A stretch of DNA of 60,138 bases, filler included, from Stramenopiles sp. TOSAG23-6 (Eukaryota): assembly GCA_900128565.1 (NCBI GenBank). It is 13 parts of 13 records of this genome, joined end to end, with 100 filler letters (N's around TTAATTAATTAA, not from the genome) between each part and the next. Parts side by side here need not be neighbours in the genome. Positions count along the whole stretch, not along the records: positions 1 to 4,543 come from LT637136.1; positions 4,644 to 9,186 come from LT637137.1; positions 9,287 to 13,829 come from LT637138.1; positions 13,930 to 18,472 come from LT637139.1; positions 18,573 to 23,111 come from LT637140.1; positions 23,212 to 27,748 come from LT637141.1; positions 27,849 to 32,384 come from LT637142.1; positions 32,485 to 37,017 come from LT637143.1; 5 more parts are not named here. One strand, written 5' to 3'. Positions 1 through 60,138 of the stretch are shown here, piece after piece. The notes beneath the pieces are model-generated. The model worked only from the letters and a program-made list of their open reading frames with translations, had not been told where the DNA came from and did not search any database. How positions within the stretch are numbered: the first letter of the stretch is position 1; every line of letters starts with the position of its first letter. A program made the position numbers and the translations under genes.

Positions 1-4
1 AAAA

Positions 5-39
<35 letters not shown>

Positions 40-79
40 CATTTTTTTTTTTTGAAATTCATTCATTATAAAAACGAAC

Positions 80-784
80 ATCAGACCCAATAATTACAAT
101 ATCATTATGTTGAACAGAGACACTGTTAGAATCTCCATCAAATGGTTTATCTGAACTTTGTGGGCCAAGTTGTAGTGGTCGGTTAAAAGACTGTATCATG
201 AAAAATATTTGAAATTTCGAAATGGGTCAAAAAAAAATCCTTAGGTACAAAATTTCGTACGAAAAAAAATATTGAAATTCGTGATGAAAACAAACATGCA
301 TACCAGGTGTTGTTTGAAAAATGATGTCGCTTTGATCTCGTATGACGATAGCTTGGCAATCACCAACCGAGATAAATTCAAGATTATTCTCAAGTAAACC
401 AGCAACAACTGCGGTAGCTGAACCTTCTACGCGTGACGGACCACAAGTTGCCGAAAGCCAACCAGACACTAATGCGTTCGATGGTGGTTGCAATTTGTCA
501 CTCGCATCTCGTTTTAGTTGAGCGTCGCGAGTTTTCTCCATCAAACTTTGCGAATAATTCCGCGGATCGATACCATACTTGGACCATCCACCAACACCAT
601 CAAAGACACCAATACCATATGGACTGTAGAAATGGGAATCTTCTCCGTCACCGTCACCTGGTTTTCCTTTCATTGGAATCACACAACTACCGCATTGTAA
701 ATGGAGGCTACGTAATAAGCATTTATTTCTTTGTTGAAGAAAGCATGTTTGTACCCGATTGGAGAATACTGCTGACATATTCAT
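80..784 (-). CDS. PP2C-family phosphatase, PTC7-like (3'-truncated at contig edge); exons 784-296, 190-80
   Basis: Motifs GEDSHF, GVFDGVGGW, GSATA, SVGDC. Removing intron 295-191 gives MH|SFNRPLQLG (H-x-FN-x-P-x-QL of PTC7). The next intron starts after ...IIGSD at 79. Confidence 0.85.
191..295 (-). other. Canonical GT-AG member of the same intron family (105 nt)
   Basis: CAT|GTTTGT...TTCGTACGAAATTTTGTACCTAAG...CATGATACAG|TCT restores H-S-F-N. Confidence 0.85.
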
Positions 785-1096
785 AGAAATGTATAATTGT
801 AAGTGGATGCTTGTGGGAAGGTTTCCTACAAATAAAATTCAGAAATGTATGTTTGTTCAATATTTTTGTACGTAAGTAAGTAGCTAAGTCTGTGTGACTG
901 TCTGTCATGATTTATGAATCTCTATTTTTTTTTTTTTTTTGATTTTACATTTTTTTTGATCATCGAAAAAATAAAAGATTTCGTGTTATTACGGTTACAA
1001 AAAAAATGAAAGAAAAAACAAAGATCTCGCGATCCTGTTATTTTTTTGTTTAACATTACTTTTCTATAACTTTAACTTTAATATCCTTGACAAGTA

Positions 1097-4000
1097 ATGT
1101 CGGTGACTTTATCTCTTCATGAGGATGCCACTCAAAATCGCTTACGAGAGCTTCTTTCTATTAGTGATAAATTACGTGAAGAAATCGCCGCTTGTATCGA
1201 CGATGAGGAGAAAGTGGCACTGTGTAGTAAATTGTTAGAAGTCGCTAATGAGCTACGTCAAATACGGAGTACAATGACTTCAAAGAATGATACAGTTGAT
1301 ATAAAAACCAATAAAACCAANAAAAACAAACTATTGCTACGAGTTTCACCAGAAGAAAAATTTCATCACCTTCGTAACGAATTCAGCAAAACAAAAATCG
1401 AAACAACCTCTCCAGTGGCTGTAGTACGACAACAAATCATTCAAGACAATCCTGAGTGGGATATTGATTCTTTGGAGCATAAACTTTCACTCAATACGGA
1501 TGAAGGTAAATTACTTTCTTTAATTTCGAAACAAAATATTACAAACGATACCACGTCTACTGCAAATAGTACAAATCCAGAAAATGAGACTACACGAAAT
1601 AATCAAAATATGCAAAATATACAAAAGTATAAAGAATCAGATGATGATGAGCATAAATATTTACGAGACAAAAACACAATTTTATCATTGGAATTACAAT
1701 CTCTCCAAAAACAACTCACACAAGAAAAACATAAATGTGCCAAAATCCAAACTGCTGTGGCAACAATTAAAGATGGTGCAAATACAAATGCGATTGCAAT
1801 GTATATTTTATTTTTTTTTTTTTTCCCGGTAAAAAAAAAATCGAATTTTTTTTTTTGGTTTTCGTACGAAATTTTGTACCTAACAATTTTTCAAGTTTTT
1901 TTTTGAAATATTTTTCCAAAATACATTCACACAGCAATTGAATCAGCAATGAAAAGAAACTCTGCAAACTTTACAAGAGAGTATGTATGTTGTACTATGA
2001 TTTGTTTTTGTACCAAATGATATTTGTTTTTTTTTTTTATAGATTTTTGTTTTACTTTTATGATTATAATTATGATTATAATTATGATTATTATTATTAT
2101 CAAACAAGATTTTTTTTAACTTTTTTAAAAATTTTAAATTTGTTTTTTTTAAATGTATTGTTTAGAAAATTTTGTACCTAACAACAAACATTGTTTTTTT
2201 TTATAATAATTTTCACAATACATGAAACTGTAATGGCTGAGAGTGAGAAAAACACTCAACATTTACAAAATGAAATAAATAACTTGGAAAATTCTCTACA
2301 AAATCAGAAAAATCAATTACATTCTGAAATTGAACAAGCTCAAGAAAATTTAAACGAATCCAAAAATATCTTTTCCGAGAAGGAGAGAGTCATGACTCGA
2401 TTGCATAATGCTGCATTAGCTAATGCTGAAAAACATATTTTAACTTTACGTGCCGTCGCGGCCGAAAAAGAAGAAAATTATCATGACGCCATGGTTAAAG
2501 CGAGGGAGGATTTAACCCAAGAGGAGCATCTTCATGGTGAAACTGCAGAGGTGCTTCGAAGTTATAAAAATGAAATGTTAAATGAACGTTCAAAACTCAT
2601 TGATGAATTCCATGTAATGAAAATGGAAATAAATGATGCAAATGAAAGAAAAGTTTCACATTTGGAGAGTGAAAATGGTGTTGCAGCAGCCGCTTTACAA
2701 CAACAAGTCAGAGATGAACACGAAATATATACATTAAAATTATTAGAATTACAGAAGCAATTACACTACGAAACACAAGAAGCATCTATTGCCCGGACTG
2801 CATTATCAACTGTTGCTGAGGCTTCAAAGAGAGATGCAATAGAAGTAAATAAACATATTAATAAAGAAAAACAGAACTTTCTTGTCGCAAAAGAAGGTAT
2901 ACTACGTGCACATAAATATCATCGTTCAAAGTATGATGAACAACTAGTAAACTTAAGAAACAAAATGGAGGAAATGAGAATCAAACATAAAGATGAAATT
3001 CAAGAGCTTCGTGATTTGAATAGATTAAAACTAAACGCTGTAGAAGAAGAGAAAAATATTTTGCTTGTCTTACACAATGTATGTTTTATTTATTTATTTT
3101 TTTTAAATTTGAAATTCGAATTTTTTTTTTTTTTTGGTAAAAAAATTTTGTACCAAACAAATTTTCAAAATTTTTTTTTTTTGAAATATTTTTCCAAAAT
3201 ACATGCTGCCATGACAAAGTGCGAACGTGATATTTTGGTGTATAAAACATCGGCTGATCAACATGAGAAAAACGTTGATAAATGTTTGAGTGAAGCTAGA
3301 ATTTCAGATACAAAACATGAGGAAAAATATTTGGCACTTCAGGAAAAGCACGAAAAAAAAGTAGTAGAAATGGAGGTTAAATATCAGGAAGAAAGACTGA
3401 ATATGTTCGTTTTATTTTTTTCAATTTTTTATCTATAATTTTTTTTATAGTAAATTTCGTACCTAACAAATTTGAGTTTTTTTTTTGAAATATTTTTCCA
3501 AAATACATCGAATCAAAACGCGCTGAAGAAATCGATAAATTGAAAATCGCACATGCAAATGCATTAAAGACAATTCACTCGACAGTAAGAGAATCTAGTG
3601 AATCCACAGATGACGAATCTGTTGCACTTCGATCATACGTTTGTTTTATTTTTTTTTTTAACAAAAAAATCGTTTTTTTTTTTCGTACGAAATTTTGTAC
3701 CTAACAAATTTTTTAAAATTTTTTTTGAAATATGTTTCCAAAATACATAAACTTCTTTATGTTCAACACGAAGAAAATCAAAAACAACACAAAAAAGCAA
3801 GGAACATTCAATCGACAATCATTAAAGGTTTAATTGAGCTTCTATCTAGTCCTGAGATCTCACATGGAGTATCATCTACATTTTCTATAAGCAATGATAC
3901 TAATGTCATGAATGAAACTAAACAAATTCTTGAAATTTTACAACATAGACATATCAAACGGTTAATCACGCGTCGATTGATTTGCATTCAACGTAAAGCA

Positions 4001-4543
4001 TTCAATAAGCTTGTTCGTTTTAATATCAACAGACCACTACTACAAAACGGTGTAGAATCATATCAAGCAAAACAAATACGATTACAAAAACAGCATCCAT
4101 CAATGGTATGGGATATTCAAATGAATAAACCTGAATCATATCAAGCAAAACAAATACGATTACAAAAACAGCATCCATCAATGGTATGGGATATTCAAAT
4201 GAATAAACCTGAATCATATCAAGCAAAACAAATACGATTACAAAAACAGCATCCATCAATGGTATGGGATATTCAAATGAATAAACCTGAATCATATCAA
4301 GCAAAACAAATACGATTACAAAAACAGCATCCATCAATGGTATGGGATATTCAAATGAATAAACCTGAATCATATCAAGCAAAACAAATACGATTACAAA
4401 AACAGCATCCATCAATGGTATGGGATATTCAAATGAATAAACCTGAATCATATCAAGCAAAACAAATACGATTACAAAAACAGCATCCATCAATGGTATG
4501 GGATATTCAAATGAATAAACCTGAATCATATCAAGCAAAACAA
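1097..4543 (+). CDS. Large coiled-coil protein of unknown function, 6 exons (1097-1800, 1927-1984, 2224-3078, 3205-3404, 3509-3638, 3749->4543), 3'-truncated
   Basis: Three track ORFs join into one open frame when five GT...ATACAT introns are removed; E/K/Q/L-rich heptad character. Confidence 0.75.
4055..4543 (+). repeat. Perfect 78-bp coding tandem repeat, 6 full copies plus a partial (ESYQAKQIRLQKQHPSMVWDIQMNKP)
   Basis: Unit starts at 4055, 4133, 4211, 4289, 4367, 4445, 4523 and runs into the contig end. Confidence 0.95.
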
Positions 4544-4643
4544 NNNNNNNNNNNNNNNNNNNNNNNNNNNNNNNNNNNNNNNNNNNNTTAATTAATTAAN
4601 NNNNNNNNNNNNNNNNNNNNNNNNNNNNNNNNNNNNNNNNNNN
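4544..4643. other. Artificial contig linker N44-TTAATTAATTAA-N44 (also at about 9187, 13830, 18473, 23112, 27749, 32385, 37018, 41651, 46283, 50905, 55525)
   Basis: Identical 100-nt spacer with stops in all six frames; contig lengths fall steadily from about 4543 to 4514, i.e. a size-sorted concatenation. Confidence 0.97.
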
Positions 4644-4697
4644 TTGTACCTAACAAATTTTTTAAGATTTTTTTTGAAATATTTTTCCAAAATACAT

Positions 4698-4886
4698 GGT
4701 GCTAAACATTTCAATACACCTAAACACAAAAAGTCACCATTTCAAAAAATCTTTCAAATCTTTCAAATCTCTAATGTTTTCCATTTAATCTGCTTTGGAT
4801 TTGGAATTGTGTTGATATTAGGGTTAGGGTTTTATCTACGATGTAGAAAATATCGAATTCAATTCAAGCGTAAACAGTCTCTGTAG
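4698..4886 (+). CDS. Last exon of a membrane protein (single C-terminal TM helix); duplicated at 9341-9529
   Basis: Follows an intron 3' end (...CCAAAATACAT at 4697); LICFGFGIVLILGLGFYL followed by a basic tail. Confidence 0.55.
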   Translation, partial: GAKHFNTPKHKKSPFQKIFQIFQISNVFHLICFGFGIVLILGLGFYLRCRKYRIQFKRKQSL

Positions 4887-5481
4887 TCTTCAGTATTGTT
4901 GTACGCATTGTGATATTCGTGATATTCCGTACCATTTTTTACATACGATGCTTCATTTAAAAAAATAATTTTATTTTTCTTCAAAATACAATTACTTTTG
5001 AAGTGTATATATCTTCTTTTTTTTTTAAATTTATTATGATTCACTTTGAATTGTGTCATCAGTTTTCCAAATATTTCTTTTCCATTTGCTTTATGGTCTT
5101 GAAGAAACCTGCAGGCGCCATCCAATGTGTGATGTGTGTAGCTAAGGCCGATTTCATCAGTGCAGCATAAGTCATATGACTTATGACGTTTTTTTTATGA
5201 TTTTATAGACTTATGTTTCTGTGCAGTTCATCAGCAATTGTCATAACCTAGGTGGACTCGAACCCTCGACCTTATGAATTATTAAAATTCAACTTTTGAC
5301 CACTCATTTTTGATATTTTATTTTAAACATCATTTTTGTTCTGTGGTGTGTACGCTTTGACCAAGTAGTAGTAGTCGTCGTCGTTGTCTTCCTTTTCAAT
5401 AATACCAAGTTGATTCCCTCTTATACAACTGCATCATATTATTGTTTGAATAGAGAAACACAGAATTATCATAGAGTCCTG

Positions 5482-6393
5482 ATGGCTGAAAATAATCATG
5501 GTGAAATTGATGCTGAGCCCTTGCCCTTGTCCTTGCCTAAAACAAAAAAAAGAAAACGAAGATCTAACTTTACGACTGATGAACTTCCACTTATTCTAAG
5601 GGCTGGGTATGCAGCAAGTCACAATAACAAGGGTTCAGATAATAAGACGTCGACACTTGAAGAATTGATTGAAGCCAATTTCAAGAAACTCAGACCTTCT
5701 TCAGTAAGAACTGGCGATGCACTTTGGACAAAGTTCAAAAATCTCAAAAGAGATTGCGGTAAGTACTATACTATTTACTGTACTTTAAAGAGAGCTAAGA
5801 AGTCAGGTTGGGAAGAGGAAACATACTATCACGAATCAATTAAAGCTATGAAGAAGAATTTCAGTACTACACCTGCCTTTTCTCAAGAAGTTTATGCTAT
5901 CTACAAAGAGATGCATGAAATGCACGAAACAGCAACTGTGAAAAAAGGCACCAGCGGAAGAAACAAAATTCGAGCAATTGACAAGGCAAAGAAAGGTGTA
6001 CAGCAAATTATTGATCTTACAAAAAAAGAAACAAAACACCAGCAAAAGGCCATGTTAGATGCCCAGAGAGATCGTTCAGCAGCAGTTCAGCAGATGTCCC
6101 AAGTTATGTTCATGAGGCAAATACGATCTTCACCACCGGGTAGTGAAAACAGTAAATTTCTGGAATTCATTGAGGGAAATCAAAGAAAACTTATGATGAT
6201 GCAGATGGAAGAGAGCCTGCTTAGACAGCAGGATAAGATTGATAAACTAAAGAAGAAAATAAACAATGGCAAAGAAAGTAAGGACAAAGAAAACAATGAA
6301 GAAAACAATGAAGAAAACAGCAATGAAGAAAGCAATGGCGACAAAGAAAAAGACGAAGAAAACAACGAAGAAGACGAACTTCTTGTCTCATAG
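5482..6393 (+). CDS. Harbinger Myb/SANT-like (trihelix/NAM-associated) DNA-binding accessory protein
   Basis: RRSNFTTDE...RTGDALWTKFKNLKRDC...KSGW motif pattern, basic NLS, located inside the TIRs opposite the transposase. Confidence 0.8.
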   Translation: MAENNHGEIDAEPLPLSLPKTKKRKRRSNFTTDELPLILRAGYAASHNNKGSDNKTSTLEELIEANFKKLRPSSVRTGDALWTKFKNLKRDCGKYYTIYCTLKRAKKSGWEEETYYHESIKAMKKNFSTTPAFSQEVYAIYKEMHEMHETATVKKGTSGRNKIRAIDKAKKGVQQIIDLTKKETKHQQKAMLDAQRDRSAAVQQMSQVMFMRQIRSSPPGSENSKFLEFIEGNQRKLMMMQMEESLLRQQDKIDKLKKKINNGKESKDKENNEENNEENSNEESNGDKEKDEENNEEDELLVS

Positions 6394-6580
6394 AAAAATA
6401 TCGTTAGGTACAAAATTTCGTATGAAAATGTTACATGTATACGTTACTTTTTTATCTTTCATATTCTACATTAATTTTATATCTTTCCTATTGCACATCT
6501 AGATAAAAAGAATAGCAATAAAAAGAATAAAAATGATAAAAGAAAATTATTTTGAAATTCAAATCATCTTTATAATAAAA

Positions 6581-8053
6581 TTAATATTGGGAAATTAATG
6601 CATCTCTAAGTTTGAAATGGGCACTCTTACTACAGATTGATGAGTATCTTTGCTGAATTAAATCTGCAATTGTTATTCCTTCAGCTTCAGCAAGTAGGTC
6701 TAGCACTGTATCGACGCATTTTCCTTCAAGAAAAGCTTTTAGATCAGGGTCTCTTTCTTCTTCTATTTCTGCATTGTAAAGGTCTCCTTCAAATTCTGAA
6801 CCGAAAAAAAGAACATCGCAATTGTTTGCAACTATCATATTATGCATCAAAAAACAAAATTTTATCATTGTTCTCAAGTCTTCAATGTTTTGGTAATAAG
6901 CTGCAGATCGCATGAATGCAAACCTCTTCTGAATTACCCCAAAAAGACGTTCAACATCTTTTCTGATTGCTTCATGGCATTTAACATATTTTTTTTGTGA
7001 TGTTGATATTGGGTTCATTGATATTGCATAACAGGCCCACTTTGGGTACACACCATCGCCTAATCTATATTGAATAGAAAATTCAGATTGCTCACCTGAC
7101 TTTGATTTAATAAAAAACTGTTTTTCACCGAATTCTCCTCGTAGAAATGCACCAAGCATCGGATCACGCTCCGCAACACGGTTGTCTGGTTCTGTCCCGA
7201 GCCCTGAAAGATTAAGATGTGCACACCACAAATTACTGTGGCTGACTGCACTGACTTTTACACCACAACCTTTGTCACCCTTGAACTGTGCCTGGAGTAT
7301 TTTAGGGCACGCATCCCATCTCACAACCATGCAGTCTTCAGACCCATGACAACCTGGAAATCCTGCTAACTCTTTTGATTTCAACTCTCTTTTCATCATA
7401 TCCAGATGCAAAGGGTGTTGTGAAAAAATCTGTGGTAGATACTTGTCTCCTAGATTTTTTACAGTAGCACGTGCTACTTGAAGAATCTTCTTCCCAATTG
7501 CTGATTTTCCAAATCCAACTGGACACTCTAATTGAATATCAGCTACTGCAGTCCGTACCTTTTTTAGTAAAGCTAGCAGTCCTAGATCAGCAGACATTCC
7601 AAATTTTCCAGTGGCATTGGGTTTAGCTGCGCAATCATCTTTAATATTGATGAGAACTTCTTCGTAAACTTCTTTTGGTACGCCAAAATGCTGATGGAAT
7701 TCAAGATCAGTGTAAAGTTGTGTGTTATTCTCAGTGGCGAAGAATTCTTTGAACCAATTAGTTGGTGTTCTTTTTCTTTTTTTCCCTCCTGGTTTGCTAC
7801 CACCTCGTCTGTCACGTTTAACTTCTGCTTCCCATTGTTGAAAGTTACATATATAATTTTGACTACTTGTATCTAATGCAAACTCATCATTATCTGTAGC
7901 TATTAGCATAGCAGCTAGTTCTTCTTCATCAGATGTGTCCATTGTATTACATAAGTTGAAAACTACGCAAGACTTGTCACACGATTGTACACGACGACGA
8001 AGTTCATTCGACTCGACACGTTTTGATGTTTGACCGATGATTCTATATAGCAT
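6581..8053 (-). CDS. PIF/Harbinger DDE transposase (likely ATG at 7942)
   Basis: GFPGCHGSEDCMVVRWDACP, YRLGDGVYPKW, HEAIRKDVERLFGVIQKRF, CFLMHNMIV: typical of Plant_tran/DDE_Tnp_4 transposases. Confidence 0.92.
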   Translation of the reverse strand: MLYRIIGQTSKRVESNELRRRVQSCDKSCVVFNLCNTMDTSDEEELAAMLIATDNDEFALDTSSQNYICNFQQWEAEVKRDRRGGSKPGGKKRKRTPTNWFKEFFATENNTQLYTDLEFHQHFGVPKEVYEEVLINIKDDCAAKPNATGKFGMSADLGLLALLKKVRTAVADIQLECPVGFGKSAIGKKILQVARATVKNLGDKYLPQIFSQHPLHLDMMKRELKSKELAGFPGCHGSEDCMVVRWDACPKILQAQFKGDKGCGVKVSAVSHSNLWCAHLNLSGLGTEPDNRVAERDPMLGAFLRGEFGEKQFFIKSKSGEQSEFSIQYRLGDGVYPKWACYAISMNPISTSQKKYVKCHEAIRKDVERLFGVIQKRFAFMRSAAYYQNIEDLRTMIKFCFLMHNMIVANNCDVLFFGSEFEGDLYNAEIEEERDPDLKAFLEGKCVDTVLDLLAEAEGITIADLIQQRYSSICSKSAHFKLRDALISQY

Positions 8054-8419
8054 TTCGTGTTTTATTGAAGTTATGACGCGAGATAAAGTTAATAAAAAAA
8101 AGACAATTTATCATAAAATGCAAAAAAAAACATAAAGTTATGACAAAAATTTATGATTATCATAACTTTTTTTACTGATGAATCCGGTAATCATAACTTT
8201 TTGTCATAAGTTACCCGGGAACCATACTTATGCTGTACCGATGAAACCGGCCTAATGGTATAAGTTATATAATAATATTATATGACGATGACGTCATTGG
8301 TTTTGATTGACTTCGTTTTTTTCAAATCTTTGACTGGCCGATCTGATCTGGCCGATGAGAAAGTTTCTCCATGTGTGGCAATAATAAACATAGTTTTGTA
8401 GCAACAAACGTTTCTAAAA

Positions 8420-9133
8420 ATGCGTTCTTTGGTTTCAGAAACTTTTGTCCATGTATTGGCAATATTAGCTGTTAGTACTGCTCAAGTGTCTGATATTTTC
8501 TCATCTGTTGATCAAGAGCTTGCTATGAATGTTGCAAGGCTTACACTTGCCAATTCATCTGACACGTGGGACCTTGCAAAGGCTTCTACTATTTTGCACC
8601 TCACAGATGGACAATCGAAAAGTGTAATTACATGCTCTATGGCAACAGATGCACTTCGTGTTGCGGAAAGTGCTTCGGATATCCATGCTGCTGTGGTAAT
8701 TGAACAGGTGGCAGGTGGGTGTGGTATCAAGTTGGAAGATTCCATGGTGAATACTTTAATCAAGGCCTCAGAGTCAAGTGTTCTTATGGATATTTACCAC
8801 GGAGTGAAAGCACTTCATCAAACGGGTAAGACAATAAATAGTAACACTGTAACAGAAAATGTAATTTCATTGATGGAAGAAGATGGGGCATTTCGAGAAG
8901 CGGCGGATAGTGATTACTCTTCGGAGCTTAACGCTGGTTATGCATATGAAATTCTTTCGATTACGTACCCAAAACTAGAATCCAAGTGGATATCGTCCAA
9001 GAAAGATAAAACGGAAACAACTCCAGAAGCTACGAAAATATTTAATCTATTGGAAAATATCGATACTGTAGTTGATGGCATTGGCACTATACTTGATGCT
9101 TCGGAAAAAGTCGATATGTCTCTCTCGATAAAT
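8420..9133 (+). CDS. RPN2: Probable ribophorin II (OST subunit) N-terminal exon; truncated at intron/contig end; duplicated at 13063-13776
   Basis: Signal peptide; DIYHGVKAL and EEDGAFR...SSELNAGYAYEIL resemble the RPN2 lumenal domain (recognised from memory, not searched). Confidence 0.6.
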
Positions 9134-9286
9134 GTATGTTTTATTTTTTTTCAATTTCGAATTTATTTTTCGTACGAAATTTTGTANNNNNNNNNNNNNN
9201 NNNNNNNNNNNNNNNNNNNNNNNNNNNNNNTTAATTAATTAANNNNNNNNNNNNNNNNNNNNNNNNNNNNNNNNNNNNNNNNNNNN

Positions 9287-12200
9287 TTGTACCTAACAAA
9301 TTTTTTAAGATTTTTTTTGAAATATTTTTCCAAAATACATGGTGCTAAACATTTCAATACACCTAAACACAAAAAGTCACCATTTCAAAAAATCTTTCAA
9401 ATCTTTCAAATCTCTAATGTTTTCCATTTAATCTGCTTTGGATTTGGAATTGTGTTGATATTAGGGTTAGGGTTTTATCTACGATGTAGAAAATATCGAA
9501 TTCAATTCAAGCGTAAACAGTCTCTGTAGTCTTCAGTATTGTTGTACGCATTGTGATATTCGTGATATTCCGTACCATTTTTTACATACGATGCTTCATT
9601 TAAAAAAATAATTTTATTTTTCTTCAAAATACAATTACTTTTGAAGTGTATATATCTTCTTTTTTTTTTAAATTTATTATGATTCACTTTGAATTGTGTC
9701 ATCAGTTTTCCAAATATTTCTTTTCCATTTGCTTTATGGTCTTGAAGAAACCTGCAGGCGCCATCCAATGTGTGATGTGTGTAGCTAAGGCCGATTTCAT
9801 CAGTGCAGCATAAGTCATATGACTTATGACGTTTTTTTTATGATTTTATAGACTTATGTTTCTGTGCAGTTCATCAGCAATTGTCATAACCTAGGTGGAC
9901 TCGAACCCTCGACCTTATGAATTATTAAAATTCAACTTTTGACCACTCATTTTTGATATTTTATTTTAAACATCATTTTTGTTCTGTGGTGTGTACGCTT
10001 TGACCAAGTAGTAGTAGTCGTCGTCGTTGTCTTCCTTTTCAATAATACCAAGTTGATTCCCTCTTATACAACTGCATCATATTATTGTTTGAATAGAGAA
10101 ACACAGAATTATCATAGAGTCCTGATGGCTGAAAATAATCATGGTGAAATTGATGCTGAGCCCTTGCCCTTGTCCTTGCCTAAAACAAAAAAAAGAAAAC
10201 GAAGATCTAACTTTACGACTGATGAACTTCCACTTATTCTAAGGGCTGGGTATGCAGCAAGTCACAATAACAAGGGTTCAGATAATAAGACGTCGACACT
10301 TGAAGAATTGATTGAAGCCAATTTCAAGAAACTCAGACCTTCTTCAGTAAGAACTGGCGATGCACTTTGGACAAAGTTCAAAAATCTCAAAAGAGATTGC
10401 GGTAAGTACTATACTATTTACTGTACTTTAAAGAGAGCTAAGAAGTCAGGTTGGGAAGAGGAAACATACTATCACGAATCAATTAAAGCTATGAAGAAGA
10501 ATTTCAGTACTACACCTGCCTTTTCTCAAGAAGTTTATGCTATCTACAAAGAGATGCATGAAATGCACGAAACAGCAACTGTGAAAAAAGGCACCAGCGG
10601 AAGAAACAAAATTCGAGCAATTGACAAGGCAAAGAAAGGTGTACAGCAAATTATTGATCTTACAAAAAAAGAAACAAAACACCAGCAAAAGGCCATGTTA
10701 GATGCCCAGAGAGATCGTTCAGCAGCAGTTCAGCAGATGTCCCAAGTTATGTTCATGAGGCAAATACGATCTTCACCACCGGGTAGTGAAAACAGTAAAT
10801 TTCTGGAATTCATTGAGGGAAATCAAAGAAAACTTATGATGATGCAGATGGAAGAGAGCCTGCTTAGACAGCAGGATAAGATTGATAAACTAAAGAAGAA
10901 AATAAACAATGGCAAAGAAAGTAAGGACAAAGAAAACAATGAAGAAAACAATGAAGAAAACAGCAATGAAGAAAGCAATGGCGACAAAGAAAAAGACGAA
11001 GAAAACAACGAAGAAGACGAACTTCTTGTCTCATAGAAAAATATCGTTAGGTACAAAATTTCGTATGAAAATGTTACATGTATACGTTACTTTTTTATCT
11101 TTCATATTCTACATTAATTTTATATCTTTCCTATTGCACATCTAGATAAAAAGAATAGCAATAAAAAGAATAAAAATGATAAAAGAAAATTATTTTGAAA
11201 TTCAAATCATCTTTATAATAAAATTAATATTGGGAAATTAATGCATCTCTAAGTTTGAAATGGGCACTCTTACTACAGATTGATGAGTATCTTTGCTGAA
11301 TTAAATCTGCAATTGTTATTCCTTCAGCTTCAGCAAGTAGGTCTAGCACTGTATCGACGCATTTTCCTTCAAGAAAAGCTTTTAGATCAGGGTCTCTTTC
11401 TTCTTCTATTTCTGCATTGTAAAGGTCTCCTTCAAATTCTGAACCGAAAAAAAGAACATCGCAATTGTTTGCAACTATCATATTATGCATCAAAAAACAA
11501 AATTTTATCATTGTTCTCAAGTCTTCAATGTTTTGGTAATAAGCTGCAGATCGCATGAATGCAAACCTCTTCTGAATTACCCCAAAAAGACGTTCAACAT
11601 CTTTTCTGATTGCTTCATGGCATTTAACATATTTTTTTTGTGATGTTGATATTGGGTTCATTGATATTGCATAACAGGCCCACTTTGGGTACACACCATC
11701 GCCTAATCTATATTGAATAGAAAATTCAGATTGCTCACCTGACTTTGATTTAATAAAAAACTGTTTTTCACCGAATTCTCCTCGTAGAAATGCACCAAGC
11801 ATCGGATCACGCTCCGCAACACGGTTGTCTGGTTCTGTCCCGAGCCCTGAAAGATTAAGATGTGCACACCACAAATTACTGTGGCTGACTGCACTGACTT
11901 TTACACCACAACCTTTGTCACCCTTGAACTGTGCCTGGAGTATTTTAGGGCACGCATCCCATCTCACAACCATGCAGTCTTCAGACCCATGACAACCTGG
12001 AAATCCTGCTAACTCTTTTGATTTCAACTCTCTTTTCATCATATCCAGATGCAAAGGGTGTTGTGAAAAAATCTGTGGTAGATACTTGTCTCCTAGATTT
12101 TTTACAGTAGCACGTGCTACTTGAAGAATCTTCTTCCCAATTGCTGATTTTCCAAATCCAACTGGACACTCTAATTGAATATCAGCTACTGCAGTCCGTA

Positions 12201-13829
12201 CCTTTTTTAGTAAAGCTAGCAGTCCTAGATCAGCAGACATTCCAAATTTTCCAGTGGCATTGGGTTTAGCTGCGCAATCATCTTTAATATTGATGAGAAC
12301 TTCTTCGTAAACTTCTTTTGGTACGCCAAAATGCTGATGGAATTCAAGATCAGTGTAAAGTTGTGTGTTATTCTCAGTGGCGAAGAATTCTTTGAACCAA
12401 TTAGTTGGTGTTCTTTTTCTTTTTTTCCCTCCTGGTTTGCTACCACCTCGTCTGTCACGTTTAACTTCTGCTTCCCATTGTTGAAAGTTACATATATAAT
12501 TTTGACTACTTGTATCTAATGCAAACTCATCATTATCTGTAGCTATTAGCATAGCAGCTAGTTCTTCTTCATCAGATGTGTCCATTGTATTACATAAGTT
12601 GAAAACTACGCAAGACTTGTCACACGATTGTACACGACGACGAAGTTCATTCGACTCGACACGTTTTGATGTTTGACCGATGATTCTATATAGCATTTCG
12701 TGTTTTATTGAAGTTATGACGCGAGATAAAGTTAATAAAAAAAAGACAATTTATCATAAAATGCAAAAAAAAACATAAAGTTATGACAAAAATTTATGAT
12801 TATCATAACTTTTTTTACTGATGAATCCGGTAATCATAACTTTTTGTCATAAGTTACCCGGGAACCATACTTATGCTGTACCGATGAAACCGGCCTAATG
12901 GTATAAGTTATATAATAATATTATATGACGATGACGTCATTGGTTTTGATTGACTTCGTTTTTTTCAAATCTTTGACTGGCCGATCTGATCTGGCCGATG
13001 AGAAAGTTTCTCCATGTGTGGCAATAATAAACATAGTTTTGTAGCAACAAACGTTTCTAAAAATGCGTTCTTTGGTTTCAGAAACTTTTGTCCATGTATT
13101 GGCAATATTAGCTGTTAGTACTGCTCAAGTGTCTGATATTTTCTCATCTGTTGATCAAGAGCTTGCTATGAATGTTGCAAGGCTTACACTTGCCAATTCA
13201 TCTGACACGTGGGACCTTGCAAAGGCTTCTACTATTTTGCACCTCACAGATGGACAATCGAAAAGTGTAATTACATGCTCTATGGCAACAGATGCACTTC
13301 GTGTTGCGGAAAGTGCTTCGGATATCCATGCTGCTGTGGTAATTGAACAGGTGGCAGGTGGGTGTGGTATCAAGTTGGAAGATTCCATGGTGAATACTTT
13401 AATCAAGGCCTCAGAGTCAAGTGTTCTTATGGATATTTACCACGGAGTGAAAGCACTTCATCAAACGGGTAAGACAATAAATAGTAACACTGTAACAGAA
13501 AATGTAATTTCATTGATGGAAGAAGATGGGGCATTTCGAGAAGCGGCGGATAGTGATTACTCTTCGGAGCTTAACGCTGGTTATGCATATGAAATTCTTT
13601 CGATTACGTACCCAAAACTAGAATCCAAGTGGATATCGTCCAAGAAAGATAAAACGGAAACAACTCCAGAAGCTACGAAAATATTTAATCTATTGGAAAA
13701 TATCGATACTGTAGTTGATGGCATTGGCACTATACTTGATGCTTCGGAAAAAGTCGATATGTCTCTCTCGATAAATGTATGTTTTATTTTTTTTCAATTT
13801 CGAATTTATTTTTCGTACGAAATTTTGTA
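9287..13829. repeat. Exact duplicate of contig 4644-9186, including a second copy of the Harbinger element (9789-12895)
   Basis: Same sequence, ends and flanks at offset 4643; ORF translations are identical. Confidence 0.95.
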
Positions 13830-13929
13830 NNNNNNNNNNNNNNNNNNNNNNNNNNNNNNNNNNNNNNNNNNNNTTAATTAATTAANNNNNNNNNNNNNNN
13901 NNNNNNNNNNNNNNNNNNNNNNNNNNNNN

Positions 13930-15550
13930 CTTTGGCAGATTACAACGGAGCCTTTAGTGATTTCTACACGGGTATTAAATGTCATCAAGAAAACAAGCGA
14001 TCCTATCGAATTTTAGGAGGTGGCAAAAAAAATATTTTGGAGAAACTCAAAGAGATACTATCGGAAACAAATAGCGAGAAATATGACATTGTTAGTATTC
14101 ATGGACATGGTACTAAATTTTTAATTGAACTGGATAAAGGATTTGGATTATTAATGGAATCTTCCTGCCGGGGAGAATCTTGGAACCTGGGAGAATTTTG
14201 GAACGGTATGTTTTTTCATCCTTTTTTTTTCATCCTTTTTTTTTTAGTATGAAATTTTGTACCTAACAAAAAAAACTTTTTTTTTTTGAAATTTTTTTCT
14301 AACTTACAGCTATACGTCAAAGTTCTAAAGTAAATGCCAATGTATACCTAGAAGCATGTGAAACAGCAAACATTTCATCACAGCAGCCATCATTTGTAGT
14401 GGACTCGAACAGATTTAAGCTAATTTCAGACTTTCTTCCACCTGATAGAGCACAGAGATTTTTTATGTTATTTGAATCTGGAACGACTGTACCTACTAGG
14501 TTTCCAGGTTCGCATGTCATAAAGCCAGACTTTTCTATATTTGGTGCTCTACCTTTCAATGTGCTCCTTCACAAGCGGAAAGATTTCCACTGGATGATTA
14601 CACATGTTTTACTTCCAGGCCGGACAGTCTATGGTCAAAAATCATGTGCATCAATGAAGTATGATGATAAGTGTGTGCCTTATCATGGATTAGGCGACGC
14701 AGCGTATAAAAAGACCGGTATTCCTTATTGTAGCGAAGATACATCAGGAGGCAGCTTGTTATGTTGGGGAAACATCGTCTTGCACAAAATTGAGTCCAGC
14801 ATTTCCATATCGACGCCCTTGGATGGCACTTGGTGTAGTGGCAGTTATAAAGAAACTGGCCTCGGGACATTTTTCTCTTTAGACAAAACTATAGGTGGAT
14901 ATGTAGCACTGTGCACAAATCTTTTTAATGGTCTTCCGAATGAAAAGAGGAACAAATTGAAGAAAAATCTTTTATTACTAAACAAGCATGTAAACAATCG
15001 ATACACAACTTTTGAGAAGTATCATAACTGGCTTAAGAACAGTGAGATTGAGAAAAGAATACAGATAATATCCCAACCAATCCCGATACCTGGACATCGG
15101 GGAGGTTTGAGGGCACCAGTTCTCTTTGGAAGTGATCCTATACAAATTGATTTTCTTACAGTTGTTCGTTATGGCAAGGTTAATCATAACGATAAGGACA
15201 GCCACATTGGTCATACTGTACTTTATTTGGGTAATGAATCAAAATCGCCACACCACTTAAAGATGGATCTTAGAACTACTGAAGATTATGATGTAAATTA
15301 TACATATCTAGAAATCCCACAAAGAAGATTTCGGTTTATACCTGATCAAATTTGTTATACAGTGAAATTAGATCATCCTTTAAGCGTTACTGATGTAAAA
15401 AGCAAAATGCGTGAATGGTGGAAGCAAAATTTTCAACAATTTAAAACATATAACAAAAATACTGCAAATTGTATGATGTATGTTGATTCAATGGCTTCCT
15501 TTCTCACGAAAGATAAAGTTCTTTTGTTAAAAAACAAACAAAAAAAATAA
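13930..15550 (+). CDS. 5'-truncated putative protease: caspase/CHAT-like N-terminal part plus permuted papain-like C-terminal part; exons <13930-14205, 14310-15550
   Basis: IVSIHGHG...VYLEACET (clan-CD His-Gly/Ala-Cys pattern); C-terminal GHTVLYLG...YNKNTANCMMYV (PPPDE/LRAT-like H...NC). GT-AG intron 14206-14309 joins the frames. Confidence 0.55.
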
Positions 15551-16047
15551 AGGATGCGATTGTAAAGAGCAAACATTGATAGAATAGTACTTGGAATGTA
15601 TAGATTATATGATTTCAAGGAATGCATAATGAAGCCAATGGCATTGATCAAAAATCTCAAATGACCTTTAATGCTTTAACCGTTCATAGTCATATGGAAA
15701 CTTTTGGATTTATTCAATTTTAGATTTAATTGTTTTGCAATTGTTTTAGGTACAAAACAAAATTGAAATATATTATATAATATTTTAGATTTAAAATGAA
15801 TTCGTTTTATTATGTACAAAGATATTGTATATAAAAAATATGAAAATAATAAAACATACAATAATTACTCAATATATCGTTAGGTACGAAATTTCCTATG
15901 AAAAAAAAATAATACATTCATGATGTAAAAACGTACATCGGTCGGTCAAAAGTCAAAAATCGAAAATCGAATTTATCCTCCAGAGAAAAAACGTTCTTCT
16001 TTCTTCCGCAAAAACACCTTTTTTTCTTGATTATTTTTGAAACAACA

Positions 16048-16551
16048 ATGCCTCCAAAAGTATTAATTTTGGCTTTCATTGTAAGTGCTTGTACTCACGT
16101 ATCATTTATTGCCGCTGATAGTGAAGATCTGGATTCTTTGCCCCGTGAAGCGATACCTTTGAAAAGTTCTGCAGCTGTTGCTGCTGCCTCATTTGTATTA
16201 GAGGAATTACGAAACTTGTCCGACTCAGGTATTTACGAAACTATCGAATTGAAATCTATCAAGGCTGCGTTTTCTCAAAAAGGAGTTTTTCACGATAATA
16301 TCCATCTCACTTTAGAATTGAGTAGTCCCCATCTTGTAGATGGACCTTCGTCTACGCACAGTGTCATGGTCATGACGTCTCTGGAGGATGGAGTTCAAAG
16401 TTTCGCGATTGATGATTTTCCAGTAATGGACGAAGACGCGGTTGAAGAGTTTTGGATTAAGCGCGTGGAAGCTCGGAGGCGTCTTCGTGAAGAATCATTT
16501 GCGCGTATAGAGAAAGCAGCAAAAGTAGAGTCGAGACATCAGGAACTTTAA
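16048..16551 (+). CDS. Secreted hypothetical protein, possibly cystatin-like fold
   Basis: Signal peptide MPPKVLILAFIVSAC; intact, GC-richer ORF. Confidence 0.7.
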   Translation: MPPKVLILAFIVSACTHVSFIAADSEDLDSLPREAIPLKSSAAVAAASFVLEELRNLSDSGIYETIELKSIKAAFSQKGVFHDNIHLTLELSSPHLVDGPSSTHSVMVMTSLEDGVQSFAIDDFPVMDEDAVEEFWIKRVEARRRLREESFARIEKAAKVESRHQEL

Positions 16552-16636
16552 ATATATAAATAATATACAATTCAAAAAATAGCTTAAATTTTATAACACT
16601 AATAACAGTATTTTTCCTCTGAAAAAATACTCAATT

Positions 16637-17635
16637 TCAATCATTTGGTCCTTTTTTTACTGATACACCTTCTTCAATCTGTGATTTTGGCTTATGTGGA
16701 CAAATATGGTAAACAGTGCTGTCTGAACTCGTCTTTTCTTCAGGTGTCGAACCGTCAAAACAATGCACGCAATCTCTTAGTGGACCAGAATTTGTAATTT
16801 TGGTACAACCATCAATAGCAAATAGTTCAACATCAAAAGTGAGGTCTGAATTGGGTGGGACTATATCAATAAACCCCTCAGGACCAAAAGCAAATTTACT
16901 AGGCATATGAATTTTAGCTTTTTCGCCCAAGCTTAAAAGTCGAATGCCAAGATGCCAGCCGTCTAAAACTTCTTGTTTTTTATCTACTTCGAAAGAAAAT
17001 TCTTCACCAGTGCCATAATGTCTGCTAGAGTCAAATACTGTACCTTTAGCATCAAGATAACCAGTATAATGAATCGTCACTATATCACGTTTTTTAGGAA
17101 AATTTACACCATCACCGGACTGTGTAGTCTCAGACTTCCTCACAACTGTTGTGTCCTGTGTCGGCGTTGGTGTTGATGCTGGTGTTGGTGGTGGTGTTGG
17201 TGGTGGTGTTGGTGTAGAAGATGGCTTTTCCACTGGTGTAGGTCCAGGTGCTGCGGGTTCTGGTTGTGACTTTTTCACTGTTTTTGATATTGGTTTTAGT
17301 CCTGTTTTCGGTTTTGTAATTATTTTTATGCTGTCTGTTTCTTCTTTATGCTGAGGGAAAATGACAACTAAGACTATCGTAAATAAAAATATTCCAAAGA
17401 GTAATTTGCATAGATTAGCTCGTTGTCCGCGTATAACTTTTCTAAATGGAACCGATAAGGCAAAACCTTCAGAAGTTGAATCTGATGACGTGGCTGTTTG
17501 AGCATTTGTTTGAGCATTAGCAGTAGATGGTACGTTCTCTACACAATCATCATCCCTCCATAAACGAGACTCTGTCAGTTCTACATCACGTGAAAAATCC
17601 ATGTGATTAGATATACCTCTACTTGAGTACATCAT
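16637..17635 (-). CDS. Membrane-anchored FKBP-type peptidyl-prolyl isomerase
   Basis: GDGVNFPKKRDIVTIHYTGYL...FDSSR...VLDGWHLGI...GEKAKI...VPPNSDLTFDVEL; TM helix and Pro/Thr linker upstream. Confidence 0.92.
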   Translation of the reverse strand: MMYSSRGISNHMDFSRDVELTESRLWRDDDCVENVPSTANAQTNAQTATSSDSTSEGFALSVPFRKVIRGQRANLCKLLFGIFLFTIVLVVIFPQHKEETDSIKIITKPKTGLKPISKTVKKSQPEPAAPGPTPVEKPSSTPTPPPTPPPTPASTPTPTQDTTVVRKSETTQSGDGVNFPKKRDIVTIHYTGYLDAKGTVFDSSRHYGTGEEFSFEVDKKQEVLDGWHLGIRLLSLGEKAKIHMPSKFAFGPEGFIDIVPPNSDLTFDVELFAIDGCTKITNSGPLRDCVHCFDGSTPEEKTSSDSTVYHICPHKPKSQIEEGVSVKKGPND

Positions 17636-18218
17636 TGTATTACTATAAATTTTAGCACTTTTTTTGAATTTTATTTTTCTTCGTCATTTATATTCCGATC
17701 TTTCAAATTTCAAAAGTAACTGAAAAAAATTCTAAAGGTTGAAAGAAAGTCAGCGCGCGAAATTGAAACGGGAAGAAATTGCTATTCCCCTTTTTTTGGT
17801 TTTTGACCACCTCGTCCACTGATGTTTTCCCAGTGAGACGCCTTGATCAGTGTATTTTTTTAGTACATGTACTAAAGTACCGGTATGTATCAATTTGAAG
17901 TCTTATTATGGTTTGTTATTTTAGTCATAGTTATTCAAGCACTTTTACCTGAAATGAGGGCAAACACTGGTTTAAATGCAGTATCGAACACAACAATACC
18001 AGGATCAGAAATAAGGTCATATTTTCGACATAAGTAAAACAGAGAAAGCACCTATTCAGAAGCCTAAAGAGACCCACTCATGCAAATCTTGGTACAGAAG
18101 AACTGGTAGTCAAGGATACAAAAAAGGCAAAGGTCAGAGTTACTATCCCTTTATTGAAATCAATATTGAATACAGTGAAAGAGACACTCAAGTCTAATGT
18201 TATTTTATTTTATCTTTT

Positions 18219-18385
18219 TCAATTATTACTGTATTTTACTTTTCTCAAGCTTTGTTTGACCGTCTGGATAGACTTCATGCATTCCTTCATCAATGTAATG
18301 GCGTCTTGAGCTGTCTTTCTTTTATGAGCAGTTGCTTCATCTTCCTTTAGTAAATCATCTACAAGTTCTGATCTGGATAATTTAG
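18219..18385 (-). CDS. Last exon of a dynamin-family GTPase (GED domain), not in the ORF track
   Basis: After an intron ending ...TTCACAACACAT (18386) the frame reads KLSRSELVDDLLKEDEATAHKRKTAQDAITLMKECMKSIQTVK...*, matching the GED LLxEDxxxxxKR pattern. Confidence 0.6.
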
Positions 18386-18600
18386 ATGTGTTGTGAAAAA
18401 TATTTAAATTGTTTTTTGTTAACTACAAAATTTCGTACCAAAAAAAAAATTGAAATTCATGATAAAAACGTANNNNNNNNNNNNNNNNNNNNNNNNNNNN
18501 NNNNNNNNNNNNNNNNTTAATTAATTAANNNNNNNNNNNNNNNNNNNNNNNNNNNNNNNNNNNNNNNNNNNNCATTTATGGTTTCCTCCCTATAGTAATT

Positions 18601-20961
18601 ATGTCGGATAAAGGTGATTCTAGAGTCTGTAACATTGGGGATAAGGTGCTTGGTACATACGTCAACAAAAAATTTTATGACGCCACAATTACGGGAATAA
18701 ATAAGGAAGATAATTCTTTTATACTCACCTGGGATGATGGAGATCCATCACATCGCGTTGTTCGTGCGTCTAAAGTATTCAAAAATGGTATCGAATGTCA
18801 TTTGCCTGGTACAAAAAAAGGAACTGAAAAAAAAAAAGGAACTGAAAAAATTATCGAATCAGCGGTTGTAGGGACAGGGCCCAGTGCAATACCGCAGTCA
18901 GAAATTAGTCTTGGTGCTCTACGTGCTTCAGTTACAAAGTGTAGTCTCATTGGTATTTGTGGGATGAAAGCATTTAGGCTGCAGGATGATTGTATTTATG
19001 CTGGTTACAAGTGGTATGGCGAAAACGGTGGGGTATGTACGTTTTCATCACGAATTTCAAATTTATTTATGTTTCCTACGAAATTTTGTACCTAACGATA
19101 TTTTTTTGAATTTTTCTTTCACAATACATGCTGGCACAGGCGAAAGTTCAAAAATAGAAAACTTAAAAATAAGCCTTTGTCTAAAACAAATCCAATATCA
19201 AATAAAACGTGCTCTTCTTTGGCTGGTCCAGATTGCTATGCTATCAATGGAGTACCAAGCCCAGGTGAAAAACATTATGAGATGCAAATGGACAATGAGA
19301 TAGACAGCAGTTACGAAAGCGATTTGAAGACATTTCACTGGATAAAAGCCAAGTCAACTCAACCAGATGTAGGTGATGTTTTCCTACAATTACTCAAACA
19401 GCTTCAAAAGAAATTGGATATAGGTGACACGCTCAGTGAGGGAATGGCTGATTTTCTAGATGAATCCTTGTTAGACACTTCAGTCCAAGGTGCTTTTACG
19501 ATGATTGGTCAGTTTAATTCTGCGACAAAATCATTTGAATTGAAACCTAAAATGTGGGTGAGTTACCCAAATGATTCATCATATACTTATGTTGGAATTG
19601 TGGGTCAGCTAACCGATTCCCATATGGAAATAGATGCACGTTTTCAATCTGAAATTGTTTTTGTAGCAAATCTCGAAATCCTAATGTAACATACCTAACA
19701 AATTTCAAATTTATTTTATTTTTCACCATACTTGGTCACATTACCAAAAATGGAGTTCCACTTAAAGGCTGTGATACTTTTGAACTCGATAAGGTGGAAG
19801 AAAACAGAGAAAAAAGAGAAAATCATAAAGAAAAGGAAACAGATCTCCTTTCTGGTTTATGGAATGGATGTACGTTTCCAAATTGATTTTTTTACCAATT
19901 TCGAATTTATTTGTTTTTCTTAAAAAAATTCTGTACTAACGTTTTTTTACTCAAAGAAATACTTTCCCACCATCCATACTACACGTGTCAAGGCGTTGAC
20001 TTGAATTTACTTTTATCAATTAGTGTTGAAAGCAATAATACGGATACAAATGATAAAAATGAAAATATTAGTTTTGTTCGCGCATTGTTTTCATTTGATG
20101 ATGACGTACGTTTTCATCGTGAATGTATCACGAATTTCAATTTTTTTATCGTAAAAAAAAATTGCACCTAACATTTTTTTGGACCATGTTTGAATTTCTA
20201 CATTTTTCACTATACAGAAATTAGAAGATGAATACGGTGAACATTATGGTGTTATAGCTGCTAATGATAATGAGAATGATAAAACCTTTGAGTGGGAAGA
20301 CTTGAATGACGAGGATTTGAAGGATATTGACGAGGAGGAATTGGGTCAGTATATCAAAACAAAATTGGATTTAAGCGATGAAGAATGGGATCAATACGTC
20401 AAAGGAAAAAACTTGTTCTACAATTTTGATTTAGATGATCCTTATGAAGAGCTTGATGATGATGATGATGACGGTTTCGATGAATTTCGTGATTATCTCA
20501 TTAAAAAATGGGATTTAAAAGATGATGATGAATTGGATGAATATCTCACTAAAAAAATTGTAGGTACAGAAACGAAAGAACAATTCAAGAAAAGCGTTCA
20601 TCTTCATTATTTGATTAGTAGTGAGAAAAAAGACCGACATCCTGCAAATATAGATGATGAAGATATAGTACTCTTAGATGGTGAAGACATTCTTGATCTT
20701 GATACTGATATTCTTGATCTTGATAGTCTAATGGGTTCGATAGAAAACGAAAGCGACAAATACAATGTATTTTATGTTTATTTTGATTTAATTTTTTTAA
20801 ATTTTGTTTTTTTGTACCTAACAAATTTCAAATTTTTGAAATATTTTTTCACAGTACGTGGTATCACAAATGAACGTATCAAAGAACTTGTTGCTAGTGC
20901 AATAGGAAATGACATTGAAGACTATGAAATCCTTGTGATCGACCTTGATAAGGAAAAGTAA
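18601..20961 (+). CDS. Multi-exon hypothetical protein (Tudor-like N-terminus, WxGxYxCQG segment, acidic C-terminus); exons 18601-19036, 19130-19635, 19734-19869, 19978-20105, 20218-20766, 20860-20961
   Basis: Five family introns link the track ORFs into one frame; FYDATITGINKEDNSFILTWDDGD is Tudor-like. Confidence 0.65.
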
Positions 20962-21308
20962 ACATCGTACCAAAACATTTCAAAAAATATTATTAGGTAC
21001 ATAATCTTGTACCAAAAAAAAAAAGATGCTGGTAAATTGATTTATGTCCAAACATTTCTTTTCTATCAAAATGATGGATGACCAATAAAATTAAATTGTA
21101 TTTTTGGTGAGTGTTTGTGAATATGAAAGTATTTTTAAAATNTCAAAAATTAAAAAGATTTTAAACCATACTTTACTATACTATTCATACATTTCTTTCA
21201 ATGATCAATTATATATAATATAAGCTCTCTTCATATTTTACCTATTTGCGCGTGATTTTTTTGTACCGAACGTTTTTTTTCAAAACTTTTAAAAATATTT
21301 TTTTACAT

Positions 21309-23111
21309 CTATTGGCCTTGAAGAAAATTAATTAATTCAGAGACGTTGTTACCTGGTGGTTTTCTACGAAATGAACTGCCATTACTAAAGCGATTTGCTT
21401 TGTATATCTCCGTTTGTTTCTCAGTGGTAGATTCAGAGTTTGAGCATGACTCTTCACTAAAATCAGAATCGCCTAAATCGTCTAAGTTCTCTGTGAAGCT
21501 TCCATCGTCAGACGTTTTGTTTGAAGTTTCATTTTTGGATTTCAACTTTCCGATAAGTGTTTCACACAATAAATGTGCGGCGTGTGGATTACTTTTCAAT
21601 GGTGAATTAAAGTGATGAAATAGATTCATAAGATATAAACGAAGACTTCTAATGTTCGCATCGTTGGCATCAACTCTTTCGAATTTAAAATTCGTTTCAA
21701 TATATTGTAACGCTAATGACAATACATCGTTTAATTGCTCAACTGCATCAGTTTCACTGACGTTCTTGCTGGTGTTCTCGAATGAATCTGAATTTTCTAC
21801 GACTGGGACAGTGGAATCTTTCGAATTATTTATTTTTACCTCTTCACATTTAACAAGCGAGTTTATTTTTTCAAAATTTTTCGCTTCTTCGTATCCAAGT
21901 TTTACAAGGTTCATACGCATTTGACACGTAAGATCATCATCCGTTCCTTGGATTTTTAATCTCTCTTCTAGAGACGATTCTAACAAAATGCGGCGATTTC
22001 TTAAGGAATCTGCAATTTGCTGATATTTTTCAAAACGAGTACGTCTTGATGTTGGACGAGTATCCACTTTATCCAAATTCATATTTGACATTCCTGTTTT
22101 ATCATTTTTCTTATTTTTTAATGTGACATGCTGTGAAAGTACACGAAGTTCTGTCAGAAGTTTTGCTTCTTCAAATCCAAGTTGAATTATTTTCATTCGT
22201 ATATTACAGTTGGTTTCATCATCAATGTTGGTCTGCATTGATTTTTTCTTTAATAACTCTATTAAAGTCAAACGTTTCCGTCGTACATCCAGCAATGATT
22301 CATTGGTCGACTCGAATAAACTTTTATCGAAGCAAGGTGTATCGGTCTCATATGAGTCATATTTTTGAATATTCTTCAGATTTTTAATATCTGAATTTGA
22401 AAGACATTGTGATAACTTCTGGAGTTGTTCTTCGAGAGTCGATATTTGTGAGAGCATTAATGAAAGTCTTTCTTTTTCTTTATCACTGTCTACAGAATCC
22501 ATATAATCACTATGTGTACGTGACAACAATTTGAGGTGCTCATCAAGTTTTTCTTGAAACATCATAGAAGTCTTCATTAAATCAGTATTTTTATGCACGT
22601 CCCCAGGTAGAAAATAACTAATTTGTTGACTCCAAAATGAACATAAATCATATACTATGTCACTAGATGTAATATTCCATAATTTTACTGCTTGATCTGG
22701 TCGAGAGTATTTCTCTAAAGAGTCCAACTTTTCATTACATGTTAAAGCATCCGATAACAAATGTTTTGCCTTCATGAGAGAAAATGTATCAATAGTTCTT
22801 AGTTTGATTTTTGAAAAGTTTTCTTCAAAGTTTTCTAACAAATTTACAAGTTGAATTCGCAGCGAAGATATTTGATATGTTGAATTCGAATCAGATAACT
22901 TTATAACCTGAGCATTTGATAGTATACCTTTTATATTACAGTTGGCTATATCTAACCAAGCGAAACTGCCACCTGAACATTCATTTACCGCTTGTGAGGG
23001 TTTCATGGAAGCTGTACTCGTAACTTTATGATCTTCAGCTGATTTTGGAGTATCTGTTTTTGGACCATCTGATTTTGGAGAATCTGTTTTTGGAGTTGGT
23101 AATATTTCCAC
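21309..23111 (-). CDS. Hypothetical coiled-coil protein, 5'-truncated
   Basis: 600-codon open frame reaching the contig edge; internal repeat (DDETNCNIRMKIIQLGFEEAK / DDDLTCQMRMNLVKLGYEEAK). Confidence 0.75.
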   Translation of the reverse strand: MEILPTPKTDSPKSDGPKTDTPKSAEDHKVTSTASMKPSQAVNECSGGSFAWLDIANCNIKGILSNAQVIKLSDSNSTYQISSLRIQLVNLLENFEENFSKIKLRTIDTFSLMKAKHLLSDALTCNEKLDSLEKYSRPDQAVKLWNITSSDIVYDLCSFWSQQISYFLPGDVHKNTDLMKTSMMFQEKLDEHLKLLSRTHSDYMDSVDSDKEKERLSLMLSQISTLEEQLQKLSQCLSNSDIKNLKNIQKYDSYETDTPCFDKSLFESTNESLLDVRRKRLTLIELLKKKSMQTNIDDETNCNIRMKIIQLGFEEAKLLTELRVLSQHVTLKNKKNDKTGMSNMNLDKVDTRPTSRRTRFEKYQQIADSLRNRRILLESSLEERLKIQGTDDDLTCQMRMNLVKLGYEEAKNFEKINSLVKCEEVKINNSKDSTVPVVENSDSFENTSKNVSETDAVEQLNDVLSLALQYIETNFKFERVDANDANIRSLRLYLMNLFHHFNSPLKSNPHAAHLLCETLIGKLKSKNETSNKTSDDGSFTENLDDLGDSDFSEESCSNSESTTEKQTEIYKANRFSNGSSFRRKPPGNNVSELINFLQGQ

Positions 23112-23663
23112 NNNNNNNNNNNNNNNNNNNNNNNNNNNNNNNNNNNNNNNNNNNNTTAATTAATTAANNNNNNNNNNNNNNNNNNNNNNNNNNNNNNNNN
23201 NNNNNNNNNNNTGGGTAGTACACACGAAGGGGATGATGATGATGCAGATGCAGTCAGTTCGCGCAGCAGTTCCCGGTACTAGGCTTTCGATTTTCGTTTT
23301 TTTCGTTTTGAAACAATAAAATAATTGTGTTTCAACTTTCAAAGACAAAACTCGGATTAAGTTCCTTCATTCATGTCTTTTTATTTTTCAAGTATTTATA
23401 CTTCTCTAGAATTTAGATTTACAATTTACAAATTGTTTCTTTTGTTTTGAGATAACCACAGAGAAGACAATAAGGTTTCGTTCTGTTGAATCAATTGAGA
23501 TTCATTTACTACTATATATCGGGTTCATACTCTGATGAAAAAAAATTGAAATTCATTGTGAATACTCTTCCCCAGCATATAGAGTGATACCGACTGATAC
23601 ATTTTATATAGAAGTAAAAAACGCCAAAATTTAACAAACAAAAGTAATATTCAAGAATTACAA

Positions 23664-24551
23664 ATGAATTCTGGAACTTGGAAAGCTCATGAACATCAAC
23701 TATTTTTGAAAGGCGTTGAACAATATGGTAAAAATTGGAAACTTATAGGTAATATTGTAAAGACAAGATCTCTGACACAAATTCGGACGCATGCACAAAA
23801 ATACTTTTTAAAGTTAGAAAAAATGAACAAACATCAAGTATATTCTCACAGCAAGATAGATAAAGATACAGCATCCCATATACAGCTCCAAAACAATCAA
23901 GTACAGAATATTATATATAATCAAAAATATTCTTTACACCAACACCTTAAGAGACATGCCACAGAACAAATTCGAAATTCGTTAGGTACGGAATTTGGTA
24001 TAAAAGTCACAGAGAATGACAAAAATGATCAAACACATCTTTTACTTGATCAGCAAAATCGATATCACATCACAGAATCTTTAAATACTATTAAAAAAAA
24101 TACATTTGATCCTTCCTCAACAATGTTAAACTCGTTAGGTACAAAATTTGGTACAAAACAAAATAAAATCGGGCCAAACAAAACAAAAAAAAAAAGAAAT
24201 AAAAAAAAACTATTGAAAACGAAAAAAAAAAGTACTTGTAAAAGTCAGTCTCTATTCAATAAATCGTTAGATACAGAGTGTATTACAAGTGCTAGAAAAA
24301 GTTATATTTTGGAAGACGTACAATGTCAAAATTTTCAAGTTGCTTTTCAAAAATCATTAGGTACAAAATATGGTACAGATTGTTCAATTCCGAATATACT
24401 AGTACCAGGTAATAATAAAAGAAAGATTTATTCTGCAAAGTTTGATATAAATGATATAAAGAAGAAATCTTACCCTANAAAAAAAAAAAAATCTCGGAAA
24501 TCAAAACAAATATTTCATTTTATTCAAGAAGAAGATCTTTTTTGGACTTAG
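23664..24551 (+). CDS. SHAQKYF-class single Myb transcription factor
   Basis: GTWKAHEHQLFLKGVEQYGKNWKLIGNIVKTRSLTQIRTHAQKYF. Confidence 0.92.
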   Translation: MNSGTWKAHEHQLFLKGVEQYGKNWKLIGNIVKTRSLTQIRTHAQKYFLKLEKMNKHQVYSHSKIDKDTASHIQLQNNQVQNIIYNQKYSLHQHLKRHATEQIRNSLGTEFGIKVTENDKNDQTHLLLDQQNRYHITESLNTIKKNTFDPSSTMLNSLGTKFGTKQNKIGPNKTKKKRNKKKLLKTKKKSTCKSQSLFNKSLDTECITSARKSYILEDVQCQNFQVAFQKSLGTKYGTDCSIPNILVPGNNKRKIYSAKFDINDIKKKSYPXKKKKSRKSKQIFHFIQEEDLFWT

Positions 24552-24847
24552 TCATTTAAAGAAGAAAAGATTAAATAAGAAAAGTTGCTGAGTGTTGGAC
24601 AAGTCTTTTCATTTTATACATTACAAATCTAGAAATATGTAGAAATTTCATTCAACTTCGTTTATATTAATGAAGCGTCAAATTATCTCAAAATCACTCC
24701 AAAAATAAATGAATAATAAATACTTTTCTCGAGGGTTAGGGTTGTAAATATTCCCAAATTCGAATTGGATATTTTTTGTAAAGTATGTTGTCAAATATTA
24801 TATTCTTTACATAAAAAAAGGATATCAAAACCCAAACTATCCATTGT

Positions 24848-25585
24848 TTAGTTATATACCTTTCGCTTTCTCTTACGTTTCCCTTGAAGTAAAACAGGTT
24901 CATCTGAGTTGGATGACGTCATACTATTTCGATTTCTTTTTTTGTTAGGGTTAGGGTTTATAGTCGATGACGAGCTTTCAATATCATCTTCATCAATAGT
25001 ATTTTCTTGATAATCTGTTCCATCATCATTAATATCATCGGACTCTTCCTCATCATCTTCTTCAGTTTCATCTGTCGCATCTTCACTATCTTCACTGTCT
25101 TCTNCATCATCTGAACTCTCAACGTCCTCGTTTGTCTCTCCTCCTTCAACCAAAATTTTTTCTACTAATTTTATAGGCTTAAAGTCAGAAAAATTATTTA
25201 AGATTTTATTTGCTTTATATGTAGAGCTATATCCAGGAAGAGGTGAAGTGGATCGAGAAGGGGAAACTGAATGTATAACATTGAAACCAGTCATATTTGC
25301 AGTATTACAACCACCAGTATATGAAGAAAATGAAAAAAGTCTTTCTTGATCAGGAACCTTGTGCCTTTTAGAAAATCGCTCTTTATCTTTTAATGTACGA
25401 TGATCGAGTAAACCTTCCCAACCACGACATATGTTTCCTACTAGTTGTGTTTCCTGTAAATAAACAGTTTCTGCGTTAAACACAGATTTTTCAGTCTCGT
25501 CAAGTTCATCTTTTAATATTTTGAGGTGTTGTTGCAATGACTTCATTTGTTGCGTTGGTTCCTTCCCAGAGACAGAAGAATTCAT
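24848..25585 (-). CDS. EAF6: NuA4 histone acetyltransferase subunit Eaf6/MEAF6
   Basis: EKSVFNAETVYLQET...GNICRGWEG...ERLFSFSS. Confidence 0.85.
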   Translation of the reverse strand: MNSSVSGKEPTQQMKSLQQHLKILKDELDETEKSVFNAETVYLQETQLVGNICRGWEGLLDHRTLKDKERFSKRHKVPDQERLFSFSSYTGGCNTANMTGFNVIHSVSPSRSTSPLPGYSSTYKANKILNNFSDFKPIKLVEKILVEGGETNEDVESSDDXEDSEDSEDATDETEEDDEEESDDINDDGTDYQENTIDEDDIESSSSTINPNPNKKRNRNSMTSSNSDEPVLLQGKRKRKRKVYN

Positions 25586-25984
25586 CGTATATGCTCACTA
25601 CACAGAAAAACGCTAAATAACCCAAGTAATGAACTCTTAACTAAATGAAGAACTCAGAGTAACACATCTTATCAAAAAGAATTTTTTTTCAGGAGTCTGT
25701 TCGCAGAGCTGCTCGTCAAAAACTCATGTGAACATGTTACAAAATTGTTGTTTGTTCGAACTCGAACTTTTTGCGAAAAAATTTTAATGAAAATACTTTT
25801 TTTACCGGGTACCACCAAACGCAAATAAATGTAACTGCTTTGCAACAACTTGCAAACTTTGGCCATTTGCAAACGACGAAATTAAACTTTTAGCTTATTA
25901 GAATTTATAATCTCGAAGCGTAAATCTTTGAAGAAACGATTTTCGTTTAATATTCGACATACAAATGCAATAAACATTATCTAG

Positions 25985-27748
25985 TTGTATCATACTATGA
26001 CAGATAATACTCTACAAAATATAAAACCATGGACAACAATCCAATCAAATATGAGTATGTATACAATAGTAGTTTCATTAGGAAAAACTGATCAATCAAA
26101 ACAACCTCAAAGTCTCAACTTGAAGAGTTTACTCCCTCCTGAGAGAACGATATGGAATCCAAAATGTGTTCAATTCGTAACGGAGAGAACTTGTAATGTC
26201 ATTGTTGAATATGTACCAGACAAGTATATATTATTAAAACTTAAAAAAAATGGAAATGAAGAAAATTTCCACATTATTTCAACAACTCGAGATGTCAACT
26301 ATCCGCTTGATCCGCTTGACACTTTGTCTCTAACGAGATCAACTATGAATTCAAAAGATCAAAGGCATAATACAAATAATAATAATTATAAAAAAAATAA
26401 TAAGAGTTTTATTATCACAGTAGAGGAATTAATGGATATTTTTCAACAATTTGGTACAAAAAAAAAAGGATGTCTCACACTTGACGAAATATATCTTATA
26501 TTTCAACATATGGATATAGAATATACAACACACGACATTAATCAATTACTTGTAAAAACTAAAATTCATGATCAAAATACACAAAACATTAATTTTGAAG
26601 AATTTATATATATATTTCGTGTCTTGTATAAAAAAAAAGGAGGTTCTATAGTAGCACAAAAATTTTCGAAAAATCCAAATCAAAAGTTTTCGAAAAATCC
26701 AGAATTTAATCAAACAAGAGCCATCATACAAACTATACGTAAGAAAGTAACACGAAATCATTTACTTATTCAAAATTTGAAATCTCAATTTATTAATTAC
26801 GAGCAACAAATCTCAATAATGGATAATTTATCTCAATTCTCTGCATTACAAGAAGAATTAGAAAGAGCAAAACATGAAAAAAAAAATTTAATTGAATTAA
26901 AATATGAAATGGAACATCAACATCAAGGATGGCTTCAAGATTTAAACAATATCCAAAATCAAGAAAAAAAAAGACATTTTGAATAAAATTAAATATCAAG
27001 AGTCATTACACAATGAAGAAAAACAAAGATTATTAAATATGCAAAGTTTATATAATGATAATTTCAATGAAATAATGAATCGTGTTTTTGAAATGAAAAG
27101 CAATTTAATAAAAATTAGTGAATTTTCAAGATTTTGTGTACAAAATACNGAAAAAGATTGTCAACAATGGCAAAATGCACAACAGATCGCATCGGATAGT
27201 AATAAATTATATCATATTGGTGATTCAGCTGGAATTGAATATTCCTCACATTTATTCAATTCTGCTCAAGATATATCCAAATTTTTACAGGAGAAAACAT
27301 CAGCATTGGAAGCTTGGTTGTTTGAAAAGACAAAAATAACGAAAAAAACACAAAATGAATATCAATTACGCATCGTTGATGTTAGAAAACAGCGGGAAGA
27401 ATTTCAAGAAAATGAAGATGAACTAAAAAAAATATTCGAAAAAGAAAAATTAAAAATAAAACAGGTGAAATTTGATTTGGAAAATGTCAAAGTAAAACAC
27501 GAAAAACTACTCGAAGAAATTACAATGAAACAAAAACACAAAAATGATAAACAAAAAATTGATACATTAGAAATTGAAATTGAGAATGTCCAAAAAGAAA
27601 TATCGGAACTATTTGATAAAAGATACACTACTGGTCTAGTTTATTTAAAGAAAGAAAAAAAACTAAATTTAAAATTACATGCAATGCACATGTTACAAAT
27701 TGAGCTTGGAGAATTTTGTGTAGTTATGAATCATATAAAAAATCATCC
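25985..27748 (+). CDS. EF-hand plus coiled-coil protein; frameshift in the A-run near 26965, 3'-truncated
   Basis: EF-hand-like IFQQFGTKKKGCLTLDEI and NINFEEFIYIF; the two ORFs overlap at a poly-A tract, so the shift is probably a sequencing error. Confidence 0.6.
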
Positions 27749-27868
27749 NNNNNNNNNNNNNNNNNNNNNNNNNNNNNNNNNNNNNNNNNNNNTTAATTAA
27801 TTAANNNNNNNNNNNNNNNNNNNNNNNNNNNNNNNNNNNNNNNNNNNNTTTTTAGGAAAAAAATTTGG

Positions 27869-27905
<37 letters not shown>

Positions 27906-27922
27906 TATGATCAAAAACGTAC

Positions 27923-30900
27923 ATCATACTATTTTCCCAATGTCTATCTTCAAGTTTAGTCATATCTAGTTCATTATAATTTAACCATCCCCATGATGCA
28001 TAATGTGTTTTCATAGAGGATACAGTCCTAAAGGGATTCATTAATTCATGCTGCTGTCCTATATTATATTTTTGTTTTGCAGCAATTTGCAGGGCTGACC
28101 ATGTATTTTGGAAAAATATTTCAAAATTTTTTTACCAAAAAATAAAAAAAATTTGTTAGGTACAAAATTTACTATGAAAAACAAATTACAAAAAAAAAAA
28201 TTGAAAAAAAATAAAACATACATACGTGATCAAACGAAAAATACGCGGTAAAGAATCGTTGTTTTCCTTCTACGGTTGGATCCATAGATTTTGATTGAAG
28301 TATTTTATGATAATTATCATGCCATTCATATTCATGAATTTCTGACCAATATTCTCTTCCACTATCAAACAAATCGACTTCACCTGTTGGATCTTTGCAT
28401 GTCATGGCTTTATCATCATTAGGTCTAATCCAACCAATATGTTCAGTTGTATTAAAGTCAGGGTTCTTATCATCATCAGGATAATTATGACAATGCATCG
28501 TTCGACTTAAAATTCTGTTTTCATTATTTTCATTATTTAGAATTCTGTTTTTATTGTTTGTATTGTTTTTATTGTTTGTATTGTTTTTATTGTTTTTATT
28601 GTTTGTATTGTTTGTATTGTTTGTATTGTTTTTATTGTTTGTATTGTTTGTATTGTTTGTATTGAATATATTGTTTGTATTGGATTGTTTTAATGGTTGA
28701 GTAGTTTTGATCATTCCATTGAGATTTTTGTTTTCATTGCAATGTACACTAGTATTAGTAGATGTACAACAGCTTTTTTTACACTTTTGTTTAGACTTTT
28801 GTGTACGTTTTTTATGACGTTTTATTCGACGTATTTCGTGATAACCACTACCTATCAAGATATTATAATACGCAATTTTTGTTTGAGTATATTTCTCGTC
28901 AACATGAATTTTGGAAAAATATTTCAAAAAAAAATATAAAAAAAATTGTTAGGTACAAAATTTCGTATGAAAAAATAAATCGATTTTTTTTTACCGTAAA
29001 AAAAAAAAAAAAATAAAACATACATGTCTAGGTAGTGGTAATAATTTAGAATAAAAGTAATCATCCTCATATGTATTTTCATAAAACAGAGAATGCCATG
29101 TTTCCTTTTCTTCAAATCCAACCGTTGCTAAAGCATAAATACATCTTTCTTGATATACACCAAGCTCTTGGCTCCATTTAGTTTCAAGTTTTACTTCAGC
29201 TTTTTCAATACTTCTTTGTAATAATATTCGACGAGCAGCGCGAAGTTTTTTACTTTTTCTGTTTTCAATATTATCAAAACAAAACAATAATTTAAATTCT
29301 TTATCGTGAAGCTTTAATAAAGAATACCTATGTATTTTGGAAAAATATTTCAAAAAAAAAAAAAAAGAATTTGTTAGGTACAACATTTACTATCAAAAAA
29401 TAAATTTAGACAAAATATTTCAAAAAATATTTCAAAAAAAAAAAATTAAATTTTTTTTTGTTAGGTACAAAATTTCGTACGAAAAAATAAATTTAGACAA
29501 AATATTTCAAAAAATAAAACATACATACTGATGTAATCTCCAATCTACTGACCAAGATTGTCCAATATAATCATCTACTTTTGGTAGTAGAGGACATTTT
29601 CCATTACTTCTGCATAGTGAAAAATATTTTTTTTTTAAAAGTATTTACAATAAAAAACATAAAGTACAAAAAATAAAAAAAAATAAAAAAGTAGAAAAAT
29701 TCATGATGAAAAAATACATTTCAATTATAAAATTACTATACAACCGACGAATAGTACGATACCCATGAACATCACTGCTTTTCATAAAAGTTCTTTTAAG
29801 TGATAATGGAGAATCACCCGCGAAATTGTCCCTCAGTACTCTAATTAATTGTGGCCAAAACCCGTGTTGTGAAAAAATATTTCAATTTTTTTTTTAAATT
29901 TTGTTAGGTACAAATTTTACTATGAAAAAAAAAATATAGATAAAAAATTGAAAAAAAACACGTACGTGCATATATACTTATTATTCGTCTTTACCTTTCG
30001 GCAATTTAGAATGAGTGAGTATAATTCATTATCACTCTTTTTTGAATATTTTGTAGTAATAGATTTATCTTTTCGATAAAATCTTTTCCTTGATATGGCA
30101 TGTGCAAGATTTTCTTGTTGCATATTCTTCATGTTCCATGTATCTTTATGTTTTTTGTCTTCAACAACAACAACTTCTTTTGTAGATGATGATTTTTTGT
30201 CTTCAACAACAACTTCTTTTGTAGATGATGATTTTTTGTCTTCAACAACAACATCTTCTTTTGTAGATGATGATTCTTTTTTGTCTTCAACAACAACAAC
30301 TTCTTTTGTAGATGATAATTCTTTTTTGTCTTCAACAACAACAACTTCTTTTGTAGATGATATTTTTTTGTCTTCAACAACAACATCTTCTTTTGTAGAT
30401 GATGATGTTTTGTCTTCAACAACAACTTCTTTTGTGGATGATAATTCTTTTTTGTCAACAACAACTTCTTTTGTAGATGATAATTCTTTTTTGTCAACAA
30501 CAACTTCTTTTGTAGATGATAATTCGCTTTCGTCTAGTCCGCATTTTTCTTCGCTTTCGTCTCCGTATATTTCTTCATAATCATCCAAGTCAATTTCCTC
30601 ATCAAGCTTTTTACGCAAGAAATTATTCATAAGATATAAGTATATGTAATGGTGGAGGACAGATTCTTCTGGAAGTGGTTCTGACGGTACGAGGAGTCCG
30701 ACAGCAATATCAAAGACGAGGCTAAAAATAAGATGTGGAGGAAGCATTCGAATAAGTTTATCTCCTTGAAAGCCCACGTAACCATTAAAGTCCTCCCAAA
30801 GCTCCTGTTGGCCATAAAACATATTGCGTGCCCCAGTATTTTTATGGTCATGGAAGAATATAAGAAGTATAAATTGGAAGAGCTTTCGTTCAGCACCTTT

Positions 30901-31041
30901 TAACTTTCCAACTCCAATGAACCCAATTTGCTTGCGTTTCTCGAAACCAACAGGTGAAATGATATGCTTACCATACTTTTGATATAATATCTGATCACTC
31001 TCTGCCAAATCAAAGAATTCTTTCATATGCCTAGGGTCCAT
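27923..31041 (-). CDS. Hypothetical protein, >=6 exons (31041-29966, 29861-29718, 29609-29525, 29329-29024, 28903-28222, 28100-27923), 3'-truncated
   Basis: One continuous frame after removing five family introns (GT-GG, GT-AG, 3x GT-AT); contains K/E/V and Asn repeats. Confidence 0.7.
30155..30523 (-). repeat. Coding minisatellite (about 36-42 bp, SSTKEVVVEDKK-like units)
   Basis: Repeated acaacaacttcttttgtagatgat units. Confidence 0.9.
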
Positions 31042-31304
31042 TATTGTACGTACTACTAGAAAATAAATGTATTGAATTAGCAACAAAATGCTAGAAAAAA
31101 TATGTCATATGTAGGTTCTTGATTGACTAGAGAATACCTTACACCTTACACGTGTATAAGGGAAATTTGATTTGCTACGCATTTGCTACCATTTTCGCGA
31201 TTTAGATTATATAATAAATTAATAAATTGGCGAGATATTTGTTGATTTTTATTCTTTTTTTTTTATTGTACATATACCTTTGGTAGTAGTAGCCCATTTA
31301 TCAG

Positions 31305-32262
31305 CTAGCAACCATATGGGGATGGTGTACTTGGAGAAGAGACATCGGAAGCAGAGGAAGAAAAAAATGGATCTCTTGAATTGCTTTCGTATCCCCATCC
31401 CCATCCAAAATCATCCGTATTTAATTCCGTACTTAAATCATCCATAGGGTTAGGGTTAGGGTTATATTTTGTTTCCTTCAAAGGTGGCAAAGCACCTGAA
31501 TGAAAGCGAACATTTGTTTGTATTCTACCTGCTGATGCACATCGTTTTATTTCCGTTGATTTTTGAAATGGTAATTGGGGAGTAATTGGTGAAGCACACC
31601 GCCCTAGTACGTACAACAATATTTCAAAAAAAATCAAAATGTTTTTGTTAGGTACAAAATTTCATATAAAAACAAAAAAACAAAAAAAACAAAAAAAAAA
31701 TTTAAAAAAAAAAAAAAAAAATTAAATTCATACTAAAATCGTACAATCTCGAACACTAAACCTGCGTCGTTTTGTTTTTATTGTTTTCTTTGCATTTTCA
31801 TTGACTTTTCGTGTTTCTCCTTTAGAAGAATTTCGACGATTTCGACGATTTGTTTTTTTTGTATTTGCTTTTGATTGGCATTTTTGTAAATAAGGATTTC
31901 TTCCAAGAGATACTAAATTTAAATGCGATCGTTTGATTTTTCGACCTCGTGCAAAAATATGTAAATAAAATTCACGATGACCTGTTCGTCGACGTCCGTG
32001 AGGTAATGTTGCAATGGCCATGTATTTTGGAAAAATATTTCAAAGAAAAAAACTAAAATTTGTTAGGTACAAAATTTCGTACGAAAAAAAATTTCGATAT
32101 TTTTGTAAAAAAAAAAAAAAGTAAAACATACATATGATCCATCGTAATCTCAGGAGAAAAATACCACACACCTTTTTTAGGCTCTTTAGTAATACTATTA
32201 ATATTTAATTCTGTATTATTAATACCATGTTCTTCCTCTGGAGGAATCAAAGGTGCATGTGC
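31305..32262 (-). CDS. 3' part of a hypothetical protein; exons 32262-32132, 32019-31745, 31603-31305
   Basis: Phases match across a GT-AT intron (32131-32020) and a GT-AG intron (31744-31604). Confidence 0.6.
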
Positions 32263-32484
32263 ATGTATTTTGGAAAAATATATATTTTTTTTGTTAGGTA
32301 TGAATTGTTCTACCAAAAAAAAAAAAAAAAAAAAAAAAAAAAANTTATTTTTTTTTNGGAAAAAAATTTCGTAAAAAAAAAAAANNNNNNNNNNNNNNNN
32401 NNNNNNNNNNNNNNNNNNNNNNNNNNNNTTAATTAATTAANNNNNNNNNNNNNNNNNNNNNNNNNNNNNNNNNNNNNNNNNNNN

Positions 32485-33777
32485 AGCAGTAAATGCCGTA
32501 CATGTACAGCTGGACACTTNCNTTGTATNTTTTTTTTTTATTTCAAGAATTTTTTTTTTATTTCAAGATTTTTTTTTTCATAGTAAATTTTGTACCTAAC
32601 AATTTTTTAATTTACTATATTTTCAAGTACCACATAACTATTCTCGCAAATCAAGCCCTTGGTTTGCAAGAAAAACTCCTCTGTGAATCGTTCAATCTGT
32701 ATGTCGATGTACAAGAAAGACATAGTCTTTCTAAGCTTGGCTACAATGAGAAGCAAATCGCATTACATATGGTTGGCTCTGTTGGTCATAATACGAGTAT
32801 AGATGTAAGTTGATTTTTTTTTTATGTATCTAATTTTTTATTATAAGAAACACCCAATTTGGGATATTAATTAAGGATATTGACACAAAATTTCATACTA
32901 ACTTTTTAAAATTAACTTTCAGATATCATTATAAACAGGCTTCTAAGCATTGTCCATCAGAAACTATAACATTAATCAATCAGCTAGACCAAACGGAATT
33001 GTCAGAATTGGAAAAAATCCGGTACCACAATATAAAAGAAAATTGTGAGTTCCTCATTTCCATTGGTTTAAATGATCATGGAGATACCAATTTTTTCGAC
33101 GGACAATTTCCTATTTCATCAATGGTAATTTTCATTTTGTTTTTTTAGTTTTTTTTATTCCATTTTTTTATTTCATGTTTTTTCATGATACATATTTTTT
33201 CACCATATTTTTTCACCTTACAGATAACGCGTAATTATTTCGCTTTTCTTCATTTGGATCCCACCGACTTTTCAAAACTTTTCACAACATGTAGTTATGA
33301 AAACATCGGTGGGAAAGTCATTTCGCATTTCGTTTTGGGAAATTTAATAATTTCCAAGAAACAACCGTACAAATCGATTGACGTTTCTCTTGTGAAAACC
33401 TCTTCAGATATTTCATTTCAATTGAAATCTGAAGTTTCAATTTCTTTCCCTGCAAAAAGGGTATTCCATGTAAGTTTAATTTTTTTTTATTTTTTTTTAT
33501 TTTTTATCTAAATTTTTTTTCGTACGAAATTTTGTACCTAACAAATTTTACAGAACAAAAAAAATTCACAATATATGCCACTTCAGAGCCATACGTCATT
33601 GATAATGGGGAGCTCTTAGCATGGGGCAATTGCCCTGAGCAAAAGGCTGCTCGAGCTGCAGCTAGAAGAGCTAATGCTATGCCAAGAGGCCCTGAAAGAG
33701 ATGTAGCCATGAATCAAGCTAGATTGGAGTTGAATAGACTAAATTTAAGTGTTGTTCAACCTTATCATAAATTATAA
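32485..33777 (+). CDS. Multi-exon hypothetical protein fragment (some junctions uncertain)
   Basis: Introns 33125-33223 (GT-AG) and 33470-33576 (GT-AT) keep frame; the junction near 32805-32925 is unresolved. Confidence 0.4.
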
Positions 33778-34845
33778 AATTATATTCTCATAATAATTAA
33801 AAGTATTATTTTTTTTTTCAAAATATTGCTTGTTAGGTACAAATTTTACTATGAAAAAAAAATTGAAATTGGTGAAACATTTTGTAGGATAAAAACATAC
33901 ATTATTTTTGCTTTTCCGTCATACAATTGGTATAAAAAGTAATTTGATTGATTTTATTATGAATGAAATTTATTTTACTGATGATGTTTATTGTTCCATT
34001 TTAATTCAATTGATTATAATAAGACAAAAAAAGAACAACCCTAACCCTCGTTAATCATATTTTACATTTTTTTTTGTTAGGTACGGATTTTCGTATGAAA
34101 AATGATTTTTTTGAAATGTACATTTTGTTCTCATTTGAATTACTTTATAGTATTTTGTAGCTTTGCATTTTTTACAATATTTCAATTTTTTTTTGTTAGG
34201 TACAAAATTTCGTACGAAAAAAAAATCATTTTTTTTTAGGTTTTAATTAAATAATTTACATTATTCAATGGTGTTTTCTGAAAGAATAAAATAACTTACA
34301 TAAAACAATTCTTGATTAATTATTTTATTTCAATATTACCTGATTCATTTTTTGGCAGAAATACTACATTCATTTACATGATTTACTCTTCAGTACAATT
34401 ACCCAAAAAAACGGTTTCAGCAAAATATATATATATATTGTTTTTTTAACAATCTTTTTCTAATATAGTACATACAAGAAAAAATAAAATCAACGTGTGG
34501 ACAGCGACATAAACAATATACTACTTTTAATCCTACATCTATATTATATATTTCTATAATTTTTATTCCAATTCCATAGAGGATTAACATTTTAATACCA
34601 TACAACTTTAATTATGTACTATACAATATACTTCAAAACCCTAACCCTAATAATACTTTTTGAAAAACACGAAAAAATGAACAAAAATAAAAACGACACG
34701 TGGCGTTACATCTACACATCATCAGACCATCGGTTACTTTTGACCTATCTATAGACTATAGTACCTGTACTACTATATGTAATTACTATTACCGAAAATA
34801 CTACAACGAATACAATCTACAAAACAAAAACAACAACAAATAACA

Positions 34846-35610
34846 ATGAAATCAATCCAAATCGACACTGAATGGGAAATTACCATAATCCCAAAAAATA
34901 CAGTAACAAAAACGTTTCCTGTTATAAACAGGGCAAGAACGAATACCATTCAATGCAAAACAGAAAACAACATCTACGCAACCGTTGAAATATACAACCA
35001 ATTGCGCAAAATAGCAAACATTAAAACTAAAACACAGGTTGGACTACGTCTGTATAAACGTTCTAAATCTATAAAAAAAAATCAAATACTATTACACTTT
35101 GCAGTAGTCGCGAAAATTCGACGAAAAAACAAAGCAAATAAACAAATACAAATACAACTCCACAAATTAATGAAACAACTATCAACATCATATGACGTAC
35201 AATACAATCAACAAATGTCAATTAATCAAAATCCGTTTGGAATATACCAATCCTCAAAAAACATTACTATACTATATATAAAAAACAGATCTCCTGGTCA
35301 CTTAGTAAACTCCGCAGCCGCATTTCATGAATACTATGGAAAGCAACCAACAAACAACTTAAAAATAATTTTGAACAAAAACAACCTTTATCTACGTGCT
35401 AAAAAAGACATACATCCTAATGAAGACTTATATACTGCATATGGTACAAACAGTAACATTAACAAAGAAATAGCATTTCAATTTGAACAAAATAGATTAA
35501 ATGAACCAAAAATAAATAGAACTAAAAGAAAACGAGCAGAAATCTGCAAAAAAGCAAGAGAAGCAAAGCAGCAAAAAAACAACAAAACAAAAAAAAATAA
35601 ACTTCTTTAA
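34846..35610 (+). CDS. Divergent SET-domain protein, intronless and very A-rich
   Basis: PGHLVNSA...NNLKI...LYLRAKKDIHPNEDLYTAYG matches the SET C-terminal pseudoknot pattern (RxxNH...A.rdI..geEl...Yg). Confidence 0.55.
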   Translation: MKSIQIDTEWEITIIPKNTVTKTFPVINRARTNTIQCKTENNIYATVEIYNQLRKIANIKTKTQVGLRLYKRSKSIKKNQILLHFAVVAKIRRKNKANKQIQIQLHKLMKQLSTSYDVQYNQQMSINQNPFGIYQSSKNITILYIKNRSPGHLVNSAAAFHEYYGKQPTNNLKIILNKNNLYLRAKKDIHPNEDLYTAYGTNSNINKEIAFQFEQNRLNEPKINRTKRKRAEICKKAREAKQQKNNKTKKNKLL

Positions 35611-35914
35611 TTTGTATAAATAATAAAACAATACCGTTCTCAAATTTTCACTTCAATTTTGTACATTAGTAACATTCATTGCCTTTACTATCGAAAAATG
35701 ATACTAACATTTTAAAAATAATTCAAAAATAATAATACTATTACATACTACTCATTTAACTCAACAAAGTATACAACAAAATCACGTTTCTTAAAATTCT
35801 CTTTATATAGTATATAATATTACTTCAATCCGTGCAAACACANAAANTAAATCAATAAAAAAAAAATTCAAAGAAAACCAAGCGAGAAGTTAAAAAAATT
35901 ATCCTCCTTAGATC

Positions 35915-36618
35915 CGCAGGGTGCATTGACATTCCACTAAATGGTTCTGGATCAGCATTCCGATGGTGAAGAGAATGAACATATTTATATATTGCTCTTA
36001 TATGAATGAATCGATGAGCAACATAAAAATGTAAATCTCTGTAAACAGGTACTAAAAATATCCACAATACATTCAAAGCAAGCAAACTTTTGTCGTTGAA
36101 AATATCAGTATTTGTCGCAAACTTGACGGCACCACTCACCCAGATTCTAGTCATCACCCACTCCCACACTGTCCACTGTACTACACCTAAGCTCCAGTAC
36201 CAAATATTGTGCAACATGTTTCCAGCAGTTGGATACGAGCCAGGGATATACTTCCGCTTACCCCAATTTGCAATGTACAGGCCATAGTGAAAGAAGCCAT
36301 AGTATGAGAAAGCAACGATATAATTCACTGAAAAACGTTGTAAAAGCCACACACTTGCACCTTGGGCAGAATTCAATTCAACGTCCATTTTATAAGGATT
36401 TAATAAATGGCTACAAAGAGCCATAAAAAACCACAATAGATTTGATGAATAAAAAAAATATTTCAGAGTTACCAGCGAGTGAAGTGTTGAACGGATCGAT
36501 AAAGCTACACGTTGATCTGTTGTGCCAGGAGCAAGCTTCAAATTTACCCACGGAGCAACATCTCCAAAAAACCATTAGGACCAAGCCCAGCTAATCCATT
36601 GAGAAGCGAAGAGAGCAT
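35915..36618 (-). pseudogene. Fatty-acid hydroxylase / sterol desaturase family, frameshifted near 36568 and 3'-truncated
   Basis: His boxes FYVAHRFIH and YVHSLHH, then SGMSMHP; the third His box is missing. The likely ATG at 36618 is out of frame across a T6 run. Could be an assembly error rather than a true pseudogene. Confidence 0.6.
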
Positions 36619-37117
36619 TTGTTGTAATAAAAATATAGAAGTGTCCGGGCAATTGCAGCTTCTCTTCTTTCACACGTTAAAAAAACTAAAAAAAAACTGC
36701 AAAAAAACTGATATTGCCAATTCGGATTGAGGAACTACTTTTAGTTTCGCTTGGAAAATAGCCGTATATTCGAGGGTTAGGGTTATCGAATATAGTTGGT
36801 AGTACAGATAAAGTCCTTGTATATATAGGTAGAATTCTCGTAAGTATCGATGGTCTCAATACTTTACTTCGTAGCAATGTGATTAAATACTCGATTTGAT
36901 ATCAAAGTAGATAATATTAAACGTTAAGATGAGTTTTATTTAATGTGTATAAAACTAGTAATCGATGTCTTCATGCATATCATTGGCAAATTGGAAATGG
37001 AATAAAGTGTAAATTATNNNNNNNNNNNNNNNNNNNNNNNNNNNNNNNNNNNNNNNNNNNNTTAATTAATTAANNNNNNNNNNNNNNNNNNNNNNNNNNN
37101 NNNNNNNNNNNNNNNNN

Positions 37118-38244
37118 TCCAAAACACTTTCAAAAAGTGATTTATATTCATTCTTACATTTCATCAAAACATCACGAAATCCTTGAGATTGTGAAATAAC
37201 TTTGTCAAATATAAAATCAATGACATTTAACTTTTTCAATTGAATTTCATCATGAATTAATTTAAGTTTTTTCACTTTGTTTTCATTGACAATGACAGTT
37301 TTTTCTACTTTATTAACTAACTTTCCTTGTTCTAACCCTAATTCATTTTGTATATCTTTTTCTACTCTTACACGTTGAATTTCTAATTTATCTATTCTTT
37401 CTTTTAATTCTATCTCAAGAGACAACGCGAAAGATCTAAATCCGTTGCAGTTTTGCTTTTGATTTTTTATATTTTTTATATTTTTTATATTTTTCATATT
37501 TGGCATTTCTGTAGAATATGATGTTGCAGATGACTTATTCTTTTCATTTTTTATCTTTTTAATCTTTTGTTTTTTATCCTTTTTTATCTTTTGTTTTTTT
37601 TGCACTGTTTTTGAGCCAATCATTTTTGCCCTATCTCGGTTGCTCTGTTCTGTACGATTAATGTGTGTATTTCGTGTACGTGTGTGTAATTTATTGTGTT
37701 TGTCACGGAATAAAGCACCTATACCTTCATATAACTTAGAACAGTCTCTATATTTATCATTTTGCTCATTTTTATCATTTTGCTCATTTTTATCATTTGT
37801 TAAATTTGTTGAATTTATGAGTGCTACATCATCTCTGTTTGAGATTTCCTCAGATATATTGTCCTGACGTGTTACAATTATAGATTGTTGGTCGTTACAT
37901 TTCTCTATAGAATGTGTTGGATGTGTTTTTGTGTAGTCTTGAAAGTCTTCATTTGTTCCACTACAATCCTTATATTCATGAGTGACTTCAACTTCACTAT
38001 TCTTTGGTGTATCATTAGTCAGCGCAATATCTTGCGGTGGGATCCAAAAATCATCGAAAAAGCGAAGCCCACTGGGCACTAATGGTTTTTCTAATCGACC
38101 ATGAAGTTGTGTGTTTACTGTTTGGAATGTACCGTCGTTGGGAACACTTGATGGTTGACGTAATTTATTCCTGTGTCTTTCGTATTCATTTCCTAGTGTT
38201 ATATAGTTGTCAAAGTCACGGTGTAGCATTGATAGTATTCTCAA
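37118..38244 (-). CDS. Hypothetical low-complexity/coiled-coil protein, 3'-truncated
   Basis: Long open frame to the contig edge. Confidence 0.55.
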
Positions 38245-38544
38245 AACTTTCTTGACACAATATAAATCACCACGATATGTTTACGAATCGTTTTTGTGTA
38301 TCAATGTAGTTAGAAAAAGACACTTTTTGTTTTTAGTAGAGACTCTGCTGCAGTGTGCATGAAGAAGTTTTCATCTACGTATGGTACACGTCCGTTTTAA
38401 AACGTTAATTTTTGTAACACGAAANAAAAAAAAAAAAAAAAGTTGAAAAAAAAAATACTTTATTTTCACAAAAAATTGAACTTTTGTTTTTTTTGTTTGT
38501 GTTTTGTTTTTCTGAATTTCAGTTTTTCATTCGGGTTAAGGTTA

Positions 38545-39468
38545 TTAAATATTAAGCATTGAAGATGTTTGTCGTTTTGACGAAACAATTAGAGAAAAAA
38601 GACTTACAATCATTAAACATGCAACAATACAACCTATTAAATTTGTATACGAAATGCTATCATATATTTTGATAAAATATGNCAAATTTTCAAAAAAAAA
38701 TCGTTAGGTACAAAATATCGTATAAAAAAAATTAAACATTCAAGATGAAAAACGTACACTATCATTATAACTCATATTAGTTGGTTTTATGGATGGTGTA
38801 GGTGATGGTGGTACAAAATGATCAGGGTTTTTACTCCAAGGATCTTCTTTTGGGTTACATCTTTGTAATAATATACCAGTATGTTTAAAATCTTGTTCAT
38901 ACAGCNTCAACTCAGAAGAATTACCAAAATGAGACATTTTTGTACTTACATTATTTTTATCTTTTTGAATAAAAATGATACCACTCAATTGCTCAGCTGT
39001 GATATCTTCCCACCATATGTAATCAGATGTACACTTTGGTATTGCACAATTCTTCTGTTTTGAAACGATACGACAAAGAGGTTGTTGAACACGAAACATA
39101 TCGAGTACTTGCGAATAGTCACCTTGGATTTCGATTCCTTTTTTATATGAATATTTACACTCACAAAAACAAGAATTGGACCATTTCCATGGTGATAATC
39201 CAGATATTATTGAACTATTCGATGTTTGATGTATAGATGTGTCGCCTTTTTCAAGTGTAGTTGATATAGGACTGTCCTCAACAATAGCATGAGTTGTGAC
39301 AGTGAATTCTTGAACCTGTGGTGGAAATTCAACAATTTTAACAACTATTTGCTGATCATTATATTCAGTAGTTTGAACATAACACCCTGATGGTTTAAAC
39401 GTAGCAAAGACATCTACTGGTACAACGATATAAAACAAAAATGAGAAAATTAGTCTACTCGTTTTCAT
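38545..39468 (-). CDS. Type I membrane protein; exons 39468-38758, 38661-38545
   Basis: Signal peptide MKTSRLIFSFLFYIVVPVDVFA; the GT-AT intron 38757-38662 adds a C-terminal TM helix (LIGCIVACLMIVSLFSLIV). Confidence 0.65.
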
Positions 39469-39587
39469 TCTGTGACGTTTTTCAGTGTAAAATTTCTCTT
39501 TTTTTTTCCTTTTCGACAATTTTTTTTACGCGACACAAAAAAAAAAAAAAAAAAAAAAAAATGTCTTTTTTTTGAGGAAAAAGTTTT

Positions 39588-39639
<52 letters not shown>

Positions 39640-39689
39640 ATGTCATTTTCCTGACGAAAAAGTTTTCCTTTATATTTTTATTATTTTTA

Positions 39690-41266
39690 TTATTTTTTTG
39701 TGTCTTTTTTTATACCAAGCACTATATGTTCTCCATTTCGACTTAAATGAGTCGGAAATCCTGCATTTTCTGATGTATCATCTAAACAATTCGTTTTTCC
39801 TTCCTCCTTCATTTTTGTACCATTTTTTGTACTTAAATGTTCATCTTTAATTTTTGTACCATTTTTTGTACTTAAATGTTGAGTTGTTCTTGATACAGAA
39901 CCAACACGGTAAAAAATCACAAGAGCCCATATATCTTGAAAAAATATGATTTACGTTTGAAATTCGTTAGGTATGAAATTTCGTACGACTATAATTATTG
40001 AAAAAAAAATTTTCAAAAAAAAAAATTGAAATGATTAGGGTTAGTGTTTACAAAATACACCTCTCTCCAGAAGTTATAGGTTCCGCTTGATGCCAAACTA
40101 ATCGATTTAGAAAAACAATATCACCTGGATCCATTGGGTAATAGTATGTTGCATCGGGCTTCTTTGGAAGGCCGTCCCAAACGGTAAGACCATGTATTTT
40201 GGAAAAATATAAATTCGAAATTAAAAAAAAATCGTTAGGTACAAAATTTACTATAAAAAAATAAATTCGATTTTTTTGTAAAAAAAAAAAAAAATATTCT
40301 TTTTTTTTGGGGGGGGGGGGAACCTACTCCTCCAGTAAAAGGTAAATCCGTTGGTAGCCCAAGTACGATCGATCCGTCAATGTGACGTCCGTCTACATGT
40401 ATTTTGTAAAAATATTTCAAAAAAATTTTCGTAAAAAAAAAATTTGTTAGGTACAAAATTTCGTACGAAAAAAATAAATTCGATTTTTTTTTTTCGGTAA
40501 AAAAAAAAAAAATATAAAACATACATGAGCTAAAAGAGCTGCTTGTTTGGGTAAAGCACGATATCTAGTAATAAATGATTGAAGGCGAATACACCTTGAT
40601 AAAGTTGATTTCCCGGTACCATGCGCAGCTCTATAACATTTTGCAAAAAATAAGTCACACATGGATTATGAAAAATATTTCAAAAATTAAAATCGTTAAG
40701 TACAAAATTTCGTACGAAAAAAAAACTAAATTCGAAATTGAAATTGAAATGGAAACATACATGGATAAAACAGGGGACATAATGCCTAGTAAACGTTCAT
40801 TTTGAATTCCATTAAGTCCAGCCTGTTTTTGCTTTTCCTCAACTTCCATCCATGTAGAAATTTTCCAATTTTTGTAGTGATTAAAACTAATTTCTTGAGG
40901 TTGAAACACTTTTTTCATTTTTGGAAATAACTCAAGAAGATATTTTGGACTTACATAGGCTTTCTTTACNACATGATGCCGTTTTAGTGGCGTCTGCTTC
41001 ATTAATCTACGAAGTATCTCAATACCACGAGTAATACCATCGTCAACAACATCTCGATCTTTGTTATTGTTTACTTTTACAGACTTTTCTTTACTATCTT
41101 TTACAATTTTGAAGTCTCTGTCAGTTGAACGCTTTGAGTCATTGCGCTTTTCCTCAAATTGAATTCTACTACTCATACTTTTCAACTCTTTTGAAAGTAC
41201 TACACTAGATGATGAACATTCACTTTGATTTAATGTTGAAACATTTTGTACTATGCAATCATCCAT
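39690..41266 (-). CDS. 2-oxoglutarate/Fe(II) dioxygenase (P4Hc-like); exons 41266-40761, 40660-40525, 40396-40328, 40191-40059, 39928-39690
   Basis: The spliced product contains FITRY...AH|VD (HxD), FTGG|GL, PGDIVF...WHQAEPITSGER|WALVIF. All four introns are GT-AT. Confidence 0.85.
40192..40327 (-). other. Non-canonical GT-AT intron in the 2OG oxygenase (136 nt)
   Basis: GGA|GTAGGT...CCAAAATACAT|GGT restores FTGGGL. Confidence 0.8.
40397..40524 (-). other. Non-canonical GT-AT intron splitting the HxD iron-binding motif (128 nt)
   Basis: CAT|GTATGT...ACAAAATACAT|GTA gives H-V-D; an AG 4 nt downstream is out of frame. Confidence 0.82.
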
Positions 41267-41554
41267 TGTATTATTGCGTTTTAATCAAAAAAACAACAAA
41301 ATATAAGTTCAATTGAAACAATTGAAATGAAATTCTTCTGAGAGCGAGAAAAAGCTCTTCCGATCGTTAGGGTTCGGGTTAGGGTTCAAAAATATAACCG
41401 CCGAATAAAACGCCAATAAAACGTAACAATGAAAAAGCCAAAGACTCCAGAGAAGTACGAGTACTAATATACAGAGCTATATTTTTTATATCATTTCTCC
41501 TGGTGATTTGAACAATCAATCTACAACAAGAATATATATATATAGCCTATAGCC

Positions 41555-41650
41555 ATGGCATCTACTAAAGAATCTAGCTCTCCAAATATTGATTTACGTA
41601 TTCGTCAATTATTTACAAAGTATGATAAAAACAATACAGGTACTTTAGAT
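41555..41650 (+). CDS. N-terminus of an EF-hand protein (truncated)
   Basis: MASTKESSSPNIDLRIRQLFTKYDKNNTGTLD. Confidence 0.55.
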
Positions 41651-42180
41651 NNNNNNNNNNNNNNNNNNNNNNNNNNNNNNNNNNNNNNNNNNNNTTAATT
41701 AATTAANNNNNNNNNNNNNNNNNNNNNNNNNNNNNNNNNNNNNNNNNNNNGCTGCTTCAACGCAGTGTAGTCACGTGGATGCTCTTTCAGCTTTGCTCGG
41801 AGACCCAAAATTTCTTCTTTACATTTTTTGGATGATAAAATTTCATCATCTGAGTCGGAGTCAGATGATCCAGACAACTGCATGTTATAGGTAATTGATG
41901 ATACAAAAATGAGCTATGAAAGAGGCATACAAATCGTAGAAATGTAATGATTCTGATCTCAAGATCAATAATTATTAACAATTCGATAGTTTCGACGCAG
42001 TTTCGACAACACTTCAGTGACTTCACTTCGACTTCGTCTCGCGACCGAAAAAAAAATTCTGGAACAAACATGCTATTTATTAGCTAACCAATTTCAAATT
42101 TATTGCACAATCAATCTAGGTCGGTTGTTTCCTTGGGAGATTAGAGGAAAATTTTCATTAAATTATTTATTATTATATAT

Positions 42181-45100
42181 ATGATCAACACTACACACAA
42201 GGCAGAAAATCGGTTATTTATGTACAACCGAGAAAGTACATTGAAAGATTTCATCGACGAAGTGATAGGTTGACAATTTGTATCTGGTGGATTGCAACCC
42301 TATGACAGTTCTCAAAATATTTCTGAAATATTGAATGTACCTATTCCTGATTGTTTCAGGTCCGCATCTCAATATATTGGTTGTTTTCGCCCTTTCTTAA
42401 TATCTGAGGTTCGTGCAGAGTTGGAAGCTTCGCTACATAAGTCTTCAACACGTGAATTCAAGTTGAATAATGGTTACTGGTACGCAGAGTTGTCATCAAA
42501 CAATATAGTTCACGATCGTTCATTATGTGTTGGTACTATAGTACTATTGTCGCATAGTAGATCATGCATTTCCGATTGTAAAACAAGTTTAAATACAAGA
42601 AAAGGGAGAAAGATGAATTCTACAGACATTAATGTGAATAATACTGATCAAGTTGATGATCCGAGATTAAGACGCCGTCTTCAACGTCAGCAAAATGTAA
42701 AATCCCACAACAATAGAATTAAATCAGTCACACGATTTTCAACACCAAAGAAAAAGAAGGAGATTGCTGATCATGTGCTTGGTGTCGTACTGAAAAGAAG
42801 AATTGGCCAAGTTGAACATTTGCTTGTTAAATTAGGTTCAATGGGTAACCAAAAATTGGCGTTATCTTCACCTCGAAAAAATAGAAGTGCCAATGTATAT
42901 ATTTGTCCATTGAGTCAATTAATTACTGCAAAACGTCAAATGTCTGCTTTATTACTAATCAGTGAATTTCGTCTGGTGGATGTGCTTTTATCAGGGCACC
43001 CACTACACATCCCCGATGCATCATCATTGGATGCATTAAATACGTATGATAACATTAATAATGATAAAACTACGGAATATCAATTTCCAACAACTCAGTC
43101 AGTAATGAATACAATTGATTCGATTTTGGAATTAAGTATCCAAAGAGCAAGAAGAAGTCTTGGAAATGCTTTTTGTGAATATATTTTAAAGAATTTTAAC
43201 ACTTCACAAGCAGTTGCAATATGTGCTGCTGCTGTTGGTACTGAAAATGAATATAATTTAAAAGATGTTTCAATGAAAGCCAATGGTGAAACGGATGATT
43301 CAAAACTAGTCAAGAAAGTACCATCGAAATCGCAATTTACACCTAGAGGATTTTCTCTTGTTCAAGGACCACCAGGTACAGGTAAAACAACAATGCTTGT
43401 TGGTTTACTTAATACATTGCATCTTCAACACTATAATTTGTATTATGATAAGCTCATATCAAAAGCAGGTCATGCAGCAACACGTCTTGTAGATTTACAA
43501 CGTAATGTTCGTAAAGTGAGTACGTCATGTAAACCGAAACCATTTCTTCCAAATGATACACCAAACCCAGCTGCTACAAGTAATTCTGTGCTTGCAGATG
43601 CTATGAATCAACTAGATGCACATATGAAAGAAATTCGACAGTGTGCACAAGTTACTCGTCCAAGGATACTTGTAGTTGCCCCATCTAATGCTGCAGTTGA
43701 TGAAATTATCCGTCGTATAATAAAAAATAGATTTAGGGCAGGTGATGGTTCTTTATATAATCCTCATTTAGTTCGATTAGGTAATAGATATGATAAGGAT
43801 ATTATGAATGTCACACTTAATTGCTTAGCACAGAAAGAACTTAGACGATCGAAACGTGAAATTGGAGAACGTTCTAAACAATTCAAGAAAGAATCAAAAC
43901 ATGCCGATATTCGTATTTCAAAAGTAGAGAAACAGTTGTACACACTTATGATTGAACTCTTAAATGAAACTTCTCGTTATAATAATTTTGTGTCGAGTAC
44001 ATGGAATGGTCCATCGAGATATGTTTCGAATAGAAATATGAAGGATGTAAACGTTAAGCCAGAGAAGAGAATAAAAGAAGTATATGTAAAACAAGAGAAA
44101 TCAGATAGACAAGTATATGTCAAACAAGAGAAAGGAATACAAAAGAAATCAGATAGACAAGTATATATCAAACAAGAGAAAGGAATACAAAAGCAAAGAA
44201 GTGTAGAGTCTATAATTCGTTCTGCAGCTTCTGCATCGCATTCATGTGCTTTAGATGCATTTGCAGCATCAAATGTTGCAATAGCTGCTGTGAAATTTAG
44301 TAAGTGGAAAATTGGGTGGAATCATCGTCAACATGCTGTATGTCAGAAACTTATCCGAGTATACACTGAACGAACATCAATATCTAGTAAGTTATCAATA
44401 TTATTACACGTAGAACAAGGAGTAAAATCACGAGTTGAACAAGCACTACTTGAAGCAGCTGATATTATATTCACTACACTTAGTAGTAGTGGAATGAATA
44501 ATCTTGAAAAGGCATCAATTGGAACTGAATTTGATCTAGCTGGAGGTGCCGTTGGGACAGGACGTTATAATGCCCCAATGGGTGGATTTCGTTATCCCAT
44601 TTCATCACAAGATTCTGCACTAGGAAAACGACAATTTAGTTCAGTTGTGATTGACGAAGCTGCTCAATGTGTGGAGTTGGAATGTTTAATACCTCTTCGC
44701 TTTGAAGCACCGCACTGTGTTCTTATAGGTGATCCTCGACAATTACCAGCTACAGTATTGTCACAGCAGGCAAAGAAACAAGGTTATGGTCGCAGTTTGT
44801 TTGAGAGACTTGCACAAAGAGGACATCCAGTAAGAATGCTAAATACGCAATATAGATGCCATCCTAAGATATCTGCATTTCCTTCTCTTTATTTTTATAA
44901 TGGCAAATTATTAGATGGTGAAAATGTGACAAGTAATGAATATGATATGAACTTTCATCATCATATTTCTGGACATTTTCGACCATTCATATTTTTTAAT
45001 TTAGCAAAAAGTTTAGAATCTCGTGGACTTGGAGATGATTTTTCCTGGCACAATATAGTGGAAGCTAAACATGCATTTGCAATATATTCAGCATTGATAA

Positions 45101-45501
45101 GAGAATTTCCCAATGGTCCAGTACCTTGGAAATCAATTGCTGGAAGTACTACATTTACAAGAGGATGGGAAAATCGTATTGGTATCATTACTCCATACAG
45201 AGCTCAAATTAAGGAGCTTAAGAAACACTTTGGAGATACAAATAATGTGGAAATTAATACCGTTGATGCTTTTCAAGGCAGAGAAAAAGATATTATTATT
45301 ATTTCATGTGTACGTGCACAAAGCGATAAACAAAGAGACGTAGGATTTTTGCACGATATACGGCGACTTAATGTTGCTCTCACCCGTGCTAAGTATGGCC
45401 TTTGGATAGTTGGCCATGCACCAACTCTTCGCACATCATCAGCTTGGAATGCTTTAATTGAGCATGCAGTAGCAAAGAATGTGTATATAAATGTATCATG
45501 A
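42181..45501 (+). CDS. Sen1/senataxin-like UPF1-family SF1 helicase; in-frame TGA at 42271
   Basis: LVQGPPGTGKT, LVVAPSNAAVDE, VVIDEAAQ, GDPRQLP, QYRCHP, TVDAFQGREKD, RRLNVALTRA; intronless. Confidence 0.92.
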
Positions 45502-45537
45502 ATAATAAAGAAATGAAATATTATAATGAAATTTATC

Positions 45538-46080
45538 TTATTTTCCTTGATGAATCAACCAATCTATAACCTGATCAATATTCATCTGTTTTAGGGCAGA
45601 ACAAGGAATCACTAACCACGGATTATCCACAATATAGTCAAGATTAAGTTCACGAATTAAATCATGTTCTGTTATATGTGGCTCCAAATCAATTTTGTTT
45701 GCAAGGCATAAAACCGGAATTGTTGCCAATTCTCGAATTTCCAAAAGACGGTGGAGTTCCTTGCGAGCTGTTGAAATCTTAGAAATATCAAATGCATCGA
45801 CGACAAATATAATAACATCACAACCTCGGGTATATCTTCCCCATTCTGAACGATAGGCAGCTTGGCCACCAATATCCCAACATTTCATAGTTATACCACC
45901 TTTTTTGACGATTTTAACGTTCAAGCCAATTGTTGGTACTGTTCCTTCTGATACAGGACCGTTTGCCAGAACGTTCAGTAAAGTAGTTTTACCACTATTC
46001 TCGAGTCCAACTAACACAACTTCCAACTTCTTTGAGTACAAAGCATGATGGATCTTCAACTCACGGCCATTATTGAACAT
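45538..46080 (-). CDS. Arf-like small GTPase, ARL8-like; N-terminus uncertain
   Basis: GLENSGKTT, TVPTIG, WDIGGQ, WGRYTRG, ANKID. Confidence 0.85.
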   Translation of the reverse strand: MFNNGRELKIHHALYSKKLEVVLVGLENSGKTTLLNVLANGPVSEGTVPTIGLNVKIVKKGGITMKCWDIGGQAAYRSEWGRYTRGCDVIIFVVDAFDISKISTARKELHRLLEIRELATIPVLCLANKIDLEPHITEHDLIRELNLDYIVDNPWLVIPCSALKQMNIDQVIDWLIHQGK

Positions 46081-46282
46081 AATCTTGGCCTTAATATGTA
46101 TGAAAATGCCATTTTACTTGCAAGGACGTTATATGCACATTCGTCCACTCAGCAGTCTTTACATTTACTTGCAACGTGTTTATTTCGTAATGGGAAAGCC
46201 AAACAGGCTCACAGTGCTCTTAAATGTGGTGTTGCTGGTGATAAAAAACTTTCAGCAGACAACCGGTACTTGTTAGCTCTTT
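46045..46282 (+). CDS. CDC27: APC/C subunit CDC27 (APC3) N-terminus, truncated
   Basis: IEHNLGLNMYENAILLARTLYA...LHLLATCLFRNGKAKQAHSAL...NRYLLA. Confidence 0.75.
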
Positions 46283-46434
46283 NNNNNNNNNNNNNNNNNN
46301 NNNNNNNNNNNNNNNNNNNNNNNNNNTTAATTAATTAANNNNNNNNNNNNNNNNNNNNNNNNNNNNNNNNNNNNNNNNNNNNCAAAATTTCGTATGAAAA
46401 ATAAATTCGAAATTGAAAAAAAAATAAAACATAC

Positions 46435-47584
46435 AAGATCCTGTCGTAGACGATCTACAGGTACCGGCGATGTTGGATTTACTACATGTGATGTATCAAC
46501 AGATGGTTTAAACATATCAAAGCGATATTTTTGCGATGATTTTTTTGAAGGGAGCATATACGAATAATTTTGTTTCTTAGCTTTTTTAGGAGCTTTCATT
46601 TTATCTTTTAATGAAATATTTTTAGCTTTTACTGAAATATTTTTAGCTTTTAATGAAATATTTTTAGCTTTATGTGTCCTTTGTGAAGAGTCAGTTGTAC
46701 CAATCTGACTTTGTTTTTGTCGTCTACCATCCTTGTAATACCAAGGAACACCAGTACCAATGGGTAAAGTATTTGGATACATGGAAACTTTTGGTATTTT
46801 TTTGTAGTCTTTCGGATTACCTATGTATTTTGGAAAAATATTTCAAAAAAAAAAACGTTAGGTACAAAATTCCGTACGAAAAAAAAATTCGATTTTTTTG
46901 TAAAAAAAAAAATAAAACATACATTTTTATCGGAATATTCCGACCATCATTTAATCGACTGCTTCGTACCATACCTACTTTTTTATTGCGTATATTCTCT
47001 ACTTTCATCCATGTCTGTGATGGAGCTTCTTTTGTAGGCGTTAATAATCTTGAAGAAAAACGCGACGGAACTCTTTTTGTACTAGAACCGTGGTCAACAT
47101 GTGAAGTATTTGGACGCCTACTCTTTAATTTTGACTTCTTTTCTCCAAGTCGAATCATGTGTTGTTGATATCGAGATAATGGTAATGATGTATCGTATAC
47201 ATTTTGTATCTTTTTTGTTGAACTCATCTGGGAAGTGGGAGGTTGGTAACCAGTGACACACATATCCACAGACGTTGTATCACTTAGGGGTGAAAATCGA
47301 CTGGCTGTGACAGATGCAGTATGGGGTCGTAAATGTTGTGTCTCGTCCACTAAAGTAGGACTTAATGGACTATTTCGACTATATTTAGCTGTAAAATTAT
47401 CGTATTTTTGTATGTCGTCAGTTGGGCTTTGGTTAGGCTTACGATTCACGGGATGGGTTGGAGACGTCTTAGTCACCGGAGACGACTCAACCACCGTTGT
47501 CAGCAACTTTGTAAGATCAACTTTGATTTTCGTTGTACATGGCTTCTGGTACCGACTAAGAGTCATTTGTGTAAATACGTACAA
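46435..47584 (-). CDS. Hypothetical S/T/K/P-rich protein; exons 47584-46923, 46822-46435
   Basis: GT-AT intron 46922-46823 joins two track ORFs in phase 2. Confidence 0.6.
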
Positions 47585-47913
47585 TTAGAAGTTTTTCTAT
47601 TTAGTGCCTTGTTTACACTTTTTACTATCCAGTAAAAAATAAATATATTGAATAAGCAATATGAGGCAGATCGGCGCGAGATCTTGTAGTAGTAGGAAAG
47701 TTCTTTTGTTTTGACCTTCAAAGATTGATGACATTGCGATTGTGTAACTGTACAATACGAATAACCCTAACCCTAGCCGGGCCGCCGCTGGCCATATTAT
47801 AGCTGGCACGTGGCACATTGCTAAAAGCCTATAAACCGCAAGTGTTTGTATTCGCTTCAACATTTCTCGAAATTTACGACGACAACTGTGATTACATTGA
47901 ACACCACAATAAA

Positions 47914-48189
47914 ATGTGGAACCGTTTACCTTTAACAGCAAATAGTGCAACTACCGCGGCCATGCGTGGTAAATTTAATAAGAGTATGCGTAGATGGAGT
48001 GATAAAGCAATGAGTGGGAAAAAGGGTAACTTGCAATACCACCGAGGAAAAGGTGTGCCAAGTGAGGGTAGAGTAAGTAATAAGGGACGCTTTGTCGTAG
48101 ATTGGAGGAAGCGCATTAACCTACTTGTACCATCATTAGAAGGAAATATGCTCAAGGCATATGTTGATCCAATGACGCCAAAGGTATAA
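47914..48189 (+). CDS. MRPL41: Mitochondrial ribosomal protein mL41
   Basis: SGKKGNLQYHRGKG...GRVSNKGRFVVD...VPSL...LKAYV. Confidence 0.85.
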   Translation: MWNRLPLTANSATTAAMRGKFNKSMRRWSDKAMSGKKGNLQYHRGKGVPSEGRVSNKGRFVVDWRKRINLLVPSLEGNMLKAYVDPMTPKV

Positions 48190-48372
48190 CTATCTTATCT
48201 TATCTTGACTATATTCAACTTTCATGTCCTTTTTCTAGTTTTATTTATATAAAGCTCAGTTGCTCAGTGAGTACCTCGAGCTACGTGATATGGTGTTTTA
48301 TTACAATGTCAGTAATGAAAAAACATATTTGAAATCCAATAAATTGCCATTTTTATTATTTTCTCTTGTATA

Positions 48373-49449
48373 CTAAAAATGAATTTCACAAATAAAAACA
48401 GCACACCAAGCAACCATGACAAACGTGAACAGCGTCAATATTTGAAGTAAAATAAACAAACAAAAAGCTTTACATCCTGAAGCATCCACATCTTCTAATA
48501 TTGTATAGGGCCAAAATCCCGTAACAGCTTTATTCACATGTAATACTGACAAGTATACTATTGCATATACCGCAGTTGACATTAAAAGAGTCAAAGTTTT
48601 TGGCATTCGCTCAACTAAAGAGATTCGATCTTTCACCAATAAAATGTCAACAAAAGCTAAAATTAAAGGCGGCCGATGTACAACATCATCAAACCACTTG
48701 ACATCCCAACCACGTGGTAACCATAAGTTATAATTTTCAATATTCTCTTTCCTTGGAGCGACTAACTTGTAGAACTGAATAGTGACAAACGTGCCGAGCC
48801 CAGCTGTGAAAACCGCCGAAGCATAAGTAGATGAAACGAAATTAGATGTAACTTCATGGCTTAAAGGAATCCAACCTACTAAAGATAACTCAGCAATTGC
48901 CGAAAACACAGTGTGAACAAGCTGCAAAGTACCATTATTCCTTGTCAAATATATGAAAGGTCCAAAAAGTGTCATGCAAGTAAATGATGGGTCGGTGTCG
49001 AGGTGTCCAGGATAGCCAACATTTTGAACATAAAGTATGTAAAGACATGCACATAAAGATATTACACTCACAATTGCACGAAATTTACTTGGAGTTGGTA
49101 AGTTATATTCTTCTTGGTCCCAGTTTGCAAGTGTAGACGTGACTAAGAATACAATTGGAAAGTACAGAAAAGTGACACCTAAACCAACTTTTTTAGTCCA
49201 CGTGTGCATTTTTTTCTCTCTCTCATTTAACCCAACCCAACCAAAATATCGAGGACCACAACATATAGTACTCGTACTTGGTTTATAATCAGTATATTGT
49301 TGCTTTAAAACTTCCCTTGCCGATATGGTAGAACGACGACGAAGTTTTAATGGTGTCTCTGGCAGGCACCATTTCTCGTGCGATTGTCTACGGGCACGTT
49401 TACTTTTTTTTTGCGAATCAGAGCTTTCTCTACGACGCATACTTATCAA
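48373..49449 (-). CDS. Multi-pass membrane protein, FAR-17a/AIG1-like
   Basis: Several TM helices; FIYLT, VVHRPP and FWPYTIL resemble the family Thr/His motifs. Confidence 0.6.
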   Translation of the reverse strand: MISMRRRESSDSQKKSKRARRQSHEKWCLPETPLKLRRRSTISAREVLKQQYTDYKPSTSTICCGPRYFGWVGLNEREKKMHTWTKKVGLGVTFLYFPIVFLVTSTLANWDQEEYNLPTPSKFRAIVSVISLCACLYILYVQNVGYPGHLDTDPSFTCMTLFGPFIYLTRNNGTLQLVHTVFSAIAELSLVGWIPLSHEVTSNFVSSTYASAVFTAGLGTFVTIQFYKLVAPRKENIENYNLWLPRGWDVKWFDDVVHRPPLILAFVDILLVKDRISLVERMPKTLTLLMSTAVYAIVYLSVLHVNKAVTGFWPYTILEDVDASGCKAFCLFILLQILTLFTFVMVAWCAVFICEIHF

Positions 49450-50121
49450 ACTGTTATAATAGACCCTAAAATGGATAATCTATGGTACTAAACCGATTGA
49501 AATCCAAATAATCTAAATCGTAACCACTTCGATACAGAGAGTAGAGGATTCTTAGAAATCGCTATGCCTACTACGGTATAGACTCGTGTATACGTAACGT
49601 AGTAGTGATCAATACAAATCATGACGTATACAAATCATCGTATACAAAATTGCGCCAAAATTCCGCCAAAATTGCCCTCCCTAACCCTAACCCTACGTAT
49701 ACCCCAAGAGGTTTTTTTTTTGCATAGAATTAAAAAATTGCACAAAAAACTTTTTACATTATAAAATATTCTTCAACACTAAAACTTTTTAGATTAAAAA
49801 AATGACCAATAAGCCAATGTGACTAACTATTGATACACTGATACATTGTCCATCTGTACTACCACCAAAACCTTTTTATTAATTCGAAAGTGTATATAAT
49901 CTTACTTGCGCAACACGCAGATCGAAAAAAAGCAGAAAAAAAAGCAGAAAAAATTATAAGTTTTTTATTAGATAAGGTATTGAACATCTTTATGTAACTT
50001 TAATTTTTCAGATTTGTCATGTAAGAACTAAAAATGTAGATAAAATGTACAATTTTCTTGAAATCTAGAATTGATAAAAGTTATATCATACACAAAAGAC
50101 TCAGAGTGTCAATTTATGAAT

Positions 50122-50904
50122 TCATGACCTTGAGTTCATCTTTTCTGCTGCATAAAGTTTTTTTAAAATATCCTTGTCAATGTTTGTATCATTTACACAA
50201 GATGCAATTTTACGATGCACCTCTGATATTATACGGTCACTGTCCGTTCCATTATTACCTAAACCAGTGACTTCAAGTAAAGTTTCTAGGTCATGAGCAG
50301 CAGAAGATACAACAGCAGAAGCAACGCTATCTGCAACATTTTGTTTTAATTCTATTGTATCAGATGAGCACAAATCGTTACCACTTGGCAAATTCGAATT
50401 TGATTTGTTTTTTTTTGTATTTAATTTTGTACCTGACAAACTTTGAATTTGTTGACTCTCATCCGATAGAGTGTTCCCAAGATTGGTATTTTTGCTTGTA
50501 TTCTTTGTCGATGATGAAGAATTCTCCAATCTTTGTCCGACTGCTGCTATTGCTAGAATATTGAGAACTTCTGCCAATTCAGATGGTTCTCTTGAAGAAT
50601 CAATTGGAAAACTTTCCTGATTCTTTCCCTGCTTCAAGTTTGACGCTGAATAACTTCGAGGACTATGAGGTGGCGATAAAACAACATTTTGTAAAAGCTC
50701 ATCAAGGACACGTCCATTACGTTCATCAACTAATCTTGACAACCCCCTAGGAGGCTTTGGAGGAAAGCAGTGAGTATTATCAATACCACTGGCACTGACA
50801 TTTAAATTTAACTCTAAGCCCAAGGCATTTAGAGCAGCTTTTTCTTGTTCTTTGCACTTTTTATGTAGTTTGCTTGTGTTAACTCTATCTGTACTTTTTC
50901 TAGA
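50122..50904 (-). CDS. 3' part of a hypothetical protein
   Basis: Open frame running from the contig edge. Confidence 0.55.
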   Translation of the reverse strand, partial: SRKSTDRVNTSKLHKKCKEQEKAALNALGLELNLNVSASGIDNTHCFPPKPPRGLSRLVDERNGRVLDELLQNVVLSPPHSPRSYSASNLKQGKNQESFPIDSSREPSELAEVLNILAIAAVGQRLENSSSSTKNTSKNTNLGNTLSDESQQIQSLSGTKLNTKKNKSNSNLPSGNDLCSSDTIELKQNVADSVASAVVSSAAHDLETLLEVTGLGNNGTDSDRIISEVHRKIASCVNDTNIDKDILKKLYAAEKMNSRS

Positions 50905-51057
50905 NNNNNNNNNNNNNNNNNNNNNNNNNNNNNNNNNNNNNNNNNNNNTTAATTAATTAANNNNNNNNNNNNNNNNNNNNNNNNNNNNNNNNNNNNNNNN
51001 NNNNAGGTACAAAATTTCGTACGAAAAAAATCGAATTTGAAAAAAAATAAAACATAC

Positions 51058-51362
51058 ATACTTCGCATAATGCTGCAAGATGATATACTAACTTTACATC
51101 TTTTGAGATTTTGGATGTGTTGTATTTTATTCTGAAAAAGTTTGGATTCATCCATATGTTTAGATGACTTCATAGTCGTATGTATTTGTTTCGTCACAAT
51201 TGGATTCGAACCAACAATACAACCAACAGTAGATTCATATACTGTGCATTTTTTAACACTTCCCCCAGAATTTTCAAAGAAAGCGACTCCAAACAAACCT
51301 CTGGCTAATAAACAAGAATCTACTGTCACAAATGCATTCGTCGCTACTGAAATACAAGTATT
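51058..51362 (-). CDS. Fragment with right-handed parallel beta-helix repeats
   Basis: [17 protein letters not shown]...[24 protein letters not shown]; ends at a family intron donor (AT|GTATGT, 51057). Confidence 0.5.
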
Positions 51363-52311
51363 TTGGAAATGTTGAGAGATGATGTTTATTCATTTAGAAA
51401 AAAACAGGCATTTTATTCTATGAATCCAAATAAGTTTCGTTGTTGTGAATTTCTTGTAAAATACCATGAAGAAAGAGGTGATAAAATTCTTGTTTTTTCA
51501 GATCGCGTGTGTATGTTTTATTTTTATCAATTTTTTGTCTAAATTTTCTTTTGGTACTAAATTTCGTACCTAACAAATTATACAAAAAAAAATATTTTTT
51601 CACAATACATTTACTCTGAAAAGATATGCTGAAAAAATGCGTAAATGCATAATTTATGGTGCAACGAGTCAAATGGAACGTTTGAGAGTGTTAGATAATT
51701 TTAGAAACAGTCCGTTAGTAAATACGCTTTTTATATCAAAAGTTGGTGATGTCGCAATAGATTTACCAGAAGCTACTGTGATTATACAAATTTCAAGTCA
51801 TTTTGGATCTCGGCGTCAAGAAGCACAAAGATTAGGTCGAATATTACGACCAAAACCTGGAATGACTGCGGGGTTTAATGCTTTTTTTTATACGCTTATT
51901 TCAATAGACACGCCTGAAATGTACTATAGTAATAAACGTCAGCAATATTTAGTTGAACAAGGTTATACATTTAAAGTTGTAGCTAATCTCTTAGAAACGA
52001 CTGGTTTTAAATCTACTTATATTCCTTCTGTAAAAGAGGAATTGGATGTTTTGGAGAGTGTCCTTAATGCTGCCGTTGATAGAGAAATGGACGAAGAAGA
52101 TGGCATTGTAAAGAATCTTAATAGTGATGCTCTTCCCGCAAGACGTGCTCGTAGAAGTATGGCCGCTTTATCCGGTGCGTCGGGAACTAGTTATATGGAA
52201 TATAATTCGGCTCATGGCGGGCCTCAAAAGAAAGCGAAACGGGTGAATAAACATAACCGATTAGCTAAATTGAAGAAACAATTTAAGGGTTCCACTCATA
52301 TGAGAGAATAA
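51363..52311 (+). CDS. ERCC3: TFIIH helicase XPB, C-terminal part; exons ~51363-51510, 51611-52311
   Basis: [37 protein letters not shown]...[15 protein letters not shown]...[15 protein letters not shown]. Confidence 0.93.
51511..51610 (+). other. Non-canonical GT-AT intron in XPB (100 nt)
   Basis: GTGT|GTATGT...TACCTAAC...CACAATACAT|TTACT restores DRV-F-TLKRYA; the first AG after the branch motif (51623) gives a frameshift and stop. Confidence 0.88.
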
Positions 52312-52440
52312 AATAAAAATGGAGAGAATTTTGTGATGATTGTAAAAGTTTTAATGTTTCAAAAAAAACTATATCTATAAAATAATGTATACCAATAATT
52401 GACTATGGAATATCACTATTGTAAAATTTGTAGATTCTAT

Positions 52441-55400
52441 TCATCTTCTAGCAAGTAAACTTTTATCCGTAACTGAAGGATCGTGAGCTGTCCTTGCATA
52501 TTTTGTAACGGAATGAAATTGTGTAGAATTTTCATCGCGTCGCAGAGCGGATTGAGGCATTGCTAAAGGACCACTCACACCATGACCACTCATGAGACCT
52601 AAGAGAAGTTTATTTCCATTCACGCCAAATTCAATATCATCCCGCAACGCTTTGACACGAATTACACGATTACGGAAATTATTATGATTTCCTCTATTAT
52701 TACAGTGTAAACCACCTTTTATAGAAATAAGGGCTGTTCCTGAGAGCTGTGTGAGAAGTTCAAGAAATACAGAATGTGTTGGTAATGCCATTTGTAATTC
52801 ACGACAAAGTTGTTTAAATATTTGACTCAATGCGCCAAGTCTTATAGATGATGATGTTGATTTTTCACAACAACCAAAACAAGCGCATAATAGAACTTGA
52901 GCTTGTTTTGGCAAATTTTGTACTGCTGTTGCTACTGTACTAAAAAAAATATTTAAAAAAAATTGTTAGGTACAAAATTTCGTACGAAAAAAAAATATTA
53001 AAAAAAAAAAAAAAAACATACCTTGAGATCCAAAAGATTTTCTAAGTTCCTTTGACATATGTCCAAGACCAACTAAAGGTTTTATTTTGTTCTTTTGATT
53101 AGCCATTGAACTCTTCCGATTTGCTATATGTTTGTAATGCGCTGACTCAATAGCAGACCTACAAGCGTCTAATGCTTTGCGAGCATTTATTGTTAAAAAA
53201 AAATGTCGGATTCGAAATTTGTTAGGTATATTTCTACATTTGGATTTTCTATTAAAAAAAAAATTTAGATTCCAATTGGGTAGGTACGAAATTTCGTACT
53301 AAAAAAAAATTGGAATTTGAAAAGAAAAAACATACATCACCTGTGCTGGAGGCGACACGTCTAGCACACAACTCAATTGCTTTAGAGTCACAGATTAAAG
53401 CATTTGCCACGACCTGAGACTGGGATGTATCTAAATTTACCTTTTGACCATTAGAATTGTCCGTGGTTAGCATACTCAACCTTTCTTGTAGAATTGCAGT
53501 AAGCTGATTTGTATTATAAGGTGAAAATACGATAATTTGTGGTTCTCTATTAAGCCTTCGGAGCCGAGGTAAAAATCGTTCTGTTAAATCAACAGCATTT
53601 GCTATTCCAATCACAACAAGTGATGAATATCTTGTCTTTGGCCATTCAAATAATTCATATAAAGTTTCTTTGTTTGAAAGTTGAATTAAATAATCAACTT
53701 CATCTACAATTAATACTGTCATTTTCTGTTTCGAGGAGATTCGTTTTTTCGGTGCATTAAATCGTTTTTCTATTTCTGCTTTGCAACGTTTTTCGACATC
53801 TTCAGCACTTCCTGACATTTCTAAACCACCAGGGTGATTCGAATGATTAAATTTTTTTCGCCATATTGTTGAAAAAATACTTTTATTACGTGCGAGAGAC
53901 ATACCATTTAAATGTATGACGTCAAAGTTACGAGGTATTACACGATTAGACGCTGATTTGTCTCCTTTAGTCTGTCTTGCTTTACAGCTGGATTGCCAAG
54001 CACGAATTTCTTTGACTACATTGGAAACACACATCGATTTTCCAGTACCAGGTAAACCACAGATGTATAAACTATTTCCAACGCCACTTCCAATGCAACC
54101 TCCCAGAAAATTCCGTATTAAACTTAGCTCCTTTTGCCGACCAATCAATTTTATACCAGACTGTCCTGAAGATGTGTGAAATGCAGATAAATTAAATCCT
54201 GGTTTTACAATAGATTTCTTTACTGTTGACATTAAGGTCTCTGAAGACGCTACGGATGACTTTTGAATATTTTGAACGTTTTGAACTTTTCTATTTTTTT
54301 CAATTTCATTAGGATGTATTGCAATTGTATTTGAAATGTTTTTCAATGAATGATCATCAGAACTTTTTATAACAGGTCTATTTTGTACTTTATTTTGTAC
54401 TTGATTTGTTTTATTTTCGATAGTTTCATCAGTAGTTAAACAACCTTCTGCATCTAAATTCATAGCTATTCTAGAAGTAGATTCGAATGATTCACGAACT
54501 CGCTTCTTTTTATTAAAACGTGAATCTTCCTTTGGCTGGGTTCGTTTTATAACACGACTTCTTCTATTTGATATCGATGTATTTTTCTCTGTTTTATCGT
54601 TAGTTGAAACTTCTGGGTTTTCTGAGTTAGGGTTAGGAATAGTACTAAAAGTATAACATTCCATGCATACATCGTAATCACAGTTTTCGTCCTTACAGTA
54701 GTATCTTTGTTTGTTAAACTCCTTGTCACATACATCACAAAAATATACATAATTTTCGTCATGCATAAAATATAAGGGATGTTTATGTCTATTATTTTTC
54801 TTTGCACTACTGCGTGAACGACTCTTTGAAGAACTTAGTCCAGTTCTTGGTGTTTTTTGTATCTTTGAAGAACTTAGTCCACTTCTTGGTGTTTTTTGTA
54901 TTGGTGCTTTTTGTTTTTGTTTTGGGGATTGTTTTTTATGTTTTTTTCGTTTCGGAGATGACTCTTCTTTTCTAATTGAAGAAGATCGTTTTCGTTTTTT
55001 TGTAATCTTCTTCAAATTAGGGTTAGGATTTTCCTCTGTAATTGAAGAAGATCGTTTTCGTTTTCTTGTAATCTTCTTCACATTTGATTTAGTATTCTGC
55101 ATTGAGCTGATCTTTCCAGTAGGTGTTTTACTCACTGCGGAAATCACTGCGGAATCAAAACAATCCATACAAAGATCGAAATCATCACATTCTATACAAT
55201 GATTGCGTTGATCTTTGGCGTCGCTCTTACAATAATCACATTCGAATTCATAACCATCATTAAAAATATACTTGAGCGGATGAGGATGTATTGAAACGGT
55301 TTTCATACCACTTTGCTTTGTAGTAGATCCTTGTTGTCGTCTTCGTGGAGTCTTTTTCGAATTCATTGACACTCGCGTTATATCTTTCTTTGTTGAAGAT

Positions 55401-55524
55401 TTAGAACTTTGCTTACTTTGTTTTCTACCAGTAACTGTTTTTTTAGTACTTTTTGGAGTTGATTTTTTAGTACTTTTTGGAATTGATTTTTTAGTACTTT
55501 TTGGAATTGATTTTTTAGTACTTT
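52441..55524 (-). CDS. CDC6: CDC6-type AAA+ replication initiator with two N-terminal ZZ/DC1-like zinc fingers; exons >55524-53336, 53184-53022, 52934-52441
   Basis: SLYICGLPGTGKS, VLIVDEVDYL, IGIANAVDLTERFLPRL, STGD|ARKALDACR, LPKQAQ. Confidence 0.88.
53185..53335 (-). other. Non-canonical GT-AT intron in CDC6 (151 nt)
   Basis: GAT|GTATGT...AACAATAAAT|GCT restores GD-ARKALD; the next AG leads to CAT TAG stop. Confidence 0.85.
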
Positions 55525-55679
55525 NNNNNNNNNNNNNNNNNNNNNNNNNNNNNNNNNNNNNNNNNNNNTTAATTAATTAANNNNNNNNNNNNNNNNNNNN
55601 NNNNNNNNNNNNNNNNNNNNNNNNGGTACAAAATTTCGTACGAAAAAAAATTCGAATTTGAAAAAAAAATAAAACATAC

Positions 55680-56577
55680 ATGCCGTATCAGGATGTGTAA
55701 GCCCTAGATTTTGTTCCGTGATTTTTAAAGCTTTAGTTAGAACAGGGACAGCTTTTTCATATTGAAGTTCACTTATATAGAGATTTCCTAATTTACGTAG
55801 AGTCAAAGAAATTCCATTGTGCTGCTTTCCTAGTATTTCTTCTTTCATATGCAAAGTTTTTTTTAAATTTAAAATACTGATTTCGCTCTCATTTTTTGGT
55901 ATCTCTGATGTCTCAATTTCTGTGACCAATGGAACTAAATCGACCGGATATCCATGACGCATCGATGGTTTACTCGAGTCATCTTCCCTTTCATCATCAC
56001 TTAATAAGATCATGTCCGCTTTAGTTTCTTTGAGTACCATATTTTTTAAAGCATCTGGATGTAGCGTACTATTTACAAACTTTTCTCTATTGAGTACAGC
56101 CTCAACGGCAGTTTCCGACATCATTGTATCTATTGATTTTTCCCATCGATTTAATACTCCAATGATATCACTTTGATTCATTTGTTTTGCGACTTCTATT
56201 GGTTTTTGTCCTTTGGAATTAGTTAAAGTTGGGTCGGCCGAATGGCTCAATAATAACCCCACCAGTACTTTTGTGCCCCAGCCTGCGGCAAAATGCAATG
56301 CTGAATTTCCACCCCAATCTACCCTATTTATCATATTGTCAGTAGTTGCTAAAGAAATTAATAAGTTTGACATTTCAGTGTGACCATATTTACATGCCCA
56401 ATGAAGACTCGTTCGTCCGTACTCATCGTCACAAAGACAATCGTCATATCCAGGACGCCGAAGAAGGACTTTCATTCTGTCTAGTTTTCCATGCCGTGCA
56501 GCATACCACTGCTTCCAAATGTTTGCGACTGTATCTGGCCCACCCTCGAGTTTATGAGGGCCAACATGGGTCGTCAT
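55680..56577 (-). CDS. Ankyrin-repeat plus TPR (kinesin-light-chain-like) protein, 3'-truncated
   Basis: GRTSLHWACKYGH, GNSALHFAAGWG; EEILGKQHNGISLTLRKLGNLY...LGLTHPDTA. Confidence 0.85.
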
Positions 56578-56845
56578 CTTCCAGCTTATTTTTCACAAAT
56601 TTGTGCTGAAATTCATAAGACTGCTATACTAACTTGTTTTCTTTTGAAACTGTAAAAACTGTCATATCGGATATATTTGGACGCATATAGGGTTAGGGTT
56701 AGTCGTGTTTGATATGCTCTTCCCACAACTATACTTTTATTATTATCAGACTAATCTTGAGATCATCAATCTCTATTGTTCACTGTAGTAACACAATTTA
56801 TCACCAAAGTTGCACTTTGTTTACAAAGCAGTAGAAGTGCAAAAT

Positions 56846-59192
56846 ATGTTTTGTAGATATTTTCATAGTATTGTACAAACTCGTCAGTTGCATCATGTTT
56901 TGCAAAGATGCGTCTTGAGACCAAAGGCAAGGACACAAATGTCAACTAGTGTAGAAAAGTCTATCCAGAACAACCCATCTCTACCTAGACTTCCACTACC
57001 AAACCTGGAAGACACCATGCATCGTTATTTAGAGAGCGTTTATCCTTATTGTATCAGTGATGGTGAATTTGAGGCACATCAGAGAGATGTTGAAAGTTTC
57101 ATTAATGGTATTGGATCAAAGTTGCAAGAAGAACTTGAACGGTGTGAAAAAAACTCTCAATGCTCTGGTAAATATCCTTATTCGTTTATTGAAAGACAAT
57201 GGGATGATATGTACTTATCTGGGCGTAATCCATTACTCATTAATGTGAATCCTGCTTTTATACTTCATCCTAATCCACAAAAAAATATCTCTACGTTGAA
57301 GAACCCTAACCCTAATGAAAACACGACACAAGTGAGCCAGGCGGCGAAGTTTATAAATTCATCACTTAAATGGCTTTTGAAAGTTCGCCTTGGACATTTA
57401 CCAGCTGATGGTCCATTGCCTGGTCAGTGCATGTCACAGTTTGAGACATTTCATGTACGTTTTCATCGTGAATTTAAATTATATTTTTTAGTACGAAAGT
57501 TTGTACCTAACGATTTTTTTACGAAAAAAAAAAAATATTTTTTCACAATATGTGGATCATCAAGAATTCCTGGTGCTACAAGAGACAAACAATTATTCAA
57601 TAAAAACGCAAAGCATATTGTAATCTTGCATCGTGGTCATATTTTTAAGTTAAATGTTTTTATTGAAAGTTGTGAAAAAATGAAAAAAAATGAAATTTTA
57701 TCTGTTGAAACTTTAATTAAAAATTTATCTTGTATAGTTGATTATTGTAACCAAATAAATGATGGTCCAGGAATTGGAATTTTGACTAGTTTAGATAGAG
57801 AAACTTGGTACAAAACCAGAAAATCTTTGATTGAATTTGACAATTTGAATGATTCTCATGTCACTGAGATCGATACAGCAATTCTTGTTGTTACATTAGA
57901 TGTATCAAACTGTATAAATAAAAATAGTTCAAATCATAGTCAAAATGATTTAATACGCGCCACAAGAAATGGTCTTCATGGATTACCAGGTAACTCACTC
58001 TCAGATCGATGGTACGACAAACCAACAATTATTATAGACAAAAACTCGCGCATCAGTGTTAATTTCGAGCATTCTTTTTCTGATGGTTCAATGTGGAATC
58101 GTTGGTTATTCGATACTCTGCAAGATTTTCCTAACCCAAATGAAGAGAAAACAAAAAATAATGAAACTAATATGAAATTAAATTCCAAATTAGAGCCTCA
58201 AACTCAAGAACTCAATTTTAATATCCCAGATTTTATTCAAACTACTATCAATGAATCAGTAAAAAAGGTCACTGATACTACGAATAATGTATGTTTTATT
58301 TTTTTATTTTTTTTTTTTCTATGATTTTTTTTTCGTACGAAATTTTGTACCTAACAAATTTAAGTTTTTTTTTTTGTGTTCAACCAGAAAATATTTACGA
58401 GGTAGAACAGAAACTGCGCGAGCACTCACTAAAAGTTCCATGAAAGCTGTTTTATGTATGGATCAATATGATCAAATGGACAGCGTAAAGAAAAAGAAAA
58501 AAAGAGCGATGAATGAGGGTACGTTTTCATTTCAATTTCGAATGTATTTGTTTTTTTTCGTACGAAATGTTGTACCTAACGAAAAACATTTTGAAATATT
58601 TTTTCTACAACAGGTGATACAGAATTAATGCCCCAAACATTAATTCGTGAAGCTTTGAGTGAGCATTCAAAGCTTACAAAGGCTGCGACGAATGGTTGTG
58701 GTATAGATAGACATTTATTAGCATTACAATTAGTATATGAAGAGTGGATCAAAACTGGCAACCTTAACCCTAACCCTGATTTTGATTTATTTCAATCAGA
58801 GTTATTTAAGATGAGTCAGTATTGGGGTATTAGTACAAGTAATGGAACTCCCAATTCAAAAATTATTCATGGAAATTGTTCTACAAATAGTAATAAACAA
58901 TGCAACTCACAAACACAACAATACTTACAAAGTTTTGTTTTCGGGCCTGTTGTATGTTTTCATCAAAAATTGTTTACGTTTTTTTTTCATACGAAATTTT
59001 GTACCTAACGAATTTTTTTTGAAATATTTCTTCACAATATATGTACCAGATGGATATGGCATTGGCTATCTTATATACGATGACGTTATATCTATCACAG
59101 TAACGCATTTTGAAAAAGATAATTTAAAGAGTAAAACATTATGTGAAATGATTGAAAAATCTCTTTTTGAAATTGTAGATCAATTACAATAA
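56846..59192 (+). CDS. Choline/carnitine O-acyltransferase (CPT2/CrAT-like); exons 56846-57454, 57554-58288, ~58377-58518, 58614-58951, 59043-59192
   Basis: SLPRLPLPNLEDT, DRWYDK, NFEHSFSDG, RGRTET, GIDRHL, FGPV|VPDGYGIGY; N-terminal mitochondrial-type presequence. Confidence 0.92.
58952..59042 (+). other. Non-canonical GT-AT intron in the carnitine acyltransferase (91 nt)
   Basis: GTT|GTATGT...CACAATATAT|GTA restores FGPVVPDGYGIGY; the next AG (59049) is out of frame. Confidence 0.9.
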
Positions 59193-59616
59193 AAATATAA
59201 ATACTTTATATTGATATATAATTTCTTCTCTTCACTTTAAATAAAATGAAAATGTAGCACATTTATTTCGAATTTCATATTCCAACTCTCAATCAAACAA
59301 TACTAGAAAGAATATTTTAGCGAAAGTGAACAACTAGATTTCCCAGAAAACTTATATAATATCCAATATCCCCGTGTCAGTGTAGGATGAATCTTCGAAA
59401 TCACTCACGGGTTGAGATTCAACTCTCGTTAAAATAACATCTGGGTTAGTCCAATTATTTTGTCTTATATCGGAAAGCCTATCTGTTAAAATATTTAGTA
59501 AATCATTTACAAACCCAGTACAGGAAGTCCACTGATTAGCTTCAATATTTGTCAAACCTTTAATTTTTGTTTCCAATTTTGAGACACCAAGAACACTTTT
59601 TTGAGTTTCCATTGTG

Positions 59617-60138
59617 TTATCCCAATGAGTATAACCTATATTATTCTGTGCAATTTTCCTTGCTATTTGAAAGCAAGATATGATACGTTTAATTTTATTA
59701 TCTTCACTTTTCTTGGTCTTACTTTTCTTGGTATTACTTTCAATCTTTGTAGATGGACTATAATCATGGTCTATTTGTTTATCATCGTCAGTGTCTATTT
59801 GTTTATCGTCCGTGTCTGTTTGTTTATCGTCAGTGTCTGTTTCATTATCGTCAGTGTCTGTTTCATTATCGTCACTCTGTTCACCACCATTCGCATCATA
59901 ATAATCAGAAGCCCATAATGTTCGGGAATTCTTGACTGATGCTGAGGCCCGTTTAGATCGAAATCTTGAATTGTAGTTTTTGTTGTCATCTTCAACGCTT
60001 ACATTTTTATCAAGGTGACAAATGCACCGATTAAAGATTGAGCATTGTATACCATTGTTACTTTTATTCCAATAAAACCCACTTGGCTTGTTTACACCAC
60101 TGTAGAAGGAACATCCATCAGGATCTATGAAATCTTCA
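59617..60138 (-). CDS. 5'-truncated Cys-rich/acidic hypothetical protein (frame not in the ORF track)
   Basis: Open frame ...DPDGCSFYSG...YWN...CSIFNRCIC... followed by 21-bp DDNETDT/DDKQTDT repeats. Confidence 0.45.

What the first reader, a model, noticed from the sequence alone, without database searches (positions are those of the whole stretch)
191..59042. A genome in which most introns end in AT, not AG (GT-AT introns)
Seen in sequence: 33 complete introns delimited by reading-frame continuity. GT-AT (21): 1801-1926, 1985-2223, 3079-3204, 3405-3508, 3639-3748, 19037-19129, 19870-19977, 28101-28221, 28904-29023, 29330-29524, 32020-32131, 33470-33576, 38662-38757, 39929-40058, 40192-40327, 40397-40524, 40661-40760, 46823-46922, 51511-51610, 53185-53335, 58952-59042. 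GT-AG (8): 191-295, 14206-14309, 20106-20217, 29610-29717, 31604-31744, 33125-33223, 52935-53021, 58519-58613. Four others end GT, GG or TT. Donors (GTATGT/GTACGT) and the branch motif (TACCTAAC, about 30-50 nt upstream of the end in the cases I measured) are U2-type. AT acceptors align base for base with AG acceptors (ATACAT vs ATACAG). Established: XPB DxVFxL, CDC6 GDARKALD, carnitine acyltransferase FGPVVPDGYG and 2OG HxD/FxGGxL are conserved, and they are restored only with the AT acceptor; the nearest AGs I checked give frameshifts. The terminal G of U2 introns is normally near-invariant because it contacts the intron +1 G in the second step. Inference: this lineage's major spliceosome routinely accepts AU 3' splice sites, in essential genes and on unrelated contigs, so probably genome-wide.
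Basis: partly seen in the sequence, partly recalled or inferred. Interest (0 to 1): 0.96.

Follow-up and report, generated by a model that had tools for sequence, protein, structure and literature searches.

The report
Transposon-like introns ending in AT
In this uncultured marine protist most introns are copies of one short repeated element that begin with the usual GT but end in AT instead of AG, which, if confirmed in RNA, means its splicing machinery does not need the normally obligatory final G.

Summary
All 21 listed introns read GT...AT and all 8 read GT...AG on the coding strand.

Its 12-base core occurs 26 times in 54.5 kb against 0.013 expected. Depth over it is 10^3-10^4 times exon depth in an independent metagenome.

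Evidence that exactly GT...AT is removed:
- In XPB, CDC6 and carnitine acyltransferase this removal fits homologues better than any GT/GC-AG alternative.
- 9 of 9 usable motif-defined copies join the flanking reading frames in phase.
- CAT aligns with CAG in sibling copies.

Caveats:
- The exon ends in AT before 15 of 21 introns (P=4e-11), which looks like a 2-bp target-site duplication. Those borders could equally be AT-AC.
- In-frame AG alternatives exist for 20 of 21.
- No RNA contig crossed a junction, so splicing at AT is inferred, not shown.
- Two deposited gene models read into these introns.

Best reading: transposon-derived spliceosomal introns whose 3' site is the duplicated AT. This is a new variant of the Micromonas-introner and Fritillaria kind. 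Confidence about 0.66.

The parts
1801..1926 (+). GT-AT intron, element subfamily A (exon ends AT)
1985..2223 (+). GT-AT intron (exon ends AT)
3079..3204 (+). GT-AT intron, subfamily A (exon ends AT)
3405..3508 (+). GT-AT intron, subfamily A; the only one with no in-frame GT/GC-AG alternative within 60 nt
3639..3748 (+). GT-AT intron, subfamily A; exon ends AC, so only the GT-AT border fits
19037..19129 (+). GT-AT intron, subfamily B (GTACGTTTTCAT... start)
19870..19977 (+). GT-AT intron (TACTAAC motif)
28101..28221 (-). GT-AT intron, subfamily A
28904..29023 (-). GT-AT intron, subfamily A
29330..29524 (-). GT-AT intron, subfamily A with an internal duplication of the core
32020..32131 (-). 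GT-AT intron, subfamily A; skips a TAG 10 nt after CTAAC
33470..33576 (+). GT-AT intron (GTAAGT donor; internal ACAG 23 nt before the end)
38662..38757 (-). GT-AT intron; 3' end covered by an independent metagenome contig
39929..40058 (-). listed as GT-AT, but an in-frame AG lies 6 nt upstream: ambiguous
40192..40327 (-). GT-AT intron; exon ends GA, so only GT-AT fits; 3' end confirmed in an independent metagenome contig with 0 differences
40397..40524 (-). GT-AT intron, subfamily A; a same-length GT-AG alternative shifted by +4 exists
40661..40760 (-). GT-AT intron
46823..46922 (-). GT-AT intron, subfamily A
51511..51610 (+). GT-AT intron in XPB; removing 100 nt restores ...SDRV|FTLKRY...
53185..53335 (-). 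GT-AT intron in CDC6; restores ...STGD|ARKALD...
58952..59042 (+). GT-AT intron in carnitine acyltransferase; restores FGPV|VPDGYG
57455..57553 (+). GT-GT intron of the same family in carnitine acyltransferase (99 nt)
191..295 (-). GT-AG intron of the same family
14206..14309 (+). GT-AG intron of the same family
20106..20217 (+). GT-AG intron, subfamily B
29610..29717 (-). GT-AG intron without the CTAAC core
31604..31744 (-). GT-AG intron with the core
33125..33223 (+). GT-AG intron without the core
52935..53021 (-). GT-AG intron of the family in CDC6; exon ends AG, matching its 3' AG
58519..58613 (+). GT-AG intron of the family in carnitine acyltransferase
4644..4697 (+). 3' part of an element copy at a contig start, ending ...CCAAAATACAT (contigs break inside the repeat)
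9134..9186 (+). 5' part of an element copy at a contig end (GTATGTTTTAT...)

Best explanation
These are spliceosomal introns made by a very abundant, short (about 90-240 nt), non-autonomous transposon-like element, an 'introner', in an uncultured marine eukaryote. A source labels the near-identical deposited gene models 'GSMAST32...'; the nearest XPB relatives are stramenopiles.

The element carries its own donor (GTATGT or GTACGT) and a CTAAC branch-type motif about 42 nt from its end, and it ends ...ATAC. It seems to insert at AT and to duplicate it, giving exon...AT|GTATGT......ATAC-AT|exon. Cutting at the element's GT and after the duplicated AT removes the element plus one copy of the duplication, so the reading frame is restored exactly. 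The 3' splice site is therefore the duplicated AT, not AG.

Shown: the repeat family, its copy number, its sense orientation in genes, the exact length that must be removed, and the AT enrichment.

Inferred: that the removal is RNA splicing by a U2-type spliceosome that tolerates U (and sometimes other bases) at the last intron position.
For: - Family: alignment A1 of 14 copies. The core TTTGTACCTAAC occurs 26 times exactly in 54,499 unique bases against 0.013 expected. Contigs start and end inside the repeat.
- Copy number: depth over intron bins is up to 50,133 against about 4 over exons in DNA run X1, and 8,425-16,548 in three RNA runs.
- Exact removal: homology scans favour GT-AT over the best GT/GC-AG by 147 (XPB), 142 (CDC6) and 81 (carnitine acyltransferase) summed BLOSUM62 points.
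- Frame: 9 of 9 usable motif-defined copies are frame-compatible.
- Same cut position as AG-ending siblings.
- GT register: in carnitine acyltransferase the -2 shifted border would turn FGPVVPDGYG into FGPDV... (sequence, homologues). Two introns (3639, 40192) allow no shifted register at all.
- Target duplication: the exon ends AT before 15 of 21 introns, P=3.9e-11. 52935-53021 has exonic AG and a 3' AG.
- The DNA is real: independent metagenome contigs cover the 3' ends at 40192 and 38662 without real differences, and no listed DNA joint matches the joined form without the intron.
- Precedent: introners that take one splice site from the target-site duplication, and MITE-derived AG-AC/AG-AT introns in Fritillaria (passages of PMC11282704).
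Against: - No RNA evidence: none of the contigs of three metatranscriptome runs bridged an exon-exon junction in 37118-41650.
- In-frame GT/GC-AG alternatives exist for 20 of 21 introns within 60 nt, and only three introns lie in proteins conserved enough to reject them.
- The terminal inverted repeat is only about 4-8 nt. End pairing appears in 4 of 8 minimum-energy folds, with non-significant z-scores from -2.45 to +0.37.
- 6 of 21 lack the exonic AT, so the duplication is not proven.
- AT- and AG-ending copies do not differ in core divergence (Mann-Whitney P=0.44, 21 against 8), so 'AT young, AG old' is unsupported.
- No second genome with or without an insertion was found.
Confidence: 0.66

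Rival explanations
1. The same excision, but by a transformed minor (U12-type) spliceosome, as in Physarum. In that system the 3' terminal bases are flexible and the 3' site is set by distance from a nearby branch site.
For: - GT-AT is a known non-canonical U12-type class: 17% of 1,014 such introns in Physarum.
- The donor GTATGTTTT matches the U12 consensus GTATCCTTT at 7 of 9 positions, and the Physarum variant GTATCTTTT at 8 of 9 (consensus; donors).
- The last two bases vary (AT, AG, GT) as they do in U12-type introns.
- A T-rich TTCC/TTCAC stretch lies about 10 nt from the 3' end.
- The stramenopile Blastocystis has hundreds of minor introns, mostly AT-AC (passage).
Against: - Positions +5 and +6 (GT instead of CC or CT) are the core of U11/U6atac pairing (recalled).
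- GTATGT is a perfect U2-type donor.
- The only strongly conserved branch-like motif (CTAAC) lies 31-55 nt from the 3' end in 26 of 28 introns, far for U12-type.
- Phase 0 holds 11 of 21, with no bias away from phase 0.
- No snRNA could be examined.
Confidence: 0.1
2. The true borders lie two bases to the left: AT-AC introns (AT|GTATGT...ATAC|AT read as ATGTAT...ATAC). AT-AC is a pair that spliceosomes are known to accept.
For: - For 15 of 21 introns the AT-AC register gives the identical mRNA.
- An A at the first position paired with a C at the last is a known compatible combination (recalled).
- In XPB the shifted GT-AC register scores the same as GT-AT, 1914.
Against: - 6 of 21 would need GT-AC, TT-AT, AC-AC or GA-AC borders.
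- In carnitine acyltransferase the shifted register puts D in place of a conserved V.
- The cut would fall 2 nt before a perfect GTATGT donor.
- AG-ending siblings are cut at the position that aligns with AT, not with AC.
Confidence: 0.08
3. The gene models are wrong. The cell uses ordinary GT-AG sites nearby (small deletions or insertions in the proteins), or many of these genes are simply disrupted by a transposon and are not expressed as inferred.
For: - In-frame GT/GC-AG alternatives within 60 nt exist for 20 of 21 introns.
- 39929-40058 has an AG 6 nt upstream in frame.
- Most host genes have no homologues with which to test the junction.
Against: - The alternatives are different for every intron, whereas GT...AT is uniform.
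- They score 81-147 points lower in the three testable genes and delete invariant motifs such as RKALD, FxLK and PDGYG.
- 9 of 9 motif-defined copies are frame-compatible.
- All copies in genes lie in sense orientation, including essential genes (XPB, CDC6).
Confidence: 0.06
4. The inserts are removed from DNA, not from RNA, as with ciliate internal eliminated sequences that are bounded by a short direct repeat.
For: - A short direct repeat (AT...AT) bounds 15 of 21 inserts.
- One copy remains after removal, as with the TA-bounded sequences of Paramecium (recalled).
Against: - Contigs of an independent metagenome keep the intron ends at the same places, and no listed DNA joint matches the joined form without an intron (69 joints were not shown).
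- The inserts carry donor and branch motifs, are strictly sense-oriented, and share positions and sequence with GT-AG siblings.
- The reading frames use the standard code, and the nearest relatives are not ciliates.
Confidence: 0.03

Closest known systems
Introner elements of Micromonas pusilla and other algae (MITE-like DNA transposons that create introns)
   Same: - Hundreds to thousands of near-identical short introns.
- Sense orientation in genes.
- The element supplies one splice site and the other comes from the target-site duplication (passages of PMC11282704).
- Aquatic protist host.
   Different: - There the co-opted 3' site is a canonical AG. Here the duplicated dinucleotide is AT, so the 3' site is non-canonical.
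- The duplication here appears to be 2 bp, and the inverted repeat is very short.
Non-canonical MITE-derived introns of the tunicate Fritillaria borealis
   Same: [quoted passage not shown]
- They derive from MITEs with inverted repeats and target duplications.
- 3' ends AC or AT are formed with the help of a preceding exonic repeat.
- They are removed by a modified major spliceosome (passages; abstract of PMC13326754).
   Different: - Fritillaria 5' ends are mostly AG, not GT. Here the donor is a textbook GTATGT.
- The host is an animal, not a protist.
- The duplicated, divergent U2AF reported there could not be examined here.
Non-canonical U12-type introns of Physarum polycephalum
   Same: GT-AT borders occur, in a genome with massive recent intron gain (sections read).
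   Different: - There GT-AT is 17% of 1,014 non-canonical introns, themselves 0.8% of all introns.
- There the donor is GTATCYTT and a TTTGA branch motif lies 9-12 nt from the 3' end. Here the donor is GTATGT and CTAAC lies about 42 nt away.
Introner-like non-canonical introns of Amoebophrya and nonconventional introns of euglenids
   Same: Transposon-like introns with short repeats at the borders and non-canonical ends (passages).
   Different: - Those have variable borders.
- In euglenids a stable end-to-end helix brings the ends together. Here the borders are uniform and the folds are not significantly stable.

Membership tests
Introner (transposon-derived spliceosomal intron family) | Many near-identical intron copies in one genome | tested here: met
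   Alignment A1. 26 exact core copies in 54.5 kb against 0.013 expected. Depth is 10^3-10^4 times exon depth.
Introner (transposon-derived spliceosomal intron family) | Copies sit in genes in sense orientation, and their removal restores the reading frame | tested here: met
   9 of 9 usable motif-defined copies are frame-compatible. Three junctions checked against homologues.
Introner (transposon-derived spliceosomal intron family) | Target-site duplication at the borders | tested here: inconclusive
   Exonic AT before 15 of 21 AT-ending introns (P=3.9e-11), and AG before one AG-ending intron. No empty site was available to prove duplication.
Introner (transposon-derived spliceosomal intron family) | Terminal inverted repeats | tested here: inconclusive
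   Only GTAT(G)TTTT against AAAATAC, about 4-8 nt. It pairs in 4 of 8 minimum-energy folds, with non-significant z-scores.
Introner (transposon-derived spliceosomal intron family) | Removed from RNA by splicing | tested here: inconclusive
   No RNA contig bridged a junction in 37118-41650.
U2-type (major) spliceosomal intron | GT (or GC) at the 5' end with a GTRNGT-like donor | tested here: met
   21 of 21 start GT; GTATGT 12, GTACGT 3.
U2-type (major) spliceosomal intron | AG at the 3' end | tested here: not met
   21 of the 33 listed introns end AT. One more (57455-57553) ends GT.
U2-type (major) spliceosomal intron | Processed by U1, U2, U4, U5 and U6 snRNPs | not testable with these tools
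   No genome is held, and there is no snRNA gene in the window.
U12-type (minor) spliceosomal intron | Donor [G/A]TATCCTT | tested here: not met
   The donors are GTATGTTTT or GTACGTTTT. The consensus is taken from the paper read.
U12-type (minor) spliceosomal intron | Branch motif TTCCTTRAC close to the 3' end | tested here: not met
   CCTAAC lies 31-55 nt from the end in 26 of 28 introns. Only a loose TTCC/TTCAC stretch lies near the end.
Fritillaria-type non-canonical introns | Non-GT 5' ends (mostly AG) with AC or AT 3' ends | tested here: not met
   The 5' ends here are all GT. Only the 3' AT and the link to a border repeat are shared.
DNA-level eliminated sequences (ciliate IES type) | Absent from the DNA of the expressed nucleus | tested here: inconclusive
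   Independent metagenome contigs keep the inserts, and no listed DNA joint matches the joined form. Contigs cannot prove absence.

The most novel reading that the evidence does not exclude
The major spliceosome of this marine stramenopile lineage no longer reads the 3' AG at all. The last intron base can be T or G and the base before it A or G. The site is fixed by its position relative to the branch site and the intron-end context. This relaxation let an element with a 2-bp AT target duplication settle about once per 1.5-2 kb of gene space. Most introns of the genome would then be recent transposon insertions with GT-AT borders: a case of spliceosome and transposon evolving together in a free-living protist.
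Probability: 0.35. Interest if true: 0.9.

Novelty: new variant of a known kind. Interest (0 to 1): 0.8.

Why it matters
The terminal G of major-type introns is among the most invariant bases in eukaryotic genes. A free-living protist in which about two thirds of introns end in T while keeping a textbook GT donor would be a natural experiment on how the second catalytic step picks its site.

It would also be the clearest case so far of a transposon's target-site duplication dictating a non-canonical splice site.

There is a practical side. Standard annotation fails on such genomes. Both deposited gene models I examined run into these introns and truncate the proteins, so gene catalogues and functional inferences for this abundant group of marine grazers are likely distorted.

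The claim can be tested directly with existing metatranscriptomes.

Tried and rejected
- RNA test: I laid three metatranscriptome runs and one metagenome run on 37118-41650. RNA contigs covered parts of exons and the repeat, but none bridged a junction.
- More copies or empty sites: the 22-base core found nothing in the metagenome, genome or viral contig collections. A protein-based scan with a carnitine acyltransferase exon found no relative.
- Representative-library search with the 285-aa coiled-coil exon: 0 hits.
- Exon-by-exon comparison with solved structures: the upstream CDC6 exon matched CDC6 and ORC1. The 54-aa downstream exon gave only a chance match, so I used scripted boundary scans instead.
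- 'AG-ending copies are older': no difference in core divergence (P=0.44).
- An end-to-end RNA helix as in euglenids: not significant.
- Harbinger transposase on the same contig as the autonomous partner: its inverted repeats (GGCCGATTT...) and TAA duplication do not resemble the intron ends.
- Earlier notes of this scan: nothing on this genome or on look-alike sequence. One unrelated Ostreococcus note.
- Rfam and tRNA scans of the window: nothing.
- Literature: no paper holds both 'GT-AT' and 'introner'. Searches gave no description of predominant GT-AT introns.
- Passages of two papers on single-cell genomes of marine protists mention no unusual splice sites.
- Supplements were not seen and may bear on this.
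Full report
WHAT THE WINDOW IS

It is not one locus. It is 13 pieces of about 4.5 kb joined by N-TTAATTAATTAA-N spacers, and pieces 2 and 3 (4644-9186 and 9287-13829) are identical.

G+C is 25-37%. No whole genome is held.

Several pieces begin or end inside the repeat described below. That is what an assembler does at a high-copy repeat.

The XPB fragment finds its best relatives at only 48-62% identity, with oomycetes and other stramenopiles prominent at 55-57%.

Two deposited coding sequences match window genes at 94% and 75% identity. A source names them 'GSMAST32.ASY1.ANO1...'.

Words of the stretch are held by seawater and marine metagenomes and by small runs of a coded 'organism A'.

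I therefore treat the source as an uncultured marine stramenopile. This rests on a label and on weak homology.

THE OBSERVATION

Every one of the 21 'GT-AT' and 8 'GT-AG' intervals begins GT and ends AT or AG on the coding strand.

Among the 21, donors are GTATGT in 12, GTACGT in 3 and other GTNNNT in 6. The last six bases are ATACAT in 13.

A CTAAC-type motif occurs in 28 of the 30 introns examined. Its median distance to the 3' end is 42 nt; 26 lie at 31-55 nt.

In an alignment of 14 copies with flanks, the final CAT of AT-ending copies falls in the same columns as the CAG of two AG-ending copies.

These introns are copies of one repeated element.

- Consensus: the copies share about 100 nt, GTATGTTTTATTTT...TCGAATTT...TTTTCGTACGAAATTTTGTACCTAACAA...TTTTGAAATATTTTTCCAAAATACAT.
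- Second subfamily: it starts GTACGTTTTCATCA... and ends ...TTTCACAATACAT or ...CACTATACAG.
- Density: the 12-base core occurs 26 times exactly in 54,499 unique bases against 0.013 expected from composition. With one mismatch allowed it occurs 39 times, 0.72 per kb.
- DNA depth: on 37118-41650, an independent seawater metagenome (X1) has depth about 4 over exons and up to 50,133 over the intron core.
- RNA depth: three RNA libraries show 8,425-16,548 over the same bin.
- Caveat: depths are summed over all contigs laid, so this is an order of magnitude (10^3-10^4), not a copy number.

This is the signature of an introner family, described in passages of PMC11282704.

IS EXACTLY GT...AT REMOVED?

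Three kinds of evidence say yes, all modulo the register issue below.

(a) Homology. For each testable intron I enumerated all donor and acceptor pairs around the proposed borders, kept those that gave open frames, and scored them against homologues.

- XPB 51511-51610: only removals of 100 nt score at the top. GT-AT scores 1914, the best GT/GC-AG 1767 (6 homologues).
- CDC6 53185-53335: GT-AT 1554 against 1412 (6 homologues). This restores ...STGD|ARKALDAC.... The solved human CDC6 reads ...SGDvRKALDVC..., and a metagenomic relative reads ...AGDARKALDAC....
- Carnitine acyltransferase 58952-59042: GT-AT 603 against 522 (4 homologues). This restores FGPV|VPDGYG.
- The same gene holds a sibling copy, 57455-57553. 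Its best GT-donor solution ends in GT: 533 against 452 for GT-AG.

(b) Frame. It required the 3' motif CCAAAATACAT (at most 1 mismatch) and the nearest 5' motif GTATGTTTTAT (at most 2 mismatches).

The best upstream and best downstream frames, chosen independently, agree in 10 of 10 informative cases (P=1.7e-5 against one third). One case spans the artificial spacer 9134-9340, so I count 9 of 9.

(c) The DNA is real. Contigs of the independent metagenome cover the 3' ends at 40192 (0 differences) and at 38662 (1 difference in a piece that spans the window's N at 38682, the likely cause). No listed DNA joint matches a form without an intron (69 joints were not shown).

CAVEATS THAT CHANGE THE PICTURE

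First, register. The exon ends in AT immediately before 15 of the 21 introns (10% expected; P=3.9e-11). For those, the borders GT-AT, TG-CA and AT-AC all give the same mRNA.

I prefer GT-AT for four reasons:
- It is the only register that fits all 21. Introns 3639 and 40192 allow no shift.
- It keeps the cut at a perfect GTATGT donor.
- AG-ending siblings are cut at the aligned position.
- In carnitine acyltransferase the shifted register would replace a conserved V by D. In XPB the shifted GT-AC register is silent and scores the same.

Second, in-frame GT/GC-AG alternatives within 60 nt exist for 20 of 21 introns. Examples are an AG 6 nt upstream in 39929-40058 and a same-length +4 shift in 40397-40524. 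They differ from intron to intron and lose in the three testable genes. For the other introns, only uniformity argues against them.

Third, there is no RNA evidence. High repeat depth in RNA libraries may reflect pre-mRNA, retained introns or carried-over DNA, and says nothing either way.

HOW IT MOST LIKELY WORKS

Observed:
- The exonic AT, together with the element's ...ATAC-AT end, fits a 2-bp target-site duplication: exon-AT|GTATGT...ATAC-AT|exon.
- One AG-ending copy (52935-53021) has exonic AG and a 3' AG, as expected if the last two bases copy the target.
- The first exon base after the intron is G in 14 of 21. This may reflect a longer target preference.

Inferred mechanism:
- Splicing from the element's own GT to the end of the second AT removes the element plus one copy of the duplication. 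The insertion is then silent.
- This is the Micromonas-type mechanism (one site from the element, one from the duplication), but with a non-AG dinucleotide.
- It requires a spliceosome that tolerates U at the last intron position.

On site choice:
- AG dinucleotides between CTAAC and the 3' end occur in 6 of 21 introns. Four lie only 10-12 nt after the motif, one at 17 nt, and one at 32 nt in the ambiguous 39929.
- A rule of 'first AG after the branch' would mostly land in the exon and break the frame.
- The sibling with a GT end, and further family copies around cores 20810 and 29903 that appear to end GT and GG (by eye), suggest that the last two bases are read only loosely.

Whether the machinery is the major spliceosome or a transformed minor one cannot be decided here (see the rival explanations). 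There are no snRNA genes in the window.

End-to-end pairing GUAU/AUAC appears in 4 of 8 minimum-energy folds, but the folds are not more stable than shuffles. I do not propose structure-driven excision.

COMPARISON WITH WHAT IS KNOWN

[quoted passage not shown] It also occurs rarely in animals and plants (passage).
- Fritillaria borealis has mostly AG-AC and AG-AT introns that derive from MITEs with border repeats, handled by a major spliceosome with duplicated, divergent U2AF (passages; abstract).
- Amoebophrya and the euglenids have transposon-like non-canonical introns.
- A survey of introners treated GT, GC, GA or AT 5' ends and AG or AC 3' ends as the familiar ones and discarded unverified odd families (passage).
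- I found no paper with both 'GT-AT' and 'introner', and none describing predominant GT-AT introns.
- Passages of two papers on protist single-cell genomes mention no unusual splice sites.
- The listing of a paper on a cultured MAST-3 genome shows 0 occurrences of 'introns'.
- Supplements could not be read.

THE DEPOSITED GENE MODELS MISS THESE INTRONS

- P0122 (carnitine acyltransferase) reads into intron 57455-57553, skips conserved residues and ends inside the next intron.
- P0146 (CDC6) ends by reading into intron 53185-53335 and so loses the C-terminal domain.

That is 2 of 2 models examined.

VERDICT

Reframed, this is a new variant of transposon-derived, non-canonical introns: GT-AT introners whose 3' site is a duplicated AT.

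Noticed in passing
window 5143-8255 (and its duplicate 9786-12898): A complete PIF/Harbinger-type DNA transposon.
- A 508-aa frame (6584-8107, minus strand) matches Plant_tran (E=1e-36) and DDE_Tnp_4.
- A second 359-aa frame lies at 5314-6390.
- 28-nt inverted repeats, 89% complementary, begin GGCCGATTT at 5146 and end at 8252.
- The element is flanked by TAA on both sides (5143-5145, 8253-8255).
- Its ends do not resemble the intron element.
Seen: Followed up: partly
window 4644-9186 and 9287-13829: The two pieces are identical base for base. The piece starts with the 3' part and ends with the 5' part of an intron element.
   Followed up: yes
P0122 and P0146 (deposited CDS matching window 56792-58321 and 53255-55522): Both deposited gene models read through or into the element introns and truncate the proteins, so the existing annotation of this assembly is unreliable wherever these introns occur.
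   Followed up: yes
window 6394-6480, minus strand: A degenerate copy of the intron core lies between the two convergent frames of the Harbinger element. Whether it is an intron of the transposase gene is open.
   Followed up: no
window 4080-4543: Tandem repeats of about 60 nt in the coding region of the coiled-coil gene: '...atcatatcaagcaaaacaaatacgattacaaaaacagcatccatcaatggtatgggatattcaaatgaat...'.
   Followed up: no
window 33125-33223: This GT-AG intron holds three successive copies of the 3'-end motif (TTTTCATGATACAT, TTTTCACCAT, TTTTCACCTTACAG). An AT-type end therefore lies 32 nt upstream of the AG that the frame requires.
   Followed up: no
window 42274-45498 and 45541-46113: A 1075-aa superfamily-1 helicase frame (AAA_11 and AAA_12) and an Arf-family GTPase, both apparently without element introns.
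Other genes with a family match: FKBP (16640-17683), a weak, partial PP2C match below Pfam's cut-off (230-838), an ankyrin/TPR protein (55627-56592), Far-17a/AIG1 (48376-49479) and a fatty acid hydroxylase (35855-36574).
   Followed up: no
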